The notes beneath the pieces are model-generated. The model was given only the letters and a program-made list of their open reading frames with translations. It ran no database searches and was not told the DNA's origin. A stretch of DNA of 64,000 nt, taken from positions 6,824 through 70,823 of the forward strand of contig PFEU01000008.1 in the NCBI GenBank assembly GCA_002793515.1. The letters are read 5' to 3'. This document shows, in pieces, positions 1 through 64,000 of the stretch (its first letter is position 1; each line of letters begins with the position of its first letter). This stretch comes from Candidatus Uhrbacteria bacterium CG10_big_fil_rev_8_21_14_0_10_48_16. GTDB lineage: Bacteria; Patescibacteriota; Patescibacteriia; UBA9934; GWF2-40-263. Position numbers and translations under genes: made by a program.

Positions 1-1891
<1,891 letters not shown>

Positions 1892-1932
1892 AAGAATTTG
1901 AGTGGTTAAAAATAAGATGAGAAAAAATGACG

Positions 1933-1959
1933 CTAGCAGTCTCGCTATGAGAGTGCTAA
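1933..1959 (-). promoter_or_regulatory. CIRCE-like inverted repeat (HrcA operator) upstream of groES
   Basis: On the minus strand it reads TTAGCACTC-tcatagcga-GACTGCTAG. The left half is perfect and the right half has 2 mismatches against the consensus TTAGCACTC-N9-GAGTGCTAA. It lies between a TTGACA -35 box and the groES ATG. Confidence 0.6.
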
Positions 1960-1961
1960 CG

Positions 1962-1995
1962 ACATCATTTTGATCAAAGTTGAATCGTCTGTCAA
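1962..1995 (-). promoter_or_regulatory. Putative sigma-70 promoter of the groES-groEL operon
   Basis: Minus strand shows TTGACA (revcomp at 1990-1995) followed about 17 nt later by CAAAAT / TCAAAAT -10-like hexamers, immediately upstream of the CIRCE element. Confidence 0.4.
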
Positions 1996-3260
1996 GCCTC
2001 ACTCCCCCATTTCACCATTGTGCCAAACGCAAGAGCTCCTAATGCCATTCCAGGCCAAAACGTCCAAAGATAATGATCGAACAAACCAATCACAAGAAAA
2101 CTTGCTCCAATCGTCAAGGCAAAGAGGCCATTTGCTGACCGTCGTCTCGCATGGACGACCATATCCATTTGGTACAACCAATAAAAAAGCATAACGAATC
2201 CCACAATTCCAAGCTCTGCAAGAATGAGAAGGAACGTGTTATGAATAGGTTGATACGACCAAACAGGATGATCTGGATCAAGAGATGCCAGCGTAAACGT
2301 ATAGGCATTTGGTCCCACCCCTAAAAGTGGCGCCTCCCAAAAAATATCTCCAAAGGTTTGATATTGACTCGCCCGCTCTTCAATCGAAATCGCCTCAATG
2401 CGGATCGTAGGATTAAACCGAGAAATTACTTGCGAATGAAAAACACCAAGGGTTACAAGAATCGAGGCAAGACCCAAGATCATCATCGGAAACGCTCGTC
2501 GTGGCGGGATTTTTTTCTGCCAAAACATCATTCCCATAAGCAAGAAGAATGCCGTGAACAGTCCAAGCCAGGCAGAACGTGAAAACGTCACAATCAGCGT
2601 TGCTCCCAAAGCAACTGACCCAAGAATGCCAACGATACGATGAGTAAAGCGCTCAACAAATCGTGAAAGCCAGACAAGAGCGATGATCCCAAAAGCCACA
2701 TACCCTCCAAAAATATTTGGATGGGGAAATGTTCCGTACGCTCTGAGCATTCTGCCGGATACCGTCTCTACAACCGCCACACCAGGAGTTACAGCATCTT
2801 TTGAGGCCACACCCAATGCCGTGGATGCTTGGCTTGACCCATAAAGAACTTGAACCCATCCAAGGAGGATAGGAACCATGAGACCAAGGAGAAAGATAGA
2901 CAACACCTGCTTGATATTCGTTCGCTCATCGGTAATGAGAAAGAAGAACATTCCTGCGGAAACCATATGAATCATATGGAACCACCCGACTCCTACGATC
3001 CCGCTAAAACTCAGAGAAAAAAAGGCGACTGCCAAAAAGAAATAGAGTGCTTGCCATGTACGACGAACCAGTCCATGTGTTTGTTGACGACCACGCAGAA
3101 GAAACGCAAACGCAATCAGAATCTCAACCACGTAGAGAGAAAACACCCCAAACTGAGAAGGCTCTCCTGAAACAAGAAGTGTTGAAATGATCCACTGTGT
3201 TTGCCAAGGTAAAAAAAAGACGGAAAGCAAGAAAAGGATGTTCGCAAATTTTGGAATCAT
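1992..3260 (-). CDS. O-antigen ligase (Wzy_C) family polytopic membrane protein
   Basis: 422 aa, about 10-12 predicted TM helices. Central motif TFSRSAWLGLFTAFFLLMG and periplasmic-loop region typical of WaaL / O-antigen polymerase / PglL-type Wzy_C proteins. Confidence 0.7.
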   Translation of the reverse strand: MIPKFANILFLLSVFFLPWQTQWIISTLLVSGEPSQFGVFSLYVVEILIAFAFLLRGRQQTHGLVRRTWQALYFFLAVAFFSLSFSGIVGVGWFHMIHMVSAGMFFFLITDERTNIKQVLSIFLLGLMVPILLGWVQVLYGSSQASTALGVASKDAVTPGVAVVETVSGRMLRAYGTFPHPNIFGGYVAFGIIALVWLSRFVERFTHRIVGILGSVALGATLIVTFSRSAWLGLFTAFFLLMGMMFWQKKIPPRRAFPMMILGLASILVTLGVFHSQVISRFNPTIRIEAISIEERASQYQTFGDIFWEAPLLGVGPNAYTFTLASLDPDHPVWSYQPIHNTFLLILAELGIVGFVMLFYWLYQMDMVVHARRRSANGLFALTIGASFLVIGLFDHYLWTFWPGMALGALAFGTMVKWGSEA

Positions 3261-4183
3261 ACGTGTCGATCAAGGAGCGATTCAAATGTTTCACGGAACT
3301 CTGCCCGACGATCATTCTCATGAAATTTCAACATCTCATCGGTCACCACCACGCGAGAATCAAGATTGGCAATCTCGCGTAAATGCGACGGAAGACGATT
3401 TCTTTGAATAAGCCGGTACAACGATTCCCCCACCCTCCACTGGATAGGCAAGCTTGGGAAGCGGAGAGGTTGATGCATAGGATGAAGGGTGCGAGGATGC
3501 GCATTTGGAAGGGTGTGCGTCACCCATCGATTCTCCTTACGAAACTGATCAAAATTCTCATCACGATCAAAGACAGGAACAAGAGATCTCACCCAAAACG
3601 CCATGTAGTAATCTCGAGGAAGACATAATTCCTCCATGCCCAGCTTCTCTCGCGTCGCAAAAAAACTAAAACAAAATGGATCCTGTGCTTCTTGAGAATT
3701 CGTCCCGTGATTTGGTCTATGCCCTGTGAGGAGAAATGGAAGCACAAGCCAAAAACGCGAAGACCAAATAGCTCCCGTTTTGGTTACGACATACAAATCA
3801 ATATCACTCTGTGGAGTTGTCCCCCACCACGCCATCGTGTTCACCGCCCCCACCGCTCGAACAGCCGGAAGAAGGTAGAAATACTTTGCCACACGACGAA
3901 GGAGGACATACTTACGTTCCGCATCTAAAAATCGGATCTGTCGTTCCTGGATAAGAGACCCTATATCCTGTCCTCTGAGCGCATAAAACCCTTCATGAGA
4001 CTCGAGCTTCATTTTGAGCCATTCACTTTTGTCTAGAACGGTATAGATTTCTGAAAGATCGTACGCCCGTTCCGGAGTCAGGAGCCACTTCCAAATCTCA
4101 AACACCGTTAGAGGAGAAGAAAACATCGAAAACCAAAGAATTGTTCGCATGACGGATTGTTCAAGATCAGTCTGTTGCCCCAT
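3257..4183 (-). CDS. Hypothetical protein with a possible minimal nucleotidyltransferase-fold motif
   Basis: 308 aa, ATG start, 4-nt overlap with the downstream ligase gene. Segment GAVNTMAWWGTTPQSDIDLYVV resembles the G[ST]-x(9-13)-DxD signature of Pol-beta-type NTases. No other recognisable motif. Confidence 0.45.
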   Translation of the reverse strand: MGQQTDLEQSVMRTILWFSMFSSPLTVFEIWKWLLTPERAYDLSEIYTVLDKSEWLKMKLESHEGFYALRGQDIGSLIQERQIRFLDAERKYVLLRRVAKYFYLLPAVRAVGAVNTMAWWGTTPQSDIDLYVVTKTGAIWSSRFWLVLPFLLTGHRPNHGTNSQEAQDPFCFSFFATREKLGMEELCLPRDYYMAFWVRSLVPVFDRDENFDQFRKENRWVTHTLPNAHPRTLHPMHQPLRFPSLPIQWRVGESLYRLIQRNRLPSHLREIANLDSRVVVTDEMLKFHENDRRAEFRETFESLLDRHV

Positions 4184-4226
4184 ATGAACGCATCTTACCA
4201 GTGCACCCCGCTTTAGGCTTGTGGAT

Positions 4227-4257
4227 GAAAAAAACGGCCCCGAGTGGAGCCGTTTTT
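4227..4257 (-). terminator. Rho-independent terminator downstream of yidC
   Basis: Minus strand reads a GC hairpin (acggcTCCACTCGGGgccgt) followed by a run of 7 T, immediately after the yidC stop. Confidence 0.5.
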
Positions 4258-4989
4258 CTATTCATTTGAACCTCGGATCTTTGAAAAAACAAACTGTTGC
4301 TGAAGGATCGAGACAATATTCACGGTCACCCAATACAAGGTCAATCCCGCTGGCAGAGTGGAACCGATCACAACCGTAATCGCAGGCATAAACATGAGCA
4401 TAGACTTATTCATGCTCGCCAGCATATTTTCATCCATGGCCCCTTTCTTTCCCTTTACCTGCGTCGGCGGACGACGGTGCATAAGCATCCGTGTCTGCAT
4501 AAACTGGAAGTATCCTGCAAGAATCGCTAAATAGATACTCGCAACGGAAAGATCAATCACTCCAAAAAATACATGATTAATCTCTCCAGGATTTACCACG
4601 AAGCTATACAACTGCTCCAACGTCTCGGCTCCAAACCCGGCAAGCAAGACCTGGTACAACGCAATCAAGATAGGAAGCTGTACAAGCAACGGGAGACAAG
4701 ACGCCAAGGGGTTCACCTTCTCTGTTTGATACAACTCCATCATGGCCTTCGCCAGTGCTTCTTTATTGTCTGCGTGCGCACTCTTCAATTCCTCGATTTT
4801 TGGCTGAAGTTCTTGAAGCGCTTTTTGAGATTTGAGCGACTTACTCATGAACGGCCACAAAACCAATTTAATCAAAATGGTTAGAGCAATAATCGCGAAT
4901 CCAATATCGACGCCCCCAAAGATGTTATAGAAAAACACCAAGAGGTTAAAAATTGGAACGTATAGAACGTTATGAAATAGCTCCCCCAT
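4258..4989 (-). CDS. yidC: Membrane protein insertase YidC (short YidC/Oxa1 type)
   Basis: 243 aa with a 5-TM core. Conserved YidC segments include LWPFMSKSLKSQKALQELQPKIEELK and MFMPAITVVIGSTLPAGLTLYWVTVNIVSILQQ. Confidence 0.85.
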   Translation of the reverse strand: MGELFHNVLYVPIFNLLVFFYNIFGGVDIGFAIIALTILIKLVLWPFMSKSLKSQKALQELQPKIEELKSAHADNKEALAKAMMELYQTEKVNPLASCLPLLVQLPILIALYQVLLAGFGAETLEQLYSFVVNPGEINHVFFGVIDLSVASIYLAILAGYFQFMQTRMLMHRRPPTQVKGKKGAMDENMLASMNKSMLMFMPAITVVIGSTLPAGLTLYWVTVNIVSILQQQFVFSKIRGSNE

Positions 4990-4994
4990 ATCGA

Positions 4995-6284
4995 TTAGTT
5001 TTCAGTTTCTTGAATCGCTTCTTCTGTCTGTGGCTCAGCAACGGTCTCCGCCCCTCCCTCTTCTGTTGGTGCGACGGCAGGTTCTTCGGAAGAAATTGTT
5101 TCTGTCTCTTCTTTTGCTTCTTCGTCTCCTGAGATATTAATCTTCCAACCCGTAATCTTTGCTGCGAGACGCACGTTCTGCCCACCCTTTCCAATCGCCA
5201 AAGAAAGCTGATCTTCTTTTACTTTTACGAAGGCAGACTTCTCTTCTTCCTGAAGGACGAGGGAAGTAATTTTTGCCGGAGAAAGCGCATTACTGATGAA
5301 AACAGATGGATCTTCGCTCCACTCAATAATATCAATCTTCTCTCCACCAAGTTCCGCAATAATTGTCTGAATACGTGTCCCACGCTGGCCAATACAAGCT
5401 CCAATAGGATCGATATTTTGATCTGAAGTCGAGACCGCAACCTTTGAACGTGAGCCTGCTTCTCGAGCAATCCCCTTGATCTGAACAAGGCCTTCCCCAA
5501 TTTCTGGAATCTCGAACTCAAACAATGTTTGAACCATTTCCTCCGCCGTGCGAGACACGAGAATCTCTGGGCCTTTTGTCGTGAGTCCCACCTGACGAAC
5601 AAACACTTTGATCCGATCCCCTGGATTATATCGCTCAGTTGGAATCTGATCCTCTGAACGCATGACTGCGGTTGTGCGACCAAGATCGACAAGAACAATA
5701 CGACCTTCACGTCGTTGTACGGTCCCGTTCATGATCGTCCCCTCGTGTTCCTTAAACTCGCTGAAGATAATCTCACGTTCTGCCTCACGCAACTTTTGTG
5801 TGATCACTTGTTTCGCCGTCATAGCTGCCATACGACCAAATCCTCCTGGGGTAGGCATTTCCGTCCGGATGACATCTCCAAGTTTTGAACCCATTTTCAG
5901 AACCTGCGCTTCAGACACCATAATGTCTGTCTTTGGGTTATAGCGCTGACCCATCTCATCCTCAACAGAAATCGCAGGAATACGTTCTCCGTTCTTTCGA
6001 GCTTCTTCAATCTGTCGCGCAAACGCTTCTGCACGCTCACGACGTTCTCCTTCAAGTTTCTCAAGTTCTTCAAGATCAATGTCTTCAACGACCGTCTTCA
6101 CATCAAAAATACGTGACTCAGCCGTTGCTGGATCGAATTCAACCTCGATATTACTATTCTTATCACCAAAGTCTTTTCGATAGGCAGCCGCAAGCGCAGA
6201 CTGAATGGCATCGATAACGGACTCATAGGCGAGACCTTTTTCCTCACAGATTTGGCGAATGGCTTGTTCAATGGGTGATGACAT
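4995..6284 (-). CDS. nusA: Transcription termination/antitermination factor NusA
   Basis: 429 aa. S1 region TAKQVITQKLREAEREIIFSEFKEHEGTIMNGTVQRR and KH domains FEFEIPEIGEGLVQIKGIAREAGSRSKVAVSTSDQNIDPIGACIGQRGTRIQTIIAELGGEKIDII align closely to NusA. Acidic C-terminal tail. Confidence 0.9.
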   Translation of the reverse strand: MSSPIEQAIRQICEEKGLAYESVIDAIQSALAAAYRKDFGDKNSNIEVEFDPATAESRIFDVKTVVEDIDLEELEKLEGERRERAEAFARQIEEARKNGERIPAISVEDEMGQRYNPKTDIMVSEAQVLKMGSKLGDVIRTEMPTPGGFGRMAAMTAKQVITQKLREAEREIIFSEFKEHEGTIMNGTVQRREGRIVLVDLGRTTAVMRSEDQIPTERYNPGDRIKVFVRQVGLTTKGPEILVSRTAEEMVQTLFEFEIPEIGEGLVQIKGIAREAGSRSKVAVSTSDQNIDPIGACIGQRGTRIQTIIAELGGEKIDIIEWSEDPSVFISNALSPAKITSLVLQEEEKSAFVKVKEDQLSLAIGKGGQNVRLAAKITGWKINISGDEEAKEETETISSEEPAVAPTEEGGAETVAEPQTEEAIQETEN

Positions 6285-6339
6285 AGATATTCAATTAACA
6301 AATGAACCCGTCATATCGACAGGTTCAGGCTCCCCAAGA

Positions 6340-6711
6340 CTACCAAAGAGTCTCCGGAATGTCAATGTTTTTAAGGTGTGTAATCTTCGGAAGTTCTTTC
6401 TGATATTCAATCGCGATCACATCAATCCGCCACGAAGACGCACAAAGATGTTTTTCTTGCAGATACACTTCTGCCACATGAAGAATGTGACGAATTTTTT
6501 CCTCTGTCACGGAGTCCTCTGGATATCCAAATACGGGAGTTCTGCGCGTTTTTACTTCAACAAAAACGACCTCTTCACCATCCTGGCAAATAAGGTCGAT
6601 CTCTCCAAATGATTTTTTATACTGTTTTTCGAGAATCAACAAGCCTTGTGAGGTCAAAAAATCTCCGGCGATCTGTTCTCCAACATCTCCAATCCTCCTC
6701 CGATCATGCAT
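6340..6711 (-). CDS. YraN/UPF0102 family endonuclease-like protein
   Basis: 123 aa with GEQIAGDFLTSQGLLILEKQYKKSFGEIDLICQDGEEVVFVEVKTRR, a restriction-endonuclease-like fold typical of the YraN family. Confidence 0.75.
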   Translation of the reverse strand: MHDRRRIGDVGEQIAGDFLTSQGLLILEKQYKKSFGEIDLICQDGEEVVFVEVKTRRTPVFGYPEDSVTEEKIRHILHVAEVYLQEKHLCASSWRIDVIAIEYQKELPKITHLKNIDIPETLW

Positions 6712-6712
6712 A

Positions 6713-7138
6713 CTATCGTCGACGTTTCTTTTTGGGTTTTGGTTTTGGAAGATACTTTGCTCGAGCTCGAAGGGATTCTGAACGAGCCTTCATGTCTGGA
6801 ATATCTCGCTTCACATAACGAACGATACGCACACTCCAAACAACGACAGCGATCACCCAAATAACATACCAGAAACGAGCTCCGAACAATTCAATCTGTT
6901 CAAAACTGAAAAAGAATAAAATCAATCCAAGTACTCCCATGGTCACTAATAGCGTGGAAATTCGATTTCCAATTTCACGCACATAGCGATCATCCCCTTT
7001 TCGATCAGCGACAATGCGACCAACGATTCCAAAGACAAGAACCCCAATAAAAAGGACAAAAATCAGATTTCCGATAAGTCCTCCAACCTCTGGAGGAGCC
7101 ATGGTGAACCAATAAGACGGTTGAAACAATGATGACAT
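6713..7138 (-). CDS. Hypothetical small membrane protein with a poly-basic C-terminal tail
   Basis: 3-4 predicted TM helices and a C-terminus KYLPKPKPKKKRRR. The ORF-track start at 7147 is TTG and has been trimmed to the ATG at 7138. Confidence 0.4.
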   Translation of the reverse strand: MSSLFQPSYWFTMAPPEVGGLIGNLIFVLFIGVLVFGIVGRIVADRKGDDRYVREIGNRISTLLVTMGVLGLILFFFSFEQIELFGARFWYVIWVIAVVVWSVRIVRYVKRDIPDMKARSESLRARAKYLPKPKPKKKRRR

Positions 7139-7190
7139 ACGATACAAGATAATTGATGTGCCGAAAGGTTAGCAAAGACAACCGGGCAAA

Positions 7191-7745
7191 TCAAGCGCCT
7201 CTTTGAAGAACGCGTCCCCAGTGATGCTCGCCTGCATCAAATCGATCGATCGTCTTGAACCCCACTTTTGTGGCCTCTGCCTCAAACCAGAGCGGATCCA
7301 CGATGTCTTCTTTCGCGACAAACATTTTTTGAGCGCTCGGTTTCCAGTCAACAACCAGCAACGTTCCTCCTGAAACAAGAAGTCGTCTTGCCTCACGCAA
7401 AGGCTCAGATCCTTTTTTTAGCTGATGCCCCATATTCACAAGAGACACCACCTGAAGAGAGCCTGGAGTGATCTTCACTCCGCCTGGACGCTCAATATCT
7501 CCCCACACCATATTCAGATGCGTGATCCCCGCCTCTCGCGCGCGCGAACGAATGGCCTCTAGGGCACTCTTCATGATATCGACGGCAAAGACCGTTCCAT
7601 TCTCCCCCACCAATTTTACGGCGGGAAAAATAAAATGTCCTAACGCTCCAGCCCCAAGGTCTGCATAGCTCATTCCGTCCTTAAGTCCAGCATGGGTAAG
7701 ACTCACGTACGGATCAAGCAACGCTCGTCCTGTTGCAATCACCAT
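7191..7745 (-). CDS. Class I SAM-dependent methyltransferase
   Basis: 184 aa with a glycine-rich SAM motif YADLGAGALGHF and the downstream acidic motif VFAVDI. Confidence 0.65.
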   Translation of the reverse strand: MVIATGRALLDPYVSLTHAGLKDGMSYADLGAGALGHFIFPAVKLVGENGTVFAVDIMKSALEAIRSRAREAGITHLNMVWGDIERPGGVKITPGSLQVVSLVNMGHQLKKGSEPLREARRLLVSGGTLLVVDWKPSAQKMFVAKEDIVDPLWFEAEATKVGFKTIDRFDAGEHHWGRVLQRGA

Positions 7746-7753
7746 AAAAAAGA

Positions 7754-8011
7754 TTAATCGCTTGTATGAGTTAAAATTCCAGCGAGATCTTCAAGGATCC
7801 CAGAAATAATATTTGTCGAGATAAAGATCCCAAGGAATACCACCGCCACTCCAAGAAGTTTATAAAAAAATCTTGATCCCCCCGCACCAAATTTCTCTTC
7901 AGCAAATGGCACGCTTCCAAACCAGGACAGGACGACGTCAGTTTTTTTCACCATAAAGAAACCCACAACCATGATGGCAAGCCCTAAAGGAATTCGTATA
8001 AATGGAGACAT
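7754..8011 (-). CDS. Small hypothetical membrane protein (85 aa, 2 TM)
   Basis: ATG-initiated ORF with two hydrophobic helices, 8 nt upstream of the methyltransferase gene. Confidence 0.4.
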   Translation of the reverse strand: MSPFIRIPLGLAIMVVGFFMVKKTDVVLSWFGSVPFAEEKFGAGGSRFFYKLLGVAVVFLGIFISTNIISGILEDLAGILTHTSD

Positions 8012-8094
8012 AACCCTTCTATGTTATCACAGAAGACTTGCCAAGACATCAGAAATTCGATAGCATTTCGAAAGTCCGCACCTCATAGATGTAC

Positions 8095-8171
8095 GGGCGT
8101 TTAGCTCAGTTGGTTAGAGCGTCTCGTTTACACCGAGAAGGCCGGGGGTTCGAGCCCCTCAACGCCCACCA
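8095..8171 (+). tRNA. tRNA-Val (anticodon TAC)
   Basis: GGGCGTTtaGCTCagttggttaGAGCgTCTCGtttacacCGAGAaggccGGGGGttcgagcCCCTCAACGCCCacca folds as a cloverleaf. The anticodon loop TTTACAC gives TAC. CCA is encoded. Confidence 0.9.
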
Positions 8172-8201
8172 AAAAACACCAGGAATTCCTGGTGTTTTTT
8201 G
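8172..8201. terminator. Bidirectional rho-independent terminator
   Basis: aaaaaACACCAGGAATTCCTGGTGTtttttt is a perfect palindromic hairpin flanked by an A-run and a T-run. It sits between the tRNA-Val (+) and the converging membrane-protein gene (-). Confidence 0.6.
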
Positions 8202-8212
8202 TATCATCAGAC

Positions 8213-9979
8213 CTACTTTATCGTTAGAAAGACTATCCCGGTTGTCGTATTTAGGTTGATCGAGTCATTATGTTCGCGAGCATAAAATGACTTCACTATG
8301 TACATCACCTTGACCTGCTCTGTCTCCAGGTACAAAACAACTTCATCATCCAATCCTTTGTCCGCCTCATCTTGAAGAATCTCTTTCAATGAAATGCTTC
8401 CAACCCATGTTTCGTCTAGATACATCTCGATCTCTTGCTGTTCTGCATTCAGATCAAACATGAATATCTTGTCATCAATTTGATATGTTTCGTTTCCAGA
8501 TCTTCCAATCTCAAAAAAGTATTCGTATCCAGAGGTCTTCCCAGCCAGAGAATCATTCGTATGACCATAATCGATTCGTGTCGATGCAGACGGTCTTACA
8601 GGATAGGTTGGATACGTGAGTCCAAATCCATGCTCCAACATGTACTCCCCTTGTTCCCATGTCTCTAGTCCTGACAAATCTACTTCTTCGTCTAGCCAAC
8701 CTTGCACAGAAGCCATAGCGTTTCTATCTTCAAGAAAATTCAGGACCGCACGGACTTGAGAAAAATCTTCCTCTGACATTTTAATCTCTGAGACAACATA
8801 TTTTCCCTCTTGAAAACGCCCGTTCTGTTCCAAGATCGACTCAAGTCGATCTACTTGTGAACGAATCGCTGTTGAGAATGCCCCCCATGGACCGACAGAC
8901 GTCACAAAGATCATCACAACCAGACTCACCGGAATGACCCGGAGATCTTTTACGTTGCGTATCAGGAGATAGAGGCTTACGCCAATCAGCCACAGCCCAA
9001 AGATAAACACGAAGTAGCGATTCTCTGTCACTCCATACTCAGAAACACGAAACCAAAGTGACCAAAAGAGCATAAACGCTTGAGGAATCATCGCAACGCA
9101 GAGTGCTATGCCTGCATACCTAATCCAACGCACCTGCTCACGGAGCGGAAACAACGTAATATACGTCAATAACCCTACCGCAGAAAAACCAAGAATAATG
9201 TATGCGAGTTGCCCTTGTGGCCATTCTCCCGTGAGAAGAATCTTGGCCGTATACACATACAAAATCACGAAATAGACCAACACTAACGGAACAAGGACAA
9301 ATTGAGAAAACAACCGAACTTCTTTTGGATACGACGCCTTCTCCAGGGCATCTATTGCCTTTGGCAGGCGACTCAAAAAGAAGGTTGTACAAAAGAGACC
9401 AACAATCACCACCCAAATTTCTGAATATCTCTCAGGGGGAATTTCTAGATCAAACAAGGTATCCGTCGCAAATAGCGCGGCAAAAATTCCAAACTGAATC
9501 GCAAGTGCCCAGACCCATGTGAGAAATGTCGAAAACACGAGTCGTCGACAAAATTCCCAAAACCGCAATACGGCTTGTGCCCCAGACTCACGGACAAATA
9601 GGATGAACGTCACCGTCAAAACCGAGGCGACCACCCACATGCCATGACGGATATAAAAGATCATCGCGTCTGGAGCGTCTATCTCTGGGAGAAATGTGTA
9701 GTACCCGGACATAAGGGCAATCAATACGATCGCTCCAAACCAAGACCACTCCTTTCTCCATCCCATCGCCTCGACAAATAACGTCACGATCACGGATACT
9801 GGCACCGTAAGCGCTAATGTGAAAAGCAGACGCATGGAGATTGGATCATCCTCAACATGAACGAGTCTCACACCAATAGCCGTTCCTATACCACAAAGCG
9901 TAATCGTGAATGGAAAGCGCACCATTACACGCTTTAACCCTTCAAAAATTGAAGAAAACGAAAGAATACTCAGTTTCAT
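8213..9979 (-). CDS. Large hypothetical integral membrane protein (about 10 TM) with a C-terminal soluble domain of about 200 aa
   Basis: 588 aa, ATG start. The N-terminal 380 aa are very hydrophobic. The C-terminal domain (…RSQVDRLESILEQNGRFQEGKYVVSEIK…) has no motif I can name. Confidence 0.55.
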   Translation of the reverse strand: MKLSILSFSSIFEGLKRVMVRFPFTITLCGIGTAIGVRLVHVEDDPISMRLLFTLALTVPVSVIVTLFVEAMGWRKEWSWFGAIVLIALMSGYYTFLPEIDAPDAMIFYIRHGMWVVASVLTVTFILFVRESGAQAVLRFWEFCRRLVFSTFLTWVWALAIQFGIFAALFATDTLFDLEIPPERYSEIWVVIVGLFCTTFFLSRLPKAIDALEKASYPKEVRLFSQFVLVPLVLVYFVILYVYTAKILLTGEWPQGQLAYIILGFSAVGLLTYITLFPLREQVRWIRYAGIALCVAMIPQAFMLFWSLWFRVSEYGVTENRYFVFIFGLWLIGVSLYLLIRNVKDLRVIPVSLVVMIFVTSVGPWGAFSTAIRSQVDRLESILEQNGRFQEGKYVVSEIKMSEEDFSQVRAVLNFLEDRNAMASVQGWLDEEVDLSGLETWEQGEYMLEHGFGLTYPTYPVRPSASTRIDYGHTNDSLAGKTSGYEYFFEIGRSGNETYQIDDKIFMFDLNAEQQEIEMYLDETWVGSISLKEILQDEADKGLDDEVVLYLETEQVKVMYIVKSFYAREHNDSINLNTTTGIVFLTIK

Positions 9980-10058
9980 ATGCCATTATCTTACAGAGTA
10001 CAGGTCCCTTTGTCACATCACACAAAACAAAAGACACGCTCATTGAGCCTGTCTTTTG

Positions 10059-10144
10059 TGGTGCGCGAGAGAGGACTTGAACCTCCACGGCCTTACGGCC
10101 ACCAGCCCCTCAAGCTGGCGTGTCTACCATTTCACCACCCGCGC
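10059..10144 (-). tRNA. tRNA-Leu (anticodon GAG), class II with a long variable arm
   Basis: Revcomp reads GCGCGGGtgGTGaaatggtagACACgCCAGCttgagggGCTGGtggccgtaaggccgtGGAGGttcaagtCCTCTCTCGCGCacca. Anticodon loop TTGAGGG gives GAG. Confidence 0.85.
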
Positions 10145-10201
10145 GTATCCTTTTTTCCGAGAGGATCATACAAGATCCTCCCGAAAAGATCAATCCTCCC
10201 A

Positions 10202-10939
10202 TCAAAACAGTCGATCTTTCCCTGCAATCACTTTAAGAAGCAATGGCTCAATCCCAATATCAAACCGCGTCGATTTCATCTCTTCTCCATCTACAAATAA
10301 TGAAATTGGCTTATCACTTCGAATTGCCATCGAAGAAAGCGGAAGAATACTTTCCTGTAATTGTGTCTGACCAAAAATCCCCCAACCTTTTTTCACTGCT
10401 GCCCGAATGACCGCTTCAAACCGTCCATCCCGCGGATCCGTCACGTCCGTCAAATTTCGAATCTCCAATGTCGCTTGGCGCACGACAGATGTCACACGAA
10501 ACTTATCTTCGCAGGTAATCTCTGCATGAAAATTTGGCATGGATAAGCCGGTGACAAATCGACGTCCATTCACCGTACCCACATCAATCTTCTCCACACG
10601 TCGAGCAGAAAGGATATCGCATGCCGCAACCCCTTCAGGAATTCCCATCATGCGTGCCAATTCATTTCCAGGCCCAATAGGAATAATTCCAAGAACCACG
10701 TCGCTATCGGCAACAACATCAATAACCTTCCGGATGGTCTCATCATTTCCAACCACCACAATCGTTGAAACCCCGTGATCGATTTCATCTCGAATCATCT
10801 CTTCCGCATTTCGAAACAAAGCCAGACGAGAAACCTTTCCCGCTATCCCAAGGTCTGTTAAACGATTCTCGATCTTTAAAAGTTCTCGTTCAAACCGCTT
10901 GTTCTCTTGGATGTACTCATCGTAGAGATAACAATACAT
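10202..10939 (-). CDS. Diacylglycerol kinase catalytic-domain family lipid kinase (YegS/DagK-like)
   Basis: 245 aa. IVVVGNDETIRKVIDV and IIPIGPGNELARMMGI match the DAGK_cat ATP-binding signature. Confidence 0.75.
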   Translation of the reverse strand: MYCYLYDEYIQENKRFERELLKIENRLTDLGIAGKVSRLALFRNAEEMIRDEIDHGVSTIVVVGNDETIRKVIDVVADSDVVLGIIPIGPGNELARMMGIPEGVAACDILSARRVEKIDVGTVNGRRFVTGLSMPNFHAEITCEDKFRVTSVVRQATLEIRNLTDVTDPRDGRFEAVIRAAVKKGWGIFGQTQLQESILPLSSMAIRSDKPISLFVDGEEMKSTRFDIGIEPLLLKVIAGKDRLF

Positions 10940-10945
10940 ACACGC

Positions 10946-11365
10946 TTATTCTCCTGCATCCTCCTGGGGAGTTACTTCAGTTCCTTTACGTCCTCGAGAG
11001 ACAGGTGTTCCATCCTCCATGCTAATACGTCCATTCATACGTGCTCCAGAAGCAATCGAAATTCGACCTGTCACAATATCTCCCGTGACATGTGAGGTCG
11101 AAAGAAGCTCAAGCATTTCTCCAACCATCACGTTGCCGACGACCTCTCCTGCAATCACCGCACTTTCCGCTTTCACATCTGCATGAATTTTTGCCGCTTC
11201 TCCCACATGCAGAACACTTTGTGTCTCCACAGAACCAACGACTTCTCCATCAATCACAACATCTCCTTGTGATCGAAAATCTCCCTCAACACGAACTCCT
11301 TGGGCAATGATTGTCTCATTCCCTGTTGAACTTGGCATAACAGTCTTACTTTTATCCTTAAACAT
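10946..11365 (-). CDS. Bactofilin (polymer-forming cytoskeletal protein)
   Basis: 139 aa of degenerate beta-helical repeats (VRVEGDFRSQGDVVIDGEVVGSVETQSVLHVGEAAKIHADVKAESAVIAGEVVGNV…), characteristic of the bactofilin/DUF583 domain. Confidence 0.7.
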   Translation of the reverse strand: MFKDKSKTVMPSSTGNETIIAQGVRVEGDFRSQGDVVIDGEVVGSVETQSVLHVGEAAKIHADVKAESAVIAGEVVGNVMVGEMLELLSTSHVTGDIVTGRISIASGARMNGRISMEDGTPVSRGRKGTEVTPQEDAGE

Positions 11366-11415
11366 AGATGGTTATTGGATCTTATCAGTTAGAACGCTCT
11401 GGTCAAATCGTTTAT

Positions 11416-13122
11416 CTACATTTCATCAACCGTTTCAATTCCGAGTATTCCCAACCCATGTTGCAACAAATCTCCCACAGAACGAATTAACGCAAGTCGC
11501 TCAGACAAGTCACGCCCTTCCTGTTGAAGAATGGGCTCTCCTGCGTAGAATTCAGAGAATGCTTTTGCAAGCTGGAAAAGAAACTGAGAGAGAATGGCTG
11601 GTTGAAGTTTTTGGATGGTATCAAAGAGCACCTCTGGATACGTTGCGAGCATCATAATAAGTTGATGCTCAGAAGCAGATGTAAGCGTTTCTGCAGACCA
11701 GGAAGGTTTTTTTCTTCCTGCTTTCTTCAACAGACTCTGGATACGCGCATACATATAGAGCAAGTACGGACCTGTATACCCCTCAAACGAAAGGGCGTCC
11801 TTAAGGTTAAAGACGATCTTCTTTCCATTGTCTTGTTTAAGCATGCCAAAACGCATCGCAGAAAACGCAACCGCTCGTACCACCTTGTCGATTTTTTTCT
11901 CAGACCAATCCTCATGTCGTGCGTGTGTCTCTCGACGGGCTTCTTCAAACAGTTCATCTCGCAAATCTTCATAGCGGATAACATTCCCAGTGCGTGCAGC
12001 CATGGCTCCCCCTTCGAGTGTCACAAACTCATACGAGAGATGTTGAAGTTCACGCTCGAAGCCCATGAGTTCCAGTGTCGCGAACAATTGTTGCAACGCA
12101 TGGGACTGTCGTTCATCAACCACATAAATAGATCGTGTGGGGTGATAATCTTCTTCCTTCTTCAGCGCAAGTCCAAGATCCTTTGCATTGTACAAGAGGC
12201 GTCCATCAGACTTGATCAGGAGATTGACTCCTAAATTCTGATCTTCAAGATCCACAATCCATGCTCCTTCTGATTGCTTTACAATCTCTTTCTTAATGAG
12301 ATCGTCAATGATCTTTTTTGTTTTGCCAATCACTTCACTTTCGAAATACCAGTGATCAAGGGTGAGTCCAAGTTCTTCATACACCTGCTTGAGATACTCA
12401 ATAGACCAGCCCCGTGTCTCCTTCCATAGCGCAATCTCGTCTCCGCGTTGATCCTCAAGATGCTGAAAGACTTCTGAAACCTGCACCGAAAATGAAGGTT
12501 GTTCTTTGATCTTCGTCGTCGCTTCGACATACACGTCACGCAAAAAACCAATCCGATCAGCTTCTGAAACTTCTTCTCCTTCATGATAGGTTTTCATGCA
12601 CCAAACAGATTTCGCCACATGCAACCCAAGATCATTGATATACGCCACGGGGACGACATCATATCCACCTGCTTTCAAAAGATTGACGGCTGTTTGACCA
12701 ACAAACAGATTGCGGAGGTGACCAATATGAACATCCTTATGCGAATTCAAGTTCGCAAACTCCACCATGATTCGCTTGTCTTCACCCACATCCGACGTTC
12801 CATATTCATCGCCTAATTCGTGCATCTCCTTCATCACCGCCTCCCCCAACGCACGTGTATCGTAGGTAAAATTCACATACGGACCAACCGCTTTTACCTT
12901 AGCAATATATCCTTTTGGACCAATGGAAGCCGAAAGCTCCACAGCAATCTCATTTGGGTTTCTCTTTAATTTTGATGCGAGCGTAAAGCACGGAAATGCT
13001 AAATCCCCCATCTGGGCATCCGGAGGTATTTCGAAATCTTCCAGAACCGGCACAAAGCCGTGTGGGGCTGCTTGCTTAATCGCTTGAAGCACTTGAGTTT
13101 TTGCGTCTTGTATAACGTACAT
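11416..13122 (-). CDS. argS: Arginine--tRNA ligase
   Basis: 568 aa. HIGH motif NSHKDVHIGHLRN, a class I catalytic core, and a C-terminal DALR anticodon-binding region (DALSFEGYTGPYLLYMYARIQSLL). Confidence 0.95.
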   Translation of the reverse strand: MYVIQDAKTQVLQAIKQAAPHGFVPVLEDFEIPPDAQMGDLAFPCFTLASKLKRNPNEIAVELSASIGPKGYIAKVKAVGPYVNFTYDTRALGEAVMKEMHELGDEYGTSDVGEDKRIMVEFANLNSHKDVHIGHLRNLFVGQTAVNLLKAGGYDVVPVAYINDLGLHVAKSVWCMKTYHEGEEVSEADRIGFLRDVYVEATTKIKEQPSFSVQVSEVFQHLEDQRGDEIALWKETRGWSIEYLKQVYEELGLTLDHWYFESEVIGKTKKIIDDLIKKEIVKQSEGAWIVDLEDQNLGVNLLIKSDGRLLYNAKDLGLALKKEEDYHPTRSIYVVDERQSHALQQLFATLELMGFERELQHLSYEFVTLEGGAMAARTGNVIRYEDLRDELFEEARRETHARHEDWSEKKIDKVVRAVAFSAMRFGMLKQDNGKKIVFNLKDALSFEGYTGPYLLYMYARIQSLLKKAGRKKPSWSAETLTSASEHQLIMMLATYPEVLFDTIQKLQPAILSQFLFQLAKAFSEFYAGEPILQQEGRDLSERLALIRSVGDLLQHGLGILGIETVDEM

Positions 13123-13128
13123 ACCTAT

Positions 13129-15756
13129 CTATCCAGAAGTTAACTGCTGTGTAAGAGTTTGCGCCTTTTTCTGAGCCTCTTCAAGATTTTGTCTCATATC
13201 AGCCACCACCTGCTCAGGCGCTTTTGACGTAAACGCTTCATTTGCAAGCTTTCCTTCAAGACGTTTGATGTACGCAACCGTCTCTTCGTATTGCACTGAA
13301 AGTTTTGCCCGCTCAGCTTCTTGGTCGATGATCCCTTCGAGTGAGACAAGAACTTCGATATCTCGAACAATAACAGACGCAAACTCTCCGACAGGTTTTT
13401 TATTCGCTTTTGTGAGTTTTCTAACACCAGCAAAAAGCTCAACTAGCTTAGATAGATCATCGGGAATGGCTCCAACGAGTACTACATCAACCTTTTGTTT
13501 TAAGGTGAGACCATACTCAGAACGAATATTCCGGATTGCAACTATGACACCCTGAACTTTCTCAAACCAACGTTCTGACTCTGAATGGTAGAAACTTTGT
13601 GATACTACTGGCCACTCGTGGACGATCAACATTGTCTCTGGATCAATCTGCTTCCATAATTCTTCGGTCACAAACGGCATGAACGGATGCCAATAAGCTA
13701 GCAGTCGCTCAAGAATAAAAAGGAGAATTGAATCTGTTGATTCATCTTTTTGTACCTTAGCCACTTCCAAATACCAATCAGCAAATTTACCCCAAGTGAA
13801 ATCACGCAACTTCTCTCCTGCTTGAGAGAACTCATAAGCTTCGAGATGATTCGTAACATCCACCTGAAGCCTACAAAAATGGGAAAGAATCCAATGATCC
13901 GCAAGCGTCTTTGGTACAATTTCTGATTCAGCGACGTGATGAATCTCCTCCACCTGCATGAACACGAAGCGAGAAATATTCCAGAGCTTGTTGGTGAAGT
14001 TTCGATAACCCGCGACCTTCGCCTCGGAAAGTTTCGAGTCGTTCCCTGGTGTGGAACCAATCGTGAGTGAGAGTCGCGTCGCATCCGCACCGTACTCGGC
14101 AATCATGTCGAGTGGGTCGATGATGTTGCCAAGCGACTTGCTCATCTTTCGCCCTTGCTCGTCACGCACCAATCCATGCAGATACACCTTCTCAAATGGA
14201 ATTTGTCCGAGAGTATACGTCGTCATGAGAATCATGCGAGCAACCCAAAAAAACAAAATGTCATAGCCCGTCTCAAGCACCGTCGTTGGATGGAAGGTTT
14301 TGAGATCATCGATCTGGTCAGGCCACCCAAGCGTCGAGAATGTCCAAAGCCCAGAAGAAAACCAGGTATCGAGCGTATCGGGGTCTTGTTCCCATCCATC
14401 CCCTTCTGGCAAGGTGCCCACAGTAATCTCTTCGCCTCGGTACCACACCGGCACACGATGACCGAACCAAATCTGGCGACTGATATTCCAGTCGCGCAAG
14501 TTGTCGATCCAGTGGAAGTAGGTTTTGTTGAAACGATCAGGGATGATTTCGATCTGTCCCTCGCGGACAACCGTCTGCATGAGTTGCTTAAGCGTCACCA
14601 TGTCTCCCTTCTTCATGTTCGCAAGCTCAGCACCCTTAAACGCAAACGCCTTATTCACATCAATAAACCACTGACGCTTTGGAAGCGGTTCAACCGCTTC
14701 GCCACAGCGGTAGCAAACGGATAGGTTGTGCACGTACTCCTCATCAATGTGATCAACCAATCCTTTGGTGGTGAGCTTCTCAACGATTTCCTCTCGAGCT
14801 TCGTGCGCATTCTTCCCAGCAAACGATCCAGCTGCGGCTGTGAACTTCCCGTCCTCGCCGATAATCTGCACGACGTCGAATCCGTACTTCTTAGCCAAAT
14901 CAAAATCGACAAAACTGTGCGCGGGTGTGATGGTCATGGCTCCGGATCCCATTTCCCTATCGGCCGCCTCATCGGCAACCATCTTGGCCATCACGGGTCC
15001 TTCAATCCATTCAACCTCAAACTCCTTCCCTACCAGATCCTTGTATCGATCATCTTGAGGATGGACGATAATGATTTTATCGAGGAATTTTGTTTCCGGT
15101 CGCGCTGTACCGATGACCACCGGCCCGTATTTGAAGTAATAAAACTTCGACTTATGTTCGCGATATTCCACCTCATCATCGGCGAGCGTCGACTTACAAC
15201 GCGGACACCAGTTCACCAGACGGTCACCACGATAAATGAGTCCATCGTCGTACATCATCTTGAAAACCGTATTCACGGCACGGTTGCGTGCCTCGTCGAG
15301 CGTGTATGCTTCTCGCGACCAATCGAGACTGGCCCCCATCTTCTTTGCTTGATTGACGATGGTGTCATGGGATTCAGACGCAAACGCTTCTACACGCTTC
15401 AAAAATTCTTCTCGCCCAAGTTCCTGACGGGGATCTTTCATTCCTTGTGCCATCAGCAACTTCTCAACCTTTGTTTGCGTGGCGATCGCTGCGTGATCCG
15501 TTCCCGGAACCCACAATGCTTTGCGCCAACGCATCCGATTGAAGCGGGTCATAATATCCTCAATGGCAAGCATCACCGCATGACCCATGTGAAGAGTTCC
15601 TGTGACGTTTGGGGGTGGAAGAACAATCGAAAAGCTTTCTGTTCGCTCACCAGGAAGATTATCGGGATTAAAAAAACCACTCTTTTCCCAAGCGGTATAG
15701 ATAGCGTCTTCGTATTCTTTGGCTTCGTAGGCCTTAGGGATATCTTGTTTTGCCAT
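13129..15756 (-). CDS. valS: Valine--tRNA ligase
   Basis: PPPNVTGTLHMGHA (HIGH), KMSKSLGN (KMSKS), an editing domain, and a C-terminal coiled coil. The likely start is MAKQDIP at 15756; the ORF-track start at 15795 adds 13 residues. Confidence 0.95.
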   Translation of the reverse strand: MAKQDIPKAYEAKEYEDAIYTAWEKSGFFNPDNLPGERTESFSIVLPPPNVTGTLHMGHAVMLAIEDIMTRFNRMRWRKALWVPGTDHAAIATQTKVEKLLMAQGMKDPRQELGREEFLKRVEAFASESHDTIVNQAKKMGASLDWSREAYTLDEARNRAVNTVFKMMYDDGLIYRGDRLVNWCPRCKSTLADDEVEYREHKSKFYYFKYGPVVIGTARPETKFLDKIIIVHPQDDRYKDLVGKEFEVEWIEGPVMAKMVADEAADREMGSGAMTITPAHSFVDFDLAKKYGFDVVQIIGEDGKFTAAAGSFAGKNAHEAREEIVEKLTTKGLVDHIDEEYVHNLSVCYRCGEAVEPLPKRQWFIDVNKAFAFKGAELANMKKGDMVTLKQLMQTVVREGQIEIIPDRFNKTYFHWIDNLRDWNISRQIWFGHRVPVWYRGEEITVGTLPEGDGWEQDPDTLDTWFSSGLWTFSTLGWPDQIDDLKTFHPTTVLETGYDILFFWVARMILMTTYTLGQIPFEKVYLHGLVRDEQGRKMSKSLGNIIDPLDMIAEYGADATRLSLTIGSTPGNDSKLSEAKVAGYRNFTNKLWNISRFVFMQVEEIHHVAESEIVPKTLADHWILSHFCRLQVDVTNHLEAYEFSQAGEKLRDFTWGKFADWYLEVAKVQKDESTDSILLFILERLLAYWHPFMPFVTEELWKQIDPETMLIVHEWPVVSQSFYHSESERWFEKVQGVIVAIRNIRSEYGLTLKQKVDVVLVGAIPDDLSKLVELFAGVRKLTKANKKPVGEFASVIVRDIEVLVSLEGIIDQEAERAKLSVQYEETVAYIKRLEGKLANEAFTSKAPEQVVADMRQNLEEAQKKAQTLTQQLTSG

Positions 15757-15961
15757 ATCGCAACGTAGTTTAGGGAAAAACGGGCTATTTTGCAACTATT
15801 TTGTGAAAATAGCTCATGACTCAGATAAATTGACAAAATGTCGATTTTGGAACACAATTCGTCCTCGTTCATTTCATCATTCCTGTTCGGAACAAAGGAC
15901 CTTTCACGGGTTCTGTGTCCCGAGCAGGAACTGTTCGGCCCCATAAACCGGAGGACCAGAC

Positions 15962-18262
15962 ATGGAAAAGAACCTGATGTGTGTGATGTGGATGTTGCTG
16001 GTCTTCCTGACCGGTTGCGACATCGCGCCGTTCATCGGCGACCTGAAGACTTCGGTCTGTGACTTTGATAAGGACGGACTCGCGCGCAGTAGCGACTACT
16101 GTGGCGGTCCGGACTGCGACGACGGCGACCAGGACGTGGGAGAGCCCACCATCTGGTACAACGACGTCGACCAGGACGGCTTCGGCGGTGAGACACAGGA
16201 AACTGCGTGCTCGGCCCCCCCGAACTTCGTCGACCACAATGGCGACTGCGACGACACCAGTGAACTCGTCCACCCAGACGCCATCGAAGTCTGCAACGGG
16301 TACGACGACAACTGCGACGGCGGGATCGATGACGAGAACATCCCCACCTGGTACGCAGACGTCGACACCGATGGCTACGGCGACCTCGCAAACTCTCAGG
16401 AGTCCTGCGACGAGCCCACGGGCTACGTCGACAACAGCGATGACTGCGACGACGGCGATGCGACGGTCAACCCTGAAGGGGTGGAGATCTGTGACGACGG
16501 CATCGACCAGGACTGCAACGGCATCATCGACGACGCCGACGGATCTGTCACCTGGTACGCAGACGCGGACGGTGACAGCTACGGCGACCCGGAAAATCTC
16601 CTCGCTACGTGCGTGGAGAACCCCGAAGGGTACGTCAGCAACGCCAACGACTGCGACGACAGCGAAGCAGACGTGAACCCCAGCGCCGTCGAGATCTGTG
16701 ACGATCTCATCGACAACAACTGCAACGGTGAAACCGACACGGACACCGAAGACGTCAACTGGTACGCCGACGTGGACGGTGACGGCTACGGCGACGAGTC
16801 GGACAGCCTCGTCGACTGTGCTCCGCCCGAGAGATACGTCGAAGACTTGACCGATTGCGACGATGCCGACGCAGACATCAACCCCGGTGTCGACGAAGTC
16901 TGCAACAACGACATCGACGACAACTGCGACGGGTCCCCCAACGCCTGTGACCACGCTGGAACCATCAGCTTCAGTACGGCAGATGGAACCATCGATGGCA
17001 TGGAGGTGGGTGGATACGCCGGATTTGCGCTCGCAAGCGCCGGTGACTTCAACCTCGATGGCTTCGACGATGTGGTGATGAGTGCCTCACAAGCACACAC
17101 CGTCTACATCTTCTTCGGCCCCATCACCGGAGCGCTCGACACGGACTCGGCCGACATCACCCTCGAAGGACCTTCGGGTTCCTACGCGGGAATGGCGGTC
17201 GCTGGTGCGTGCGATCTCGACGGAGACGGCAACAACACCGACATCCTCGTCGGTGGCCCCTACGACACCGACAACGGAAGCGAAGCCGGTGCCGTCTGGG
17301 TCATCTCTGGCCCCATCTCGTCCGGCACCTACTCGCTGGACGCCATCGCAGACGCCAAGTTGACGGGCAGTGCGGGAAGCCGGTTCGGCTCCTCCGTGGA
17401 CTGCTCCGGTGATAACGATGGGGACGGCAAGGATGACATCCTCGTCGGCGCTCCCAACGATGACGCAACGGCAGAAGATGCCGGCGCGGTCTATCTCGGG
17501 ATCAGCCCGGTCGCCAGCGGAAGCTCCACGAGCCTCATCTCGCTCCTGGGCGTGACCACTGATGATGCGACAGGCTCCATGGTCACCTTCGCGGACGTGG
17601 ACGGTGACGGCTATGCCGACGTCGTCATCGGCACCCATCAGGATGACGATGTCGATACCAATGCGGGTGCCATCGCCATCTTCCTGGGACCCCTCACCTC
17701 CTCGGCTTCGGTGTCCACCGCGGACATCAAGCTGACTGGCGAAAACACCTCGGACTTCGCGGGACGCACCCTCAAGGCGGGAGACATCGACGGGGACGGC
17801 AACGACGACCTGCTCGTTGGCGCCTACCAGTACGACTCCAGCACAGGAGCCTTCTACATCGTCTATGGCGGGGCGACACTCGCGTCCGGATCGCTGAGCA
17901 CGCACATCAAAGTCACGGGAGAAGCCTCAGGCGACAGCGCAAGCTACGGCCTGGGGGGAATCTGTGACTTCGATAGGGACGGAAGCAACGATCTGTTCAT
18001 CGGAGCTCGCACCGAGAGCTCATCGGCTTCGCAAGCCGGCGCGCTCTATATCTTCCACGGAGCTCCCACCAGCGGAAGCACGCTCGGCTCAGCATACGCC
18101 AAGTTCACCGGCGAAACCGCTGGAGACTACGCTGGAGGTGCTCTCGCCACGATGGACCTCGATGGCGACGGGTTCTGTGACGTCGTCACCAGTGCCTACC
18201 TGGGTGACTACACCGGATCGAACACCGGGCGAGTCTACGCCATCTACGGCCTGGGCTACTAG
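15962..18262 (+). CDS. GC-rich secreted lipoprotein with four Cys-rich 'putative metal-binding motif' (MopE-like) repeats followed by FG-GAP/integrin-alpha-type beta-propeller repeats; probable horizontally acquired gene
   Basis: 766 aa. Signal peptide with lipobox MLLVFLTGC, and GGAGGA 8 nt before the ATG. Four repeats of WY.DVDxDGYG…DCDDxDxxVxPxAxExCxxxDxxCdG, then at least 7 repeats of DxDGDGxxDxxVGA (FG-GAP). GC content and codon use (GAC, GGC, third-position G/C) are far above all neighbours. The antisense frames carry Arg-rich spurious ORFs typical of high-GC DNA. Confidence 0.8.
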   Translation: MEKNLMCVMWMLLVFLTGCDIAPFIGDLKTSVCDFDKDGLARSSDYCGGPDCDDGDQDVGEPTIWYNDVDQDGFGGETQETACSAPPNFVDHNGDCDDTSELVHPDAIEVCNGYDDNCDGGIDDENIPTWYADVDTDGYGDLANSQESCDEPTGYVDNSDDCDDGDATVNPEGVEICDDGIDQDCNGIIDDADGSVTWYADADGDSYGDPENLLATCVENPEGYVSNANDCDDSEADVNPSAVEICDDLIDNNCNGETDTDTEDVNWYADVDGDGYGDESDSLVDCAPPERYVEDLTDCDDADADINPGVDEVCNNDIDDNCDGSPNACDHAGTISFSTADGTIDGMEVGGYAGFALASAGDFNLDGFDDVVMSASQAHTVYIFFGPITGALDTDSADITLEGPSGSYAGMAVAGACDLDGDGNNTDILVGGPYDTDNGSEAGAVWVISGPISSGTYSLDAIADAKLTGSAGSRFGSSVDCSGDNDGDGKDDILVGAPNDDATAEDAGAVYLGISPVASGSSTSLISLLGVTTDDATGSMVTFADVDGDGYADVVIGTHQDDDVDTNAGAIAIFLGPLTSSASVSTADIKLTGENTSDFAGRTLKAGDIDGDGNDDLLVGAYQYDSSTGAFYIVYGGATLASGSLSTHIKVTGEASGDSASYGLGGICDFDRDGSNDLFIGARTESSSASQAGALYIFHGAPTSGSTLGSAYAKFTGETAGDYAGGALATMDLDGDGFCDVVTSAYLGDYTGSNTGRVYAIYGLGY

Positions 18263-18286
18263 CCTCAGGCTCACGCGCCCCCACGG

Positions 18287-18330
18287 GCACCCCCCACCCT
18301 TTGACAAGCTCAGGGTGGGGATTTTCTTTT
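18287..18330 (+). terminator. Rho-independent terminator of the GC-rich gene
   Basis: CCCACCCtttgacaagctcAGGGTGGGGattttctttt is an 8-bp GC stem followed by a T-rich tract, 25 nt after the stop codon. Confidence 0.55.
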
Positions 18331-18428
18331 CCTTAATTCCCTTGACGCACCTGAAAAAAGCCTGTAAGTTAGCTCCTTACCCGTGCTTGTTGAAGGTAAG
18401 TAACATATAATTGAACTTACAAATTGGC

Positions 18429-19568
18429 ATGGCCCTGAAGCAGTCACAACAAGTCCTAGAAGCTATCAAGCGAAGCACTCGCCCACTTATTTGTATTCCC
18501 TCTGGTGGTGGTCCTGATGCGTATGCAACGGCTCTGGGTCTTTCGAGTGTTCTCAAGAAACTCGAAAAGGAACCTGTCATTGTCGCTGCGGACGGAAAAG
18601 TTCCAAGCAATCTCCAGTTCTTATCCGGACATGGGGACGTTCACACAAAGCTTGAGAATCTCCGACAGTTCGTGATTGAACTCGACGCATCAAAAACAAA
18701 AGTCGATAGTCTCACCTATGAACACAAGGGAGAAAAACTCTTTGTCTACCTTTCTCCGAAAAAGGGATTCTGGGATCAAAAAGATGTGCGCACCAGTTCT
18801 AGTGGGTATCGATTTGATCTGATTATCTGCATCGGTTCTCCAGACTATGAGTCTTGCGCTCATCTCTATGCGGAAAATCCAGACTTCTTTTTTCGAACAC
18901 CCGTTATCAATATTGATCACACTCCTGAAAATGAACACTACGGGCAAATCAATGCCGTCGATCTCACAGCAAGTGCGTGTGGTGAAGTCTGTCACGATCT
19001 CATTGAAGCTATCGAACCCGGCCTTATTGACGAAGAAGTCGCAACCGCATTCCTCACAGGAATGATTGCAAAAACAAAAAGCTTTCGCACAAGCAACGTC
19101 ACGCCCAAAACGCTTCAGACGGCTAGCAAGCTTATGGCCAAAGGAGCCAGACGAGATGATATTGTTCAGCGCCTCTATCGAACCCGTTCCGTTCCTACCT
19201 TGCGACTTTGGGGTCGCACCCTCGCTCGCTTAAAAGCGGACGAGGAAGCGAAAATGGTTTGGACACTTCTTTCAAAACAAGACTTCTTACATGCAGGAGC
19301 CCAAGAAGAAGATCTTCCTGATGTGATCGATGAGCTCATCGCGTCTTCCCCGAATGCCCGGGTGGTTGTCCTTCTCTATGAAAACTCAGAAAACAATATT
19401 TGCGTCATTGTCAGAGGAGAACGCCCGATCGATGTCATCGAGCTCTGTAAAGGATTTAATGCTTCGGGAACCCGAGAAGAAGTTCGACTCTGCATCATGA
19501 AAAAGAATATCGTCCAAGTCGAAAAAGAACTGATTCCTGCTATACGAAAACAACTTCTAAAAAAATAA
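18429..19568 (+). CDS. DHH-family phosphoesterase (NrnA-like oligoribonuclease/pAp phosphatase family)
   Basis: N-terminal DHH-domain layout (PDAYATALGL…IICIGSPDYESC…NIDHTPENEHYG) and a C-terminal DHHA1-like region. The ORF-track start at 18411 is TTG; the first ATG is 18429. A possible -35/-10 pair (TTGACG-17-TAAGTT) lies at about 18343-18371. Confidence 0.6.
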   Translation: MALKQSQQVLEAIKRSTRPLICIPSGGGPDAYATALGLSSVLKKLEKEPVIVAADGKVPSNLQFLSGHGDVHTKLENLRQFVIELDASKTKVDSLTYEHKGEKLFVYLSPKKGFWDQKDVRTSSSGYRFDLIICIGSPDYESCAHLYAENPDFFFRTPVINIDHTPENEHYGQINAVDLTASACGEVCHDLIEAIEPGLIDEEVATAFLTGMIAKTKSFRTSNVTPKTLQTASKLMAKGARRDDIVQRLYRTRSVPTLRLWGRTLARLKADEEAKMVWTLLSKQDFLHAGAQEEDLPDVIDELIASSPNARVVVLLYENSENNICVIVRGERPIDVIELCKGFNASGTREEVRLCIMKKNIVQVEKELIPAIRKQLLKK

Positions 19569-19599
19569 CAGACTCAAACGAGCCTGTTATTTTTTTAGA
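19566..19599. terminator. Bidirectional terminator between convergent genes
   Basis: taACAGACTCaaacGAGCCTGTtattttttt is a 9-bp stem with 1 mismatch and a run of 7 T. It has an A-run on the other side, so it can serve the minus-strand gene ending at 19603 as well. Confidence 0.55.
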
Positions 19600-19602
19600 T
19601 CA

Positions 19603-22110
19603 CTATTCAACAACCTCGACCGGAGCATCAGCTTCTGGATCTGATTCCCCTGTTTCATCCGTTACTTCTTCAACGACTTCTCCTGGATCAACATCTACCA
19701 CTCCGCCCTGACCTCCTTGAATCGGTTCTGGAATACTTGTTGTTGTCTCACCTGCACGCAATCGTGCAAGACGCACGGATGCCACCTCATTCTCTGGATT
19801 AATCTTCACAACTTGCTCGATCGCCGAAATCGCTCCTTCGATATTTCCTGAAATTTCATACATTGAGGCGAGATACCAAAGCGCATTTGAATAATTCGGG
19901 CTTATTTCCACAATCCGCTCAAGTTCTTGTTGAGCAATAGCATACTCTTCTAATCGAATAAGCATTTGTGTGAGTTGAAAAGAGAGCCCGATATCCGCTG
20001 GATTATTATTTCGCAGAGCCACAAGTCTTTCTGTCGCCTGTTCAAGCTTTCCTTGTCGTTCATAGGTCGCTGCCAAGTAGTAATGCGCTGGTAAGTAATC
20101 AGACTTCAATTCTGTTGCCTCAAGAAACACTTGTTCTGCTGTCGAAAGAAGGTTTGTTTCTTGCTCAACGGCTTGCTCCGCAAGTTCTGCATCATCCGCT
20201 GTTGTGAGGTTTCGCGCTCGATCGGCAACCGTAAGATACACACGACCTAAATCTGTTCGATGGATAGGATTGTTCGGTTCAAGTTGAATCGCGTTGATAA
20301 AAGATTGGGCTGCAAGCTCCTCAGCGCCTTGCGCAAAACTCATGAGGTCTCGATAGATGGCCCCACGCACGGCCCAGTTTGAAACATAATTCGGTTCAAT
20401 AGATGTCGCGCGAGCGGCCGCTTCAACAGAAGCCGTTACGGTATCAACAATCTGCTGTGTTTCCTCAGCTGTTCGTTCTTCTTCTCCCGCTGTGAGGACA
20501 ATCAGTTCACGCGCTTTCATCAGATAGGCAGAACTAAGATTCCGTTGATACACATCGCTAAATCCATTGAAGGTGACAGCTCGATTCAACTGAGCAATAA
20601 CCTCATCAACCGTTCCTTCCTCTGACGTATCGATTTCTACCGCTTTAGCAAACGCCACCTCTGCCACATAGCGAGAACCTGTCACAAAGAGAGACACCAC
20701 GACAACAACGGCCACCATCGCAAACGCAAAGGACGTTGCCAAACCGAGTCGTGGAGATCGAGAAAAATCACTCGTCCACGTTTTTAACGAAACCTGGGAT
20801 GCGAGCAATCCCGTAAATCCCCAAAGCAAGAACGTCATCGTAAAGTTTGAAGAGTAGAGGATATGTGTCAGGAGAAGAATAGACCATCCTGTAAATATGA
20901 CGTACGTCATCTTCCACTCCTCGTGGTCACGTTCAAACACCAACCGCCCAATAGCCTTTACCGCAACCCATACCATCAACACGAGCCAGAAAAACGTTCC
21001 AACAACACCGAGCGTTCCCAGCGTCGTTATGAGATCACTCTTCGCTCGATCAAAACGCAAAGACCAAAATGGCGAAGTGTTCACTCCTACAGGCTTGAAT
21101 GCCAAATAATCATACAGATAGGTTCCTGGTCCTGATCCAAACAATAAGTTACTCGTATTTGAGGAAAGAACCTGCTTCGTAATATCCCAACTTGTTCCAT
21201 AACTTGGAGAAACAACAATGGGGAGATTCAACTTAAGAGGGCTTGGGAAAAAGAGAAAGAGGATACTGAGCCCCAGCACGACAATCGGAAGGGCAAATCT
21301 TCGTGGATTAGGAAATTCTTGCGCCTGAATAAAGACGAACGTTCCTAACAAAAGAACGCCAACGATATTAATCACCCAAAAAACCCAAAAGTCTAAAGCC
21401 ATCAGTCCAACAATATTCACACCTGTCACGAAAACGATCAGCATGCGAAGGAACATTCCGCTTCCTCCCTCTGGAATCACACGATCACGACCCTGATGGG
21501 AAACGAGCCACATGGCAAGTCCCACAAACATGATCGTCGTCATAAATGAAACAAATCCATTGATTGTTCCGATCGTATTGAATCCTATGGATTGGGCAAA
21601 CTCAAATGGAAGATGAAGAATATCAAATATCCCAAGCAGTGCTATGAGACCAGAAAGTGCAGAGGAAAGAAAAAGCGCAAAGAGTACATGACGTTGTACA
21701 AGCGTATCTCCAGCCGTATTCATGAGCATGTAAAACAGCACAACGAACAACATCACAGAAAGAAAGCTTGTGTACTCTTGTGACGACTGCCCTACCCAGG
21801 TCTGATATCCGGCCAAAGACGTGAGAGAAGCAATAAGAACGGAAACGAAATATAATCCTGGAATGACATTTAACCATCCAGACCTGAAGGTAAATTTCTT
21901 GCTTGAAACCATTTGTCCAAGCCAAGCAACCAAACCGACAACCGTGAGCACTACAAAAAGAAGCTGTTTATTGTGTTCAAGAACACTGGTTGTCCAAGGA
22001 AGGAAAAAGATTGGGACGAGAAAAAAGAGGAGATATGTCGCCCAACGTGTGATCACCCCAAAGAGAGGCATCTCCTGACCACGACGTGATGATGTTGCAA
22101 CAGTGGACAT
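19603..22110 (-). CDS. Wzy_C (O-antigen ligase/polymerase-like) membrane protein fused to C-terminal TPR repeats
   Basis: 835 aa. About 12 TM helices in the N-terminal 460 aa with a Wzy_C-like core. The C-terminal 350 aa are TPR-like helical repeats (…AYLMKARELIVLTAGEE…YYLAATYERQGKLEQA…WYLASMYEISGNIEGA…) and end in an acidic/Pro tail. Confidence 0.7.
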   Translation of the reverse strand: MSTVATSSRRGQEMPLFGVITRWATYLLFFLVPIFFLPWTTSVLEHNKQLLFVVLTVVGLVAWLGQMVSSKKFTFRSGWLNVIPGLYFVSVLIASLTSLAGYQTWVGQSSQEYTSFLSVMLFVVLFYMLMNTAGDTLVQRHVLFALFLSSALSGLIALLGIFDILHLPFEFAQSIGFNTIGTINGFVSFMTTIMFVGLAMWLVSHQGRDRVIPEGGSGMFLRMLIVFVTGVNIVGLMALDFWVFWVINIVGVLLLGTFVFIQAQEFPNPRRFALPIVVLGLSILFLFFPSPLKLNLPIVVSPSYGTSWDITKQVLSSNTSNLLFGSGPGTYLYDYLAFKPVGVNTSPFWSLRFDRAKSDLITTLGTLGVVGTFFWLVLMVWVAVKAIGRLVFERDHEEWKMTYVIFTGWSILLLTHILYSSNFTMTFLLWGFTGLLASQVSLKTWTSDFSRSPRLGLATSFAFAMVAVVVVVSLFVTGSRYVAEVAFAKAVEIDTSEEGTVDEVIAQLNRAVTFNGFSDVYQRNLSSAYLMKARELIVLTAGEEERTAEETQQIVDTVTASVEAAARATSIEPNYVSNWAVRGAIYRDLMSFAQGAEELAAQSFINAIQLEPNNPIHRTDLGRVYLTVADRARNLTTADDAELAEQAVEQETNLLSTAEQVFLEATELKSDYLPAHYYLAATYERQGKLEQATERLVALRNNNPADIGLSFQLTQMLIRLEEYAIAQQELERIVEISPNYSNALWYLASMYEISGNIEGAISAIEQVVKINPENEVASVRLARLRAGETTTSIPEPIQGGQGGVVDVDPGEVVEEVTDETGESDPEADAPVEVVE

Positions 22111-22121
22111 AGTAAAAACAA

Positions 22122-22604
22122 TTACTGATTAGATTTGTACTGCTGAATAGCTTGAAGAACTTTTGAATTCTCGGTCATGTTCTCGAAAAAAAGAATATGA
22201 CTGACATTAATTTCCATTTGGTCCTCTGGACCATGCGCTTCGCTTCCAAGTTTTGTCAGAGAAAGATTTGTTTCTTGATCAACCGCAACTCCTGATTGAA
22301 GATAAAAAACATCTCGCAAAATATAAAAATCTTTCCTTGTTTTTTCAAGTTTCCCAAAATACACCTGACCATTATCAAGAAACACGGCTTGATAGTCATC
22401 CGAATTTGAACTCACGGAAACATCAGAGACTCCTGCGGAACCATCCATTGATCCCTTATTTTCTTGTGTGTAGTACCAAGCCCCACCTAACAATGCGATA
22501 AAAAGAAGAATCGTGATCCACGTCCAAGCCCCAAACCTTCTTTTTCCATTTTCTTGTTGAGGACGACCGATAGGACCGCGACTCATTTTTGATTCAATAG
22601 CCAT
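22122..22604 (-). CDS. Hypothetical membrane-anchored protein (single N-terminal TM, extracytoplasmic domain)
   Basis: 160 aa: basic N-terminus, one TM helix (WTWITILLFIALLGGAWYY), then a soluble domain. 11 nt downstream of the Wzy_C-TPR gene start. Confidence 0.45.
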   Translation of the reverse strand: MAIESKMSRGPIGRPQQENGKRRFGAWTWITILLFIALLGGAWYYTQENKGSMDGSAGVSDVSVSSNSDDYQAVFLDNGQVYFGKLEKTRKDFYILRDVFYLQSGVAVDQETNLSLTKLGSEAHGPEDQMEINVSHILFFENMTENSKVLQAIQQYKSNQ

Positions 22605-22682
22605 AAAAAATGTAGTAAATACGCTGGTTATCTTACCGGATCAACAAGGGAGTCACAAGTTTAGATGTGGGTAACAAAGAAT

Positions 22683-22719
22683 AAATTAAAAGACGAGACC
22701 CCATAGATCTCGTCTTTTC
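22683..22719 (-). terminator. Rho-independent terminator after the giant protein gene
   Basis: On the minus strand a hairpin AAGACGAGAtctatggggTCTCGTCTT is followed by tttaatttatt, 11 nt past the stop codon. Confidence 0.45.
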
Positions 22720-22729
22720 TTGTCCCTAT

Positions 22730-25700
22730 TTAAAGGCTCTCATCAACAATTGGATCCGTGGTCACAGAAGTCTCCTCGACAACAGGCGCTTCGTCAACAA
22801 CGGGAACTTCCTCTTCAACGACTGTCTCTTCAACAGACTCATCAATAACGACCGGAGGTTCTTCTACGATTCCCTCCTCTTCCACAGGAGGTTCTTCAAC
22901 ACGAGAAGTTTCCTCGACAACAGGCATCTCTTCTACAACAGGAGCAGGAGCAGATGGACCATTTTCACTCGTTACAGAAATTGATACCCATCCATCATTC
23001 AAATCTGAAACCGTGACTTGCGCATCCTCAACACCCACCGCAATCCAGTTGAACTCAACCTGTGCGCCAGAAGTTGATGATGGACGGTTGAGGGTAAATC
23101 CGGTCTCATCCTCATTGCTGATCCATGCTTCGCGTGCGTCAGCGGAGTTTGATCGTGAGCTAAACGTTACAATTGGCTGGAATTGATAAGGAGTTTCAAA
23201 GGTCACACGGACTTGAGTCTCCTCAGAAGCCATGCGGATTCGGCCTGCCATATCATGCGATCCATAAAGATGTTCTGCAATCGTGACGGAACCCTCAAAT
23301 TGTGCATCGGAAGCCGTAATAGAATCAGCAGAAACCACTTGAACAACCGTATTCGTTCCGCCTTGGAGCGTTGTGCTCTCAGAAATTGGAGAGTACCACA
23401 TGTTATCGACTTTCACCGTAATCTGACCGGTCCCAGCAGAAAAACTCTCCATCGCCATTCCAATAACAGGTCCCGCCGTCGTTGCCTTCATAGCGTACCC
23501 TGGAAGGGTGGCAGAACTAGTCAGGTAATCTCCAATCTGGATGGCTCCATTCTCATCTGAAACATTCACTGGAACTCGTCCGGCAAGAGCGACAAGGGCT
23601 GAGAACGTAGATTCCCCTTCTTCTCCAAGAATCAATCCTGGTTGCGTTGTCACAACTCCCATCAACCCTTTTTGATACGCGGAAGTACTTGATTCCACGT
23701 GCACAGGTGTTCCACTAGCAACGAGAACGTCACCAGACTCTACGTCCTGTGTCGCAGGGAACCACTCAGCAAGGTCGACTCCTGTTTGTACCCCGCTCTC
23801 ATCCATCCAACTCAGAAGTCGAGCTTTATCCGTTGCATTTTTTCCTTCACTCATCCACATGGTCGTATCCCCAATCGCCGTTGTAATATCCGCAGCCCCA
23901 CAATCCAGTTCATCATTTCCCCCATCGGTGTTATCACAATCAAAAACGGTTGCTCCGATATGTTCAATCACCCAAATCTGCCCCATATTATCCCCATCAA
24001 AGGCTGTAACCGTTGCGGCGTCCTGTGTGAAAAATGATCCTGTTGCCACACTTGGCGTTGTATCGGTCCCGAGTGCTTCCTGTGTTCCAATATCGAGAAT
24101 TCCGTCAATTTGTGTATGCCCTGCCGTTGAAACGGAAAAGGCCTGATTGTTTACATTTACGGCAAAATCCCAACCGGTTCCGATACTTACTGCCGTTGCC
24201 ATAATCTGCTCATCTCCTCCGATATTTTTTGTAAGATTTCCAATGTTCAGCCCAAACAAATTGTTCGTGAAGGTTCCGGCCCCATCAGCCGACAACGTCG
24301 CGGTGAACGGATCGATGGCCATCACATTCCAGACATCATTTGCATTTCCATCCGCATTATTATCCGTAAACTGTGGTGAAATACGGAAGATATTTGTCGT
24401 CACGTTGTCCCCCACATCAATATCAAGAACCAATCCCTCAACGTTATCCATAGCAATTTCCTGTGTCTGGTTTGTGATAGACAAAAGGTCTGTGTTAGGA
24501 GCTTGAATTCCATGATTAATGCTCATTGTATCTTCTAGATAGATTCCTTGATCCCAACCGGTTCCCTGAATATATAATCCGTATTCATTTCCATCACGAG
24601 GAACTCCTATTAATGGATCAACTGAGATCGCATAGAGATTGTCATCATTTGCTTCATTGGCTGAATTCTGAAACACAGCAACTTGTAATGCTTTATGCGT
24701 TTCCGTCACGTTTCCTGCTCCCCCTGCGGTGAGTTCAAAATTAATGGATGCTCCAACGACGTTTCCACCTGGGGCGTTATTCACATCCACGTCCATATCC
24801 AAGCTTCCCGTTGTCTTTGTTGAATCTGTTGTGGCCGCATCTATCGTAAGAGCGTCCGTTGCTCCTAACGTTGTTGTTAAACCACCGCCAGCAAGTGTTA
24901 CAAGATTTGAAGAATGCGTCAGGGTAATATCACCATTATTAAAATTGATGACGCCACCGTTTGCGAGGAATAGATCTGACCATTGGTTTGATGTCCCTCC
25001 AAGGGCACTTCCATCGTTTGCGGCTGGTTGTAATGCCGTCCCTGTAAGGAGAATTTCCATTCCACCTGCAATGGCAATCTCAAGAGTTCCATCAACATTG
25101 ATGTCGTAATCCCAACCATTCCCGATATACAATGCGGATGTTGTTGCTGTTCCTGCACCAGCCTCAGTCATGGACCCAACATGAACTCCCGTATAGGTAC
25201 TTGATCCAGCAGAGACATCATATGTCATGTCTGAAAGAGAGATCATACGATTTACATCACTCCCATCTGAATTCCACGTTCCATCCCCTCCATCGATTTC
25301 AAGGGAAACTCCGCTTGCATTATTGTGATCAAGCGAAATCGCCATACCACCAGCACCCGGAGTTGCAGACACATCTCCTGATCCTAAGCTGAAAAGTGTT
25401 GCCGTAGGCGATCCATCACCATCAACATTCATCGTGGCGCCATCAACAACCCCAACGTTAAAGTCTCCTGCGGTATTTGTTGTTGATGTAGCATTTCCAA
25501 CCGTAATTGTCCGTCCTCCACCCGTACCAATATTAATCGCTTGAGGATCGTTATCATTCCCAATATTGATGACGTTTGTTGAGTTAATAGATAGAGCCTG
25601 ACCTGAGTCAATATCCAACGTATTTCCCGAATTTAATGTCATGGCTGAATCTGCCGTAGACAAGGTAAGCGTTCCGCTGGTTCCAGAGGTTGAAAGTGCG

Positions 25701-28700
25701 TTAATCGCAATCGCTCCTCCTGTTCCGCCAGCGTTTGAAGTGTCTGTCGAGAGCGTAATGCCACCAGACGTATCAGCTCCTGAAGAAGTTGTATTGATCG
25801 TAACGTTTCCTGCAGCTCCTGCCGTGTCAATATCAATTCCGCCTGTTCCTGCATCTACATCGATTCCCCCAGCCGCATTTGTAGCATTCATTCGAATAGC
25901 GTCAGCTGTGGCCTCCCCTGAACTAAGGACTAACGAATTAGCCGTTGCAGAAAGTGTAAGATCTCCCGTTGCTGCCGTCACGTTTGAAGCACCGGTTCCA
26001 TCAATGGAGAAGGCTCCCGCTGAAAGGACGTCAAAAGTTGTTCCTGCATCAAAATCAATCCCCGCAACAGAGCTTCCAATAAGGTCACCGGAAGTCAGTG
26101 TTGAAAGTGTGAGGTTTCCTGAAGTTGTGGTGACGTTTGAAGCACCGGTTCCGTCAATAGAGAAGGTGCTTGTCGCTAGCATGTCGTATGTTCCCGTCAC
26201 GTCAATGTCAAGGTTGGCACCAGCGTTTATATCAACAAGCGCGATACCATCAAGAATAAGGCTTCCTGACGTTGCTGTTGAAAGTGTGAGGTTTCCTGAA
26301 GTTGCACTCACATTTGAAGCACCAGTTCCATCAATGGAGAAAGCTCCCGTAGTCAAGATATCGACTCCGCCTGTTCCTGCATCCACATCGATTCCCCCAG
26401 CCGCATCTGAAGCATTCATTCGAATGGCGTCAGCCGTGGCCTCTGTGCTTGTAAGATTAATACTTGAACCAGTCGCTGTAATATCAATATCTTCTCCAGC
26501 TGACGCGCCACTCGCAGAAATATCAATTCCTCCAGCCGTTGAAGTTACGGTAAAGGCATCTGCTCCATCAGCGGTTGATTCAAGATCTAAATCGCTTGCT
26601 GTTTCGAGACGAATGGTTGAAGCATCTTGTCCATAATCAAACGTCAATGAAAGTGCATTCTCTGTAAGCGTCAATTCATTATTTGTGGCGTTCGACATGG
26701 TCAAATCATTTTGAAAATCGATGTCATAATCCCATGAAGCTGTATTCTCGATATCGATCGCTGTATCTGTTCCCCCTGCCGTTGAAGCAAGATCGAGCAA
26801 CAGACCAATTCCAATATCTGTCCCCGCCGTTCCCCCTGAAGTTAACACTCCATGAATAATGGCATTTGTTGGATTCGTTCCGTCTCCGGTAGAAAATGCC
26901 AGTGACAATGCATCCACTCCATCTGTTATCGTAGCTCCCGCTGAACTAATCGATACGAGATCCCCTGTGAGAATCCCTGTCCCTGCAATATCAATTGCCT
27001 GACCAGATGTTGAGGCTGTTGCAATGTTAATAGCATCCCCCGCAACGTTCGTTCCCATGTTGAGATCAATCGCATTGCCTGTGTGAGCGGCTGTCGCATA
27101 GGTGATATCCAAGAAATTTCCTGTTGAAATTCCTGCACCAAAATCAGCATCAATCGCTGGAGCCGTCCATGCTCCAGAAGTATCAATATCCATGAGCCAC
27201 CCAGATGTATCAGATTCATCTGCGTTCGCAATAACGAATACCTGACCATCATTATTCGTCGTGGCCTCCAGATTCACGTTAAAAATGTCTCCTGCATGAT
27301 TCCCCGTTCCCGTATCTATATCAAAAATGTTTCCTGTCCAAGCGGAATCCGTTGACGAATCAAACTGAACCATGGATGACGTAAACGCTCCAGAAGCATC
27401 TGTATTGATCAACCAACCTGGTTGATCAGACTCATCATTGTTATTAACAACGAGAACCTGTCCATCGTTATTTGTTGTTCCTTCAAGTTGAATGTTAAAG
27501 ATGTCTCCCGAGTGATTTCCTGTTCCTGTCTCCACATGGAAAATATCACCTGTCCAAGCAGCATTCCCCGTATCATCATATCTCCAAATATTTCCCGTCC
27601 AAGCTCCAGACGTGCTGGTCTCCCAAAGATCCCCACTAAAGGTTGAGCTATTTGAAAGAAGGAATGCATTTCCTGTCGTTAACCCATCAATAGAATAATC
27701 AATCCCATTCGCCGTTGTCAGAGAATCAAACGTGATATCCATGACATCGTTTGTGGTTTCTGTTGAAACAAAATTGAACAGATCCGCTCCCGTTCCAAAA
27801 TTCATGATATCCGCCCCTGTTCCCTCTCCAACATTGATGGTTCGATCAAAATCAGAGTCCCCAATCGTAATGGAACGACTTGAAGTCGTTGTATCCAAAC
27901 TCACGTCTCCACTGGCAGCGCTCAACGTTGCTGCTCCTGATCCACCCGCGTTCAGTGAGATGGCTCCATCAACGGTTGAAATCGCAACGGTTCCTGTTGA
28001 ACCAACGTTTACATCAAGACCGGCAGACCCAGGACCAGCGGCTCCATACGTATTAATCTGCATATAGGAACCTGCATCCATGATGATGGTTCCTGCGGTA
28101 TTTGTTGTGACATCATAAGCATCTAAATAGATCCCCGAAGCCGTGGCTCCGTCTGCATCCAAGTAAATCGCATCATTTGACGTATCAAGTGATTGAAGAA
28201 TCACACTTGAAGCCGTACCGCCAGCCGACGTTGAAAGCGTAAGAGCTCCCACGGACGTACTGAAATTTGAAGCGGCATCCGCGTCCAATGAAATGGCTCC
28301 TGTTCCGTCCACGTCAAACGCTTGTGCGTCTGTAAACTGAGCCCATGTTGAACCTGCATCCTGAATCACGAAGTCTCCTGTACTTTGCAAGTCAATAATT
28401 ACGTTGTCTGCAACCGATGATTCAATTTCAAAACCTCCTGTTTGGCTTTCCGCAGCATCTACCGTGATTTTAGCAGCCGTTGCTCCAAAGTTATTGTAAG
28501 CATTATCAAGATTCGAAGAGAGCCCCAACCAACTTGTTCCGTTGTACCACTTCAAATCATTGCTATCCGTGTCGTAATACATACGACCGGTAAAAGCCAC
28601 ACTTGGATCCGCCGAAGAATTTTCAATCGCCTGGGTAAAAATAGAGTACGGAGTCTTTGTCACACGAACGCGTGGCGCAAGTGTTTCAGCTCCCCCCACA

Positions 28701-29104
28701 CTGTTTGCTGTATGAACCTTCATCTCGAACCACACATTGTTCGCAAAATCAGCAACATCTGAGCCAACAGGAATTTCAAGGGTGAAGAATCCATTCGTGA
28801 CAGTTACCGCCTCCTCTCCAGAGTCCACAACCCCATCCCCATCCGCATCTGCAAACCCCTGAATGTTTGATGCAAGATTCGTTCCACCGGTTAATGCTGA
28901 TTCGATATCAAACCAGAAGTAGTACGTCCCCGAAAGGGCTGTACCTGATGCATCAAAAAGTCTTCCGTTGTAACCAATGGTCGCTGGCGCTCCAACCGTT
29001 TGGGCATTGGCTGAGAGTGGCACAGCGAGAATTCCGATGGAAAGAGTGTAAAAGACCATCGAGATCCCCACAAACGTGTGCAGGAATAATTTGGCGGTTC
29101 GCAT
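22730..29104 (-). CDS. Giant secreted repetitive surface protein (2124 aa), Thr/Ala/Gly/Ser/Asp-rich with nested tandem repeats and an acidic Pro/Val/Glu-rich C-terminal tail
   Basis: Single uninterrupted minus-strand ORF. Signal peptide MRTAKLFLHTFVGISMVFYTLSIGILAVPLSANAQ. Repeats such as SAWTGNIFDIDTGTGNHAGDIFN…NNDGQV (x2) and AFSIDGTGASNV…GNLTLST (x3). C-terminal (V/P/E)-rich low-complexity region VEEMPVVEETSRVEEPPVEEEGIVEEPP…. No enzymatic motif. Confidence 0.8.
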   Translation of the reverse strand: MRTAKLFLHTFVGISMVFYTLSIGILAVPLSANAQTVGAPATIGYNGRLFDASGTALSGTYYFWFDIESALTGGTNLASNIQGFADADGDGVVDSGEEAVTVTNGFFTLEIPVGSDVADFANNVWFEMKVHTANSVGGAETLAPRVRVTKTPYSIFTQAIENSSADPSVAFTGRMYYDTDSNDLKWYNGTSWLGLSSNLDNAYNNFGATAAKITVDAAESQTGGFEIESSVADNVIIDLQSTGDFVIQDAGSTWAQFTDAQAFDVDGTGAISLDADAASNFSTSVGALTLSTSAGGTASSVILQSLDTSNDAIYLDADGATASGIYLDAYDVTTNTAGTIIMDAGSYMQINTYGAAGPGSAGLDVNVGSTGTVAISTVDGAISLNAGGSGAATLSAASGDVSLDTTTSSRSITIGDSDFDRTINVGEGTGADIMNFGTGADLFNFVSTETTNDVMDITFDSLTTANGIDYSIDGLTTGNAFLLSNSSTFSGDLWETSTSGAWTGNIWRYDDTGNAAWTGDIFHVETGTGNHSGDIFNIQLEGTTNNDGQVLVVNNNDESDQPGWLINTDASGAFTSSMVQFDSSTDSAWTGNIFDIDTGTGNHAGDIFNVNLEATTNNDGQVFVIANADESDTSGWLMDIDTSGAWTAPAIDADFGAGISTGNFLDITYATAAHTGNAIDLNMGTNVAGDAINIATASTSGQAIDIAGTGILTGDLVSISSAGATITDGVDALSLAFSTGDGTNPTNAIIHGVLTSGGTAGTDIGIGLLLDLASTAGGTDTAIDIENTASWDYDIDFQNDLTMSNATNNELTLTENALSLTFDYGQDASTIRLETASDLDLESTADGADAFTVTSTAGGIDISASGASAGEDIDITATGSSINLTSTEATADAIRMNASDAAGGIDVDAGTGGVDILTTGAFSIDGTGASNVSATSGNLTLSTATSGSLILDGIALVDINAGANLDIDVTGTYDMLATSTFSIDGTGASNVTTTSGNLTLSTLTSGDLIGSSVAGIDFDAGTTFDVLSAGAFSIDGTGASNVTAATGDLTLSATANSLVLSSGEATADAIRMNATNAAGGIDVDAGTGGIDIDTAGAAGNVTINTTSSGADTSGGITLSTDTSNAGGTGGAIAINALSTSGTSGTLTLSTADSAMTLNSGNTLDIDSGQALSINSTNVINIGNDNDPQAINIGTGGGRTITVGNATSTTNTAGDFNVGVVDGATMNVDGDGSPTATLFSLGSGDVSATPGAGGMAISLDHNNASGVSLEIDGGDGTWNSDGSDVNRMISLSDMTYDVSAGSSTYTGVHVGSMTEAGAGTATTSALYIGNGWDYDINVDGTLEIAIAGGMEILLTGTALQPAANDGSALGGTSNQWSDLFLANGGVINFNNGDITLTHSSNLVTLAGGGLTTTLGATDALTIDAATTDSTKTTGSLDMDVDVNNAPGGNVVGASINFELTAGGAGNVTETHKALQVAVFQNSANEANDDNLYAISVDPLIGVPRDGNEYGLYIQGTGWDQGIYLEDTMSINHGIQAPNTDLLSITNQTQEIAMDNVEGLVLDIDVGDNVTTNIFRISPQFTDNNADGNANDVWNVMAIDPFTATLSADGAGTFTNNLFGLNIGNLTKNIGGDEQIMATAVSIGTGWDFAVNVNNQAFSVSTAGHTQIDGILDIGTQEALGTDTTPSVATGSFFTQDAATVTAFDGDNMGQIWVIEHIGATVFDCDNTDGGNDELDCGAADITTAIGDTTMWMSEGKNATDKARLLSWMDESGVQTGVDLAEWFPATQDVESGDVLVASGTPVHVESSTSAYQKGLMGVVTTQPGLILGEEGESTFSALVALAGRVPVNVSDENGAIQIGDYLTSSATLPGYAMKATTAGPVIGMAMESFSAGTGQITVKVDNMWYSPISESTTLQGGTNTVVQVVSADSITASDAQFEGSVTIAEHLYGSHDMAGRIRMASEETQVRVTFETPYQFQPIVTFSSRSNSADAREAWISNEDETGFTLNRPSSTSGAQVEFNWIAVGVEDAQVTVSDLNDGWVSISVTSENGPSAPAPVVEEMPVVEETSRVEEPPVEEEGIVEEPPVVIDESVEETVVEEEVPVVDEAPVVEETSVTTDPIVDESL
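25840..26450. repeat. Nested in-frame tandem DNA repeats inside the giant gene (units of about 150 nt and about 530 nt)
   Basis: The antisense frame (ORF 25641..26636) repeats TFEAPVPSMEKAP three times about 50 codons apart, and PPVPASTSIPPAA(F/S)…FIR(I/M)ASAVAS twice about 176 codons apart. The sense protein repeats AFSIDGTGASNV and ATADAIRMNA…AAGGIDVDAGTGG with the same spacing. Confidence 0.55.
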
Positions 29105-29266
29105 ACGTTAACGAGCTTATGAAAAATCTTGTTAAAAGATTGAAGGAAAGGTCAAGTGATCACGGCGAAGAAATCACATTCTGAAAATGGGAAACGCAAG
29201 GCCTGGGTTATGCCTAGTCATTTCATCGCCAAATCACTCTATCTCTTATGAACTTCAAAAATGATT

Positions 29267-30508
29267 TTATTTTTTACGTGCTTGTACGTAGTAGATTATA
29301 GCAAATAAAACAACGAGTCCCAAGAGAACCGGGATAACTGGAATTGATTCCCACAAAAAATTTCCATCCATGTCGATTTCCTCTTGTGCTCTTTCACGAA
29401 TAGCACCCACTTCACCATCCTCTTCTAAGCCTTCTGGTCGGTTCAAGTCCGTGCCTTCAGGATACACACGCACAGAAGTACTTCCATACACCGTATTTCC
29501 AGCTCGATCTAATGCAGCCACACGAAAAAAGTACGTCCCAACAGGAAGATCCTCTATCTCGAGCGGACTTATTTGTGTTTGAAACTCACTGTCATTAATA
29601 GCGACCTGATATTCAGCAACCCCTGACAACTCATCTGTCGTTCCAAACACAAACCACGCAGATTCTCCCTCGAGAAGTTTTGTTTGTTGTGCTGTCAGCG
29701 TAATAGGATTTGGAGAAGTTCGGTCAATCTGCACAACATAATTCACCTGCTCCGTTTCACGACCGTCTTCTTGAAGCCCTTTAAGATGAAAGTAATAAAT
29801 ACCATCTTGTTCCGCAATCACTGATAGATCCGTCGTTTCTGCTGGGAGTGAAATATCTGCTTCTGCCGTTGGATTATTATCAAAACGATAAAAATACTCA
29901 CGAATAGGACTCTCTCCTTCAAGATCCTTCCAAGAAAAAAGAGCAACATCTAACGAAGACCATGCTTGCTGATCTGGATGTGTACTACTTTCAACAACTA
30001 ATACAGCCGTTCCTAGATCTGCTTCCTCGGACACGGAAACAAAAACAGAAGCTTCTGCGAGAACACTCACGTCTATCCGCTCTTCTCCCGCAGAGATCGC
30101 ATGCGAATCGCCAGAAATCGCGACACGCCCCTCCCCTGCTTCAAGAGCAAGAAACGTAATAACCATCACAGATTCTTCTGTTGAAACAGCCTCTCCTAGC
30201 GTAAATGCTCCCCAAGAAATCTTTCCGTTAACATTATCGCGGTAATTTCCTGGAGCTGTCCTATCAAACGAACCACTCAGCCTCACGTTTTGTGCTTGCA
30301 TGACGGTTGGATCGAAGGTAACGACCGCACGAACGGTATCAAGAAGCTCTCCTTGCGGATCCACATGCACCGTAACCTCAAAAAACTCACCGCTCACAAC
30401 ATTGTAGGCAGACTGATCAAATTGGAATACCGCACTTCCCGAAGCTCGCATAACACTCGGAACCATCAGAGCCACGAAAACGAGCATTCCGAGAAAAAAA
30501 TATCTCAT
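29267..30508 (-). CDS. Secreted surface protein: N-terminal cohesin-like domain, Ig/FN3-like middle domains, C-terminal TM anchor
   Basis: Signal peptide MRYFFLGMLVFVALMVPSVMRASG. Cohesin-like beta-sandwich pattern FQFDQSAYNVVSGEFFEVTVHVDPQGELLDTVRAVVTFDPTVMQAQNV…PGNYRDNVNGKISWGAFTLGEAVSTEESVMVITFLALEAGEGRVAISG. C-terminal hydrophobic anchor IPVIPVLLGLVVLFAIIYYV followed by QARKK. Confidence 0.6.
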   Translation of the reverse strand: MRYFFLGMLVFVALMVPSVMRASGSAVFQFDQSAYNVVSGEFFEVTVHVDPQGELLDTVRAVVTFDPTVMQAQNVRLSGSFDRTAPGNYRDNVNGKISWGAFTLGEAVSTEESVMVITFLALEAGEGRVAISGDSHAISAGEERIDVSVLAEASVFVSVSEEADLGTAVLVVESSTHPDQQAWSSLDVALFSWKDLEGESPIREYFYRFDNNPTAEADISLPAETTDLSVIAEQDGIYYFHLKGLQEDGRETEQVNYVVQIDRTSPNPITLTAQQTKLLEGESAWFVFGTTDELSGVAEYQVAINDSEFQTQISPLEIEDLPVGTYFFRVAALDRAGNTVYGSTSVRVYPEGTDLNRPEGLEEDGEVGAIRERAQEEIDMDGNFLWESIPVIPVLLGLVVLFAIIYYVQARKK

Positions 30509-30526
30509 AGAGTTTCTAAGTCCCTT

Positions 30527-31426
30527 CTAGACTTCAACACCCCAACGCGCAATCATCATTGAAAAATCATAATCATCCACCGTCGAGTCTTCATTAAAAT
30601 CTCCTTCTCGATCATTCTCTCCCCACATCCCAATAAAACGACTGAGATCATAATCGTTTACTGTTTCATCATTATTCACGTCTCCGATCAATCGGCGATA
30701 AATCTCATACACGATTGAGGCGGAGCTTGCTGATCCATCTAACCCAACGACCGTAAAACTATTCTCTCCATACGACAGGGACACATAATCTTGCCAAGAC
30801 GTAGTGGTTGGATACGTAACTGATTCTGAACTTCCATCCACCGTCACAAGGTCGACATCTTCATCCTTGGTTCCATACAAGAGAAACGTTTGCGTATAGG
30901 TAAACACAAGATCTTCAATTGCACTTGAAACAGACGGTGACTCAGGTGCAACGGTTCCTCCACCACCGCCACCCCCGCCTCCACCGCCTCCTCCACCACC
31001 ACCAGAAGGAGCTGTTCCAGAACAAGAGCTTGTGACAAGGGCACAAGCAGAACTACAGGTAAGTGTCCCTGTTTCAAATCCCTGGGTCACGCAGGTCTTA
31101 CTATCAAGGTTTAAGCCATCACATGTTTCTCCGGGATCCACGAATCCATCACCACAATAATACTGAAATCCACTTCCTATTTCTTCTTCGTAACTTGTAC
31201 TTGTGATACTTCCTGCATAAGGATCAATCGCTCCTTGCAACTGATAACTTGTTGATTCAAGCATGTCAGAAGCATTTGTATACCCATCCGTTGCTGGAGC
31301 AAGAAAACCGGCTTCAGGAGTAATCTGATAACTTGATGAAGAAACGGCCCCCACCCCTAACGGAAAAACAGCCAAGGCAAGGGCAAAAAATAGAATAGGT
31401 GCGTTCGTATGTTTCATATCACTCAT
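30527..31426 (-). CDS. Secreted protein with a Cys-rich module, a 16-residue poly-Gly linker and a C-terminal type-I dockerin module
   Basis: Signal peptide. CGDGFVDPGETCDGLNLDSKTCVTQGFETGTLTCSSACALVTSSC; a 16-residue poly-Gly run. C-terminal duplicated Ca-binding dockerin segments DVNNDETVNDYDLSRFI and GDFNEDSTVDDYDFSMMI, both matching D-x-N-x-D-x-x-x-[ND]-x-x-D followed by a helix. Confidence 0.7.
   Translation of the reverse strand: MSDMKHTNAPILFFALALAVFPLGVGAVSSSSYQITPEAGFLAPATDGYTNASDMLESTSYQLQGAIDPYAGSITSTSYEEEIGSGFQYYCGDGFVDPGETCDGLNLDSKTCVTQGFETGTLTCSSACALVTSSCSGTAPSGGGGGGGGGGGGGGGGTVAPESPSVSSAIEDLVFTYTQTFLLYGTKDEDVDLVTVDGSSESVTYPTTTSWQDYVSLSYGENSFTVVGLDGSASSASIVYEIYRRLIGDVNNDETVNDYDLSRFIGMWGENDREGDFNEDSTVDDYDFSMMIARWGVEV
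30958..31008 (-). repeat. (GGN)n simple repeat encoding the poly-Gly linker
   Basis: Plus strand reads ccaccaccgccacccccgcctccaccgcctcctccaccaccacc, which encodes G16 on the minus strand. Confidence 0.7.
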
Positions 31427-31464
31427 GGACCAAATTCAAACGGAAACAATGATTTAGCCAAAAC

Positions 31465-32472
31465 TTATACCGAAAGCGGATCGTGTCCCGTTGAGACCTC
31501 TTCTCCATCAAGATATCCATCTCCATCGGTATCCGCATTCTCAGGATCTGTTCCATAGGTTTCTTCTTCTGTGTCTGTAAGACCGTCCGCATCTGTATCA
31601 ACCTCTTCCTCTGTTTCTACAACCTCTTCATCACCAAGATCATCCTCTCCATACGCCTGCTCATCCCACGTTAAAAGATCCGTATACGCAATCGTATGAA
31701 GCACATTCCATTCCATATCAGTGTCTGGCATCTTTGCGTATTTCTGACCGAACAGAATTAACGCATGTTCTTCTGCAGAAAGATCCCGTGGGGATCCTTG
31801 GCAACCACCGTAGGCAATACAATGAAGCGCCTCCCAGTCATTTGCGCTTGATGGCATGCGTGCATAAAACGCCCCAAAATAGACCAATGCTTGTGCTTCG
31901 AGTTCTGCATCCTTTTCATAATCAGAAGTCTCTTCCTCAACCACCTCTTCGCTTGCCTCCTCTGCATCTATATCAAAAGACGTACTATCAATTTTTTCCT
32001 CTCCATCGGAGATGAGTTTTGAATTGCTTGAAATCGCAAGATCAATCTCTTGGTCCGTAAGAGCTTCGAATGTAACCGTTGCGATGACACTTGTCTGCGT
32101 AACAGGATCGCCGTACTTGTAGGCTCCAAACGTCAACACACCTGTCGTGTTATCGATCTCGTACTCTGGAGAAAGACTTGGAAAAGATGAATCTAGATCA
32201 AACCATGTCGCTTCTAGTAAGGAAGCGTCATAGACGATTTCTACTCGCACGGTATCAATCGATTCTCCGTTGGGAGCCACGATCACATCAGCCGTCACCA
32301 TCTCCCCTGCTAAAACAGTCATCTCTGACACAGAAAGGGAAAGCATCGCAGAACCTTCTGCAGACGCAACATGCACACCAACTTGCGAAAGCAAGAAGGC
32401 GAAAATGAATAGAGGGAAAACAACCTTTCTCATAGAGTGTATGGGGAAACGCATGTTTAAAAATCGGACCAT
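31465..32472 (-). CDS. Secreted protein: N-terminal cohesin-like domain, duplicated W/Y-rich repeat, C-terminal thrombospondin-type-3-like Ca-binding Asp repeats
   Basis: Signal peptide (…VFPLFIFAFLLSQVGVHVASA). Cohesin-like LSLSVSEMTVLAGEMVTADVIVAPNGESIDTVRVEIVYDASLLEATWFDL…VIATVTFEALTDQEIDLAISS. Repeats ALVYFGAFYARMPSSANDWEALHCIAYGG / ALILFGQKYAKMPDTDMEWNVLHTIAYTD. C-terminus DTDADGLTDTEEETYGTDPENADTDGDGYLDGEEVSTGHDPL. Confidence 0.6.
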   Translation of the reverse strand: MVRFLNMRFPIHSMRKVVFPLFIFAFLLSQVGVHVASAEGSAMLSLSVSEMTVLAGEMVTADVIVAPNGESIDTVRVEIVYDASLLEATWFDLDSSFPSLSPEYEIDNTTGVLTFGAYKYGDPVTQTSVIATVTFEALTDQEIDLAISSNSKLISDGEEKIDSTSFDIDAEEASEEVVEEETSDYEKDAELEAQALVYFGAFYARMPSSANDWEALHCIAYGGCQGSPRDLSAEEHALILFGQKYAKMPDTDMEWNVLHTIAYTDLLTWDEQAYGEDDLGDEEVVETEEEVDTDADGLTDTEEETYGTDPENADTDGDGYLDGEEVSTGHDPLSV

Positions 32473-32566
32473 GCCTCATTTATTAAAAGTATAACATACG
32501 AAAACATATTTCAAAACAAAAAAGTCACGATTCAAGCGACTTTTATACACACGTCTTTTCCCTTCG

Positions 32567-33874
32567 TTAAGACTCTCCCCGAAGAAAGAAGTGTGTCGTT
32601 TTTAACAGAATCAAAATATCAAAAAGAAAAGATCTATTCTTAATATAGTACAAATCATATTCAAACTTCATTTGAGAATCGACAACCGATCGTGCATACC
32701 GAAACTTAATCTGCGCCCACCCGGTAATTCCCGGCTTAATAAAATGGCGCACATGGTAGTACGGAATCTCCGCCTCTAATAAATCAACAAATACCGGACG
32801 TTCTGGTCGAGGGCCTACCAGACTGAGATCTCCTCGAAGGACATTTAACAACTGTGGAAGCTCGTCAAGATGCGTCTTGCGCAATATCCGCCCAACCGCT
32901 GTCACACGCGCATCTTGCTTCGTCGCCCAGGCAGGTCCGTTTGACTCTGCATCAACCCACATGGTTCGAAACTTGATAATCGAAAACAGTTTTCCATTCT
33001 TTCCCATGCGTTCTTGCGTATAAAAAACGGAGCCTCCATCGGAAAACTTAATGGCCGTCACAAGAACGAGCCATAGAGGAGCTGTTAACCCAAGGAGGAA
33101 TAACGAAACACTCACATCAAAAAACCGCTTCACGTGTTGATATAAACTCGCATCCTTCTCTTGAATATTTCGTAAAAACCATCGATGATCGACGGTCGAG
33201 AGCGGAATACGTTTTGCAAAGAGTTCATACGCTTGTGCGGTATCAAGAAAGATCACCCCTTTTCCAAGACAGGCATAAACCTGCTGAGCTCCAACGGGAT
33301 CGGATAAATTCACAGAAGGGAGAACAACCATGTTTAGCTTCTGTTCTTGAATATGAAAGGAAAGATGCTCGGCAGATCGCAACGGCACACACACATGTCC
33401 CAAATGCGTGCGATCACGAATCATCGACTGAAGTTCGTCTACCTCTTTATGACTCCCCACAACACCTATGACCAACGGAGCGATACGAGCCATGTTCGAA
33501 AAAAACACCCGTCTCCAAATCAAACTCAATATCCCAAACACAAGGACATGAAACAACAGAATCACTTTCGGAGAAATGCTTGAAAAAGAAATCGTATAAA
33601 AATAAAGGACCCCTACTAAAAAAGCTACGACAAGGGCAACGGAAAATTGACTCACTCGCTTGAGAGAAACGCGAGAAGATAATTCGTAGGCATCAAACAC
33701 ATAAAAAATCACAAACCAAATCAGGTACAAAAACGTGAATGCGGGAAGGTGTTGATAGACCACTCCCTCATCAAAATTCTCCCCAAAACGAACCATCAAG
33801 ACAAGGAACAATGAAACGTACATCAAAATCACGTCTCCGCTTAAAAGGATCAGTTTTTGCCCTCTAAAATCCAT
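32567..33874 (-). CDS. Polyprenyl-phosphate hexose-1-phosphate transferase (bacterial sugar transferase, WbaP/WcaJ-like initiating PGT)
   Basis: 435 aa, 4-5 N-terminal TM helices. C-terminal catalytic domain PLWLVLVTAIKFSDGGSVFYTQERMGKNGKLFSIIKFRTM…DELPQLLNVLRGDLSLVGPRPERP is the Bac_transf signature. Confidence 0.85.
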   Translation of the reverse strand: MDFRGQKLILLSGDVILMYVSLFLVLMVRFGENFDEGVVYQHLPAFTFLYLIWFVIFYVFDAYELSSRVSLKRVSQFSVALVVAFLVGVLYFYTISFSSISPKVILLFHVLVFGILSLIWRRVFFSNMARIAPLVIGVVGSHKEVDELQSMIRDRTHLGHVCVPLRSAEHLSFHIQEQKLNMVVLPSVNLSDPVGAQQVYACLGKGVIFLDTAQAYELFAKRIPLSTVDHRWFLRNIQEKDASLYQHVKRFFDVSVSLFLLGLTAPLWLVLVTAIKFSDGGSVFYTQERMGKNGKLFSIIKFRTMWVDAESNGPAWATKQDARVTAVGRILRKTHLDELPQLLNVLRGDLSLVGPRPERPVFVDLLEAEIPYYHVRHFIKPGITGWAQIKFRYARSVVDSQMKFEYDLYYIKNRSFLFDILILLKTTHFFLRGES

Positions 33875-33923
33875 ATGGGCTTATTGTGTGCTATTTTCAG
33901 ATACGTGTAAAATACACCCATCT

Positions 33924-34886
33924 ATGACCTCACAAACCATTCTCATCACGGGAGGTGCCGGTTTTATTGGCTCACACCTCGCCAAACGGCTTATTGAAGA
34001 GGGTCATGAGGTTATTATTATTGATAACTTCAATCCCTATTACGATCCTTCTTTAAAGGAGGCTCGTATCTCTCACCTCCTGAAAGATCTTCCTTACACC
34101 TTGTATCGGATCGACCTCGAGGACTTTGAGGCGGTTCAAAAGGTATTTGAAACACACGCCATTGATTTGATTGCCCACCAAGCCGCACAAGCAGGTGTTC
34201 GATATTCGATCGAAAATCCGCTTGTCTATGGACAAAGTAATCTCATAGGAACACTCAACCTCCTGGAGCTTGCAAAGCAATACCATATAAAAGGATTCAT
34301 CCTTGCGTCGAGCTCGTCTGTATACGGAGACGCAACCTCCTTTCCCATCAAAGAAACTGACGAAACAGACAAGCCGATTTCGTTATACGCAGCGACAAAA
34401 AAATCCTGCGAACTTCTTGCCTACTCCTATCACCATCTCTTTGAACTCCCTGTGACATGTCTACGGTACTTCACGGTCTACGGACCTTGGGGACGGCCAG
34501 ACATGGCGATCTTTTCTTTTACCAAATCCGCTTTTGAAGGAACACCGATCGATGTGTATGGCCAAGGAGACATGGCGAGAGACTTCACCTTCATCGACGA
34601 TCTCGTCGATGGCATCGTAAAAGCTCTTGAAAAACAACTCCCATGGGCCGTCCTAAATCTTGGCCGTGGCCAAGCCCAACCACTCATGGACTTTATTACA
34701 TCCATCGAAACGCATTCTGGAAAATCCCTTCAAAAAAACTTTTTAGACATGCAACCTGGTGATGTCCAAAAAACCTGGGCGGATATCACTCAAGCGAAAA
34801 CCCTTCTTTCATTTGAACCCAAGACTTCCATCGATGAGGGAGTTCAATCCTTTGTGACGTGGTACAAAAATTTCTATGACGTCTAA
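33924..34886 (+). CDS. NAD-dependent nucleotide-sugar epimerase (UDP-glucuronate 4-epimerase / CapI-like SDR)
   Basis: ILITGGAGFIGSHLAKRLIEEGHEVIIIDNFNPYYDPSLKEARI, a YxxxK catalytic region (YAATKKSCE), and the overall extended-SDR layout. The ORF-track start at 33888 is GTG and has been trimmed to the ATG at 33924. Confidence 0.8.
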   Translation: MTSQTILITGGAGFIGSHLAKRLIEEGHEVIIIDNFNPYYDPSLKEARISHLLKDLPYTLYRIDLEDFEAVQKVFETHAIDLIAHQAAQAGVRYSIENPLVYGQSNLIGTLNLLELAKQYHIKGFILASSSSVYGDATSFPIKETDETDKPISLYAATKKSCELLAYSYHHLFELPVTCLRYFTVYGPWGRPDMAIFSFTKSAFEGTPIDVYGQGDMARDFTFIDDLVDGIVKALEKQLPWAVLNLGRGQAQPLMDFITSIETHSGKSLQKNFLDMQPGDVQKTWADITQAKTLLSFEPKTSIDEGVQSFVTWYKNFYDV

Positions 34887-36000
34887 AAAGACAACGCGCA
34901 TCGCGGTCTTTTTTACCCATGGAGTCTCCTTAGAATTATGGGAACAGCGTGGAATGTTCTCACGAGAAGTGACCTTCTATGAAGAGCTCGCACGTGAGCT
35001 GGGAGAAGTGTGTTTCTTTACCTATGGTCGTAACGACGCACGGTTTGCTTCCAAACTTGGAACTCAAATTCGCCTCTTTCCAAAACGTCTCCCGGTCCCA
35101 AATCTCCTCTACGCCGTTCTTCTCCCCTTTCTCTACTGGAGGGAACTCTCACAGGTTCAAGCGCTTCGCATACACCAACTCGCCGGAGCGATCCCGGCAG
35201 TCATCACCCATTGGCTCATGTGCAAACCCCTGATTGTACGAGGAGGTTTTCAATGGCTCACCTTTGCTCGCAAACAAGGAGCCTCAAAACTCAAACAACG
35301 ATGTATTTCAATCATCGAACGTCTATCCTATCGGTCTGCAAACGTGATTATTCACACGACACAAGCGGATGCAACATTCGTTCAGAACCGATATGGCATT
35401 CACCCAGAAAAGATCCAGGTGATCCCAAACTATGTCGACACAGAGCTATTCAAACCAATGAACACACAAAAACACCCACAGAGTCTCTGTTATGTAGGAA
35501 GATTCGAAGAACAAAAAAATCTATTCAATCTCTTGGGCGCGATGGAAGGAAGCCAGATTCATCTTGTGCTCTACGGGGACGGATCTCTCAAATCTGAACT
35601 TGAGCATCGGGCAAAACAGTTAAACATCCATGCAAGTTTCATGGGGAGGATCGCAAATGAGGAACTTCCTTATGCCCTCAATACCTGTGAGGCATTTATC
35701 CTTCCTTCGTGGTACGAAGGAAATCCAAAAGTTCTTCTCGAAGCGATGTCCTGCGGGCTTCCCTGTATCGGCACCAACGTGGAAGGTATTGCGAGTTTGA
35801 TCAAAGATGGAGAAACCGGTCTCTTGTGCGACCCATCAAGTCCATCCATCGCACAGGCCATCCATACCCTCTTTGCCGATCAAGACTTCCGAAACCGACT
35901 GGGGTATACCGCACGTACACACATCCTTAAGAGTGTCTCTCTCACACAAGTCATTCAACGTGAATGCCCTTTCTACGATTCTCAACATGAACGCGTATGA
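34876..36000 (+). CDS. Glycosyltransferase family 4 (GT-B, retaining)
   Basis: C-terminal E-x7-E region PSWYEGNPKVLLEAMSCGLPCIGTNVEGIASLIKDGETGLL. ATG overlaps the upstream stop by 11 nt. Confidence 0.8.
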   Translation: MTSKKTTRIAVFFTHGVSLELWEQRGMFSREVTFYEELARELGEVCFFTYGRNDARFASKLGTQIRLFPKRLPVPNLLYAVLLPFLYWRELSQVQALRIHQLAGAIPAVITHWLMCKPLIVRGGFQWLTFARKQGASKLKQRCISIIERLSYRSANVIIHTTQADATFVQNRYGIHPEKIQVIPNYVDTELFKPMNTQKHPQSLCYVGRFEEQKNLFNLLGAMEGSQIHLVLYGDGSLKSELEHRAKQLNIHASFMGRIANEELPYALNTCEAFILPSWYEGNPKVLLEAMSCGLPCIGTNVEGIASLIKDGETGLLCDPSSPSIAQAIHTLFADQDFRNRLGYTARTHILKSVSLTQVIQRECPFYDSQHERV

Positions 36001-36629
36001 GCAAGCTTCTCCTCACCTTCGCCCTAACCCTCCACAGCTTTTCGTATAAACTCGCAAGTCGTCTTGCGATCTTTGCGGAAAACGGCTTGCATCCCAAACA
36101 TCGACTGATGAACTACCACCAGTTTTTTCTCGATCATATTCAGCCAGAAGATCGTGTCCTTGATATTGGATGTGGAAACGGCGCCCTAGCGTTTGATCTT
36201 GCGAAAAAAGCCACGCATGTGACCGGAATCGATCATAACGAAAAAAATCGTTCCACGTGGGAAGAGCGATTCGCTCGCAACAATCTCACCTATCTCGTTG
36301 CAGACGCAACAACATTCTCTCCAATAGAACCCTTCACCGTCATCGTGCTTTCCAATGTCCTTGAGCACATCGAACACCGATCCTCTTTTTTGAAATCCAT
36401 TACCCACCTTGCTCCCCTCTTTCTGATTCGTCTTCCTATGCTCAACCGTGACTGGATGACTCTCTACAAAAAAGAATTAGGACTCGAATACAGACTCGAC
36501 ACGACGCACTTTACCGAGTACACCCTAGAGACGTTTTCACAGGAAATGGCTGAAGCAGGACTCTCTATTCAATCTCTCTCCATTCAATTCGGTGAAATCT
36601 GGGCGGTCATACAATCCCCTCACACGTAG
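35997..36629 (+). CDS. Class I SAM-dependent methyltransferase
   Basis: VLDIGCGNGALAFDLAKKATHVTGIDHNE (motif I) and VIVLSNVLEHIE (motif II/III). The ATGA start overlaps the upstream stop. Confidence 0.7.
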   Translation: MSKLLLTFALTLHSFSYKLASRLAIFAENGLHPKHRLMNYHQFFLDHIQPEDRVLDIGCGNGALAFDLAKKATHVTGIDHNEKNRSTWEERFARNNLTYLVADATTFSPIEPFTVIVLSNVLEHIEHRSSFLKSITHLAPLFLIRLPMLNRDWMTLYKKELGLEYRLDTTHFTEYTLETFSQEMAEAGLSIQSLSIQFGEIWAVIQSPHT

Positions 36630-36632
36630 ATT

Positions 36633-37712
36633 ATGTTTGACTCCGTCAAAACAATGGTTCGAACCCTCGTAAAACGTTTCTTTAGTATTCCTAATCTTTG
36701 GAATAAGAACCACATCCATATTGTGACGGATGGCCATGATTGGGTCATTGGCGAAGTCTCAAAATTTCTTTCAACCGCCCTCTCTCAAAGAACCCTTGCA
36801 CAAGCCTCCATCAGTCCATTCTTCTACTTTCTCTCTGGAAAGGTCATCCATTTCAATTCCATCCCCGTCCCCCAACGTTTTCCAAAAAATAAGGTCATCA
36901 TGACGTGGTACCACATTCCAGAACACGACCCTCGGCTCTCAACACTAAGGGAACTTGAAGCACGTGTGGATCTCATTCATACATCAACACACTCCACAAA
37001 ACAGACCCTCGTTCAGCATGGATTCCCTCCAGAAAAAATTCTTGTGATCCCACAAGGAATTAACCTCACGCTATTCACTCCTGTATCGAAGGACCAGAAG
37101 AAAGAGATTCGAACGGCCCTAGGCATTCCTGAAAAGGCCTTCGTGATTGGTTCGTTTCAAAAAGATGGAGATGGTTGGGGGGAAGGGATGAACCCAAAGC
37201 TCATTAAAGGACCTGACGTGTTTTGTGATGTTGTTGAACAGCTCGCAAAAAAAATAGCGGTTCATGTGCTCTTAAGTGGCCCTTCTCGAGGATACGTCAA
37301 GGATCGACTGACGCGCGCCAACATTCCATTCACACACCAGTATCCAAAAGCATACAAAGACGTAAATCAGCTCTATCACGCCCTTGATGTCTATCTCATC
37401 TCTTCTCGCATAGAAGGAGTGCCGATGGCCCTGCTTGAATCGTGGGCAACAGGCATTCCGCTTGTCAGTACGCGTGTAGGAATGGTTCAAGACGTTGCCA
37501 AGCACGAATCAAACGCTCTTCTTGCGGATGTGGAGGATCGCGATAGGCTTGTTGGGCACATAGAAACCCTCTTTCACGATCATCATGTGAGAGACCATCT
37601 TGCACGCAATGGTCTTGAGTCCGTAAAAGCGTATGATTGGAGTGTCTTAATTGATAGATATTGGAAAGAACTCTACCAACCACTTCTTCGCAAGCCTTCC
37701 GTAAAGCACTAA
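36633..37712 (+). CDS. Glycosyltransferase family 4
   Basis: SSRIEGVPMALLESWATGIPLVSTRVGMVQDVAKHESNALLADVEDRDRL is the GT4 E-x7-E motif region. Confidence 0.75.
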   Translation: MFDSVKTMVRTLVKRFFSIPNLWNKNHIHIVTDGHDWVIGEVSKFLSTALSQRTLAQASISPFFYFLSGKVIHFNSIPVPQRFPKNKVIMTWYHIPEHDPRLSTLRELEARVDLIHTSTHSTKQTLVQHGFPPEKILVIPQGINLTLFTPVSKDQKKEIRTALGIPEKAFVIGSFQKDGDGWGEGMNPKLIKGPDVFCDVVEQLAKKIAVHVLLSGPSRGYVKDRLTRANIPFTHQYPKAYKDVNQLYHALDVYLISSRIEGVPMALLESWATGIPLVSTRVGMVQDVAKHESNALLADVEDRDRLVGHIETLFHDHHVRDHLARNGLESVKAYDWSVLIDRYWKELYQPLLRKPSVKH

Positions 37713-37732
37713 CGTTTCCGCATGTTGCGCAT

Positions 37733-38782
37733 ATGAAAATAGCGATTGGAATGCACCTTCAAACAGGGTCGTTCGGAGGAGGAAATCAGTTTGCAACTCT
37801 TCTCACAGACCATCTTCGAAAACTCGGGCATGAGGTCTATTTCGATCTGACCCCATCTGATCTGGATCTTATTCTTATGACCGACCCTCGCACCACGTTG
37901 AAGTCGGTTGCCTTTGGTCCTGTTGAAATCATGCGGTACATTCGGGACGTGCATCCTTCTACTCTACTTGTGCATCGCATAAACGAATGTGATGAACGCA
38001 AAGGAACCCGTGCTCTTAATCGCATCCTTGCTGTCAGCAATGAGATCATGGATCACACGGTTTTTATTTCTTCGTGGCTTGAAAAGCTCCACTGCCAACA
38101 ACATCCGTTTACAACATCCCGCTCTGTTATTTACAACGGAGCAGATCCTTCCGTTTTTACCTATCAAAAAAAGGAACTTCCAACCACAAGAAAAATAAAG
38201 CTTGTCACGCACCACTGGAGTGCAAACTGGAATAAAGGATGGGATGTTTACATGCATCTTGATCATCTCCTTTCAGAAACATCTCTCGGAGATCAGATAG
38301 AATTTACCTACATTGGAAACGCTCCAAAACTCCCTTTCAAAAAGATTCGTGTGGTTCCTCCACGCGCTGGAAAAGAACTCGCCCAAGCCCTACAAGAACA
38401 CGATCTCTATATCACCGCATCGTTGAATGAGCCCGCAGGTATGCATCACATTGAAGCTGCATCTTGCGGACTTCCACTTCTGTATCGCACCAGCGGTGCC
38501 CTTCCGGAATATGGCGCATCATTTGGTGTGGCCTTTCACGGACCAGACGATGTTGAGGCGCGACTGCATGAACTCCTTCACACGTACGACCGATTCACAC
38601 ACGCCCTTGAATCTTACCCCTACACAAGTGAATTGATGTGTCGCTCGTATACAGAATTGTTTCACTCACTCATCTCACGCAAAGAATCGATCCTTGCAGA
38701 ACGCAAGACAAACCACTTTTCTCTCGCTCGACAAATCAAGAAACACCTCCATCTCATCTGGCTTTCTTTATTGAATCGATAA
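37733..38782 (+). CDS. Glycosyltransferase (GT-B fold, GT4-like)
   Basis: MKIAIGMHLQTGSFGGGNQFATLLTDHL and …ASLNEPAGMHHIEAASCGLPLLYRTSGALPEYG. The ORF-track start at 37661 is TTG; the ATG is at 37733. Confidence 0.6.
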   Translation: MKIAIGMHLQTGSFGGGNQFATLLTDHLRKLGHEVYFDLTPSDLDLILMTDPRTTLKSVAFGPVEIMRYIRDVHPSTLLVHRINECDERKGTRALNRILAVSNEIMDHTVFISSWLEKLHCQQHPFTTSRSVIYNGADPSVFTYQKKELPTTRKIKLVTHHWSANWNKGWDVYMHLDHLLSETSLGDQIEFTYIGNAPKLPFKKIRVVPPRAGKELAQALQEHDLYITASLNEPAGMHHIEAASCGLPLLYRTSGALPEYGASFGVAFHGPDDVEARLHELLHTYDRFTHALESYPYTSELMCRSYTELFHSLISRKESILAERKTNHFSLARQIKKHLHLIWLSLLNR

Positions 38783-38794
38783 GCTCCTCCCCTT

Positions 38795-39439
38795 ATGGAT
38801 CACATGCAACCGTCACAATATTTTTCCATGAAATATCTCTCGCTTCAGCGATGGAACTCTTATTGGTATCAATTATTTGAGACAACCCAGTGTCCGAATG
38901 TCAAAACCATTCTTGAGGTAGGGATTGGGAATACCATCTGCACGTCCGTTCTTCGAAATATGGGCTACACCGTCAAGACCCTAGATGCAGACCCAACAAC
39001 TCAGGCGGATTACGTAGCAGACATCCGAACAATTCAACAGACCGTTCATGAAACATTCGATCTCACCCTCTGTTGTCAAACACTCGAACATATTCCGTAC
39101 GAAGACGTCCCGGGTGTTCTCCGATCTTTTCACAAGATCACAAATACCTGGCTCATTGTCACCCTTCCCTACACTTCACTCGGCACATTTGCTCCACGCC
39201 TATTTCTCAAGCTCCTCCCGTTCATGAAACCCTTCAAATGGGTCCGCGTCTTTCCTTTTTTTCCAAAAGAACATCCATCGAAACTCCCTGGAGGGCATTA
39301 CTGGGAAATCGGAAAAAAAGGATATGCTCTCAAGACGATTCTTCAGCTATTCGACACGTGCGGATGGGATATCGTGAAGCACTACTCGCTCTTTGAGAAT
39401 CCTTACCACTACATGCTCGTGTGTAAAAAACGAACATAG
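38795..39439 (+). CDS. Class I SAM-dependent methyltransferase
   Basis: ILEVGIGNTICTSVLRNMGYTVKTLDADP is a glycine-rich SAM loop. 214 aa. Confidence 0.6.
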   Translation: MDHMQPSQYFSMKYLSLQRWNSYWYQLFETTQCPNVKTILEVGIGNTICTSVLRNMGYTVKTLDADPTTQADYVADIRTIQQTVHETFDLTLCCQTLEHIPYEDVPGVLRSFHKITNTWLIVTLPYTSLGTFAPRLFLKLLPFMKPFKWVRVFPFFPKEHPSKLPGGHYWEIGKKGYALKTILQLFDTCGWDIVKHYSLFENPYHYMLVCKKRT

Positions 39440-39467
39440 ACAAACAGACTCACAAAAGTTCTTGTAT

Positions 39468-39494
39468 GACCCGATTCTCTTTACGAATCGGGTC
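39468..39494 (+). terminator. Intra-locus hairpin (possible attenuator/terminator or RNA processing site) between the methyltransferase and wzm
   Basis: GACCCGATTCtctttacGAATCGGGTC is a perfect 10-bp stem. Only a weak T tract follows (attt), so termination is likely partial at most. Confidence 0.35.
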
Positions 39495-39519
39495 ATTTAA
39501 ACTAATATAATAGGGTTTT

Positions 39520-40335
39520 ATGGCTGAATACGTGATCAAACCCAAACGCCCCATCGGTCTTCATCTCAAAGAAATATGGCGATTTCGTGAGTTATTCTTA
39601 GCACTCACCGTCCGAGACATGAAGGTTCGTTATAAGCAAACGGCCATTGGCGTCCTCTGGGCTGTATTTCAACCGTTCATTCTCATGGTTGTCTTTACGA
39701 TTTTCTTTGGTCGCATCGCACAAATAAGCACCAATGGTGTTCCCTACCCGATCTTTGTCTATAGTGGCTTGTTGTTCTGGAACTATTTTTCAAATGCCTT
39801 AAGCGCCGCAAGTGGAAGCATGGTCGCCAACCAAGCGATCATTCAGAAAATCTATTTTCCTCGTATCATTTTGCCCACAGCTTCTGTTGTGGTGTTTTTG
39901 TTAGATTTTATTTTTTCATCCATCATCTTTGCTGGCCTCCTGATTTACTATCACGTCACACCAAACATCACCGGCCTCTTATTATTAGTTCCCATGCTAC
40001 TCATTACCACCCTCACGCTTCTTGGCATCGGATTATTTTTTTCTGCTGTGAACGTCAAGTACCGTGATGTCCGCTATGTCCTTCCATTCTTTATTCAACT
40101 CCTTCTTTTTGTGACTCCGGTCATCTACCCAGCTACGATTTTAGGAGAATATAAATGGTTGCTCTACCTCAATCCCATGTCTGGAGTCATTGATGTCTTC
40201 CGAAGTACGTTTTTGTCACTTGGTTCTATTTCATGGCCCCTATTTGGAAGTTCGATTCTTGTAAGCATCATCTTTTTTCTTGTTGGTCTTGCCTACTTCC
40301 AAAAAACAGAACGCTATTTCGCTGATCTTATTTAG
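39520..40335 (+). CDS. wzm: ABC-2 type polysaccharide/O-antigen exporter permease (Wzm/TagG family)
   Basis: 271 aa, 6 TM. N-terminal cytoplasmic helix plus ABC2_membrane features (RDMKVRYKQTAIGVLWAVFQP…). Confidence 0.85.
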   Translation: MAEYVIKPKRPIGLHLKEIWRFRELFLALTVRDMKVRYKQTAIGVLWAVFQPFILMVVFTIFFGRIAQISTNGVPYPIFVYSGLLFWNYFSNALSAASGSMVANQAIIQKIYFPRIILPTASVVVFLLDFIFSSIIFAGLLIYYHVTPNITGLLLLVPMLLITTLTLLGIGLFFSAVNVKYRDVRYVLPFFIQLLLFVTPVIYPATILGEYKWLLYLNPMSGVIDVFRSTFLSLGSISWPLFGSSILVSIIFFLVGLAYFQKTERYFADLI

Positions 40336-40336
40336 T

Positions 40337-41596
40337 ATGGATCCTATCATTCGCGTCGAACATCTCGGAAAAAAATATCGGATCAAACATACGCAAAAAG
40401 GCTATGTTGCTCTGCGTGACGTGGTAGCAAACCTCTTTTCTTGGCGTTACTGGTTTCGTTCATCAAAAAAAGAACAGGAAGATTTTTGGGCTCTCCAAGA
40501 CGTGAACTTTGAAGTCCAAAAGGGCGAAGTCCTTGGAATTATTGGAGCAAACGGTGCTGGAAAATCGACCCTCCTAAAAATCTTGTCGAGCATCACCCCA
40601 CCTACGAACGGGGAAGTTCACATGAATGGACGAGTCATCAGTCTTTTGGAAGTAGGCACAGGGTTCCATCCAGAGTTAACGGGGCGTGAAAATATTTATC
40701 TCAACGGAGCCATCCTCGGAATGACACGCAAAGAAATTGAACAGAAATTCGATGCCATTGTTGCTTTCTCAGGAGTTGAAACGTTTTTAGATACTCCGGT
40801 AAAACGATTTAGTAGCGGAATGCAGGTTCGATTAGCATTTGCGGTTGCGGCACATTTAGAACCAGATATTTTGATCATCGACGAAGTTCTTGCCGTCGGT
40901 GATGCATCGTTTCAAAAAAAGTGTTTAGGAAAAATGGAGGAGGTCACAAAACAAGATGGCCGAACGATTTTATTTGTGAGCCACAACATGGATGCCATTG
41001 CGAAACTCTGCCAACGTTCGTTACTGCTTGATCATGGAAAGGTGATCGCAGACGGGCCAACAGATGACGTCATTGCGCGCTACCTAAACAACCACGAACA
41101 AACGCGAGCAGAGGTCACACTCACCCCTCCAGAGACTCTCGATATTGCCATCCGTTCTATCGCGATTAAGAATGACCGTGGAGCACTCTCAAATCGACTC
41201 GAGACAGGAAAACCCTTTACGATCGAAATTGAATACGAACTCAAAAAAGACGCGCATGAGGTCTATGCAGGGGTTGCGTTTATTGATCTAAAGACACAAA
41301 TTTCTGTCTTGGACACACTTGATATCGATCAAAATAAGGACCACTATCCCTTGCGAAAAAAGGGAATGTATCGTTCACTATTCACGTTTCAAGAAAATCC
41401 GTTTAATCACGGAAGATATAAGCTCTTTGTGCATATCGGATCTTTCCCTGCCACACAAACCACTCTTCATCTATCTGACGGCGATCTCACCATAACCTTC
41501 GTTTCAGGAGAAACCTTTGCGACAGATGTTCTCGATGGCACACGAAACTCAACCATGCTCCTCAACATTCCCAGTGAGATTATAAAAATTGGTTAA
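40337..41596 (+). CDS. wzt: Polysaccharide ABC exporter ATP-binding protein (Wzt/TagH) with a C-terminal carbohydrate-binding (Wzt_C-like) extension
   Basis: Walker A GANGAGKST, ABC signature FSSGMQVRLAFAVA, Walker B ILIIDEVLAVGD. Then a C-terminal extension of about 170 aa (…TLTPPETLDIAIRSIAIKNDRGA…YKLFVHIGSF…TITFVSGETFATDV) predicted to be a beta-sandwich. The ORF-track start at 40280 is TTG; the ATG is at 40337. Confidence 0.85.
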   Translation: MDPIIRVEHLGKKYRIKHTQKGYVALRDVVANLFSWRYWFRSSKKEQEDFWALQDVNFEVQKGEVLGIIGANGAGKSTLLKILSSITPPTNGEVHMNGRVISLLEVGTGFHPELTGRENIYLNGAILGMTRKEIEQKFDAIVAFSGVETFLDTPVKRFSSGMQVRLAFAVAAHLEPDILIIDEVLAVGDASFQKKCLGKMEEVTKQDGRTILFVSHNMDAIAKLCQRSLLLDHGKVIADGPTDDVIARYLNNHEQTRAEVTLTPPETLDIAIRSIAIKNDRGALSNRLETGKPFTIEIEYELKKDAHEVYAGVAFIDLKTQISVLDTLDIDQNKDHYPLRKKGMYRSLFTFQENPFNHGRYKLFVHIGSFPATQTTLHLSDGDLTITFVSGETFATDVLDGTRNSTMLLNIPSEIIKIG

Positions 41597-41601
41597 CGAC
41601 T

Positions 41602-42651
41602 ATGTTTGAATTCGGAACATCAGAACACCTTGGAGATATTTCCTATTTTTATGGAAAGCCAATCGATATCACAAAACTAAAAGTAGATGTTCTTTCCGAC
41701 GTTCGTAAAAAACTACAAAATGTTGGAGACCAAATCAAAACGCTACAAACCACCTATCCAGCTGTCCAACAAACTAGCTGTTACATTTGCAAAGACTCTG
41801 CTTCTGTTCCCTGTGCGGAAGTTTATGGATTTACCTATGTACGCTGTGCAACTTGTGGACACACGTATACAACGGAACGTTATTCGGAACAGGACCTCTT
41901 AGATTTCTATAAAAACAGCACGTTCTATTCAACACAAACGTACGGAAACCCAGCGAGTCATCAGTACCGGATCGATCATGTGGCACGTCCAAAAATGGAG
42001 TTCCTGGAGTATTTTACAAAAGGAAAAGGTCGATTGCTGGATGGAGGTTCAGGAATTGGGGATATTCCTCTCGTGGCAAAACAATCCGGTTGGGATGCGA
42101 CCGGGATTGAAGTGAGCAAAGATTCTGTCCAGTTTGGAACAGAGCAATTAGGGGCACCTCTCCTCCAAGGATCTTTCATGGAACATCTTGACCTCATAGA
42201 AGAACGTGCACTAGACGCCGTTACGCTAATCGGGTTTCTAGAACACACCATTGATCCAATCCATTTCCTCCAGCAAGTTTATACAAAGATAAAACCTGGT
42301 GGACACATCATGATTCAAGTTCCAAGTGCAGATAGTTTTGCTTCAATGATTCAAGCATCCTTTCCGCAAAACGTTTTTCGACACATGGTTCCCATGGATC
42401 ACTACCAACTCTTTTCAAAGGATTCTTTAGATCGAGCCCTAGAACAAACAGGATATACGATTCGTGGATATTGGTTTCATGGATTGGATCTCTATGAACT
42501 CATGAATCACCTATCCATCATGCATCCGGAAAGTGCCGGAACCGATTCACCACTTTTTCAAACATTCTTAGAGCACATGGACAAGCTTCAACTCGTTATG
42601 GATCAAGCACAGAAGTCAGATCGCATTATCGTCGTTGCACAAAAAATATAA
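41602..42651 (+). CDS. SAM-dependent methyltransferase with N-terminal CxxC…CxxC zinc-ribbon (Methyltransf_13-like)
   Basis: SCYICKDSASVPCAEVYGFTYVRCATCGHTY, then LLDGGSGIGDIPLVAKQSGWDATGIEVS and IKPGGHIMIQVP methyltransferase motifs. Directly follows wzt. Confidence 0.75.
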   Translation: MFEFGTSEHLGDISYFYGKPIDITKLKVDVLSDVRKKLQNVGDQIKTLQTTYPAVQQTSCYICKDSASVPCAEVYGFTYVRCATCGHTYTTERYSEQDLLDFYKNSTFYSTQTYGNPASHQYRIDHVARPKMEFLEYFTKGKGRLLDGGSGIGDIPLVAKQSGWDATGIEVSKDSVQFGTEQLGAPLLQGSFMEHLDLIEERALDAVTLIGFLEHTIDPIHFLQQVYTKIKPGGHIMIQVPSADSFASMIQASFPQNVFRHMVPMDHYQLFSKDSLDRALEQTGYTIRGYWFHGLDLYELMNHLSIMHPESAGTDSPLFQTFLEHMDKLQLVMDQAQKSDRIIVVAQKI

Positions 42652-42666
42652 CATCACCCTATACGT

Positions 42667-43725
42667 ATGCCTCACACACCCATTAAAATATTTGGAAAAA
42701 CGATTGGAGAAGGATATCCAACCTTTTTTATTGCAGAAATAGGATTGAACCACAATGGTTCCATGGACATCGCAAAACAGCTCATAGACGTAGCGGTCAA
42801 CGCCGGATGTGACGCCGTGAAGTTTCAAAAACGAGACATTGAGAGCTTGTCTGTTCGTTCTTTTCTTGATGCTCCTGACACGCGATTCCCTGAGTTTGGC
42901 TCCACCTATCGAGAGGTTCGTGAATTTGTTGAGTTCTCAGAAGAAGAGTTCACCGAACTAAAAAGGTATGCCCAAGAAAAAGAGATTCCATTTTTCGTCA
43001 CCCCTTTTGACATTCCCTCCGCGCAAATGCTCGCACGCATCGGGGTCGACGCCTATAAAAGTGCAAGTCATAATCTGACGCACATTCCTTTGTTGAAGCA
43101 TCTCATCGCCCAACAAAAGCCCATGATTGTTTCCACAGGAATGGCCATGCTTGAAGAGCTAGATCTTGCCGTGAATCTCCTTAAAGAATCCAACATCCCA
43201 TTTGTTTTACTCCATTGCGTCTCTTCCTACCCTACCGCACCTGAACTCATCAATCTCAAAACCATCGACTTTTTGCGAGAGCGCTACCAGGTTCCTGTTG
43301 GCTACTCGGGTCATGAAATGTTGGAAACCGAAAGCCTCCCAACCCTTTCAGCTGTCGCACGAGGTGCCTGTGTCGTAGAGCGTCACATCACTCTTGATCA
43401 CCACATGGTTGGGTTCGATCACAAAATTTCATTAACCCCCAATGAACTCCAGAAACTCATGGGGCAAATTCGTTCGATCGACAAAATGATGGGAACAGGC
43501 TTAAAAACGTTGTTACCGGAAGAACGAATCAAACGCGATCAACAACGTGTTTCCCTTGTTTCCTCTCGCAAAATCTCCGCAGGAGAAATCATCCAACCTG
43601 ATATGGTCTGTTTCAAAGGTCCTGGAACCGGTTTTGCCTGTTATGACCTGGATCAGATTGTGGGGAAATCAGCTATCACAGATATCGACGAAGACACCCT
43701 ATTCCAGGCTGAAATGTTTAACTGA
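42667..43725 (+). CDS. neuB: Nonulosonic acid (sialic-acid-like) synthase, NeuB/PseI/LegI family
   Basis: IGEGYPTFFIAEIGLNHNGSMDIAKQLIDVAVNAGCDAVKFQKR, a TIM-barrel NeuB signature, plus a C-terminal SAF domain (…GPGTGFACYDLDQIVGKSAITDIDEDTLFQAEMF). Confidence 0.9.
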   Translation: MPHTPIKIFGKTIGEGYPTFFIAEIGLNHNGSMDIAKQLIDVAVNAGCDAVKFQKRDIESLSVRSFLDAPDTRFPEFGSTYREVREFVEFSEEEFTELKRYAQEKEIPFFVTPFDIPSAQMLARIGVDAYKSASHNLTHIPLLKHLIAQQKPMIVSTGMAMLEELDLAVNLLKESNIPFVLLHCVSSYPTAPELINLKTIDFLRERYQVPVGYSGHEMLETESLPTLSAVARGACVVERHITLDHHMVGFDHKISLTPNELQKLMGQIRSIDKMMGTGLKTLLPEERIKRDQQRVSLVSSRKISAGEIIQPDMVCFKGPGTGFACYDLDQIVGKSAITDIDEDTLFQAEMFN

Positions 43726-43734
43726 ATTACAGGT

Positions 43735-44487
43735 ATGAATGTCACAAAAAGGCAATTTAGCCCGGGAGTCGTTGAAAAGGTAGATGCAATCCGCCAAGAG
43801 ATGGTATCGCGATATGAAATGCCCCTTGAGCGCACTACACACGTACACCTGCAGTGCGAGAAAATTTTATCAACACAACAGAAACCAGGTGTCGTCGTGC
43901 AATGCGGAGTATGGAAAGGAGCGAGCCTTTTTGCTGCCGCCCTCTTCTGTCAGAATGAAAAAATTCAAAAGCAGATATTCGGATTTGATACATTCACAGG
44001 ATTTCCCAATAAACAGATTGACCCGCACGACCACCCCAGCTATTTCAAGACTCTTTTGGACAGCAACCTTATAACCAAAGAACACTATGAAAAAGCTGCA
44101 ATCCGGACCAAGAACTTCACTGACCTTGCGCATCTTACCAATGAGCATTTTTTAGATATCGGAGAAGTTTTTGATCGAGTCGCAGAATTTGAAAACATCA
44201 AACTTATTAAGGGTACGTTTGCAGAAACCCTGCCACATTTCCAGGAACCAATCGCTGTTCTCTATATTGACTGCGATATCTACCAAGGATATAAGGAAAT
44301 TTTGAATAATCTCTATGACCTGGTGGTCGATGAAGGAGCGATAGTTTTTGATGAATATTACTCACTGAAATATCCGGGCGCCCGTGCAGCGGTGAATGAT
44401 TTTTTTCAAGACAAAAAAGGTCATTTTGAGGTATACACCACCGACGATCGTTTTGAGCGCTGGTGCTTTATAAAGAGCAGTAAATAA
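43735..44487 (+). CDS. TylF/MycF-family sugar O-methyltransferase
   Basis: GVVVQCGVWKGASLFAAALF…LYIDCDIYQGYKEILNNLYDLVVDEGAIVFDEY is the macrocin-O-methyltransferase family pattern. Confidence 0.7.
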   Translation: MNVTKRQFSPGVVEKVDAIRQEMVSRYEMPLERTTHVHLQCEKILSTQQKPGVVVQCGVWKGASLFAAALFCQNEKIQKQIFGFDTFTGFPNKQIDPHDHPSYFKTLLDSNLITKEHYEKAAIRTKNFTDLAHLTNEHFLDIGEVFDRVAEFENIKLIKGTFAETLPHFQEPIAVLYIDCDIYQGYKEILNNLYDLVVDEGAIVFDEYYSLKYPGARAAVNDFFQDKKGHFEVYTTDDRFERWCFIKSSK

Positions 44488-44529
44488 AACGTAATGGAAA
44501 CCCAGCTTGTCATTAACATCGGATAATAT

Positions 44530-45252
44530 ATGAACACGTCAGATTCGGGTCCCCGCATTTTAGCGATTACGCTCGCACGTGGTGGAAGTAAAAGTGTGCC
44601 AAGAAAAAATATTCGCCCGCTTCTTGGGAAACCGATGATTGCGTATACCATCGAAGAAGCGCTGAAGTCGAAATTCATCACACACTACGTCGTCTCAACA
44701 GAAGATAAAGAGATTGCAGACGTAGCAAAAACATACGGAGCGGATGTTCCTTTTTTGCGTCCAGAGGAACTCGCCACAGACACAAGTGCGTCAAAACCCT
44801 GCTTGCAACATGCAACAGCCTATATGGAAGATCAATTGGGTCGCCCCTTTGATTACGTTGTGGAACTCATGGCAACGAACCCACTAAAAACCGTAGAAGA
44901 TATTGACACCGCATTAGAAAAGTTAATCTCAACAGGAGCTGACTCTGTCATTGGTGTCATTCAAATTCACGATCAGCATCCATTACGTGTGAAAAAGATC
45001 GTCGATGACAAACTTGTCGACTTTTGTTTACCAGAACCCAATGAGGCGCGACGGCAAGATCTACAACCTGATGCATTTTTGCGAAATGGTTCTATCTACG
45101 CGATGAAACGTGATGTGCTCATGATTCAAGATCGACGATATGGAACAGAAAACTCGCGCCCGTATATTTTCAGTCCTGAACGCTCGGTCAATGTGGATTC
45201 ATTAGAAGACTGGTATCTTGCAGAGATGCGCCTAAAAAATCGGCAATCGTAA
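44530..45252 (+). CDS. neuA: CMP-nonulosonic acid synthetase (acylneuraminate cytidylyltransferase family, NeuA/PseF/LegF-like)
   Basis: ILAITLARGGSKSVPRKNIRPLLGKPMIAYTIEEALKS is the CTP_transf_3 N-terminal signature. Confidence 0.85.
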   Translation: MNTSDSGPRILAITLARGGSKSVPRKNIRPLLGKPMIAYTIEEALKSKFITHYVVSTEDKEIADVAKTYGADVPFLRPEELATDTSASKPCLQHATAYMEDQLGRPFDYVVELMATNPLKTVEDIDTALEKLISTGADSVIGVIQIHDQHPLRVKKIVDDKLVDFCLPEPNEARRQDLQPDAFLRNGSIYAMKRDVLMIQDRRYGTENSRPYIFSPERSVNVDSLEDWYLAEMRLKNRQS

Positions 45253-45257
45253 CCTCT

Positions 45258-46199
45258 ATGAACATCCTTTGTCTCACACCCATTAAGCACCTTTCGGGGG
45301 TGTTTGAACTCCTTTCTTCATACGGATCTGTTGACTACCAACCGGAATTCACGAAGGAACAGCTGATGGACTACCTGAAAGCGCATCAGGATGTTGATGC
45401 GCTCTTTGTAAATCCAAATAAGCAAAACTATAAACTTGACGCAGAAATTCTTGCTGGAAGTTCCGTCACATTGATCAATACCGCGTCAACTGGACTCAAC
45501 CATATTGATGTTGCTTGGTGTAAAAGACAAAACATTAACATCCTTTCGTTAACCGAAGACCACGAGCTCATCAAACGTCTTCCTTCTACATCAGAACTTG
45601 CCTTCGGTTTAATGCTTTCACTCCTTCGTCATATTCCCTCTTCCTTTGACGCGGTGAAGCGTGGCGCATGGGACTACGAACCCTTTATCGGTCATCAAAT
45701 TGAAGGTCTTACCGCCGGAATCGTTGGTTATGGACGCCTCGGAACATTCATGGCAAAGTACTGTCACGCGTTTGGGATGCGGGTCCTCGTCACAGATCCG
45801 TACAATCCTGTGTACGGATTCGATCGAGTCTCCCTAGAGGAACTCGCGCAAGAATCTGATGTCATCTCCTTACATGTTCACGTCACAGATGAAACCAGAC
45901 ACATGATCAACGCCTCCTTTATTTCAGCCACACAGAAAAGTCCGTATCTGATTAATACGTCACGAGGAGAAATTGTCGATGAACAAGCCGTGCTTGAGGG
46001 GTTGCAATCAGGAAAACTCCGAGGCTACGGAACGGATGTGATCGAAGACGAATTTGGAAATCGTGCGGAAAGTCCTATTATCCAAGCGGCACATTCTGAT
46101 CTGAATGTGCTCATCACCCCCCATACCGGTGGAATGACCTGGGAAGGTCAACAACGCGCCTACACATGGGCCGTCGAAAAGTTTAATCCTCTTTCTTGA
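45258..46199 (+). CDS. D-isomer-specific 2-hydroxyacid dehydrogenase family NAD-binding oxidoreductase
   Basis: GIVGYGRLGTFMAKYCHAFGMRVLVTDPY Rossmann motif, and the catalytic region …NTSRGEIVDEQAVLEGLQSGKLRGYGTDV…HTGG. Confidence 0.8.
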   Translation: MNILCLTPIKHLSGVFELLSSYGSVDYQPEFTKEQLMDYLKAHQDVDALFVNPNKQNYKLDAEILAGSSVTLINTASTGLNHIDVAWCKRQNINILSLTEDHELIKRLPSTSELAFGLMLSLLRHIPSSFDAVKRGAWDYEPFIGHQIEGLTAGIVGYGRLGTFMAKYCHAFGMRVLVTDPYNPVYGFDRVSLEELAQESDVISLHVHVTDETRHMINASFISATQKSPYLINTSRGEIVDEQAVLEGLQSGKLRGYGTDVIEDEFGNRAESPIIQAAHSDLNVLITPHTGGMTWEGQQRAYTWAVEKFNPLS

Positions 46200-46208
46200 G
46201 TCATTCGT

Positions 46209-46853
46209 ATGAGTAAGCTTTCCGTGATTATTCGATGTCGAGATGAAGAACGCTGGATTGGGCACGCCATCCAATCGGTATTAGATTTTGTTGACGATCC
46301 AGAAATTTTAGTCATCAACAACAAGTCAAAAGATGATTCGCTGTTGATCGTTCGACAATTCGCAGGATTCGATACGGTCCGCGTCTTAGACATTGATGAT
46401 TATTCCCCTGGAAAGGCTCTTAACTTGGGCGTCCAAGAAGCAACGAGTGACCTCATTCTCGTTCTCTCAGCACATTGTGTCTTGAAAAAATTCGATCTCC
46501 CAAACATCGCGAAAGCCCTCTCTACACACAAAGCAGTTTTTGGAAAACAACATCCAATCTACCAAGGACGAAAGATCACTCCACGATATCTCTGGGCAAA
46601 CTTTCATGACAGAGAAGAAGAGAATGCGTATTCAAAACTCGAGGACCGACTCTTCTTACATAATGGGATGTGTGTGTACCGGCGCGACATCCTTCTCGAA
46701 CATCCTTTTGACGAACAGCTTGCCGGAAAAGAAGATCGCTACTGGGCGCGCGATATCGTAAAAGCGGGATATACCTATCTCTACAGCCCATCCCTCATGG
46801 AATGTGATCACCATTGGACCACAGACGGAAATACGTGGAAAGGAATAGGGTAA
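46209..46853 (+). CDS. Glycosyltransferase family 2-like (short, 214 aa)
   Basis: LSVIIRCRDEERWIGHAIQSVLDFV…ILVINNKSKDDSLLIVRQF matches the GT-A N-terminal nucleotide-binding pattern. The DxD equivalent is LDIDDYSPG. Confidence 0.6.
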   Translation: MSKLSVIIRCRDEERWIGHAIQSVLDFVDDPEILVINNKSKDDSLLIVRQFAGFDTVRVLDIDDYSPGKALNLGVQEATSDLILVLSAHCVLKKFDLPNIAKALSTHKAVFGKQHPIYQGRKITPRYLWANFHDREEENAYSKLEDRLFLHNGMCVYRRDILLEHPFDEQLAGKEDRYWARDIVKAGYTYLYSPSLMECDHHWTTDGNTWKGIG

Positions 46854-46858
46854 TTTCT

Positions 46859-47698
46859 ATGCGCGACGATATTTGTGTATTGCTGACTTCAGCAATCGAA
46901 GTCAAAAATAAACATCTCGTGAAGCGCCATGACACCGCGACACGTCTTGAGGATTACAAACGCGCCCTACGTAGCTGGCTCACAAAACAAACGCACGTTC
47001 AACACATCGTCTTTGTCGATAACTCTGGATATCCTCTGGATACACTCAAGCACATCGCTGAGACAGAAAACGTTCATGGAAAACACGTAGAATTCCTTTC
47101 CTTCCACTATGACACCACCGGTGATAGCGATATTAGCTTAGGCGAAATCGCTATTTTGGATTATGCCCTCAATCACTCACAAACTCTGAAGAACACATCC
47201 TATTTTATCAAGTGTACGGGAAGAGTATTTGTTGAGAATATCGATCATATTGTCCAAGATCTCCCTGAAACATTTCATGCCGTCGCTCGGTTTTCTGAAA
47301 ACCTAAGTTACATTGATAGCGTGATCATGATTTTCGAGACGCACATGTACCGCGAAGACATGCACCCTCTGATTGCACAAACCATGAAACAGCCAAATGG
47401 AAAAACAGATTTTGAACGCGCCTACGCCAAAGTCCTTCATGAACTCTTAGCGAAAGACTACCAATGGTTTCCGTTCAGTCACGAACCTATTTTCTCAGGA
47501 ATGTCTGGAACAAAAAATCAGTCGTATAGAAAAAAATACGGTCGATTCCAATCTCTCTGGTACTCCGTCATCTCACATATGTTTTACAAACGTTATAGAA
47601 CAAGCTGGGGAAAAAGCTCAGGTCGCGAACATTTGCTCGTCCGTTGGAACATTCAGCCTGAACGAGGAACTTGCTCATCGAATAAAGATTCTCTCTAA
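46859..47698 (+). CDS. Hypothetical protein (possible uncharacterised glycosyltransferase-like)
   Basis: 279 aa from the ATG at 46859; the ORF-track start at 46814 is TTG. Has …HIVFVDNSGYPLD… but no motif I can assign confidently. Confidence 0.45.
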   Translation: MRDDICVLLTSAIEVKNKHLVKRHDTATRLEDYKRALRSWLTKQTHVQHIVFVDNSGYPLDTLKHIAETENVHGKHVEFLSFHYDTTGDSDISLGEIAILDYALNHSQTLKNTSYFIKCTGRVFVENIDHIVQDLPETFHAVARFSENLSYIDSVIMIFETHMYREDMHPLIAQTMKQPNGKTDFERAYAKVLHELLAKDYQWFPFSHEPIFSGMSGTKNQSYRKKYGRFQSLWYSVISHMFYKRYRTSWGKSSGREHLLVRWNIQPERGTCSSNKDSL

Positions 47699-47706
47699 CC
47701 ACCCCT

Positions 47707-48708
47707 ATGTCAGAACACTCAAAAAAACGTGCACTCATTACCGGAATTACCGGACAAGATGGAAGCTATCTTGCTGAATTTTTATTGGAACAGGGATATG
47801 AAGTGCATGGCATCATGCGCCGTTCCTCCACCTTTAACACCTGGCGCATCGAACATCTCTACGGGAGTGAGGACTTCTCTCATCCAAAAAATGACTTCCA
47901 TCTCCATTACGGAGATCTGACCGATGCCATGAGCATTGCTGCCATCATCAAGCAGGTTCAGCCAGATGAAATCTATAATCTTGCTGCCATGAGCCATGTG
48001 CGTGTGTCATTCGATGTTCCAAAATTTACCCTTGAAACAAATACGCTTGGAGCCCTAAACATTTTGGAATACATCCGTCACCACGCACCACACATCAAGT
48101 ATTATCAAGCTTCAAGTTCCGAAATGTTTGGAGCGACAACGGATGCTCCTCCCTTTAATGAGCATACGCGATTCATGCCACAGAGCCCGTACGGCATTTC
48201 AAAACTAGCCTCGTTTCATCTCACAAGACATTACCGAAACAGCTATGGTCTCTTTGCAGTAAATGGAATTCTCTTCAATCACGAAAGTCCTCGCCGTGGA
48301 GAAACGTTTGTGACTCGCAAAATTACTCGTGCCGTTGCCTCCATTCTTGCAGGAGAAATGGATACCCTCTACATGGGGAATCTTGATGCCGTCCGAGACT
48401 GGGGACATTCAAAAGATTATGTCCGAGCGATTCACCTGATGCTCCAACAAGAGGCTCCTGATGAATATGTCGTCGCAACCGGAGAAGCTCACTCCATCAA
48501 AGAAGCTCTGCAATATTGTTTTGAGGAGGCGGGTCTTGATTGGACACAGTATGTAAAGATTGATCCAAAGTACTTCCGCCCAAGCGAAGTCCCCTATCTC
48601 CAAGGAGACTCACGCAAGATTCGAGCGATTGGGTGGGAACCGGAATACAACTGGAAAACACTTCTTAAAGAAATGCTCGAGGAAGATATTAGACGTTCAC
48701 AAAAATAG
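47707..48708 (+). CDS. gmd: GDP-mannose 4,6-dehydratase
   Basis: KRALITGITGQDGSYLAEFLLEQGYEVHGIMRRSSTFNTWRIEHLY…, YxxxK (YGISKLAS), and the full Gmd architecture. Confidence 0.95.
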   Translation: MSEHSKKRALITGITGQDGSYLAEFLLEQGYEVHGIMRRSSTFNTWRIEHLYGSEDFSHPKNDFHLHYGDLTDAMSIAAIIKQVQPDEIYNLAAMSHVRVSFDVPKFTLETNTLGALNILEYIRHHAPHIKYYQASSSEMFGATTDAPPFNEHTRFMPQSPYGISKLASFHLTRHYRNSYGLFAVNGILFNHESPRRGETFVTRKITRAVASILAGEMDTLYMGNLDAVRDWGHSKDYVRAIHLMLQQEAPDEYVVATGEAHSIKEALQYCFEEAGLDWTQYVKIDPKYFRPSEVPYLQGDSRKIRAIGWEPEYNWKTLLKEMLEEDIRRSQK

Positions 48709-48711
48709 TGT

Positions 48712-49098
48712 ATGAAATCTATTGAAAAAGACGGAGTCCTCATCGCGATTCACTTTGACGGAACATTTACCGAAGGTACCCAACCGCAAACAGACGAAGG
48801 ATTTCCCCTCCAGGTTCTTTCCTTGAAGCACCCAAAGGGAAAAATTCTTTTGGCGCATGCTCACACCCCACGTGATCGAACCACACACGAACTCATGGAA
48901 TGTCTCGTCGTGTTATCTGGGCGCATCCTTGCCAACATTTTTCATGAAAACGAACTCTTTGAATCAATCGAGATGGGACCTAAGGAAGCACTGATGCTTG
49001 TCCGCGGTGGAGTCGGGTATGAAATACTAGAAGACGCGGAAATGATGGAGTTTAAAAATGGCCCCTACCTGGAAGACAAATCGCTCATCAACGCATAA
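48712..49098 (+). CDS. WxcM/FdtA-like cupin (putative NDP-4-keto-6-deoxyhexose 3,4-ketoisomerase or epimerase)
   Basis: 128 aa. LAHAHTPRDRTTHELMECLVVLSGRI fits the FdtA-type cupin HxH…E…CL.G pattern. Gene position is immediately 3' of gmd. Confidence 0.5.
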   Translation: MKSIEKDGVLIAIHFDGTFTEGTQPQTDEGFPLQVLSLKHPKGKILLAHAHTPRDRTTHELMECLVVLSGRILANIFHENELFESIEMGPKEALMLVRGGVGYEILEDAEMMEFKNGPYLEDKSLINA

Positions 49099-49099
49099 T

Positions 49100-49675
49100 A
49101 TGACCGATGAATCTTCTCCCTCAACGCAACCGGTTCAACTGCATCTAGGATGTGGAAAACGTTTCATTCCAGGCTTCGTACATATCGATCTTGCCGTTTT
49201 TGAACACATTGATTACACCCACCGGATCGATCAACTCCCCATGATCGAAACCCAGTCTGTGGACCTGATCTATGCCTGTCACGCATTCGAATATTTCGAC
49301 CGAGTGGAAGCTGTCACCGTTCTTCAAGAATGGGGACGTGTCCTTAAGCCAGGAGGGATCCTGCGATTAGCTGTTCCAGACTTTGCCTCGCTCATAGAGG
49401 TCTATCAGACCTACGGAGAACTTGGGCGAGTTATCGGTCCCCTCTTTGGAAGATGGCCCATTCCAGGAACAACAGAGACGGTCTACCACAAAACGGTTTA
49501 TGATTTTCATGACCTTCAAACCCTTCTCACCACAAATGGATTCGAACAGGTTCAACGCTATGACGCCCGCAAGACCTCGCATGCGCAGTATGATGACTAT
49601 GCGCAAGCCTATGTTCCCCACATGGATCAAAACGGCATATTAGTCAGCTTGAATGTGGAAGCACAGAAAATATAA
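49100..49675 (+). CDS. Class I SAM-dependent methyltransferase
   Basis: LHLGCGKRFIPGFVHIDL…LKPGGILRLAVPDF. Start chosen at the ATG at 49100, 1 nt after the upstream stop; the ORF-track start at 49058 overlaps the upstream gene. Confidence 0.65.
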   Translation: MTDESSPSTQPVQLHLGCGKRFIPGFVHIDLAVFEHIDYTHRIDQLPMIETQSVDLIYACHAFEYFDRVEAVTVLQEWGRVLKPGGILRLAVPDFASLIEVYQTYGELGRVIGPLFGRWPIPGTTETVYHKTVYDFHDLQTLLTTNGFEQVQRYDARKTSHAQYDDYAQAYVPHMDQNGILVSLNVEAQKI

Positions 49676-49688
49676 GATCGACATCTCT

Positions 49689-50453
49689 ATGGAACGAACA
49701 GAAAAAAAGACCGTTGAAGAGGTTGTGTCTCATGGAAACATCGACGCACAATACGTCCTAGATCATCCCGAGATGTTCCATGAGAAATCCATCCGCACAG
49801 CAAAGCAACACGCACAGCGCTATCAATTTGCAAAACGCTTTGTCAAAGACAAACACGTGTTAGACATCGCTTGTGGAACAGGTTATGGATCTCGGATTCT
49901 TGATGTGCACTCCTACGCAAGCTATATCGGAGTTGATATCGATCCAGATTCGATCGAACTCGCAAAAGAACGTTACGCGCCAAACAATCCGCGCGCCGTT
50001 TTTTTTACGGATGATGCAACCTCTTTACGGCACACGCCCATTCCTTCTGAATCCATAGACGTGGCTATTTCTTTTGAAACCATTGAGCACACTCCCTTCT
50101 ACAGAGATTTTTTAAAACACATGCATGATAAACTGAAGAAGGATGGACTGTTTATCGTCTCTACCCCGAATCGAGATGTTACCCATCCTGGAACAGATTT
50201 TTCTCACAAACCCACCTGGGACTTTCATACCCAAGAATGGGTCCTTGAAGAATTTTTAGCGTTGTTGGATGAAGAAAAATTCTCTCCCGTGCAGATCTAT
50301 GCGCAATCGTTCCGTGCCCACAAACTGTTCGGCTTCAACATTCCAGGTCTTGGAAGAATCCTCAGACATCTTTCTCTAACCGTTGTCCCATGGAACCTCT
50401 TTCGGTTTTTCGGGAAAGCAAATTTTTATATTCTGGTATGCAAAAAGAAGTAA
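49689..50453 (+). CDS. Class I SAM-dependent methyltransferase
   Basis: VLDIACGTGYGSRILD…AISFETIEHT…DGLFIVSTPN. An alternative in-frame ATG lies at 49653. Confidence 0.65.
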   Translation: MERTEKKTVEEVVSHGNIDAQYVLDHPEMFHEKSIRTAKQHAQRYQFAKRFVKDKHVLDIACGTGYGSRILDVHSYASYIGVDIDPDSIELAKERYAPNNPRAVFFTDDATSLRHTPIPSESIDVAISFETIEHTPFYRDFLKHMHDKLKKDGLFIVSTPNRDVTHPGTDFSHKPTWDFHTQEWVLEEFLALLDEEKFSPVQIYAQSFRAHKLFGFNIPGLGRILRHLSLTVVPWNLFRFFGKANFYILVCKKK

Positions 50454-51541
50454 CGCCATTCATTCCACAAACAGCTCCTTCCTACGGACACAAAGAGCGA
50501 GAAGCCATCGATCTGTATTTACAGTCCAATGCCTGGCTCACAGAATTTGAAAAAACCATTGCTTTTGAACAAGAGATCGCGAAACGCGCAACGACGACCT
50601 ACGCCAGCGTCGTCCCCAATGGAACAATTGCCCTTTTTCTGGCATTCACCGCACTCGGAATCAAAAAAGGAGACGAGGTCATCGTTCCAAATCTCACCAT
50701 GATCGCGACCCCAAATGCCGTACAGCTGGCCGGTGGAACACCTGTTTTCGCGGACGTGGATTCAGAGAGTCTTTGTCTCAATCCCGATGAAGTAGCCCGT
50801 CTCATCACTCCACGCACAAAAGCGGTTTGTCACGTATCTCTCGGAGGTCGCGTAGGACGCATGGAATCTCTTATGGAGTTGTGCCGTGAAAAAGGCATTC
50901 CCCTGGTCGAAGATGCCGCTCAAGCATTTGGATCATCCCATCGGGGGAAACCGGTTGGGTCCTTTGGGGACATCGGGATTTATTCTTTCACCCCACACAA
51001 AATCATCACGACCGGCCAAGGTGGAGCCCTTGTCACCAACCGAGAAGATCTCTATCAAGCGATCGAGCGGTTAAAGGACTTTGGGCGATTACAAGGAGGA
51101 GGTGATCACCACGATCATCTTGGTTGGAATTTTAAGTTCACAGATCTTCAGGCGGTCCTGGGTCTGGTACAGCTCGAAAATTTGGATGAACGCATCGACA
51201 AAAAACGAGAAATTTTTGCTCACTATCAATCGCAACTCACAGACGTTCCGGGAGTGACAATGCTTCACACGAATCTCGAGGAAACAACACCCTGGTTTAT
51301 CGAAGTCTTTGTTGAAAAGCCTCTTGCACTTGCATCGTTTTTGAAAGAGCAAGGGATTGGTACTCGTCCCATGTATCCAGCAATCCATACCCAACCTATC
51401 TACGCGCACATCCAAGGCGAATTTCCTGTAAGCACACACGCAGGAGCTCATGGACTCTGGCTTCCCTCCTCTTTGTCCCTGACCCCATCTGAGATCACGC
51501 GCATCTGTAATGCGGTAAAAGAGTTCCTTCGTTTTGTATGA
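50438..51541 (+). CDS. DegT/DnrJ/EryC1/StrS-family PLP-dependent nucleotide-sugar aminotransferase
   Basis: Conserved TPFIPQ…; the internal-aldimine Lys lies in SFTPHKIITTGQGGALV; overall fold-type I layout. Confidence 0.9.
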   Translation: MQKEVTPFIPQTAPSYGHKEREAIDLYLQSNAWLTEFEKTIAFEQEIAKRATTTYASVVPNGTIALFLAFTALGIKKGDEVIVPNLTMIATPNAVQLAGGTPVFADVDSESLCLNPDEVARLITPRTKAVCHVSLGGRVGRMESLMELCREKGIPLVEDAAQAFGSSHRGKPVGSFGDIGIYSFTPHKIITTGQGGALVTNREDLYQAIERLKDFGRLQGGGDHHDHLGWNFKFTDLQAVLGLVQLENLDERIDKKREIFAHYQSQLTDVPGVTMLHTNLEETTPWFIEVFVEKPLALASFLKEQGIGTRPMYPAIHTQPIYAHIQGEFPVSTHAGAHGLWLPSSLSLTPSEITRICNAVKEFLRFV

Positions 51542-53454
51542 CAACCTACTGTGCGATCGCCGAAACCCTTGAGGATCTTCGACAGATTCGAGCATGGGAG
51601 AAAAAGCACCATGCATCCGTTCATGTGATCGCCCTTTCTCTTGAAGTGCTCGCCGAAGACCCAACCGCAGAACACATTTGGAATCTCCTTCCCATGGACG
51701 ACATCCTCTTTGAATCCTACGAGACAACTCAGCGACTCGGAGGTCTTTGGAGCGAATCTGAAAATGATGAAGAGTCCCGCATGTACAAAGAGTCTCTTCG
51801 GTATCATTTAGTAGAAGAATGCTGGTTTCATGCGCACGTAAGTTTTTCCGTCGCATCGGCCCTTATTCCCCTCTTTCACGCCCGTCAGTGGACGCTTCTG
51901 ATTCCTCAGACAGACTCCTATTTCATTGGTCCCTACGCACCAAACTTTGCAACTGCAGGAAAACGAAATGCCATGTTCACATCGACCTGCATTTCTCTCT
52001 TTACCCAAGAGCATATTCCGATTCGTTATCTTGATATCAAAACGTCATGGATACACCTGTCTGCGAAGATCTCCCTCATGATTCAAGGCATCTCAAAAGT
52101 TCTTTTCGATGGGATTGATATTCTTCATGCTCGATGGGTTCGCAGACCAACTCTCCGCCAACAGCTCACACAGGTAAGCGCTTCTCAAACAATACAAATC
52201 CTCTTCTCGGGATGGGGGAAAGATTTCTCCCGCTTTTTTCGATACGATGTGTTTCGAAAACACGCGAAAGACGCATCTATACACATCACAAATCTTATCT
52301 GGAGAGCACAAAAAAATCCCCAGACCCATGAAGATGCATCAACCGGAGATTTTCAAGAAGTGATTTTAAAAGAAGATATTCGACAACATGTCACGTATGG
52401 CTTGCGCTTGTCGTTGTTTCCCCTCTCCGTCTTCTGGAAGCGCTTCTTGTTTCTCAAAAAAACAATTCCTTCTCTCAAAAAATCTATTCAAGTCCTCTCA
52501 CACGATTATCCGGTTCTTCAGAACCCAATCGTGCAAGCAAACTCCCTCCAAATCTGTCTGTTTGGGATGCATTCAATATTTCTAGGCGCATGGACTCTCG
52601 AACACACACGTAAAAAATATCCAACTCTGACAACCTATGTGGGTTCTGACAGTGGCGGAGTTGAGGAACGTTTTGAACTGTTATGGGCAAAACAACAAGG
52701 ATTAACAGCCTTCAGTATTCCTCATGGATTTTTCGCATTTGCTGAACAGCCTTATTGGTATCTCGCGGATCATCTTCTCACGCAGACATCAGCAACCGCA
52801 CAACTTCTTCAAGCCCTTGGACGACCTCGCTCGGAAATCTCAGTGGTAGGTGCATTTCTTCCACAACAAAAACCACACCTCCTCGACAACCGAAAAATTC
52901 GAATCGTCATCGGAACACGTTCTCGTCGAGGACTTTGGTCAAACATGAGCTCTAAACATCATCTCTATCACGAAACCATCCATACCCTCATAGACACATT
53001 ACTGAACGATGAACGATTTGAAATCATCATCAAGTCACATCCAAATGGAGATCTGAGTGAGTACTACGACACGCTTGTTGCACAGAAAAAACATGCACGA
53101 CTCTCGCATGTTTCCAAAGGATGGAAGTCTGATGTTTTTGTGAGTCAAACAGATGTTCTTGTCTGCCTGGGAGAGGCTCCAAGTCTTCTCCTAGATGCCC
53201 TGTATGCACGTGTTCCCATTGTCTTTATTGAAGGAACGATGACTCGCGTGCTACAAAACATGCACTATGATTACCAGCAGGTTGCCCGAGTGGTCTCGAA
53301 TGGAACGGAAGCAGTGAATGCCATTCTTGAGATGACAAAAGACCAGACCTCGTATGAAGAATCTCTTCTTCCTCAAAACACCATGCTCGAGCGGTATGCC
53401 TTAGGAACCCACCCTGAAAAACAACTCATTGAATCCCTCAAACGCTATGTCTAA
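51538..53454 (+). CDS. Hypothetical 638-aa protein; C-terminal domain resembles HP-motif GT-B-like capsule/nonulosonate/Kdo transferases (KpsC/KpsS or sialyltransferase-like). Assignment is tentative.
   Basis: C-terminal region IRIVIGTRSRR…ERFEIIIKSHPNGDLSEYYD…VLVCLGEAPSLLLDALYARVPIVFIEGTM contains a K-x-HP motif in a Rossmann-like context. No TM segments. Sits between the aminotransferase and a GT gene. Confidence 0.45.
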   Translation: MTTYCAIAETLEDLRQIRAWEKKHHASVHVIALSLEVLAEDPTAEHIWNLLPMDDILFESYETTQRLGGLWSESENDEESRMYKESLRYHLVEECWFHAHVSFSVASALIPLFHARQWTLLIPQTDSYFIGPYAPNFATAGKRNAMFTSTCISLFTQEHIPIRYLDIKTSWIHLSAKISLMIQGISKVLFDGIDILHARWVRRPTLRQQLTQVSASQTIQILFSGWGKDFSRFFRYDVFRKHAKDASIHITNLIWRAQKNPQTHEDASTGDFQEVILKEDIRQHVTYGLRLSLFPLSVFWKRFLFLKKTIPSLKKSIQVLSHDYPVLQNPIVQANSLQICLFGMHSIFLGAWTLEHTRKKYPTLTTYVGSDSGGVEERFELLWAKQQGLTAFSIPHGFFAFAEQPYWYLADHLLTQTSATAQLLQALGRPRSEISVVGAFLPQQKPHLLDNRKIRIVIGTRSRRGLWSNMSSKHHLYHETIHTLIDTLLNDERFEIIIKSHPNGDLSEYYDTLVAQKKHARLSHVSKGWKSDVFVSQTDVLVCLGEAPSLLLDALYARVPIVFIEGTMTRVLQNMHYDYQQVARVVSNGTEAVNAILEMTKDQTSYEESLLPQNTMLERYALGTHPEKQLIESLKRYV

Positions 53455-54559
53455 ACGTATTGCCTTCATTTTTACGGGCGGACGAAAAATCAAGCTCCCA
53501 GACATTCGCTCTGGTTCATCTCCAGAAGATTTTTTTTATGGAGCCCTCGAACTCCAGCGAAGAGGCTATGACATTGATTTTCTCGAGGATGCCGATTTCA
53601 ATTCGGTGAAACTTTCTCTTTGGAAGAGGATAAAAAATCGTATTCCCGTGAACTATCGGTTATTCGATGAAACGGCGATTGAACGCTTCCATTCGAAAAA
53701 AGCTCTGCAACGACTCAACCAGTATGACATCCTCATCACCACAAACAACTCAGACGGTCTTGCGTTAGCCTATCTCAAAAAACAAAAGAACCTACGCTCG
53801 TCCATTATTTTTCTTTCGATGTGTCCCATCAAACCCCCAGACTCTTGGGTGAAGAAAAGACGTATGGAGATCTACCTCAACGAAATGATCTGGGGAGTGG
53901 AGAATACCCATGAGATCGACTTCCTCAAACATCTCTACCCTTCAAAAAAGATGCAGATACACTACATTCCTTTTGGGGTGGATGAGACATTCTGGAAGCC
54001 AGGAAGGAACGTCGCAAATCCCCCCTATGTTCTGAGTATGGGAAATGATAGTGGACGCGATTTCAACACGCTCATCAACGCATGGAAACCAGAATACCCA
54101 ACACTCAAACTCATTACACGGAGACCCCTTCCCCCGCTTCCCCAGAACATCGAGCATATTCAAGGAGACTGGGCCAAACAATATCTGACAGATGAGGCCA
54201 TTCGTACCGCTATTCAAGAAAGTTTGTTTGTTATTATCCCGGTCAAAGAAACGCTTCTTGCATCAGGACCAAGTGTTGCCATGCAGACTATGGCGTGCCA
54301 AAAAGCCCTTATTATTAACAAAACGAAAGGCTTATGGGCTCCTCACCTTCTACAAGATGGGGTCAACTGCTTACTGCCTGACCTACGTGAGCCAAACGCA
54401 TTCGCGCAATCCATTGAATCTCTTCTGAATGATGAGTCATTCCGTGATACGATTGCTCAAGGTGGAAGAACACTCTTTTTAGAACACTTTACAGTCAGTT
54501 CGATTGCGGACAGACTCGAAAAACTCCTCCCTCTTGTAGACACAAAAACAGCATCTTGA
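53447..54559 (+). CDS. Glycosyltransferase (GT-B fold, group-1-like)
   Basis: C-terminal LFVIIPVKETLLASGPSVAMQTMACQKALIINKTKGLWAPHLLQDGVNCLLPDLREP resembles the GT4 donor-binding half. The ORF-track start at 53429 is TTG; the ATG is at 53447. Confidence 0.55.
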   Translation: MSKRIAFIFTGGRKIKLPDIRSGSSPEDFFYGALELQRRGYDIDFLEDADFNSVKLSLWKRIKNRIPVNYRLFDETAIERFHSKKALQRLNQYDILITTNNSDGLALAYLKKQKNLRSSIIFLSMCPIKPPDSWVKKRRMEIYLNEMIWGVENTHEIDFLKHLYPSKKMQIHYIPFGVDETFWKPGRNVANPPYVLSMGNDSGRDFNTLINAWKPEYPTLKLITRRPLPPLPQNIEHIQGDWAKQYLTDEAIRTAIQESLFVIIPVKETLLASGPSVAMQTMACQKALIINKTKGLWAPHLLQDGVNCLLPDLREPNAFAQSIESLLNDESFRDTIAQGGRTLFLEHFTVSSIADRLEKLLPLVDTKTAS

Positions 54560-54580
54560 TCCCGCCAGACAAAATCTCCT

Positions 54581-55684
54581 ATGGTTCCTACCGATCCAGC
54601 TCACATTCTCAAGTCTCAAGACGTCGTAACTGGAGTCGCACGATTCCTTTCAAACCAACAGGATCCGCATGTTCCTGGATATGTTCGTTATTCTGCTTCG
54701 GGAGATCTCTTTTCTGATCATCAAAAAACAAACCTTGCGGGAAGTATCTTCGCCCTGAAACTCTACGCCATGCTTGGAGAGACAGACCAAAAACGCATCC
54801 AACCGATTGTCGATCGAGTCCTTTCCTTTCAGCGTCCTGACGGATCTTTCGCGGATCCATATGTCTGTAAAAAACGCTTCATTCGCAACACCCTCTCAAG
54901 CCTCAAACATAGAGACCTCTCAAATCTTGGAAACCAAAGTTATATCCGTGCAGAAACCAGGCAAGCCTATTCTGCCCTGCTCCTACACCACGTCCTCCCT
55001 CACAAGGTCGACGCAAACATTCCGACCACCCCACAAGCCATTCACACATTCTTATCCCGTCTGGACTGGACGCGACCCTGGGGCGCAGGAAGTCATTTTA
55101 GTCATCTTCTCTTTTTTCTTTCCCTCTTCAAGAAAACAAAAAAACTGACACAGGAGCAATACCTGGAAGCACGCTCAAGTGCCTGTACGTTTATCGCTTC
55201 CCTTCAACACGAAGACGGTGCCTGGTACACAGGAAATCCTTCTCATCGTCAAAAAGTAAATGGGGCAATGAAAGTCATCTCCGGACTGATTGTCGATGAT
55301 CTTCCCTTTGAACATCCTAAAGAGCTCATTAATCTTTGCTTAACCCAAGAAGCAACCCAGACCCATGATGCCTGCGACCAGATCAATCAAATTCTCGTTC
55401 TTCGTTATAGCACCCGATTACTCAATCACCCCTATCACCAAGAAGACATCAACACCTTTTGTCAGAACGCCCTCATACAGTGGGGGGCGTACTACTTTCC
55501 AGAGCATGGAGGATTTTCGTTTCATAAACACCGGGCAAACGATCGCTATTACTCAGCAAAGGTGAGCCAAGGCCTCAACGAACCAGACATCCATGGAACC
55601 ATTCTGTTTGTCTGGGGTTTAAGCATGATGAAACAACTCCTGCAGACAGAAAACCTTCCAAATTTCCATGAAATCAAGAGTTAA
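54581..55684 (+). CDS. Hypothetical protein with prenyltransferase/terpene-cyclase-like (alpha/alpha toroid) repeat motifs
   Basis: Recurrent Q/R-x-x-DG-[SA]-[FW] motifs (SFQRPDGSFADP, LQHEDGAWYTG, PEHGGFSFHK) spaced about 50-100 aa apart, as in squalene-cyclase/prenyltransferase repeats. Confidence 0.45.
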   Translation: MVPTDPAHILKSQDVVTGVARFLSNQQDPHVPGYVRYSASGDLFSDHQKTNLAGSIFALKLYAMLGETDQKRIQPIVDRVLSFQRPDGSFADPYVCKKRFIRNTLSSLKHRDLSNLGNQSYIRAETRQAYSALLLHHVLPHKVDANIPTTPQAIHTFLSRLDWTRPWGAGSHFSHLLFFLSLFKKTKKLTQEQYLEARSSACTFIASLQHEDGAWYTGNPSHRQKVNGAMKVISGLIVDDLPFEHPKELINLCLTQEATQTHDACDQINQILVLRYSTRLLNHPYHQEDINTFCQNALIQWGAYYFPEHGGFSFHKHRANDRYYSAKVSQGLNEPDIHGTILFVWGLSMMKQLLQTENLPNFHEIKS

Positions 55685-55703
55685 TCGTGTGCATCCACGC
55701 ACT

Positions 55704-56528
55704 ATGTCTATCAGCGTAATCATGTCCGTCTATAATGGCGAACGGTTTCTCCGTGACGCTGTGTTAAGTGTGCTCGATCAAACCTTTCACGATATTGAAT
55801 TGCTTGTCATCGATGATGCTTCAACGGATGGAACACTCCACCTCCTCGAGGAACTCGCCTCACGTGACTCCCGCATCCGCATCCTCACCAACTCGACGAA
55901 CCTGGGACTTACTAAGTCACTCAACCGTGCCCTTATGCACGCTCAAGGAGAGTTTATCGCCCGGCTGGACGCTGACGACATCGCCTTCCCTTCCCGACTC
56001 GAGAAACAACTCGCCTTCCTTGCCTCACATCCTGACATCGACATCGTGGGTACCGCCTACGAGTGGATCGACGAGCACGGCAACGTCATCGGTCGCCCAA
56101 ACGTCATCACCGACCCAGACGACATCCACCGGACGTTCCCACGCACCAACCCGCTCCTTCACAGCTCAGTCCTGATGCGCAGACACCTCCTTGATTCCAC
56201 AGGAGGATACGATGCGTCCTACAAAAAAGCCCAGGACTACGCGCTGTGGTTAAGACTTGCCCCCACCCACCGATTTGCAAATCTCCCTGAGATTCTCACA
56301 CAAAAACGTCTCAGCAAAGACATGCTCTCCTATGCGAGTGAGCGAAGTCAGCTTCGGTTCGCCGTCCGAGCACGCTATGAGGCACTTAGGCGCGGAGACT
56401 ACCCAATGTGGTATTTTATCTACATCTTGAAGCCGTTCATCGCCTCCATCCTTCCACGTGCTGTTGTTCGATGGATTCGGATTCACCTCTTTCATCAACG
56501 TCAGTATGAGCATCCAACCCTTCGATAA
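55704..56528 (+). CDS. Glycosyltransferase family 2
   Basis: MSISVIMSVYNGERFLRDAVLSVLDQTFHDIELLVIDDASTDGT…ARLDADDIAFPSRL is a classic GT-A/DxD signature. Confidence 0.85.
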   Translation: MSISVIMSVYNGERFLRDAVLSVLDQTFHDIELLVIDDASTDGTLHLLEELASRDSRIRILTNSTNLGLTKSLNRALMHAQGEFIARLDADDIAFPSRLEKQLAFLASHPDIDIVGTAYEWIDEHGNVIGRPNVITDPDDIHRTFPRTNPLLHSSVLMRRHLLDSTGGYDASYKKAQDYALWLRLAPTHRFANLPEILTQKRLSKDMLSYASERSQLRFAVRARYEALRRGDYPMWYFIYILKPFIASILPRAVVRWIRIHLFHQRQYEHPTLR

Positions 56529-58428
56529 GTATCTCACACGTGCATTGGGTCTCTTTGTGTTTCTTGCATTTCTCAGTCCCGTTTTTTTCTGGCCAACATT
56601 CTATGCTCCCTTCTCAAGTCTGACGCTGATCAGCTTTTTCTTTTGTGTAGAGATTGCTCTCCCATGCTATCTCCTTCTTTTGTCCCAGAAAAAACATCCC
56701 TTCGATGCATTTCATCACCCCGTCATTCGTGCAATCGCCCTTCTCATGCTTGTCATGATCCTTTCTTCCTTTGTTGGAGTAGACCCATTGAATAGTTTTC
56801 TTGGGACCATTGATCGTCCCGTGAGTGTTCTTGTCTACATCCACGGATTCCTTCTTCTTCTCTATACGCTTGAACTGTTCTCACGCGATGGGCGATGGAA
56901 AACACGGATCTCTCTTCTTATCATAAGCATAGCATCCGTCATCGCCTTGTACACCTTCGGAGAAGGGTGGCTATGGCCCACGTTTGTAACGTTTGAAGGG
57001 CGTACCGCAAGTCTCCTTGGAAGCCCGAATTATCTTGCGAGCTTCCTGATTCTCCCCACATTTTTGTCTATCGCCTATGCGTCAAACGTACACAAAAAAA
57101 TGCGACCCATTTTTTGGATGCTTGCCTTGAGCATGGTGATCGCCATCGTCTTATCAGGGACGCGTGGTGCCCTGCTTGGACTCATCGTAGGAGCTCTTAT
57201 CTTGGTAACCCCCTCTAGCTCCCCCTTAAAAAGGGGGAGGACCGGAGGTCTTGGCACCCGTGTCTCTAAAAGAATGCTCCTGGCGGGTCTGCTGACATTC
57301 CTCGGAGTGTTTCTGGTGTTCAGTGTGACGAATGTAAACTCGCTCATGGAACGCTTCACACAAACAACAGATGCAAATAGTTCTATGCGTCTCGTCTACT
57401 GGAACATGGCCGTTGAAGGCTGGAAGGAACACTCATTTCTTGGAGTCGGACCAGGAAATTTCTATACCATCGCAGACCCAGCGTTTACTCCCGATCTCTA
57501 TCAGCACACACACGCCTGGCCAGATAGCCCTCACAGCACCTTGTTCGAACGCCTCTCAACAACAGGACTTTTTGGACTATTTGCATGGTTCCTATTCCTC
57601 TTTTTCCTCATGCGCGCCCTGTGGCAACATCGTACACAGCCTGCCAACATCGCTCTTCTTGCGGGTATCATCGCGTACCTCGTTCAGGGATTATTCTTCT
57701 TCGACGGGATAAGTGATTTCATTCTGTTTCTCTTCGTCATTGCATGGACCTGTACATCCACCCCCTCAACCACCCATCAGGAACACCGATCTCCCTCTTT
57801 CCTCCTGGGAGGCGCTGGAGGGGTTCTTGCTCTCACAGGAATCTTCTTTCTCATCCTCCCCTTGCGCACAGAAGTTGCTCTGGCAGGAAAACAGCTTCTC
57901 CCTCAACAACAGATCATCATCGACGACCTGCTCATTTCTCAAACCGCTTTTGAACGTGCCACAACCTTGAACACGACACAGGACCCCGCTCACGTTCAGG
58001 AAGCCATAGACCTCTATGTCGAGAGTCTCGATCGTCACCCTCTCCGACAACAAGCCTGGAATGACCTCGCTTGGCTTTACTACATTCAAGCGTTCCTCCA
58101 ACAGACCATCGTGAGTGAAGAAGGAATCCTTTCGGCACAAAGAGCGATCCAACTTGCTCCCGGACGAATAGAAGCCACATCAACCCTTACGCAAATGCTC
58201 TTGCACACAGCTACCATTGCCTCAGAACAACAGCAGTACCCTCTCCTCATTGAGACTTACCTCTCGCTCATTGAACTTCAGCCGACGACGTATTCCTACC
58301 TTGCAAATCTTGCGACAAGTTACGCTCTTAATGGACAGATCGAAGAAGCGATCACAACAGCCAATACCCTAAAGCACCTTGACCCCCAGAGCACAGAATC
58401 CGTAAATGCCTTTTTAGAGAGCTTGTAA
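56506..58428 (+). CDS. Wzy_C (O-antigen ligase/polymerase-like) membrane protein fused to C-terminal TPR repeats
   Basis: About 11 TM helices; Wzy_C core LSGTRGALLGLIVGALILV. The C-terminal 200 aa are helical TPR-like (…WNDLAWLYYIQAF…LANLATSYALNGQIEEAI…). The ORF-track start at 56458 is GTG; the ATG is at 56506. Confidence 0.7.
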   Translation: MSIQPFDKYLTRALGLFVFLAFLSPVFFWPTFYAPFSSLTLISFFFCVEIALPCYLLLLSQKKHPFDAFHHPVIRAIALLMLVMILSSFVGVDPLNSFLGTIDRPVSVLVYIHGFLLLLYTLELFSRDGRWKTRISLLIISIASVIALYTFGEGWLWPTFVTFEGRTASLLGSPNYLASFLILPTFLSIAYASNVHKKMRPIFWMLALSMVIAIVLSGTRGALLGLIVGALILVTPSSSPLKRGRTGGLGTRVSKRMLLAGLLTFLGVFLVFSVTNVNSLMERFTQTTDANSSMRLVYWNMAVEGWKEHSFLGVGPGNFYTIADPAFTPDLYQHTHAWPDSPHSTLFERLSTTGLFGLFAWFLFLFFLMRALWQHRTQPANIALLAGIIAYLVQGLFFFDGISDFILFLFVIAWTCTSTPSTTHQEHRSPSFLLGGAGGVLALTGIFFLILPLRTEVALAGKQLLPQQQIIIDDLLISQTAFERATTLNTTQDPAHVQEAIDLYVESLDRHPLRQQAWNDLAWLYYIQAFLQQTIVSEEGILSAQRAIQLAPGRIEATSTLTQMLLHTATIASEQQQYPLLIETYLSLIELQPTTYSYLANLATSYALNGQIEEAITTANTLKHLDPQSTESVNAFLESL

Positions 58429-58429
58429 T

Positions 58430-59533
58430 ATGCGCATCTTTTTCTTCATCACAAAATCTGAACAAGGCGGAGCGCAAACACATGTCGCTCAACTCGCACG
58501 ATTTTTTATCTCACGTAACGATGACGTGATGATCATGAGCGCTCCAGGAGGATGGCTTGAAAAAGAAGCTCAAAAGATGGGAGCTTCTTTTGCGCCAAAT
58601 GCGTTTCTTGGAAATTCCGCAAATCCCCTACGGCTTGTTCGAGCCACACAACGCCTCTCTCAGGCCCTGAAAAGCTTTCGCCCTGATCTTGTCACGTGTC
58701 ACAGCACCGTCGCCGGACTCATCGGAAGGTTCTTCATCCGCAACCGCATCCCAACGATTTTTACCGCTCATGGGTGGGGCTTCACACAAGGAGCTCCGTG
58801 GCTCAGACGACGTCTCCTTCCTTTTCTCGAACGTCTCGCCGGTCGTTTTTCCTCCCAGATTATTTGTGTTTCGCACAATGACCTAGATCTTGCTCAACGT
58901 CAGCACATCGCCCCAAACAACACCCTCACTCTCATTCACAATGGGGTTGAGCTCCAAGCAGAGTCTCTCAAAAAACCTTCAGACGTCGTACACATCTTTT
59001 TCGTCGGACGATTAGCTCCTCCCAAAATTCCATCTCTCCTTCTAACCGCATTCTCACAGCTTGACCCTGAACTTCAACACCGCACACACATCACCATCAT
59101 CGGAAATGGACCTGACACACATCAACTTGCGTTAGACATTCAGTCGCACAACTTGAGCGGTTTCGTTGAACTGGCTGGAGCTCTGCCTCACGACCAAGTC
59201 CTCGAACGCCTCAAAGCGGAAGCGGATCTCTTTGTCTTGTTATCAAATTGGGAAGGGTTCCCCTATTCGATCTTAGAAGCGATGAGCGCAGGTGTTCCGG
59301 TGATTGCTTCTCGTGTTGGTGGCATTCCAGAAGCCCTCGCCTACGGAGGAGGAATCCTTATCGATAATCATGATCCCGATCAGATCACACGTGCGCTTGC
59401 ACAACTCATTCACGATCCATCCCTGCGGAGCTCGATGGGGATCACCGCACAACAATCGGTGCACGATCACTTTTCTCTTGAACAGATGTGTCAGCAAACA
59501 CTCGCGGTGTATCACAAGACTCTGTTACAATAG
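58430..59533 (+). CDS. Glycosyltransferase family 4
   Basis: LSNWEGFPYSILEAMSAGVPVIASRVGGIPEAL…GGILIDNHDP is the GT4 E-x7-E region. N-terminal MRIFFFITKSEQGGAQTHV. Confidence 0.85.
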   Translation: MRIFFFITKSEQGGAQTHVAQLARFFISRNDDVMIMSAPGGWLEKEAQKMGASFAPNAFLGNSANPLRLVRATQRLSQALKSFRPDLVTCHSTVAGLIGRFFIRNRIPTIFTAHGWGFTQGAPWLRRRLLPFLERLAGRFSSQIICVSHNDLDLAQRQHIAPNNTLTLIHNGVELQAESLKKPSDVVHIFFVGRLAPPKIPSLLLTAFSQLDPELQHRTHITIIGNGPDTHQLALDIQSHNLSGFVELAGALPHDQVLERLKAEADLFVLLSNWEGFPYSILEAMSAGVPVIASRVGGIPEALAYGGGILIDNHDPDQITRALAQLIHDPSLRSSMGITAQQSVHDHFSLEQMCQQTLAVYHKTLLQ

Positions 59534-59539
59534 CTCCAT

Positions 59540-60898
59540 ATGGAATCTGAGTCCGCTCGAATCAGAGCACAACTTACTTCGCAGAACGCTCTTTCATTTA
59601 TCGATGAATTTCTCTTCGCTTTTCCAAACGCCAATCTGTATCTTGTAGGGGGAGCGATCCGTGATGCTCTTCTGTCTCGAACCATGCATGAACGGGACTA
59701 CGATTTTGTTGTCACCCATCTTTCTCCTTCCCACCTCGAAGCTTGGTTCCAAACAAAAGGAGAGCTCCATCTCGTTGGTCAACATTTTGGCGTGTATAAA
59801 TTCATGCCAACTGGATTTACGTCAAAAGACATCTCCTTTATCGACATTGCCCTCCCAAGAACTGAACGTGTCGCTGAGGGAAGTCTTGGAGGCTATCGCG
59901 ATTTTGATGTCCAATCTGATCCAACCCTCCCGATTGAAACAGATCTTGCTAGGCGAGACTTTACCATCAACGCCATGGCGCTTGATCTACGCCACAACAT
60001 GCTCATCGACCCACATAACGGACACGTAGACCTCTCCCACAAGCTCCTGAAGGCCGTTGGTCAGCCTGAAGAACGGTTCGCAGAAGATCTTACCCGCATC
60101 CTTCGTGGGATCAGATTCGCTTCGGAACTTGGGTTCGACATTGAGCCAGAAACAGCACGTGCGATGAACACACTGATTGAGGAAATACATAGAATGCGCG
60201 AAGTCGGAGAGAAGTTTGAGTACGTGGTCCCAAGAGAGGTTATTGGTGAAGAAATCGCGAAAGCCCTTTCTCGCAACCCTGTTCAAGCTGTTCAAAAGCT
60301 CATCGAGCATCGCGTCATTGAAATTCTCTTTCCAAGTGTCCACTCCATCCTCCAGAAAAACCCTACCTACCTCCAGCCCCTTTCCCAGATCGTTCCTGGA
60401 GAACTTCCTCTTGCGCTTACCCTTCTCTTCAGAGAGCTTTCTCCGGAACAGGTGCGAGAGGCTTTCGACTTTTCAGGACTCAATACTCTTCCAAGAGGAT
60501 CGTCCTATCGCACAGAGCAGGAACAGATCCTTTGGCTCATCAGCGTCCTCCAATTGTCTCTCACGCCTGAGGCTATTCAAACCATGCGCGCCTCCCTATT
60601 TGAAAAACGCTTTTTCAATGGCAAAGGGATGATGTTGATACGTTGTCTTGAAATCTTGAAAGAAAAAGAACTCGCCCAAGCCGTAAAAAATCGTCGAAGA
60701 GAAATTGAAGCGCGTTGGCTCGTCGACCATGACGAATCGATCGCTCCGCTTCTATCAGGTCAGGACATTCTTTCTCAAGGAATTCCCCCTGGACCAGAAG
60801 TGCGTCTCTTGCTTGATCACGTCCGTGATCTTCAGCTCGATGGCAAACTCATGCGACGTGAAGAAGCTCTTCGTTGGTTAAAAGAAAAACAGGTGTAA
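59540..60898 (+). CDS. cca: CCA-adding tRNA nucleotidyltransferase / poly(A) polymerase family protein
   Basis: Head domain LYLVGGAIRDALLSRTMHERDYDFVV…RDFTINAMA…, with neck and body helical domains. Confidence 0.8.
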   Translation: MESESARIRAQLTSQNALSFIDEFLFAFPNANLYLVGGAIRDALLSRTMHERDYDFVVTHLSPSHLEAWFQTKGELHLVGQHFGVYKFMPTGFTSKDISFIDIALPRTERVAEGSLGGYRDFDVQSDPTLPIETDLARRDFTINAMALDLRHNMLIDPHNGHVDLSHKLLKAVGQPEERFAEDLTRILRGIRFASELGFDIEPETARAMNTLIEEIHRMREVGEKFEYVVPREVIGEEIAKALSRNPVQAVQKLIEHRVIEILFPSVHSILQKNPTYLQPLSQIVPGELPLALTLLFRELSPEQVREAFDFSGLNTLPRGSSYRTEQEQILWLISVLQLSLTPEAIQTMRASLFEKRFFNGKGMMLIRCLEILKEKELAQAVKNRRREIEARWLVDHDESIAPLLSGQDILSQGIPPGPEVRLLLDHVRDLQLDGKLMRREEALRWLKEKQV

Positions 60899-60931
60899 TA
60901 AAAATCCCCCAATGACTTGGGGGATTTTTAT
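60899..60931. terminator. Bidirectional rho-independent terminator
   Basis: aAAAATCCCCCAAtgacTTGGGGGATTTTtat is a perfect 13-bp stem with A/T tracts on both sides, 2 nt after the cca stop. Confidence 0.65.
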
Positions 60932-60934
60932 ACA

Positions 60935-61079
60935 ACGGAACTGATCTCCTGGTTACGATGCGGGCCAGCTAAGCTGGCTCACCTTCGCTTCCATGCTTCG
61001 GTTGAATCTCGGCAAAGCTGAGCTTTGCCTTCTGCATATTCAACCCCTTGCCTGCCGGCAGGCAGGGAGCTCAGCTCGG
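60935..61079 (-). ncRNA. Unassigned GC-rich structured element (candidate small RNA, tRNA 3' trailer or structured repeat) between tRNA-Val(GAC) and the terminator
   Basis: About 145 nt with much higher GC than the surroundings and nested perfect stems: GGTTGAAT…ATTCAACC (8 bp) enclosing GGCAAAG-ctgag-CTTTGCC (7 bp); CCAGC-taa-GCTGG; and the palindrome CCTGCCGGCAGG. No ORF. The nearest plus-strand gene starts about 1 kb downstream (62046), so a cis-regulatory leader role is unlikely. Strand is assumed from the co-oriented tRNA. Confidence 0.3.
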
Positions 61080-61156
61080 TGGTGGGCGACACAAGATTCG
61101 AACTTGTGACCTCCACAATGTCAATGTGGCGCTCTAACCAACTGAGCTAGCCGCCC
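61080..61156 (-). tRNA. tRNA-Val (anticodon GAC)
   Basis: Revcomp reads GGGCGGCtaGCTCagttggttaGAGCgCCACAttgacatTGTGGaggtcACAAGttcgaatCTTGTGTCGCCCacca. Anticodon loop TTGACAT gives GAC. Confidence 0.9.
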
Positions 61157-61215
61157 AGGCTAACGCTCTCGAAAGAACAGCAGAAGTGTACGAAATTACT
61201 TGCTCTTCGTCAATA

Positions 61216-61680
61216 TTAAAAGAAACGACTATTTGATGAAGTATCTGACCCACCTTTGTATTGCGAAATACCTTCTTCTGGTTGATCCTCAGGATCGAGA
61301 ATGATCCAAGGTTTTGTTTTGCTTTTTGAGATTGCCATAATAAGAAATCCCCCGATCGTGAGAAGGACGGCTCCCAATAAAAAGGTCCCAAATATTCCAG
61401 CAAACCCACATCCAAATACGGCGGTCACCATCTCGGCATTTCCACTCGCCTGACCAAGACAATCACGCACCGCGAGCTCTGATTGACGCATGCCAACATA
61501 AGCCGTCCCAATTCCCAACACGAGAGAAAGGAGACTAAAGAGACAACTGAATCGAACTTTTCGAAGTCGCCCAAGTTTCATGACCGTCACAACCGCAAAG
61601 AAGACACCTCCTAGAATCCAATAGAGCAAGAACCAGAGAATGGAAAGCAGAATCAAAAAGGACATCATTTCAGCATCCAT
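61216..61680 (-). CDS. Hypothetical membrane protein (154 aa, 4 TM)
   Basis: ATG-initiated, strongly hydrophobic (FLILLSILWFLLYWILGGVFFAVV…), with an acidic C-terminal tail. Confidence 0.45.
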   Translation of the reverse strand: MDAEMMSFLILLSILWFLLYWILGGVFFAVVTVMKLGRLRKVRFSCLFSLLSLVLGIGTAYVGMRQSELAVRDCLGQASGNAEMVTAVFGCGFAGIFGTFLLGAVLLTIGGFLIMAISKSKTKPWIILDPEDQPEEGISQYKGGSDTSSNSRFF

Positions 61681-61682
61681 AT

Positions 61683-61853
61683 CTAGAATATTGTCAGTGT
61701 ATAAAACAGTCCAAAAAAGAAAATCATAATAACCGCCGCAATGATGAGAGCCATGACTCCGACGATCCCCTCCTTATCTTCTTCACGAATGGCTTTACGC
61801 AAAAAGAAGATTCCAATTCCGAGTAAGACAATTCCGAGAAATAAAAATGGCAT
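61683..61853 (-). CDS. Small predicted membrane protein (56 aa, 2 TM), absent from the ORF track
   Basis: The ATG at 61853 (minus) translates to MPFLFLGIVLLGIGIFFLRKAIREEDKEGIVGVMALIIAAVIMIFFFGLFYTLTIF*. It ends 2 nt before the 154-aa ORF start, an operon-like arrangement. Confidence 0.35.
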   Translation of the reverse strand: MPFLFLGIVLLGIGIFFLRKAIREEDKEGIVGVMALIIAAVIMIFFFGLFYTLTIF

Positions 61854-61860
61854 AGTGTTC

Positions 61861-61937
61861 TGGTGGGGGTGGATGGACTCGAACCATCGGCCACCAAGGT
61901 ATAAGCTTGGTGCTCTAACCAGCTGAGCTACACCCCC
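61861..61937 (-). tRNA. tRNA-Ile with anticodon TAT (UAU), the AUA-reading type
   Basis: Revcomp reads GGGGGTGtaGCTCagctggttaGAGCaCCAAGcttatacCTTGGtggccGATGGttcgagtCCATCCACCCCCacca. 7-bp acceptor stem, anticodon loop CTTATAC, CCA encoded. The overlapping plus-strand ORF 61741..61926 is spurious. Confidence 0.8.
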
Positions 61938-62045
61938 ATCTGTTTATTCATTTCAAGCTCACTCTAGTATACCACTCAGAAATTTTAAAGGGTGAGAAGT
62001 TGCTCTTAGGTGGATTTTTGTTATACTTTAGCCAAATTATTATAT

Positions 62046-62972
62046 ATGCCTACCATCGAAATCACCGAAGAAGATGCCGGAGTACGTTTAGACCTCTTTC
62101 TGTCCAAAATCATTGATATTTCAAGATCTAAGATTCAAAAGCTTATTAAAGAAGAATCAGTCACGATCAACGATAAACCAGCAAAAACAAAGACGCTCCT
62201 TGAACCAGGCGACCGTGTCACCTATTCTGAGCCTGACCGAACCCCCTTTGAAAAGACGGAAGAACCCCCCGTTCTAGATGTTATCTACGAGGATGATGAT
62301 CTTTTTGTGATTCATAAACCTGCCGGACTTCTTGTGCATGAAGCCATGAAGGATGAACATCGAACGACGGTTGTCGATGGTGTCCTTGCACGCTATCCTC
62401 AGATAAAAGAAATCGGCGATGATCCAAAGCGCCCTGGAATCGTTCATCGACTCGACAAAGATGTCTCCGGTCTGATGGTCATTGCAAAAACGCAAGAAGC
62501 ATTTGAATTCCTCAAACAACAATTCAAAGATCGCACCATCAAGAAAGAATATCTCGCTCTTGTCTATGGAATCCTTCCGAAGGAAACGGATATTATCACC
62601 TTGAACATTGAACGGTCTAAGAACAAAGGGCGAATGGTTGCCCGAACAGGAGAACAAACGGGCAAAGAAGCACGAACGGAATATGATGTTCTCAGACGCT
62701 TTGCGACCGCCACCTTTATCCAGGTGAAAATCTTTACCGGACGCACGCATCAGATTCGCGTACATTTCCAAGCGATCGGATACCCAATCGTCGGAGACAA
62801 ACTCTATAAAGTAAAAAACATGAAGTTCCGAGATATTCCAATGGACCGACTGTTTCTTCATGCCTACAAACTCGGAATCACCCTCATGGATGGAACTCAG
62901 AAAAGCTTCATGGCTCCCCTCCCAAAAAATCTTGAAGACCTTTTGGAAACACTCCCAGTAAACTCTCAGTAA
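62046..62972 (+). CDS. RluA/RluD-family 23S rRNA pseudouridine synthase
   Basis: N-terminal S4 domain (RLDLFLSKIIDISRSKIQKLIKE) and catalytic HRLDKDVSGLMVIAKT. The ORF-track start at 62010 is GTG; the ATG is at 62046. Confidence 0.9.
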   Translation: MPTIEITEEDAGVRLDLFLSKIIDISRSKIQKLIKEESVTINDKPAKTKTLLEPGDRVTYSEPDRTPFEKTEEPPVLDVIYEDDDLFVIHKPAGLLVHEAMKDEHRTTVVDGVLARYPQIKEIGDDPKRPGIVHRLDKDVSGLMVIAKTQEAFEFLKQQFKDRTIKKEYLALVYGILPKETDIITLNIERSKNKGRMVARTGEQTGKEARTEYDVLRRFATATFIQVKIFTGRTHQIRVHFQAIGYPIVGDKLYKVKNMKFRDIPMDRLFLHAYKLGITLMDGTQKSFMAPLPKNLEDLLETLPVNSQ

Positions 62973-62979
62973 AGACCGT

Positions 62980-63549
62980 ATGAACAAAACGCTCTACATC
63001 ATCACAGGGCCAAGCGGTGTTGGGAAATCAACCGTTGCACAAGAACTCCTTAAGCGTAGACCCACCCTAAAAAAGGTTGTCACCTGCACCACGCGAAAAA
63101 TGCGTGAAGGGGAAACGGACGGTGTCTCCTATCACTTTTTAGATCGAAAAACATTCCAGTCTCTGATTGCAGAAAAGGCACTTTTTGAATGGGATGAGCA
63201 TTACGACAACTTCTACGGGATTCGCAACGCAGATGTTACACAGCTCATGGAAGAAGGAAGCGATGTGCTCTTCGTGGTGGATATTGCTGGTGCCAAAACC
63301 ATTAAGGAATCTCACCCTGAAGCCGTTCTCTTTTTTATCGAACCAGAGACAACAGACCAACTGCTTCAGAGAATCGAGAAACGAGACCAAGGCACAACGA
63401 CCGGCCTGGAGGAAAGAAAAGCCTCCATACATCGGGAAATGGCCTTTGCTGAGCTTGCAGATCATCGAGTCATGAATAAGGAAGGAAAATTAGATGAAAC
63501 CGTTGAGAACATTCATAAGATCATGGGAAGTCTTGACGAAACACGATGA
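62980..63549 (+). CDS. gmk: Guanylate kinase
   Basis: LYIITGPSGVGKSTV P-loop, and a …TTRKMREGETDGVSYHFL… GMP-binding region. Confidence 0.9.
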   Translation: MNKTLYIITGPSGVGKSTVAQELLKRRPTLKKVVTCTTRKMREGETDGVSYHFLDRKTFQSLIAEKALFEWDEHYDNFYGIRNADVTQLMEEGSDVLFVVDIAGAKTIKESHPEAVLFFIEPETTDQLLQRIEKRDQGTTTGLEERKASIHREMAFAELADHRVMNKEGKLDETVENIHKIMGSLDETR

Positions 63550-63645
63550 AAAAGCTATTATCTGGCCACATTTATCAGCCGATCAATGAACACTGATTCT
63601 TATAAAAGGATGTGGTCCACTTGTCAGGCGCTGTAAGAAATACCT

Positions 63646-64000
63646 ATGTCAGACGAGACAACACAATCATCAGAGGAAAAGGACGTTGAAGAAACCATCG
63701 TTCCTGTCACAGATGAAACCCAAGAGGCCGTGACCCCAGAAGCTCCTGCTCTTGCATACAAAGAAAAGATGTTTGGAATGGACGATCTCCAAGCCGGACA
63801 AACCGTTCGTCTTCATGAGCGCATCCAGGATGTTTCTCCAAAAGGAGAGGTCCGTGAGCGTATTCAAGTCTTCGAAGGAATGATCCTCGCGTTAGGTGGA
63901 TCTGGTGTTTCGCGAACGATCACCTTGAGAAAGATCAGCAACGGAGTAGGAGTCGAGAAAATCTATCCGATCAACTCTCCTCTTGTATCCAAGATCGAAC
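63646..64000 (+). CDS. rplS: Ribosomal protein L19 (5' part; runs off the right edge) with an acidic N-terminal extension
   Basis: From the ATG at 63646: MSDETTQSSEEKDVEE…GQTVRLHERIQDVSPKGEVRERIQVFEGMILALGGSGVSRTITLRKISNGVGVEKIYPINSPLVSKIE, which aligns to the L19 core (…RIQ.FEG…TVRKIS.G.GVE…SP…I). No stop inside the window, so it is absent from the ORF track. Confidence 0.85.
   Translation, partial: MSDETTQSSEEKDVEETIVPVTDETQEAVTPEAPALAYKEKMFGMDDLQAGQTVRLHERIQDVSPKGEVRERIQVFEGMILALGGSGVSRTITLRKISNGVGVEKIYPINSPLVSKIE

Follow-up and report, generated by a model that had tools for sequence, protein, structure and literature searches.

Among ABC-transporter-dependent glycan pathways, the S-layer glycan (slg) clusters of Geobacillus stearothermophilus NRS 2004/3a and Paenibacillus alvei CCM 2051T combine a WbaP-type primer, despite ABC export, with a Wzm/Wzt transporter, a 2-O-methyl cap, and a Wzy_C O-oligosaccharyltransferase; the Wzy_C O-oligosaccharyltransferases WsfB and PglL carry TPR (PMC2943079). 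In capped ABC-dependent O-antigens, the cap is a methyl or methyl-phosphate group in E. coli O8/O9a (WbdD) and a terminal beta-Kdo in Klebsiella O12/Raoultella terrigena (WbbB), in each case read by Wzt (PMC3482155, PMC9445017, PMC9587256). Here we compare with these systems a surface-glycan gene cluster of about 27 kb (positions 32567-59533) from an uncultivated groundwater bacterium, Candidatus Uhrbacteria (CPR/Patescibacteria), taken to have no outer membrane; the cluster lies in an analysed stretch of 64 kb (the window). Judged by gene content, the slg clusters are the closest known system, and with moderate confidence we favor the view that the product of the locus is a polyprenol-linked heteropolysaccharide made by an ABC-transporter-dependent route, the locus being a CPR counterpart of the Gram-positive slg clusters.

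Gene content and architecture

Pfam and NCBIfam searches, read against model cut-offs (including equivalog cut-offs), bore out almost every gene call and coordinate of a previous sequence-only reading of this DNA. A divergent WbaP-type initiating transferase (PGT) is followed by 26 closely packed plus-strand genes:

32567..33874, minus: initiating polyprenyl-phosphate hexose-1-phosphate transferase, WbaP/WsaP type (Bac_transf 224 bits; TIGR03025 326.9 bits, cut-off 295.55; five hydrophobic segments)
33924..34886, plus: GalE-like NDP-sugar epimerase/dehydratase, SDR (Epimerase 203 bits; galE model 189.9 bits, below its cut-off of 262.3)
34876..36000, plus: glycosyltransferase GT4a (Glycos_transf_1 124.9 bits; no NCBIfam equivalog cut-off passed)
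35997..36629, plus: MT1, class-I SAM methyltransferase, 210 aa (Methyltransf_23/25/11 51-59 bits; motif I VLDIGCGNG)
36633..37712, plus: glycosyltransferase GT4b (Glycos_transf_1 68 bits)
37733..38782, plus: GT4c, divergent GT4-like (Glycos_transf_1 26.8 bits, cut-off 26.4; marginal)
38795..39439, plus: MT2, class-I SAM methyltransferase, 214 aa (Methyltransf_23 30.7 bits, cut-off 27)
39520..40335, plus: Wzm, ABC-2 permease (ABC2_membrane 68.1 bits; five hydrophobic segments)
40337..41596, plus: Wzt, ATPase (ABC_tran 89 bits) with C-terminal Wzt_C carbohydrate-binding domain (38.5 bits, cut-off 30.4)
41602..42651, plus: MT3, methyltransferase, 349 aa (Methyltransf_23 76.8 bits, residues 127-287)
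42667..43725, plus: NeuB-family ulosonic-acid synthase with SAF domain (NeuB 245.9 bits)
43735..44487, plus: TylF/MycF/NovP-type sugar O-methyltransferase (TylF 80.4 bits)
44530..45252, plus: CMP-ulosonic-acid synthetase (CTP_transf_3 89.5 bits)
45258..46199, plus: D-2-hydroxyacid dehydrogenase, phosphoglycerate-dehydrogenase (PGDH)-like (2-Hacid_dh_C 165.9 bits)
46209..46853, plus: small GT2-like protein, 214 aa (Glycos_transf_2 71.1 bits; DxD motif missing)
46859..47698, plus: 279-aa protein (no Pfam or NCBIfam match; functionally linked to MT6)
47707..48708, plus: GDP-mannose 4,6-dehydratase, Gmd (TIGR01472 458.8 bits, equivalog cut-off 415)
48712..49098, plus: 128-aa protein, possibly a cupin (WbuC-cupin 19.9 bits, E 5e-4, below its cut-off of 42)
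49100..49675, plus: MT5, short class-I methyltransferase, about 191 aa (Methyltransf_11 31.1 bits)
49689..50453, plus: MT6, class-I methyltransferase, 254 aa (Methyltransf_31/23/11 62-69 bits)
50438..51541, plus: DegT-family aminotransferase, nearest GDP-perosamine synthase (DegT 325 bits)
51538..53454, plus: rare, divergent GT-B-fold enzyme, 638 aa (invariant K-S-H-P motif)
53447..54559, plus: GT4d, divergent GT4-like (Glyco_trans_1_4 25.7 and Glycos_transf_1 24.7 bits, both below cut-off)
54581..55684, plus: 367-aa soluble protein, prenyltransferase/terpene-cyclase-like repeats (Prenyltrans 23.2 bits, below its cut-off of 26.5)
55668..56528, plus: canonical GT2 glycosyltransferase (Glycos_transf_2 119.1 bits; LDADD motif)
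56458..58428, plus: polytopic Wzy_C protein (O-antigen-ligase/O-oligosaccharyltransferase family) with C-terminal TPR (Wzy_C 72.8 bits)
58430..59533, plus: GT4e, last gene of the locus (Glycos_transf_1 131.2 bits, Glyco_transf_4 90 bits)

Five glycosyltransferases are firm and two marginal, in addition to the divergent GT-B enzyme; homologues of GT4b, GT4c, and GT4d occur in the related contig L007 (41%, 46%, and 33% identity, respectively). Independent metagenome contigs (JGI and ENA) carry the gene order too, so the locus is not an assembly artefact. Neighboring plus-strand genes overlap seven times, including the junctions at 34876, 35997, and 51538 that had been read as overlapping, and the two widest gaps are 80 nt (before wzm) and 42 nt (before neuA). 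This spacing fits, but does not prove, one translationally coupled operon; no Shine-Dalgarno-like motif was found before any locus gene, and consensus promoter and terminator scans gave results at or below chance. The longest ORFs opening at 33888, 37661, 40280, 50390, and 53429 probably have their true starts at 33924, 37733, 40337, 50438, and 53447, respectively. Beyond GT4e lie a CCA-adding/polyA-polymerase-family gene and then tRNAs.

Sugar donors and methyltransferases

Seven methyltransferases had been assigned to the locus, of which six belong to it (35997, 38795, 41602, 43735, 49100, and 49689). The seventh, at 7191, is 25 kb off, beyond ValRS, ArgRS, bactofilin, tRNAs, and surface-protein genes. 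The six calls withstood profile search, none reaching the cut-off of an rRNA, tRNA, or small-molecule equivalog model, and the description of an ABC-transporter-dependent glycan locus with unusually many SAM methyltransferases is supported. The slg clusters differ in having one methyltransferase domain, fused in WsaE. MT3, between wzt and neuB, has an N-terminal extension with CxxC...CxxC cysteine pairs and no WbdD-like PDB match, whereas the TylF-type enzyme matches CalS11, MycF, and NovP in the PDB. For MT5, the match to Methyltransf_11 is confined to the distal half of that model, with an LHLGCG motif I present.

As in the GDP-perosamine pathway of Caulobacter crescentus and Vibrio cholerae O1, Gmd is accompanied by a perosamine-synthetase-like aminotransferase (top PDB matches 3dr7, 3bn1, and 3dr4, E 1e-59 to 7e-59), and the GDP-aminodeoxyhexose module proposed earlier stands. 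Unlike in that pathway, the two genes flank those of a 128-aa protein and a short methyltransferase, both conserved in this position, and no N-acyltransferase is present, so the final amino-deoxyhexose may be a perosamine isomer and/or a methylated derivative. The 128-aa protein, conserved between Gmd and the methyltransferase in context L090, had been called an FdtA-like cupin, a call that found no profile backing: neither Pfam nor the PDB gave a match, and only the WbuC-cupin model matched it, below threshold. Of two methyltransferases placed in this block, MT5 stays (the Gmd-x-MT-DegT block of L090 retains it), and MT6 leaves it, since an MT6 homologue is fused to a relative of the 279-aa protein in L091/L092 (520 aa). 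Homologues of the 279-aa protein occur in L007 and L090; its hhalign comparison with GT2 was negative.

Upstream of these genes, a PEP-condensing NeuB-family synthase is encoded near a CTP_transf_3 cytidylyltransferase, as in NeuBAC, PseBCHGIF, LegBCHGIF, and B. subtilis sps. In contrast to those pathways, both enzymes fall below curated equivalog cut-offs (synthase, 308.8 versus 399.65 for NeuB and 214.4 versus 340.25 for PseI; cytidylyltransferase, 162.8 versus 205.7 for PseF), the best PDB matches of the synthase being NeuB/SiaC and SpsE, and no NeuC, PseB/C/H/G, LegB/C/H/G, or acetyltransferase is encoded in the locus. The earlier proposal of a nonulosonic-acid module and a sialic-acid-like cap holds as far as an ulosonic-acid module with synthase and CMP-transferase, but a nonulosonic or sialic-acid-like cap claims too much, and "sialic-acid-like" is left unproven; because the amino-sugar precursor enzymes are absent, the product is probably a non-amino, Kdn/Kdo-like ulosonic acid. 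The conserved partners here are instead a PGDH-like dehydrogenase (GxGxxG, SRG, and TPH motifs; best PDB match 1wwk PGDH), the TylF O-methyltransferase, and a GT2-type protein whose orthologue group reads LSAHC at the DxD position, where canonical GT2 enzymes have LD(A/G)DD. The set of synthase, cytidylyltransferase, dehydrogenase, and TylF recurs across phyla, with TylF orthologues adjoining the other three genes and with gene fusions (dehydrogenase to CTP_transf_3 in Planctomycetaceae L010; GT2 to CTP_transf_3 in other phyla). We found no literature description of this set and regard the cassette as a new element of the locus; only it, uncharacterised as it is, and the six methyltransferases look unusual here.

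The 638-aa protein, earlier listed as an unknown and likewise new here, lies beside cassette genes in 4/4 homologue-bearing contexts recovered and is a candidate transferase using a CMP-linked donor. It shares its GT-B fold with bacterial GT38/52/80 sialyltransferases, beta-Kdo transferases, and TagF/TarL, as well as an H-P, invariant in this protein, within the C-terminal Rossmann domain; a conserved Asp precedes the H-P by about 130 residues, the spacing reported for GT38/52 (PMC2169525, PMC10148158). Unlike those enzymes, it has no sequence-family membership in profile searches and is extended at its N terminus by about 360 residues that include long helices; where a D/E-D/E-G motif would be expected it reads G-S-D-S, and UDP-GlcNAc 2-epimerases and NeuC score equally well against it. 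Were this protein a TagF/TarL-like polymerase, the product might be a wall-teichoic-acid-like or secondary cell-wall polymer on peptidoglycan or a membrane lipid, with TagGH-like export. We consider this unlikely: the locus has no LCP (LytR-CpsA-Psr) ligase, CDP-glycerol or CDP-ribitol synthase, or Glyphos_transf Pfam match, its terminal gene product is a Wzy_C-TPR protein, and the sole CMP-activating enzyme is of the ulosonic-acid type.

Alternatively, the 26 genes could serve more than one glycan, as a mosaic of parts of at least two separate glycoconjugates sharing only a strand, such as an ABC-exported methylated polymer (33924-42651) and a separate ulosonic-acid/perosamine oligosaccharide handled via one Wzy_C-like protein. 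NeuB-TylF-NeuA-HADH, Gmd-x-MT-DegT, and the 279-aa protein with MT6 are separately mobile: across L007, L090, and L091 their order varies, and they occur with a Wzx flippase; the widest gaps precede wzm and neuA, and the window encodes three Wzy_C-like membrane proteins. L007 itself shares many of the genes and has a Wzx-type flippase; its 20 kb contain no ABC transporter. Yet the locus has a single initiating transferase and a single exporter, block junctions of only 5-15 nt, and no convincing internal terminators in a terminator scan, and we hold such a division to be quite improbable.

Export, transfer, and acceptor

Like the slg systems, the locus would belong to a monoderm-type host and has soluble glycosyltransferases, tightly packed overlapping ORFs, a WbaP-type primer with Wzm/Wzt export, O-methylation as a proposed chain cap, and a Wzy_C-domain oligosaccharyltransferase (with C-terminal TPR also in WsfB). 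It differs in its CPR host, in using GDP-mannose-derived and CMP-ulosonic sugars rather than dTDP-rhamnose, and in having several genes without family assignment. In the favored slg-like route, the PGT would prime undecaprenyl phosphate with hexose-1-phosphate, and cytoplasmic glycosyltransferases would lengthen the chain with a perosamine-like, possibly methylated GDP-4-amino-4,6-dideoxyhexose and with a CMP-activated 3-deoxy-2-ulosonic acid bearing O-methylation. Growth might be halted by a non-reducing end that is methylated and/or ulosonic and is read by the Wzt C-terminal domain, after which Wzm/Wzt would export the finished lipid-linked chain; no Polysacc_synt match to a Wzx flippase was found among the scanned locus genes. 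Such a terminator, with Wzm and a Wzt bearing a carbohydrate-binding domain, would resemble the capped O-antigens, whereas no WbdD-like kinase, coiled coil, or GT99 module was detected in this locus, nor a WsaE-like fusion in this genome.

Capped O-antigens are parts of diderm LPS, and although Wzm/Wzt with Wzt_C, methyltransferases, Gmd/Per, and Wzy_C make up the set of E. coli O8/O9a, Klebsiella, and Vibrio clusters, and the sole PDB match of the Wzy_C part is the WaaL structure 7tpg (weak, E 1.4e-4), ligation of a classical O-antigen onto lipid A-core is highly implausible in a CPR host, given that the encoded proteins are identical with those of a Candidatus Uhrbacteria MAG (Patescibacteria), that lipid A/LPS genes are missing from the CPR genomes examined to date (PMC5220378), that the 64 kb hold no lpx, kds, or lpt gene and a short-form YidC (243 aa), and that ABC-dependent O-antigens are normally WecA-primed, not WbaP-type (PMC2943079). 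Of the comparison with O-antigen and S-layer clusters suggested previously, we therefore keep the S-layer part, as a monoderm-type surface glycan, and drop the O-antigen framing.

Outside the membrane, the Wzy_C-TPR protein (twelve hydrophobic segments; translation may begin at the ATG at 56506 instead of 56458) would move the slg-like chain onto an acceptor. A surface protein is the likeliest one; lipid or peptidoglycan would be equally compatible with the Wzy_C protein. No S-layer protein gene was recognised here, in contrast to the slg clusters; candidate acceptors encoded directly upstream of the locus are a 2124-aa protein and a set of cohesin/dockerin proteins, all of them secreted. The 367-aa protein, with QxxDGSF/DGAW-type repeats, is conserved in L007 (38%) and L091 (54%).

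Locus layout and architecture

The glycan locus proved real and rightly placed: it was confirmed by an ORF listing and by Pfam and NCBIfam scans of every ORF. The initiating phosphoglycosyltransferase (PGT) has five membrane segments and carries a Bac_transf domain at its C-terminus (224 bits); it exceeds the cut-off of the polyprenyl glycosylphosphotransferase model TIGR03025 (326.9 against 295.55). From its gene, 26 plus-strand genes diverge across 33924-59533, with gaps of at most 80 nt and seven overlaps, among them the three quoted previously. On the left the locus is bordered by cohesin/dockerin/TSP3 proteins and a 2124-aa protein, all secreted; on the right, by a CCA-adding/polyA-polymerase-family gene, a pair of tRNAs, and genes for a pseudouridine synthase and a guanylate kinase. 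The gene order recurs unchanged on several independent metagenome contigs, from JGI and from ENA. Recent horizontal transfer of the locus found no support, as per-gene GC (0.42-0.53) matches that of the flanks (~0.45).

Genes of the locus discussed in the text (a single number marks the gene at that position)
32567-33874, minus: PGT
34876, plus: GT4, firm in profile scans
35997, plus: methyltransferase
36633, plus: GT4, firm in profile scans
37733, plus: GT4-like, marginal in profile scans
38795, plus: methyltransferase
41602, plus: methyltransferase MT3
42667, plus: NeuB-like synthase
43735, plus: TylF-type methyltransferase
44530, plus: cytidylyltransferase (CTP_transf_3)
45258, plus: 2-hydroxyacid dehydrogenase
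46209, plus: small GT2-like protein
46859-47698, plus: 279-aa protein
48712-49098, plus: 128-aa protein
49100, plus: methyltransferase MT5
49689, plus: methyltransferase MT6
51538-53454, plus: 638-aa protein
53447, plus: GT4-like, marginal in profile scans
54581-55684, plus: 367-aa protein
55668, plus: canonical GT2
56458-58428, plus: Wzy_C-TPR protein
58430, plus: GT4, firm in profile scans

The nearest known system is the S-layer glycan (slg) clusters of Geobacillus stearothermophilus and Paenibacillus alvei, in which a WbaP-type primer is used despite ABC export through Wzm/Wzt, an O-methyl cap is thought to be read by Wzt, and the O-oligosaccharyltransferase has a Wzy_C domain, with a C-terminal TPR in WsfB and PglL (PMC2943079). 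All four slg hallmarks were found here at domain level. A Wzm-type ABC-2 permease (ABC2_membrane, 68.1 bits) and a Wzt-type ATPase (ABC_tran, 89 bits) are encoded by paired genes with 1 nt between them, and the Wzt C-terminus matched Wzt_C (PF14524; 38.5 bits, exceeding its cut-off of 30.4), the predicted cap-recognizing carbohydrate-binding variant. Profile scans for a Wzx flippase gave no Polysacc_synt/Wzx match in any locus gene. The Wzy_C-TPR protein (Wzy_C, 72.8 bits) has 12 hydrophobic segments, and its domains, while suggesting an oligosaccharyltransferase, are equally compatible with WaaL or Wzy activity. By analogy with the slg clusters, the glycan would be primed, extended, capped, exported by Wzm/Wzt and then transferred to a surface acceptor. 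Possible acceptors near the locus are the secreted cohesin/dockerin/TSP3 proteins and the T/G/A/S-rich 2124-aa secreted protein, all of them candidate targets only; no SLH or S-layer family match was found among the adjoining secreted proteins.

An O-antigen is very probably the wrong frame for this locus because the host belongs to the Parcubacteria group of Patescibacteria; the CPR genomes analyzed to date lack lipid A/LPS genes, and the CPR envelope is largely undescribed, its formation mechanism and structure being said to “remain unclear” (PMC5220378). The YidC in the window, in its short form (243 aa), points the same way, and no lpx, kds or lpt genes were found within the 64 kb. The O-antigen reading was accordingly set aside on host identity (Candidatus Uhrbacteria): exact-sequence look-up assigned ArgRS, NusA, NeuB, Gmd, the PGT and the 638-aa protein to Candidatus Uhrbacteria bacterium CG10_big_fil_rev_8_21_14_0_10_48_16. 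An LPS O-antigen is thus very unlikely, and a sialic-acid system is not demonstrated; the architecture of the locus makes it a new member, in a CPR bacterium, of the ABC-transporter-dependent, Wzy_C-terminated class of surface glycans. As a whole it follows a well-known blueprint and is not a new kind of system. Its unusual parts, which we regard as leads for enzymology, are the methyltransferase load, a dehydrogenase-containing NeuB cassette and a GT-B family with a conserved KSHP motif, the last two being candidates for new enzymology that reaches well past the host organism. Predicted on the surface proteins are O-methyl sugars, a 4-amino-4,6-dideoxyhexose and an O-methyl ulosonic acid, with a Wzt domain predicted to read a cap. 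At a CPR genome size that we estimate at ~1 Mb, the 27-kb locus would take up a few per cent of the total, a share which implies that the glycan matters to the cell; host attachment, phage evasion or surface hydrophobicity are plausible roles.

Methyltransferases and the GDP-mannose-derived sugar

Seven methyltransferases had been claimed for this locus, of which six stand, each with a class-I SAM profile match and a recognizable motif I. The seventh (7191-7745) was rejected as a member, lying 25 kb off behind genes for ValRS, ArgRS, a bactofilin, tRNAs and surface proteins. The earlier worry that several might act on rRNA, tRNA or small molecules was not borne out: none reaches an equivalog cut-off for such enzymes, those of ubiquinone included. 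Methyltransferases make up 6/27 genes of the locus, well above the expected density if the latter is roughly estimated at 1-2% of genes. MT3 adjoins wzt. A WbdD-like terminator was considered for MT3 but found no support, its PDB likeness being that of a generic methyltransferase core; no PDB match to a WbdD-like chain terminator was obtained.

The GDP-mannose module probably yields a perosamine-like amino-deoxyhexose that carries a further modification. Three lines of evidence point to this: Gmd exceeded its equivalog cut-off (TIGR01472, 458.8 bits against 415), the top PDB relatives of the DegT aminotransferase are GDP-perosamine synthases (E 1e-59 to 7e-59), and a related CPR-like contig (L090) keeps the block of Gmd, 128-aa protein, short methyltransferase and aminotransferase. 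The same aminotransferase also scores 224-245 bits on LegC/PseC models, and for the perosamine synthase (Per) there is no curated cut-off. The FdtA-like cupin formerly assigned to the 128-aa protein found no support, with no Pfam match even at E<=5 and none in PDB by sequence or profile; its sole match was a sub-threshold WbuC-cupin (NCBIfam), and a homologue search gave only two relatives.

MT6 goes with the 279-aa protein, not with the Gmd block. Homologues of the two form a 520-aa fusion in related contigs L091 (1458-3020) and L092 (1003-2565), the 279-aa protein N-terminal and MT6 C-terminal; the fusion was seen only in relatives, and in L090 the two genes are adjacent. The 279-aa protein has no detectable family. 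A cryptic GT2, proposed by eye from a “VFVDNSG” stretch, was not supported, hhalign against a GT2 alignment giving 0.07% probability. That the pair constitutes a WsaE-like glycosyltransferase-plus-methyltransferase terminator is an attractive guess.

The ulosonic-acid cassette and its candidate transferase

The sialic-acid-like assignment made earlier held up only as to the module: a NeuB/cytidylyltransferase pair is present, but its enzymes miss the equivalog cut-offs and the locus lacks the precursor enzymes. The NeuB-like synthase (245.9 bits to Pfam NeuB) scored 308.8 against 399.65 for NeuB_NnaB and 214.4 against 340.25 for PseI, and lies about as far from Neisseria NeuB as from Bacillus SpsE, and farther from PseI; the cytidylyltransferase scored 162.8 against 205.7 for PseF. 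No NeuC/LegG hydrolyzing 2-epimerase, PseB/C/H/G or other Pse/Leg precursor enzyme, or N-acetyltransferase was found in the locus. We therefore favor, as an inference from these absences, a non-amino ulosonic acid, which would be O-methylated by the TylF-type enzyme, since the solved relatives of that enzyme are all sugar O-methyltransferases. The 2-hydroxyacid dehydrogenase keeps its NAD motif and catalytic Arg and His motifs and is nearest to phosphoglycerate dehydrogenases; in a CMP-linked ulosonate it would find neither a 2-keto nor a 2-hydroxy acid group free to act on.

A survey of TylF-type homologues and the contigs or genomes encoding them revealed a recurring set of NeuB-like, TylF, CTP_transf_3 and 2-hydroxyacid dehydrogenase genes together with a GT2-type gene. 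This cassette was found in CPR-like contigs (L007, L090), Phycisphaerae (L008/L011), Planctomycetaceae (L010), a Bacteroidetes single-cell genome (L012), Thiohalocapsa (L013), Chromatiales (L019) and a 481-kb contig (L009). In the Planctomycetaceae genome, cytidylyltransferase and dehydrogenase occur in one protein (578 aa), and there and in Thiohalocapsa a second cytidylyltransferase domain is joined to a canonical GT2. These fusions (L010, 6145-7881 and 8598-9980; L013, 12817-14208) adjoin TylF genes and short NeuB-like genes without a SAF domain. In the CPR-like subgroup the small GT2-like protein has lost DxD, reading LSAH(C/A) versus LDxDD in canonical GT2. A search of GTDB representative genomes did not recover the locus of the source species, its top TylF match being 49% identical; annotated plasmids gave only uninformative matches of <=28% identity. 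Full-text literature searches found no account of the combination of NeuB, 2-hydroxyacid dehydrogenase and methyltransferase, nor of CPR nonulosonic acids.

One Phycisphaerae MAG (GCA_016782885; L008, 4494-14194) encodes, after the cassette, a PEP-mutase-nucleotidyltransferase fusion, an Fe-ADH, two B12-radical-SAM enzymes, an APS kinase and a sulfotransferase; such neighbors suggest that phosphonate and sulfate groups are added to the same glycan. The soluble 367-aa protein of our locus, with prenyltransferase/squalene-cyclase-like QxxDG(S/A)(F/W) repeats and no obvious role in glycan assembly, is kept beside the cassette in L007 (38%) and L091 (54%).

The 638-aa protein belongs to a rare family, with 3 matches in a word-indexed set of 5.8 billion and 52 representatives among 1.84 billion. 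An AF2 model from a 33-sequence alignment (pLDDT 93.2, pTM 0.93), which replaced a poor one from 4 sequences (pLDDT 58), places a conserved His-Pro within the nucleotide-binding domain of a GT-B fold. Across the alignment K499 and H501 are invariant; conservation reaches 90% or more for S500, P502 and H396 and 80% or more for D371 and T460 over all 33 sequences, and R461 attains 90% only within the 21 closest. In bacterial sialyltransferases an HP motif in this domain is characteristic and binds CMP-Neu5Ac; beta-Kdo transferases share it (PMC2169525, PMC10148158). The D/E-D/E-G motif is not found as such in the 638-aa family, which reads G-S-D-S with D371 alone conserved, and apart from stray GT4 matches none of the 33 members had a Pfam match that would place it in GT38/52/80, GT99/107 or Glyphos_transf.

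The likeness in the HP motif, and the adjacency of the family to cassette genes in 4/4 contexts recovered (the window, L007, L090 and L091/L092), lead us to rank a transferase for a CMP-ulosonate first, with roughly even confidence. Second comes a divergent NeuC-like hydrolyzing epimerase that would supply NeuB, and third a TagF-like polymerase. A broader and decidedly more doubtful reading makes the cassette an uncharacterized ulosonic pathway that is widespread, recurring in CPR-like, Planctomycetota, Bacteroidota and Gammaproteobacteria contigs. Its product would be a new O-methylated acidic sugar, distinct from Neu, Leg, Pse, Kdn and Kdo as these are now defined, which in this CPR bacterium would decorate surface proteins. 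A glycosyltransferase of a new family would add it, the candidates being the KSHP GT-B protein of 638 aa and the GT-A protein without DxD. If true, the chemistry of the CPR envelope would become concretely approachable for the first time.

Transcription and neighboring genes

The single, translationally coupled operon envisaged for the array fared less clearly. Gene spacing is compatible with co-transcription and with translational coupling, but no Shine-Dalgarno-like purine-rich motif occurs in the 25 nt before any of the 27 locus starts (33875-59540), and a scan for consensus promoters and terminators was uninformative, its counts being at or below shuffled expectation. A pyrimidine-rich stretch precedes many of the start codons. 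The array may instead be a mosaic serving more than one glycan, a less likely reading that we retain because its sub-blocks are arranged differently elsewhere, with a Wzx flippase alongside them in L007.

Other features of the window
1992-3260, minus: 422-aa polytopic membrane protein
15962-18262, plus: 766-aa lipoprotein-like protein
19603-22110, minus: 835-aa polytopic membrane protein
22730-29104, minus: 2124-aa secreted protein
29267-32472, minus: three small secreted/anchored proteins with cohesin, dockerin and TSP3 domains
59540-60898, plus: CCA-adding/polyA-polymerase-family gene
61861-61937, minus: tRNA-Ile

The CCA-adding/polyA-polymerase-family gene begins 6 nt past the last glycosyltransferase gene on the same strand and may be co-transcribed with the array. 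Beyond it, the tRNA-Ile has a genomically encoded TAT anticodon (ARAGORN; Rfam tRNA, 74.5 bits). Most bacteria read AUA via a lysidine-modified CAU tRNA; no tilS is visible in the window. On the other side, the three small cohesin/dockerin/TSP3 proteins abut the PGT, and the T/G/A/S-rich 2124-aa protein had no Pfam or NCBIfam match; together they are candidates either for glycosylation or for a cohesin-dockerin surface assembly.

Three possibly Wzy_C-like polytopic membrane proteins occur in the 64 kb, counting that of the locus. The 422-aa protein matched Pfam Wzy_C (70.1 bits); the 835-aa protein, with 11 hydrophobic segments and TPR, had no Pfam Wzy_C match and has its TPR region in common with the locus protein, the match in the GxGPG loop being weak and non-significant (E 0.022). 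The 766-aa lipoprotein-like protein is D/G-rich, with FG-GAP repeats and MopE-type metal-binding motifs, and its gene drives a local GC spike of 0.57-0.62 against the 0.45 background.

Follow-up and report, generated by a model that had tools for sequence, protein, structure and literature searches.

In the uncultured, monoderm CPR bacterium Candidatus Uhrbacteria, the signal for export of a surface glycan by Wzm-Wzt is probably a methylated sialic acid-like sugar and not, as the original prediction had proposed, a simple methyl group added by the methyltransferase encoded next to wzt. In the 64,000-nucleotide stretch of DNA analyzed here (the window) and its relatives, the cap-reading domain of Wzt is both inherited and swapped together with a set of sugar genes, hence the sugar is probably the export signal. 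As the host is a monoderm, the locus is not an LPS O-antigen system and "O-antigen" is the wrong frame for it; it is an ABC pathway like those for S-layer glycans, with Bac_transf as the initiator and Wzy_C-TPR as the ligase (Table 1). With moderate confidence, a judgment made jointly with the whole sugar-acid-cap explanation, we consider the region from 32.5 to 59.5 kb to be an ABC-transporter-dependent glycan assembly operon. The gene order of its upstream part is the same among homologues in the related loci L013, L014, and L024.

Table 1. Features of the glycan locus (window positions)
Feature	Position	Strand	Basis or remark
Initiating phosphoglycosyl transferase, WbaP/WsaP-like	32567..33874	- (divergent)	Pfam Bac_transf 224 bits
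Operon, upstream part	33888..39439	+	Pfam matches
Epimerase/dehydratase	33888-34886	+	Pfam
GT4	34876-36000	+	Pfam
Methyltransferase, upstream part	35997-36629	+	Pfam
GT4, second	36633-37712	+	Pfam
GT4-like	37661-38782	+	Pfam
Methyltransferase just 5' of hairpin gap	38795-39439	+	Pfam
Perfect 12-bp inverted repeat, 7-nt loop	39466..39496	+	RNA hairpin or DNA palindrome
wzm, ABC-2 permease, 271 aa	39520..40335	+	ABC2_membrane 68 bits
wzt, ABC ATPase, 419 aa	40337..41596	+	ABC_tran 89 bits, Wzt_C PF14524
wzt nucleotide-binding domain, residues 1-227	40337..41017	+	ABC_tran; outside exchanged cassette
wzt hinge helix and Wzt_C carbohydrate-binding module, residues 228-419	41018..41596	+	Wzt_C; left cassette end
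Zinc-ribbon class I SAM methyltransferase, 349 aa	41602..42651	+	Methyltransf_23 77 bits, residues 127-287
NeuB-family PEP-dependent ulosonic-acid synthase	42667..43725	+	NeuB 246 bits, SAF
TylF-type O-methyltransferase	43735..44487	+	TylF 80 bits
CMP-ulosonic acid synthetase-like cytidylyltransferase	44530..45252	+	CTP_transf_3 90 bits
D-2-hydroxyacid dehydrogenase, right cassette end	45258..46199	+	2-Hacid_dh_C 166 bits
GT2, first gene past cassette	46209..46853	+	Glycos_transf_2 71 bits
Orphan unk294	46814..47698 (likely start near 46856)	+	Profile matches in relatives
6-deoxy/amino-sugar genes: GDP-mannose 4,6-dehydratase, WbuC-like cupin, two methyltransferases, DegT aminotransferase	47707..51541	+	Pfam, NCBIfam
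Orphan unk638, 638 aa, GT-B fold	51538..53454	+	AlphaFold, Foldseek
Operon, downstream part	53429..59533	+	Pfam matches
GT1-like	53429-54559	+	Pfam
Prenyltransferase-toroid-like protein (weak)	54581-55684	+	Pfam
GT2, downstream part	55668-56528	+	Pfam
Wzy_C + TPR ligase/oligosaccharyltransferase-like	56458-58428	+	Pfam
GT4, downstream part	58430-59533	+	Pfam

A cassette replaced at the Wzt hinge

The sibling strain L023 is 96.2% identical to the window over positions 38988-41039 and 94.9% identical over 46209-50320. The DNA match stops at 41039, and the intervening 5.2 kb (41040-46208), from the hinge and binding domain of Wzt through the dehydrogenase, are replaced. In the window, this cassette encodes the hinge and binding domain, both methyltransferases, NeuB, the cytidylyltransferase, and the dehydrogenase. 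The L023 cassette is devoid of methyltransferases, encodes a DAHP-synthase-type aldolase (TIGR01361, 272 bits) where the window has NeuB, and includes a divergent cytidylyltransferase (34% identity over 90 aa) together with a dehydrogenase 63% identical to that of the window. Wzt residues 1-227 are 98% identical between the two, compared to about 37% for residues 228-419 (35% for the binding domain); outside the cassette, Wzm (98%), GT2 (96%), and unk294 (97%) are nearly identical as well. It is therefore evident that the hinge and binding domain move with the sugar-acid genes, while Wzm, GT2, and unk294 stay.

Both transporter genes lie at the positions originally assigned to them, and Wzt does continue for ~170 residues beyond its nucleotide-binding domain. 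This extension carries the anticipated module, as PF14524 matches residues 268-387 above threshold (38.7 bits against a gathering score of 30.4, E 1.2e-9). The product is 100% identical to NCBI PJE76900.1 from the ATG at 40337, which is the real start; the longest ORF begins at TTG 40280, a start without support. Among proteins of solved structure, full-length Aquifex aeolicus Wzt (8dku/7k2t, E 6e-75) is the best homologue, with an alignment (residues 45-366) that spans the hinge helix and most of the carbohydrate-binding domain. In Aquifex, hinge Tyr233 and the binding domain read a 3-O-methyl-Man/Rha cap (PMC9445017). Sequence alignment pairs Tyr233 with Y249 of the window Wzt, whereas the cap contacts that can be aligned are not conserved, the methyl-pocket residue L300 being replaced by A and the sugar-contacting residues I299 and N313 by V and T; the binding-domain clade of the window Wzt has its own invariant D-x-D-x-N plus two Arg residues.

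Gene content of the sugar-acid module and its neighborhoods

Eight independent loci form this clade (window/L008, L001, L004, L013, L014, L023, L024/25, and L026), with Wzt C-termini scoring 227-263 bits against the clade profile. A PEP-aldolase, a cytidylyltransferase, and a 2-hydroxyacid dehydrogenase are located directly 3' of wzt in 8/8 of them. The orphan unk294, which has no Pfam or PDB match, is likewise found with all of the Wzt-linked clade modules (400-436 bits in L001, L004, L013, L014, L023, L024, and L026). By contrast, a Wzt taken as control, whose binding domain is of another type (46.7 bits, 22% identity), is followed by GT1, Methyltransf_23, GT9, and GT2, and by no ulosonic-acid-type module. 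The zinc-ribbon methyltransferase is kept in only 3/8 clade loci, being absent from L013, L014, L023, L024, and L026 (L013 and L026 have only a distant zinc-ribbon paralogue). Its supposed co-conservation with wzt thus fails within a single binding-domain type; what the clade keeps is the ulosonic-acid module, so the cap is likelier to be a sugar acid than the lone O-methyl first envisaged as the export mark. Across 14 independent loci, homologues of the methyltransferase occur near NeuB and/or the cytidylyltransferase in 12 and near wzt in only five. In L009 (a Chlorobiales MAG) and L019 (a metagenome contig), the gene lies beside those for NeuB, cytidylyltransferase, and dehydrogenase, and the surrounding 7-10 kb contain no wzt. 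In Chisholmbacteria (L010) and Kapaibacterium (L011), it is 4-8 kb from weaker NeuB/cytidylyltransferase homologues (27-46% identity), and wzt was not found nearby.

The enzyme itself is, as described previously, a SAM methyltransferase with an N-terminal CxxC...CxxC ribbon encoded directly after wzt. It is rare (9 homologues found), and C60, C63, C82, and C85 are invariant in its 7-member family and distant paralogues; the AlphaFold model (pLDDT 78) places all four within a confident small beta domain. Its portrayal as a WbdD analogue did not hold up: WbdD appears neither among PDB sequence matches at E<=0.01 nor in the top 50 Foldseek matches, and the model contains no coiled-coil ruler. The Foldseek matches that run full length, zinc domain included, are the NDP-sugar C3-methyltransferases KijD1, TcaB9, and MtmC, the only PDB matches >320 columns among those listed. 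They share the four-Cys zinc domain and, after it, the class I methyltransferase fold, but the TM is only about 0.5, Pfam Methyltransf_13 and Methyltransf_14 do not match, and their C-terminal domain is missing here. The suggested link between this gene and the binding domain survives in part: both belong to one exchangeable cassette, so the binding domain does have a functional connection to the genes that follow wzt, whereas the WbdD-like terminator role is not borne out.

Within the module, the NeuB-family synthase matches NeuB_NnaB at 309 bits, under the equivalog cut-off, and its closest PDB entries are the sialic acid synthases 6ncs and 1xuu. The cytidylyltransferase matches PseF at 163 bits, also under the cut-off, and is 61-83% identical among related NeuB modules. 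Homologues of the adjacent GT2 adjoin NeuB in L001, L004, L006, L009, L018, L019, and L026. Gene fusions tie several steps together: CTP_transf_3 with 2-Hacid_dh in L026, GT2 with TylF in L013 and L014, and unk294 with a methyltransferase in L024. The modeled unk638 (pLDDT 92.3, pTM 0.92) is GT-B/2-epimerase-like by Foldseek, matching 2-epimerases, TagF, and generic GT-B enzymes, with neither WbbB nor KpsC in its top 50. It has an invariant motif, K499-S-H501-P502...D505, and 52 relatives among 1.84 billion representatives, with homologues in L001, L004, and L024.

Based upon these features, a pathway can be proposed. The Bac_transf enzyme would begin a polyprenol-linked chain, which the GT4/GT2 enzymes and several methyltransferases would extend in the cytoplasm. 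The cap would most likely be an ulosonic acid made by NeuB, tailored by the 2-hydroxyacid dehydrogenase, activated as a CMP-sugar by the cytidylyltransferase, and attached by a transferase, with GT2, unk294, and unk638 as candidates. The zinc-ribbon and TylF enzymes may methylate the cap sugar or its precursor, in which case the former would serve for optional cap tailoring. Wzm-Wzt would then export the glycan, gated by the hinge and Wzt_C reading the non-reducing end, and the Wzy_C-TPR enzyme would pass it on to an acceptor at the cell surface. We infer that the sugar acid is terminal and that the binding domain recognizes it, as well as the acceptor and the order in which the enzymes act.

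Competing readings of the export signal and the hairpin

Several observations speak against a sugar-acid cap. The co-swap could reflect physical linkage only, as the binding domain and module are adjacent. No recognized CMP-ulosonic-acid transferase was found in the cluster, and CMP-sugars are not known donors of GT2 enzymes. A crude scan likewise detected no coiled-coil ruler in any cluster protein, a feature present in all characterized terminators (PMC11231755). In L018, the module and zinc-ribbon methyltransferase accompany a Wzt whose binding domain is very different (15 bits); in L002/L003, the methyltransferase follows wzt, and the 3 kb of upstream sequence available contain no NeuB; and the methylated sugar bound by the closest solved binding domain, that of Aquifex, would fit the original prediction. 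This last point, the independent placement of the gene directly after wzt in the window and L002/L003, its inclusion in the exchanged cassette, and the wzm-wzt-methyltransferase order established elsewhere (PMC7820976, PMC2943079) would all suit a zinc-ribbon methyltransferase that terminates the chain by an O-methyl on the last repeat-unit sugar, like WbdD in E. coli O8, WsaE in Geobacillus, or the stand-alone P. syringae TET enzyme, with that methyl read by Wzt_C and the NeuB sugar as a repeat-unit or adaptor component. We nevertheless find this improbable, given the absence of the gene from L023 and from L013, L014, L024, and L026, despite binding domains 39-61% identical to that of the window in the latter four, its association with the sugar-acid genes apart from wzt, its lack of WbdD similarity and a coiled coil, and the three unconserved Aquifex cap contacts. 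Furthermore, the operon contains at least 7 methyltransferases, hence a methyl group by itself would do poorly as a unique label of the chain end.

Equally unlikely, in our estimation, is that the sugar acid made by the module belongs to the repeat unit or a side branch while Wzt_C reads another terminal feature or the polymer generally, with the two being co-exchanged as neighbors within one recombination tract. ABC-dependent systems with nonulosonic acids in the chain itself do exist, one example being the Legionella legionaminic-acid O-antigen, and the occurrence of the module without wzt in several genomes, along with the lack of an identified terminating transferase or ruler, would be compatible with such a role. 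However, Wzm, the visible GT2, and unk294 are unchanged in L023 even though the aldolase family differs, which is not easily squared with a sugar of the backbone, as this would call for matching polymerizing transferases. The left breakpoint at the nucleotide-binding domain/hinge junction and the invariable position of the module after wzt in the clade also argue against this role.

The intergenic hairpin noted just upstream of wzm is present at 39466-39496 and unique in the window. The 86-nt stretch 39440-39525 folds with an MFE of -22.3 kcal/mol (z = -4.07), matched by 0/200 shuffles. A transcriptional attenuator tuning wzm-wzt-methyltransferase dosage, or alternatively a DNA operator/promoter element for an internal promoter, is a tentative and somewhat doubtful proposal. 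A stable, perfect stem in the only sizeable gap (80-nt) of a tightly packed operon would favor some role, as would a compensatory change in one of its pairs, as would the TATAAT 9 nt 3' of the stem, followed by the wzm start, and the HTH_17 gene that takes its place in related loci. The hairpin has no T-run, so the terminator scan did not call it and it is not a canonical intrinsic terminator. In L023, one stem pair is altered on both sides (G-C to A-T), but this symmetric change among only three closely related sequences preserves a DNA palindrome too, leaving RNA and DNA roles inseparable.

Relation to known capped glycans

Kdo caps read by Wzt binding modules occur in K. pneumoniae O12 and O4, attached by WbbB (GT99, in K. 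pneumoniae O12/Raoultella terrigena) and GT137 (K. pneumoniae O4) (PMC11231755). By analogy, and at about even confidence, the window Wzt domain may read a CMP-activated ulosonic-acid cap, a chemistry that we deduce. Both have Wzm-Wzt with a C-terminal Wzt_C module and, as proposed here, signal export by a CMP-activated 3-deoxy-ulosonic acid at the chain terminus. Unlike the Klebsiella systems, the window has a monoderm CPR host without LPS, a sugar presumed to be terminal, no GT99, GT107, or GT137-like transferase or coiled-coil ruler found, and its own sugar-acid cassette, in which an aldolase of the NeuB or DAHP-synthase type is joined by a dedicated cytidylyltransferase, a 2-hydroxyacid dehydrogenase, and at most two methyltransferases. 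With the WbdD terminators of E. coli O8/O9a (PMC3482155) and the stand-alone O-methyltransferase of the P. syringae TET operon (PMC7820976), it shares a SAM methyltransferase gene adjoining wzm-wzt, a Wzt binding module, and the idea of Wzt-C reading a cap; however, the window enzyme has an N-terminal zinc ribbon, no kinase, coiled coil, or detectable WbdD homology, and tracks NeuB, not wzt, across genomes. The slg clusters of Geobacillus stearothermophilus and Paenibacillus alvei (PMC2943079) resemble the window in their monoderm hosts, WsaP-like Bac_transf initiators, overlapping wzm-wzt followed by cap-related genes, proposed methylated cap, and Wzy_C oligosaccharyltransferase and TPR protein (fused in the window), but are without an ulosonic-acid module; the G. 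stearothermophilus cap is 2-O-methyl-rhamnose, made by the methyltransferase domain of the polymerase WsaE. In the sugar-acid-cap explanation, to which as a whole we assign an intermediate probability, the reader and the cap-synthesis genes form one 5.2-kb cassette that is traded between strains as a unit.

The exporter, its binding module and the upstream hairpin

The Wzm-Wzt system at the center of this glycan operon is a genuine one, and the C-terminal extension of its ATPase is a carbohydrate-binding module, as the original prediction held. The Wzt nucleotide-binding domain matches ABC_tran (Pfam, 89 bits) and the adjoining wzm encodes an ABC-2 permease, while residues 268-387 of Wzt match Wzt_C (PF14524) at 38.7 bits versus a curated threshold of 30.4 (E 1.2e-9). 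The best solved relative of this protein is the full-length Wzt of Aquifex aeolicus (8dku/7k2t, E 6e-75), with an alignment that runs on past the hinge into the carbohydrate-binding domain. A profile built from the C-terminal domain alone gives only a weak match (E 0.11) to the Aquifex domain and none to the Wzt-C of E. coli O9a or Raoultella, and a protein database query with the C-terminal 170 residues alone returned no match, probably owing to a word-index limit. In Aquifex, the cap, i.e. the tag at the non-reducing end of the glycan, sits between the binding domain and Tyr233 of the hinge helix (PMC9445017); this tyrosine aligns with Y249 of the window Wzt. The alignment of the C-terminal clade further exhibits a D-x-D-x-N motif and two arginines, all invariant (window residues ~329-403), which are missing from the Aquifex cap pocket and kept in the allele of the sibling strain L023. 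As speculation, these residues might contact a metal or a carboxylate.

The intergenic hairpin proposed upstream of wzm is likewise real. It folds with a z of -4.07, none of 200 shuffles folds as well, and it is unique within the window. Among the three strains compared, the hairpin is identical in the closely related L008 and its pairing is kept in L023, where a G-C to A-T change at 39468/39494 is compensatory; the 3' flank up to the start codon does not differ among the three, and the 36 nt upstream are variable. There is no U-tract at the hairpin, and a TATAAT follows it close to the wzm start. Its possible roles include an RNA attenuator or stabiliser as well as a palindromic operator at an internal promoter. 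Many Patescibacteria loci encode a small HTH_17 gene 5' of wzm (see table); the window has no such gene near wzm and carries the palindrome there instead.

Coordinates of features in the window and in related loci (L-numbers)
Feature	Position	Strand	Remarks
Operon	~33.9-59.5 kb	+	long and tightly packed; ORF map
wzm, ABC-2 permease	39520-40335	+	ABC2_membrane 68 bits
wzt	ATG 40337	+	1 nt after wzm stop; 419 aa, identical to NCBI PJE76900.1
Perfect 12-bp stem	39466-39496		folding
Class I SAM methyltransferase (zinc ribbon), 349 aa	41602-42651	+	Methyltransf_23
unk294, orphan family	46814-47698	+	in every Wzt-linked module of the clade
unk638, orphan family, predicted GT-B fold	51538-53454	+	AlphaFold and Foldseek
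Wzy_C domain fused to TPR repeats	56458-58428
Bac_transf initiating transferase, divergent	32567-33874
Three cohesin/dockerin/TSP3-repeat proteins	29267-32472		directly upstream of glycan operon
2124-aa ORF	22730-29104	-	no Pfam match
835-aa TPR protein	19603-22110		adjoins 2124-aa ORF
CTP_transf_3/2-Hacid_dh fusion	L026 14560-16245		one polypeptide
GT2/TylF methyltransferase fusion	L013 14851-16320; L014 14183-15556
unk294/methyltransferase fusion	L024 14685-16235
Small HTH_17 gene 5' of wzm	L004 4291-4536; L026 8940-9185; L027 3042-3290		immediately upstream
Small HTH_17 gene 5' of wzm	L013 8452-8706; L014 7148-7387		separated from wzm by one or two genes

The zinc-ribbon methyltransferase and the company it keeps

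The gene directly following wzt was correctly recognized as a SAM methyltransferase with an N-terminal CxxC...CxxC ribbon, and the four cysteines (C60, C63, C82 and C85) are invariant across its family, which is rare (9 matches among 5.8 billion clusters). The original prediction went on to regard this enzyme as a kinase-less analogue of the chain terminator WbdD. A coiled-coil ruler is present in all characterised terminators (PMC11231755). The AlphaFold model of the zinc-ribbon methyltransferase (pLDDT 78, pTM 0.81) is compact, with a small beta zinc-ribbon-like domain packed against the Rossmann fold and longest helices of 18 and 22 residues (H34-51, H117-138). There is neither a coiled-coil ruler nor a C-terminal region for membrane or polymerase recruitment in this model, and a crude home-made heptad scan, which rules out obvious long rulers only, found no coiled coil in any cluster protein. 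Furthermore, no WbdD chain occurs among the PDB phmmer matches at E<=0.01, which are generic methyltransferases only, or among the top 50 Foldseek matches of the model, where generic class I enzymes rank first. Since neither WbdD similarity nor a coiled coil was found, assignment of the enzyme to the WbdD kind is not supported by its sequence or predicted structure, a verdict that concerns kind and not terminator function as such. Coverage that extends to the zinc domain is seen solely in the Foldseek matches to the NDP-sugar C3-methyltransferases KijD1, TcaB9 and MtmC (TM ~0.5). A TcaB9-type C-methyltransferase was considered and rejected: the folds overlap only in part, the Pfam domains Methyltransf_13 and Methyltransf_14 are unmatched and the C-terminal domain is missing.

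The expected co-conservation of the methyltransferase with wzt was not found either. Its contexts were collected from an assembly index, one genome per species, and JGI metagenomes, with the loci annotated using the window proteins. Among 14 independent loci with some flank, NeuB and/or a PseF-like cytidylyltransferase lies near the methyltransferase in 12, usually together with a 2-hydroxyacid dehydrogenase and a GT2, and wzt is nearby in only five (the window, L001, L004, L018 and L002/3). GT2 is the transferase most consistently adjoining NeuB across phyla. Only in L002/3 does the methyltransferase adjoin wzt with no NeuB in view, and that contig ends 3 kb upstream. A Chlorobiales MAG (L009) and a metagenome contig (L019) share the gene order NeuB, GT2, cytidylyltransferase, dehydrogenase and methyltransferase, with no wzt within 7-10 kb on either side. 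The methyltransferase homologue of a Gammaproteobacteria MAG (L012, 3281-4157) is broken up into three reading frames and is therefore probably a pseudogene or an assembly error.

To view the same association from the side of the exporter, 120 Wzt relatives were divided into their nucleotide-binding and C-terminal parts, which are 65-93% and 13-61% identical, respectively. We looked up six relatives with C-termini among the most similar to that of the window (P0012, P0013, P0017, P0022, P0021/L004 and P0011; 33-61% identity), which together with the window and L001 comprise eight loci whose C-termini score 227-263 bits on the clade profile. In all eight, a PEP-aldolase, a cytidylyltransferase, a dehydrogenase and the orphan protein unk294 are encoded right after wzt, whereas the close zinc-ribbon methyltransferase is found in only three and is absent from five. 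L004, L013 and L026 encode a paralogue of 297-301 aa, 21-23% identical and likewise equipped with the CxxC...CxxC ribbon; L004 has the close enzyme as well, and L014, L023 and L024 have neither. In a control, P0054, whose Wzt C-terminal domain is 22% identical and scores 46.7 bits, Wzt is followed by GT1, Methyltransf_23, GT9 and GT2 and by no aldolase module. Judged from gene content, the eight-of-eight and three-of-eight occurrences indicate that this clade of binding domains is partnered with the sugar-acid module, of which the methyltransferase is a facultative part.

The occurrence of both NeuB (246 bits) and CTP_transf_3 (90 bits) after wzt amounts, by gene content and not by chemistry, to a supply of CMP-activated 3-deoxy-ulosonic acid as expected of Kdo-type cap systems (GT99 WbbB, GT137). 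The window NeuB is a genuine member of its family, closest to the sialic acid synthases and below the equivalog thresholds. In related loci, the cytidylyltransferase is fused to the dehydrogenase and GT2 to the TylF methyltransferase, which argues that these activities belong to one pathway; unk294 also occurs fused to a methyltransferase. A literature search combining NeuB, cytidylyltransferase and 2-hydroxyacid dehydrogenase found no precedent for the dehydrogenase step.

Exchange of the module together with its putative reader

The sibling strain L023 is 96.2% identical in DNA to window positions 38988-41039 and 94.9% identical to 46209-50320, and between these flanks 5.17 kb of the window are replaced by 3.09 kb. 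Residues 1-227 of Wzt are 98% identical between the two strains versus ~37% for residues 228-419. Besides the hinge helix and binding domain of Wzt, the replaced window tract encodes both methyltransferases (zinc-ribbon and TylF), NeuB, the cytidylyltransferase and the dehydrogenase. In its place, L023 encodes a binding domain that is divergent (Wzt_C 22.7 bits), a dehydrogenase of 63% identity, a short CTP_transf_3 protein, also divergent, and an aldolase of the DAHP-synthase type (TIGR01361 272 bits, with weaker matches to KDO8P synthase models), and there is no methyltransferase in the tract. Unchanged are Wzm (98%), GT2 (96%), unk294 (97%) and the downstream sugar genes (92-98%). Given the alignment of Aquifex Tyr233 with Y249, the hinge tyrosine lies inside the swapped segment, and the swapped unit would thus comprise a complete reader (hinge plus binding module) along with genes for a putative sugar acid and its methylation. 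Such a joint exchange would be expected if the cassette encodes the cap, and it also fits the classic finding, as cited in PMC2943079, that Wzt-C alone sets substrate specificity. It falls short of proof, because adjacency alone could cause it.

The idea that the genes following wzt are tied to its binding domain has held up, both in the eight-of-eight association with the module and in the joint exchange, but the specific mechanism of the original prediction, with the methyltransferase acting as a kinase-less WbdD-type terminator, is less likely. A Kdo-cap-like system, here in a CPR bacterium of monoderm type, has the better support, and its chemistry we infer in its entirety. The export tag of this Kdo-cap-like system would be a NeuB-type sugar acid, which the zinc-ribbon and TylF enzymes may optionally methylate, and tag synthesis and tag reader would form one exchangeable cassette.

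Two orphan proteins of the operon, unk294 and unk638, have no significant PDB-sequence or Pfam match, either singly or as profiles. The unk638 family is rare (52 relatives in 1.84 billion representatives), carries an invariant K-S-H-P...D motif and has conserved members close to the NeuB module of L001, L004 and L024. Its AlphaFold model is a very confident GT-B fold (pLDDT 92, pTM 0.92), for which Foldseek ranks UDP-GlcNAc 2-epimerases, TagF and ordinary GT-B enzymes first. Based upon this model, unk638 may be a GT-B transferase; it, unk294 and GT2 are the candidates for attaching the putative sugar acid. It was also considered as a putative NeuC-like 2-epimerase feeding NeuB, for which a TM of 0.5-0.6 and ~11% identity are no better than for a generic GT-B enzyme. 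A beta-Kdo transferase-like identity, prompted by the SHP motif, is not supported, as WbbB and KpsC are not in the Foldseek top 50.

Host, pathway type and possible significance

Two proteins of the system match a Candidatus Uhrbacteria MAG exactly, and the close relatives of this Wzt belong mostly to Patescibacteria. CPR bacteria have been placed within a monoderm clade (bioRxiv 10.1101/2021.05.31.446380), and an LPS O-antigen is therefore not expected. The gene content is like that of the S-layer-glycan ABC pathway of Geobacillus and Paenibacillus (PMC2943079), with a Bac_transf initiator, Wzm/Wzt, a Wzy_C protein with TPR repeats and a monoderm host. The cluster also holds several GT4 and GT2 enzymes, at least seven methyltransferases, and GDP-mannose dehydratase and DegT aminotransferase genes, from which we infer that the operon probably makes a 6-deoxy/amino-sugar glycan with heavy methylation. 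The 2124-aa ORF, the TPR protein beside it and the cohesin/dockerin/TSP3 proteins are possible surface proteins or glycosylation targets.

Several other features of the window were observed. A second Wzy_C (O-antigen-ligase-like) protein is encoded at 1992-3260 (-), far from the cluster, and the genome therefore has at least two such enzymes. A 367-aa protein at 54581-55684 (+) has only a weak prenyltransferase alpha-alpha-toroid match, and the clusters of L013 and L024 encode homologues of it (38-42% identity). At 15962-18262 (+), a 766-aa ORF contains FG-GAP repeats together with metal-binding motifs of the MopE type; it lies in a stretch of 62% G+C, versus ~45% for the rest of the window, and looks like either foreign DNA or a repeat protein with a strong bias. 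A tRNA-Ile with anticodon UAU is located at 61861-61937 (-); AUA is read in most bacteria by a CAU tRNA modified with lysidine, and the UAU anticodon may thus be a trait of the lineage to which this CPR genome belongs.

ABC-dependent glycan assembly has its quality-control step in cap-dependent export, where the Wzt binding module reads a terminal tag; this has so far been recognized in Aquifex and in small numbers of Proteobacteria and Firmicutes. A kinase-less WbdD analogue, taken alone, would be an ordinary example of a known arrangement. A more far-reaching reading, which we put forward tentatively and consider rather doubtful at present, is that the locus represents a previously undescribed class of glycan cap in CPR, in which a self-contained methylated-ulosonic-acid cassette fused to its own reader would allow monoderm bacteria of ultra-small size to switch a surface antigen in one step. 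The ulosonic acid would be NeuB-derived, or DAHP/KDO8P-synthase-derived in the alternative allele, and orphan protein families as well as a 2-hydroxyacid dehydrogenase would take part in its route. Because the cassette is physically joined to the reader, cap and reader could be swapped in one recombination with the backbone machinery kept. Concrete biochemical targets are unk294, unk638 with its invariant SHP motif and the unexplained dehydrogenase step. If the better-supported Kdo-cap-like model is right, cap-reading logic would also exist in CPR/Patescibacteria, whose surfaces are essentially unstudied, and dedicated, methylated sugar acids of the NeuB type would join methyl, methyl-phosphate and Kdo in the cap repertoire. 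The cap would then form a single exchangeable unit with its reader, a compact way to surface variation that would be relevant to phage and host recognition in episymbiotic bacteria.

Follow-up and report, generated by a model that had tools for sequence, protein, structure and literature searches.

A recurrent NeuB-like synthase cassette in an ABC-transporter-dependent glycan cluster of Candidatus Uhrbacteria, putatively for a non-aminated, O-methylated ulosonic acid

In Candidatus Uhrbacteria, a member of the CPR, a cassette built around a NeuB-like synthase lies within an ABC-transporter-dependent glycan cluster, directly after genes for Wzm and for a Wzt with a carbohydrate-binding domain (CBD). 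With slightly better than even confidence, we favour a reading in which this cassette makes a CMP-activated, non-aminated and O-methylated ulosonic acid, which the small glycosyltransferase GT2s transfers, possibly as an export cap. Such a product is the most economical explanation of the divergence of the synthase, the absence of linked amino-sugar genes and the recurrence of methyltransferases.

Organization of the operon and its glycan cluster

Four genes form one tight operon on the plus strand, with intergenic gaps of 5-42 nt, and a consensus scan detected no terminator-like sites in the gaps among them. They encode a NeuB-family PEP-condensing ulosonate synthase with a SAF domain (42667-43725, 352 aa, 'KFQKR/SGHE' type; Pfam NeuB 245.9 bits, E=5e-73), a TylF/MycF/NovP-type sugar O-methyltransferase (43735-44487, 250 aa; Pfam TylF 80.4 bits, E=1.7e-22), a NeuA-like CMP-ulosonate synthetase (CTPt; 44530-45252, 240 aa; CTP_transf_3 89.5 bits) and a D-2-hydroxyacid dehydrogenase family enzyme (HADH; 45258-46199, 313 aa; Pfam 2-Hacid_dh_C 165.9 bits). 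The Pfam E-values are far beyond chance, and the identities and positions of these four genes agree with a preliminary description of this DNA. As a unit the four genes were too narrow a choice, since the following gene, GT2s (46209-46853, plus strand, 214 aa; Pfam GT2 71 bits), a small DxD-less GT-A/GT2 enzyme, is conserved with the cassette in related loci and belongs to it as well.

Three more plus-strand genes are probably part of the cassette. The operon's first gene encodes a short-chain dehydrogenase/reductase (SDR; 33888-34886), which resembles UDP-glucuronate 4-epimerases by its PDB relatives (5u4q, 338 bits; Bacillus cereus UDP-GlcA 4-epimerase 6zl6, 206 bits; MoeE5, 151 bits). Between wzt and the synthase gene lies a methyltransferase with an N-terminal four-Cys motif (Zn-ribbon) (41602-42651; Methyltransf_23 76.8 bits). 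ORF 46859 (46859-47698, 279 aa from the gene callers' ATG) has no Pfam or NCBIfam match and gave a single-sequence AF2 model with a pLDDT of 39, too low for use; it accompanies the cassette in its nearest relatives. A homologue with 41% identity directly follows a GT2s::TylF fusion in locus L009, and another comes after HADH in L096.

Immediately upstream of the cassette, here and in L009, are the ABC-2 permease Wzm (39520-40335, plus strand; ABC2_membrane 68 bits), with a 64% identical counterpart at the same position in L009, and the ATPase Wzt with its C-terminal CBD (40280-41596, plus strand, gene callers' start 40337; ABC_tran 89 bits, Wzt_C 38.5 bits). The best PDB match of Wzt is the full-length Aquifex aeolicus protein (255 bits), the alignment extending into the CBD. 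Further downstream on the same strand, a Wzy_C and TPR protein resembles O-antigen ligases and O-oligosaccharyltransferases (56458-58428; Wzy_C 72.8 bits, TPR repeats). An initiating phosphoglycosyl transferase (Bac_transf 224 bits) is encoded divergently from the operon at 32567-33874 on the minus strand, and the cluster holds five further methyltransferases and several other glycosyltransferases.

Among the ORFs scanned in the window, i.e. the whole 64-kb stretch of DNA analysed, none matched a Polysacc_synt_2/PseB-type or LegB dehydratase, an Epimerase_2 enzyme (NeuC/LegG/PseG-like) or a hexapeptide acetyltransferase, which bears out the lack of nearby dehydratase, acetyltransferase and hydrolysing epimerase noted earlier. 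The sole aminotransferase among the scanned ORFs, a DegT enzyme (50390-51541; DegT 325 bits), adjoins Gmd, also as previously described. It is part of a separate plus-strand branch (47707-51541) comprising Gmd, a 128-aa ORF with a cupin HxH...E motif seen by eye, two methyltransferases and the DegT enzyme. With 458.8 bits against TIGR01472 (cutoff 415) the Gmd is a true one, and the branch appears to be a GDP-6-deoxy-amino-sugar route in its own right.

A separate synthase clade and a cassette that recurs across phyla

Model scores place the synthase outside both the NeuB/LegI and the PseI equivalogs: it reaches 308.8 bits with TIGR03569 (NeuB/LegI; cutoff 399.65) and 214.4 bits with the PseI model (cutoff 340.25). 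Metal and PEP residues are retained, and both N-acetyl contacts of NmNeuB are lost (F288→Q292, R314→G318); classical paralogues in the same loci keep the arginine. Beside the sugar-binding Gln, Lys55/Arg56 stand in place of Thr/His. In a distance-based neighbour-joining tree, drawn from a locus set picked by sequence pattern, the HADH-linked synthases are monophyletic and form their own clade (bootstrap 83/100). The phylogenetic placement proposed in the preliminary description yields no firm position among Pse or Leg synthases, an outcome that would have spoken for a conventional pathway.

CTPt carries the canonical 'ARGGSKSVPRKN' motif, visible in its sequence. Its best PDB relatives are CMP-Neu5Ac synthetases (116 bits, KdsB 32 bits); with the PseF model it scores 162.8 bits (cutoff 205.7) and with KdsB models at most 50 bits. 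In the HADH family alignment an Arg236/Glu265/His289 triad is invariant, and HADH reached no NCBIfam equivalog cutoff, PGDH being the best (170 bits against 454). A protein identical to HADH is recorded from Candidatus Uhrbacteria. CTPt lies within 7 kb of HADH in 83 of the 97 HADH loci, at a median offset of 0.9 kb, which is the next gene. Homologues of CTPt adjoining HADH in related loci are 42-83% identical, and NeuB::CTPt fusions occur. A fusion of NeuB to a phosphoglycerate-dehydrogenase domain has been described in Leptospira santarosai (PMC4758666). Together with the neighbourhood of CTPt in the 83 loci, this fusion argues that HADH is not accessory.

The combination of synthase, CTPt, HADH and GT2s is also found in Leptospira rfb loci, Elusimicrobiota, Omnitrophota, Magnetococcales, Bacteriovorax and numerous marine contigs; in the marine ones a DAHP-synthase-like enzyme can stand in the NeuB slot. 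Being so widespread, the cassette is not peculiar to the Uhrbacteria genome. A synthase is present in 70 of the 97 HADH loci, and GT2s follows the synthase; every locus with a NeuB at least 46% identical has a GT2s homologue and, except for one short (1.8 kb) contig, CTPt and HADH as well. The Elusimicrobiota locus L176, which carries a NeuB::CTPt fusion, has HADH and a GT2, both predicted beforehand, and also TylF. Besides the cassette it contains a full set of Leg-type genes, and this coexistence indicates that the two are distinct systems.

A close counterpart is the uncharacterised NeuB-GT2-CTPt-HADH block of Leptospira rfb (O-antigen) loci, which shares a near-identical gene order beside an ABC exporter and identities of 62% (NeuB), 62% (CTPt), 43% (HADH), 32% (GT2), 46% (SDR) and 43% (methyltransferase). 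It differs in that the Leptospira GT2 has an extra degenerate NeuA-like domain, TylF is absent and an MsbA-like exporter takes the place of Wzm/Wzt. MsbA-like ABC exporters also adjoin the cassette in L010 and L176.

Proposed transfer and methylation, and a possible export cap

GT2s is a candidate CMP-ulosonate transferase. Its DxD motif is replaced by S87-x-H89, and S-x-H is invariant among its homologues, which are 50-57% identical across metagenomes. The AF2 model (pLDDT 93.6) finds as its top Foldseek match WrtF, a metal-independent GT-A enzyme of an ABC-dependent O-polysaccharide. In related loci GT2s stands directly 3' of the synthase. Relatives of about 440 aa have an extra degenerate NeuA-like domain (PDB NeuA E=1.9e-13; hhalign 98.4%). 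Alternatively, GT2s might hydrolyse an NDP-sugar instead of transferring a residue, a functional counterpart of PseG that frees the aldose on which the synthase acts; TylF would have methylated the NDP-sugar beforehand, in the manner of CalS11. GT2s always neighbours the synthase, and its strong conservation is typical for precursor enzymes; the identity of its homologues is unusually high for a polymer-acting transferase, and a precursor-pathway enzyme fits it equally well. Another ORF, e.g. 46859-47698, could moreover be the real transferase, and CalS11, an NDP-sugar methyltransferase, is among the TylF relatives. However, the NeuA-like domain fusions indicate a CMP-sugar/ulosonate ligand instead of an NDP-hexose and the absent DxD suits a monophosphate donor, and we regard a hydrolase as quite unlikely.

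Known TylF-type enzymes act on antibiotic 6-deoxyhexoses or TDP-rhamnose, and none is known to act on an ulosonic acid. The Uhrbacteria TylF is above the Pfam cutoff and has NovP, CalS11 and MycF as its closest solved structures, but unlike these it is linked to GT2s, to which it is fused in L009. In L176, TylF adjoins HADH, and Leptospira and marine loci have other methyltransferases beside the cassette. Homologues of methyltransferase 41602 (39-43% identical) are found just downstream of HADH in the Leptospira locus L007, with one methyltransferase gene between, and directly after HADH in the Bacteriovorax locus L016. The earlier suggestion of an O-methylated nonulosonate holds in part: the recurrence of methyltransferases beside the cassette across phyla, the absence of linked amino-sugar genes and the lost N-acetyl contacts speak for it, and the stage at which the methyl group would be added is a matter of inference.

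Known Kdo caps depend on housekeeping CMP-Kdo and a GT99 transferase of the WbbB type, whereas Uhrbacteria, which belongs to the CPR, a group that to our knowledge lacks LPS, has a dedicated sugar pathway and, as candidate transferase, a small GT2 without DxD. Non-reducing-end export caps include methyl groups and Kdo, documented cases being beta-Kdo with a cap-binding Wzt CBD and the 3-O-methyl-mannose/rhamnose of A. aeolicus (PMC9445017). In common with ABC-dependent O-polysaccharide caps, Wzm and Wzt-CBD genes lie directly beside ulosonic-acid and O-methylation genes. Alternatively, a methylated neutral sugar could form the cap, and the ulosonic acid could occupy an internal or side-chain position.

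The nature of the putative ulosonic acid

A conventional Pse, Leg or Neu5Ac pathway, with its missing genes elsewhere in the genome and HADH, TylF and GT2s as unrelated neighbours, is very unlikely. In its favour, NeuB and NeuA homologies are clear, the window covers just 64 kb of the genome, and the DegT enzyme shows LegC- and PseC-like similarity (245 and 224 bits, both below the cutoffs of these models). LegBCHGIF, PseBCHGIF and NeuCBA use the same synthase and cytidylyltransferase superfamilies for PEP condensation and then CMP activation, but the cassette has no linked dehydratase, aminotransferase, acetyltransferase or hydrolysing epimerase. Its synthase falls below both equivalog cutoffs, lies in a separate clade and retains neither N-acetyl contact, whereas the classical paralogues keep the arginine; HADH and GT2s co-occur with that clade across phyla, and the Leg-type set of L176 stands beside the cassette. 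A plain Kdn (2-keto-3-deoxy-D-glycero-D-galacto-nononic acid) pathway, from mannose or mannose-6-phosphate and PEP via Kdn to an O-methylated CMP-Kdn, with HADH accessory or unrelated, is possible but doubtful. It shares with the cassette a NeuB-family synthase, a CMP-transferase that is NeuA-like and not KdsB-like, and the absence of amino-sugar tailoring genes expected for a non-aminated product; polar residues replace the N-acetyl pocket, Gmd brings GDP-mannose metabolism into the operon, and the 'KFQK...GYSGHE' motifs of the synthase resemble animal-type sialate/Kdn-9-phosphate synthases. The Kdn route of Bacteroides thetaiotaomicron consists of Kdn-9-P synthase, phosphatase and CMP-Kdn synthetase, whereas the operon has no phosphatase, and its obligatory partners HADH, which is not accessory, and GT2s have no Kdn counterpart. 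The DAHP-synthase-like enzyme of some relatives is also hard to square with a fixed mannose substrate.

A dicarboxylic 3-deoxy-ulosaric acid, in which a uronic acid gives the second carboxylate and HADH acts on the distal-end alpha-hydroxy acid, seems unlikely; the carboxylate would come from UDP-GalA here or, in marine loci, from later oxidation by a truncated Ugd-like enzyme. No other scheme offers a D-2-hydroxyacid dehydrogenase a substrate that makes chemical sense. The SDR of the operon shares the motifs 'FTVYGPWGRPDMA' and 'GDV..TWAD' with 46-50% identical SDRs that immediately precede NeuB in L007 and L010, and a 42% identical homologue (tblastn) has the same position in L016. Downstream of GT2s, 26 marine loci have a truncated NDP-sugar 6-dehydrogenase, WbpB/E/D/I-like genes, whose Pfam domains suggest a mannuronic-acid route, occur in some marine loci, and a galactarate/talarate-dehydratase-like enzyme adjoins HADH in L010 and L177; Lys55/Arg56 of the synthase likewise fit. 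Against it, the support is contextual throughout, cassette loci L011 and L013-L015 have no SDR homologue, known NeuB substrates have a manno configuration that GalA does not share, and UDP-GalA may merely supply a GalA residue of the polymer. We know of no dicarboxylic 3-deoxy-ulosaric sugar reported from bacteria. It is highly improbable that Gmd, cupin, DegT and methyltransferases feed the synthase with a GDP-mannose-derived amino-dideoxy-mannose, giving a 5-hydroxy, 7-amino, 9-deoxy nonulosonic acid, a Leg/Kdn hybrid. In its favour, the genes form an unbroken stretch of the same operon, the manno configuration would need no 2-epimerase and the lost 2-acetamido contacts suit a 2-OH sugar. 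However, Gmd homologues (48-51% identity) were found only in two distant loci, both without HADH, the Gmd-DegT pair in no HADH-clade locus, and L009 carries RmlA/RmlB in place of the branch.

For the favoured non-aminated, O-methylated product, the synthase would condense PEP with an aldose lacking a 2-acetamido group to a 3-deoxy-2-ulosonic acid, probably nine-carbon and either Kdn-like or uronate-derived. CTPt would convert it to the CMP-sugar, HADH may contribute an additional redox step tightly coupled to this activation, TylF would O-methylate the sugar and GT2s would use the CMP-sugar as donor. The CBD of Wzt may recognise the sugar as an export cap, after which the Wzy_C/TPR enzyme would link the glycan to an acceptor on the surface. 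The cassette, which Uhrbacteria shares with the O-antigen loci of Leptospira and with many marine microbes, would represent an uncharacterised route for making and attaching a non-aminated, methylated, sialic-acid-like acidic sugar.

Organisation of the glycan cluster

An uninterrupted run of open reading frames (ORFs) extends on the plus strand from 33888 to about 59533 and represents an ABC-transporter-dependent glycan cluster. A Bac_transf initiating transferase (32567-33874, minus strand) is divergent from it. The operon begins with an SDR protein resembling UDP-GlcA-4-epimerases (33888-34886, plus; 338 bits to 5u4q and 206 bits to BcUGAepi), followed on the same strand by GT4 glycosyltransferases and methyltransferases, the permease Wzm (39520-40335; ABC2_membrane), the ATPase Wzt (40280-41596; ABC_tran) with a Wzt_C carbohydrate-binding domain (38.5 bits vs. 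30.4) and a methyltransferase (41602-42651). The four ORFs of the preliminary description come next, at exactly the coordinates it had given: a NeuB-family synthase with SAF domain (42667-43725), a TylF-type methyltransferase (43735-44487), a CTP_transf_3 cytidylyltransferase (CTPt, 44530-45252) and a D-2-hydroxyacid dehydrogenase (HADH, 45258-46199), all on the plus strand. The gaps among them measure 5-42 nt and contain no terminator-like site in a consensus scan, whose promoter and terminator signals overall did not exceed shuffled controls. Directly downstream are a small GT2 glycosyltransferase of 214 aa (GT2s, 46209-46853, plus) and an ORF of no recognised family (46859-47698, plus), for which single-sequence AF2 gave an unusable model (pLDDT 39).

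The plus-strand genes from 47707 to 51541 encode Gmd, a cupin-looking ORF, two methyltransferases and a DegT aminotransferase. Gmd is a true Gmd (TIGR01472, 459 bits vs. a cutoff of 415), and the 128-aa ORF carries a cupin-like HxH...E motif. Together these genes resemble a self-sufficient pathway for a methylated GDP-amino-dideoxyhexose. Further plus-strand glycosyltransferases lead to a ligase-like protein with Wzy_C fused to TPR repeats (56458-58428, plus); a second Wzy_C (O-antigen-ligase-like) protein is encoded at 1992-3260 (minus). An identical NeuB was found on 21 metagenome contigs with unchanged gene order, and NCBI assigns a protein identical to HADH to a Candidatus Uhrbacteria bacterium. 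The absence of the usual pathway genes nearby, pointed out previously, was confirmed, as the scanned ORFs of the window include no PseB/LegB-type dehydratase, no Epimerase_2 and no hexapeptide acetyltransferase.

The opening 22 kb of the window hold housekeeping or surface-protein genes. In this part, a 766-aa protein with FG-GAP and MopE-type metal-binding repeats (15962-18262, plus) lies in an island of 62% GC in a window of about 45% GC, for which foreign origin or a strong repeat-driven compositional bias are possible explanations. The glycan cluster is adjoined by a 2124-aa ORF and, following it, three proteins in which cohesin, dockerin and bacterial TSP3 domains occur (22730-32472, minus). 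They may constitute a cellulosome-like surface scaffold in a genome of the candidate phyla radiation (CPR), and are possible acceptors of the glycan. ARAGORN detected a tRNA-Ile with anticodon UAU at 61861-61937 (minus); this tRNA is uncommon in bacteria, where AUA is usually read by a modified CAU tRNA.

The enzymes and their families

The synthase belongs to the NeuB family PF03102 (245.9 bits vs. a gathering threshold of 22.1). In the alignment with NmNeuB (1XUU), all metal and PEP residues are kept: E24, K52, Q54, T112, K131, S134, S156, Y188, S214, H216, H240 and D251 correspond to NmNeuB E25, K53, Q55, T110, K129, S132, S154, Y186, S213, H215, H236 and D247. NmNeuB Phe288 and Arg314, which we take from the 1XUZ work to contact the 2-acetamido group of the substrate, are replaced by Gln292 and Gly318. 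The whole clade of the synthase shows Q/K and G/N at these two positions, and classical NeuB paralogues in two of the related loci, the Bacteriovorax locus L016 and locus L079, retain the Arg. Moreover, the KHQTH motif of NmNeuB reads KFQKR in the synthase. Scores stayed below the equivalog cutoffs for NeuB/LegI (TIGR03569, NeuB_NnaB; 308.8 vs. 399.65 bits) and PseI (TIGR03586; 214.4 vs. 340.25 bits), and in a neighbour-joining tree the long HADH-linked NeuBs are monophyletic (83/100 bootstrap). HMM cutoffs, active-site residues and tree led us to reject a Pse, Leg or Neu placement; a firm position in the Pse or Leg clade, which the preliminary description had named, together with a find of the missing genes elsewhere in the genome, as incompatible with its reading, was looked for and not found.

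Concerning the precursor pathways, the sole candidate SDR scored 33.8 bits with the PseB model (cutoff 407.75), and neither PseC, PseH or PseG equivalogs nor a NeuC/LegG-type epimerase or a LegB-level dehydratase were present among the scanned ORFs of the window. A Kdn pathway would call for a Kdn-9-P phosphatase of the HAD type beside the synthase, with mannose or Man-6-P as substrate; there is no HAD phosphatase in the operon, and a small HAD gene was seen in only seven marine loci. In L020, L030 and about 15 other loci, which belong to Chloroflexota and further phyla, KFQKR-type NeuBs of about 630 aa are joined to an AP_endonuc_2 domain (a xylose-isomerase-like TIM barrel); this domain may act as an internal sugar isomerase that provides the aldose.

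CTPt is a member of CTP_transf_3 (NeuA/PseF/LegF/KdsB; 89.5 bits vs. a threshold of 22.6) and has the N-terminal CTP-binding motif ARGGSKSVPRKN, of the canonical ARGGSK..KN type. Its score with CMP-Neu5Ac synthetase (NeuA) structures, 116 bits, far exceeds the 32 bits reached with KdsB. It was rejected as a PseF equivalog (162.8 bits, below 205.7) and as a KdsB equivalog (at most 50 bits vs. cutoffs of 155-281). The TylF protein scores above the PF05711 threshold (80.4 bits vs. 23), and its top PDB matches NovP, CalS11 and MycF are sugar O-methyltransferases, the activity predicted for it here.

HADH carries both 2HADH Pfam domains (165.9 and 38.9 bits), and its Arg-Glu-His triad (R236, E265, H289) is invariant in 25 homologues. 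None of 21 models, including those for SerA, GhrA/B, PdxB, LdhD and VanH, came near its equivalog cutoff; the best subfamily model was PGDH with 170 bits vs. 454. By these scores HADH appears to fall outside every characterised 2HADH subfamily.

Even between highly diverse sources, GT2s sequences are 50-57% identical, and an invariant Ser-x-His takes the place of the DxD motif. The confident AF2 model of GT2s (pLDDT 93.6) is a GT-A fold. Among solved structures, Foldseek placed it nearest to WrtF; this metal-independent transferase belongs to an ABC-dependent O-polysaccharide. The other neighbours were generic GT-A/GT2 structures and gave no ligand-specific clue. In a library of 1.8 billion proteins most GT2s relatives are two-domain proteins of about 440 aa, a large family that includes the protein encoded at 11057-12382 of the Leptospira locus L007 and those with the handles P0384-P0429. 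In these proteins the C-terminal half is NeuA-like but degenerate, and has lost the CTP-binding motif. This domain was recognised with a profile (E=1.9e-13 vs. PDB NeuA; 98.4% in hhalign vs. the window CTPt), whereas single-sequence phmmer with the domain of the Leptospira protein against PDB gave no match.

A conserved cassette in related loci

Among named NeuB homologues, those of Leptospira come closest (62% identity); there the chromosomal order is ABC exporter, SDR, NeuB, GT2, CTPt, HADH and two methyltransferases. In L009, which carries a 73%-identical relative, Wzm and Wzt (with Wzt_C) are followed by NeuB, CTPt, HADH, a GT2::TylF fusion and a homologue of ORF 46859-47698. When the window proteins were compared with 90 loci by tblastn, every locus with a NeuB of at least 46% identity (Leptospira, Omnitrophota, Magnetococcales, Bacteriovorax, Planctomycetia) contained a homologue of the small GT2, and all of these except one short contig (1.8 kb) also contained CTPt and HADH. 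More distant NeuB loci usually have CTPt alone. Homologues of the SDR at 33888-34886 (42-50%) lie directly 5' of NeuB in three loci. The methyltransferase at 41602-42651 has homologues (39-43%) just 3' of HADH in two loci, immediately adjacent in Bacteriovorax L016 and separated by one methyltransferase gene in Leptospira L007. The conserved unit therefore exceeds the four genes recognised previously.

We predicted that an Elusimicrobiota NeuB::CTPt fusion would adjoin HADH and GT2, and this was borne out in locus L176, where a TylF gene is also beside HADH. The order at L176 1-17806 is PhyH, GT2, NeuB::CTPt, HADH, TylF, methyltransferase, LIC12162 and ABC exporter. A complete canonical legionaminic-type set (CTPt::NeuB, Epimerase_2, PglD-like, NTP_transferase-CBS) is found alongside, so that this cluster appears to hold two separate ulosonate pathways. 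A PhyH-family dioxygenase and LIC12162, a new Pfam family of about 610 aa, are found repeatedly alongside the cassette in loci of Elusimicrobiota and of Leptospira-like type (L007, L010, L176, L177); neither was detected in the window.

Marine metagenomes abound in HADH homologues of 53-57% identity. We clustered the neighbours of 97 HADH loci with a required coverage of 75%, which keeps fusion proteins from chaining the NeuB, TylF, CTPt and GT2 families together. In 83 of the 97 loci CTPt is no more than 7 kb away from HADH, at a median offset of 0.9 kb, i.e. as the next gene; the synthase is present in 70, with a small GT2 directly 3' of it. In marine loci GT2s often precedes an SDR gene and one for a truncated, Ugd-like NDP-sugar 6-dehydrogenase. 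In the marine loci L091-L175 the HADH-CTPt pair is followed, in the same slot, by a short NeuB or a DAHP-synthase-like enzyme. The latter, of type Iβ (TIGR01361, 238 bits vs. 268), fills the synthase slot in about half of the HADH loci. The exchange is one of non-orthologous displacement, which argues that what the partner enzymes act on is generic to a 3-deoxy-2-ulosonic acid. L091-L175 also contain TOD1_MUCI70 genes, sialyltransferase-like genes of GT29 and extended stretches of tiny ORFs, suggesting that they derive from large viruses or phages. Isolated phages searched with marine HADH gave only SerA-like matches of about 30% identity, from which we infer that the cassette occurs in no known phage.

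Taken together, these genes appear to be part of a widespread, conserved and uncharacterised ulosonic-acid cassette with two seemingly obligatory extra enzymes, HADH and GT2s, located in a CPR glycan cluster that probably exports capped chains. In L. santarosai, Fouts et al. (PMC4758666) report a fusion between NeuB and a phosphoglycerate-dehydrogenase domain. We found no published description of the cassette in the literature on NeuB/2-hydroxyacid dehydrogenase/cytidylyltransferase clusters, on 2HADH classification, on Vibrionaceae nab clusters or on heptulosaric-acid biosynthesis, nor in SugarBase or with PDB 8I5Z.

Possible product and role

The substrate of HADH, as of any 2HADH, must be an alpha-hydroxy or alpha-keto acid, and C2 of a CMP-ulosonate is unusable by these enzymes. 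Reduction of the ulosonate at C2 before activation was rejected, because a reduced C2 gives no glycosyl donor. The only natural substrate would be offered by a second carboxylate at the distal end of the sugar. That the sugar is such an ulosaric acid on which HADH acts is rather unlikely in our estimate, even though several hints from gene context point this way: the UDP-GlcA-4-epimerase-like SDR of the operon, whose homologues adjoin NeuB in other lineages, the truncated sugar 6-dehydrogenase of marine loci, WbpB/E/D/I-like genes in some marine loci (as read from Pfam domains) and a galactarate/talarate-dehydratase-like enzyme in L010 and L177. A route from the DAHP-synthase-like variant to 3-deoxy-D-lyxo-heptulosaric acid (Dha) was set aside, since the stereochemistry of DAH is arabino and a change at C6 does not yield lyxo.

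For GT2s, a role as NDP-sugar hydrolase analogous to PseG is possible, in line with its strong conservation and its position next to the synthase. The NeuA-like domain of its relatives and the GT2s::TylF fusion connect it with methylation and with either the CMP-sugar or the ulosonate itself, which favours a dedicated transferase. With GT2s as this putative transferase, the complete proposal would be a previously undescribed class of CMP-sugar, a methylated 3-deoxy-ulosaric (dicarboxylic) acid made from a uronic acid, with HADH remodelling its distal alpha-hydroxy-acid end and a new DxD-less GT-A family transferring it. As a whole we consider it improbable. The more general chemistry of a non-aminated, O-methylated sugar with an unusual redox step, close to that of the preliminary description, is a reasonable hypothesis.

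To our knowledge, CPR bacteria make no LPS and would have no housekeeping CMP-Kdo pathway. Wzm and a Wzt with C-terminal carbohydrate-binding domain form the gene set expected of cap-dependent ABC export, and the best PDB match of the window Wzt is the full-length A. aeolicus protein including this domain. ABC-exported O-polysaccharides are capped by methyl or phosphomethyl groups or by a unique sugar such as Kdo, which are read by the carbohydrate-binding domain of Wzt (PMC9445017). The cassette is directly 3' of wzt in the window and in L009, and beside other ABC exporters elsewhere. This adjacency, the linkage to methyltransferases and the presumed lack of CMP-Kdo to draw on make an export cap read by Wzt the most attractive role for the putative methylated ulosonate. 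It is equally possible that the cap is just a methyl group carried by a neutral sugar, as the cluster contains five further methyltransferases.

Ulosonic acids, the nonulosonic ones included, are major determinants on cell surfaces in immune evasion, phage recognition and serotyping, and we know of only a handful of understood pathways (Neu, Leg, Pse, Kdn, Kdo and a few epimers). The cassette ranges from Leptospira O-antigen loci and Elusimicrobiota to CPR bacteria and very abundant marine contigs. Leptospira O-antigen loci determine the serovar in a neglected zoonosis. If the ulosaric reading were true, the same chemistry would underlie part of the Leptospira O-antigen diversity, a CPR surface glycan and abundant, possibly viral, marine glycans. 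Definition of the product would enlarge the known repertoire by one sugar and one transferase family, account for a block of the Leptospira rfb loci that has no assignment and provide the first defined surface-sugar pathway of a CPR organism. Should the cap idea hold, it would also widen the range of export signals that the carbohydrate-binding domains of Wzt proteins are known to read.
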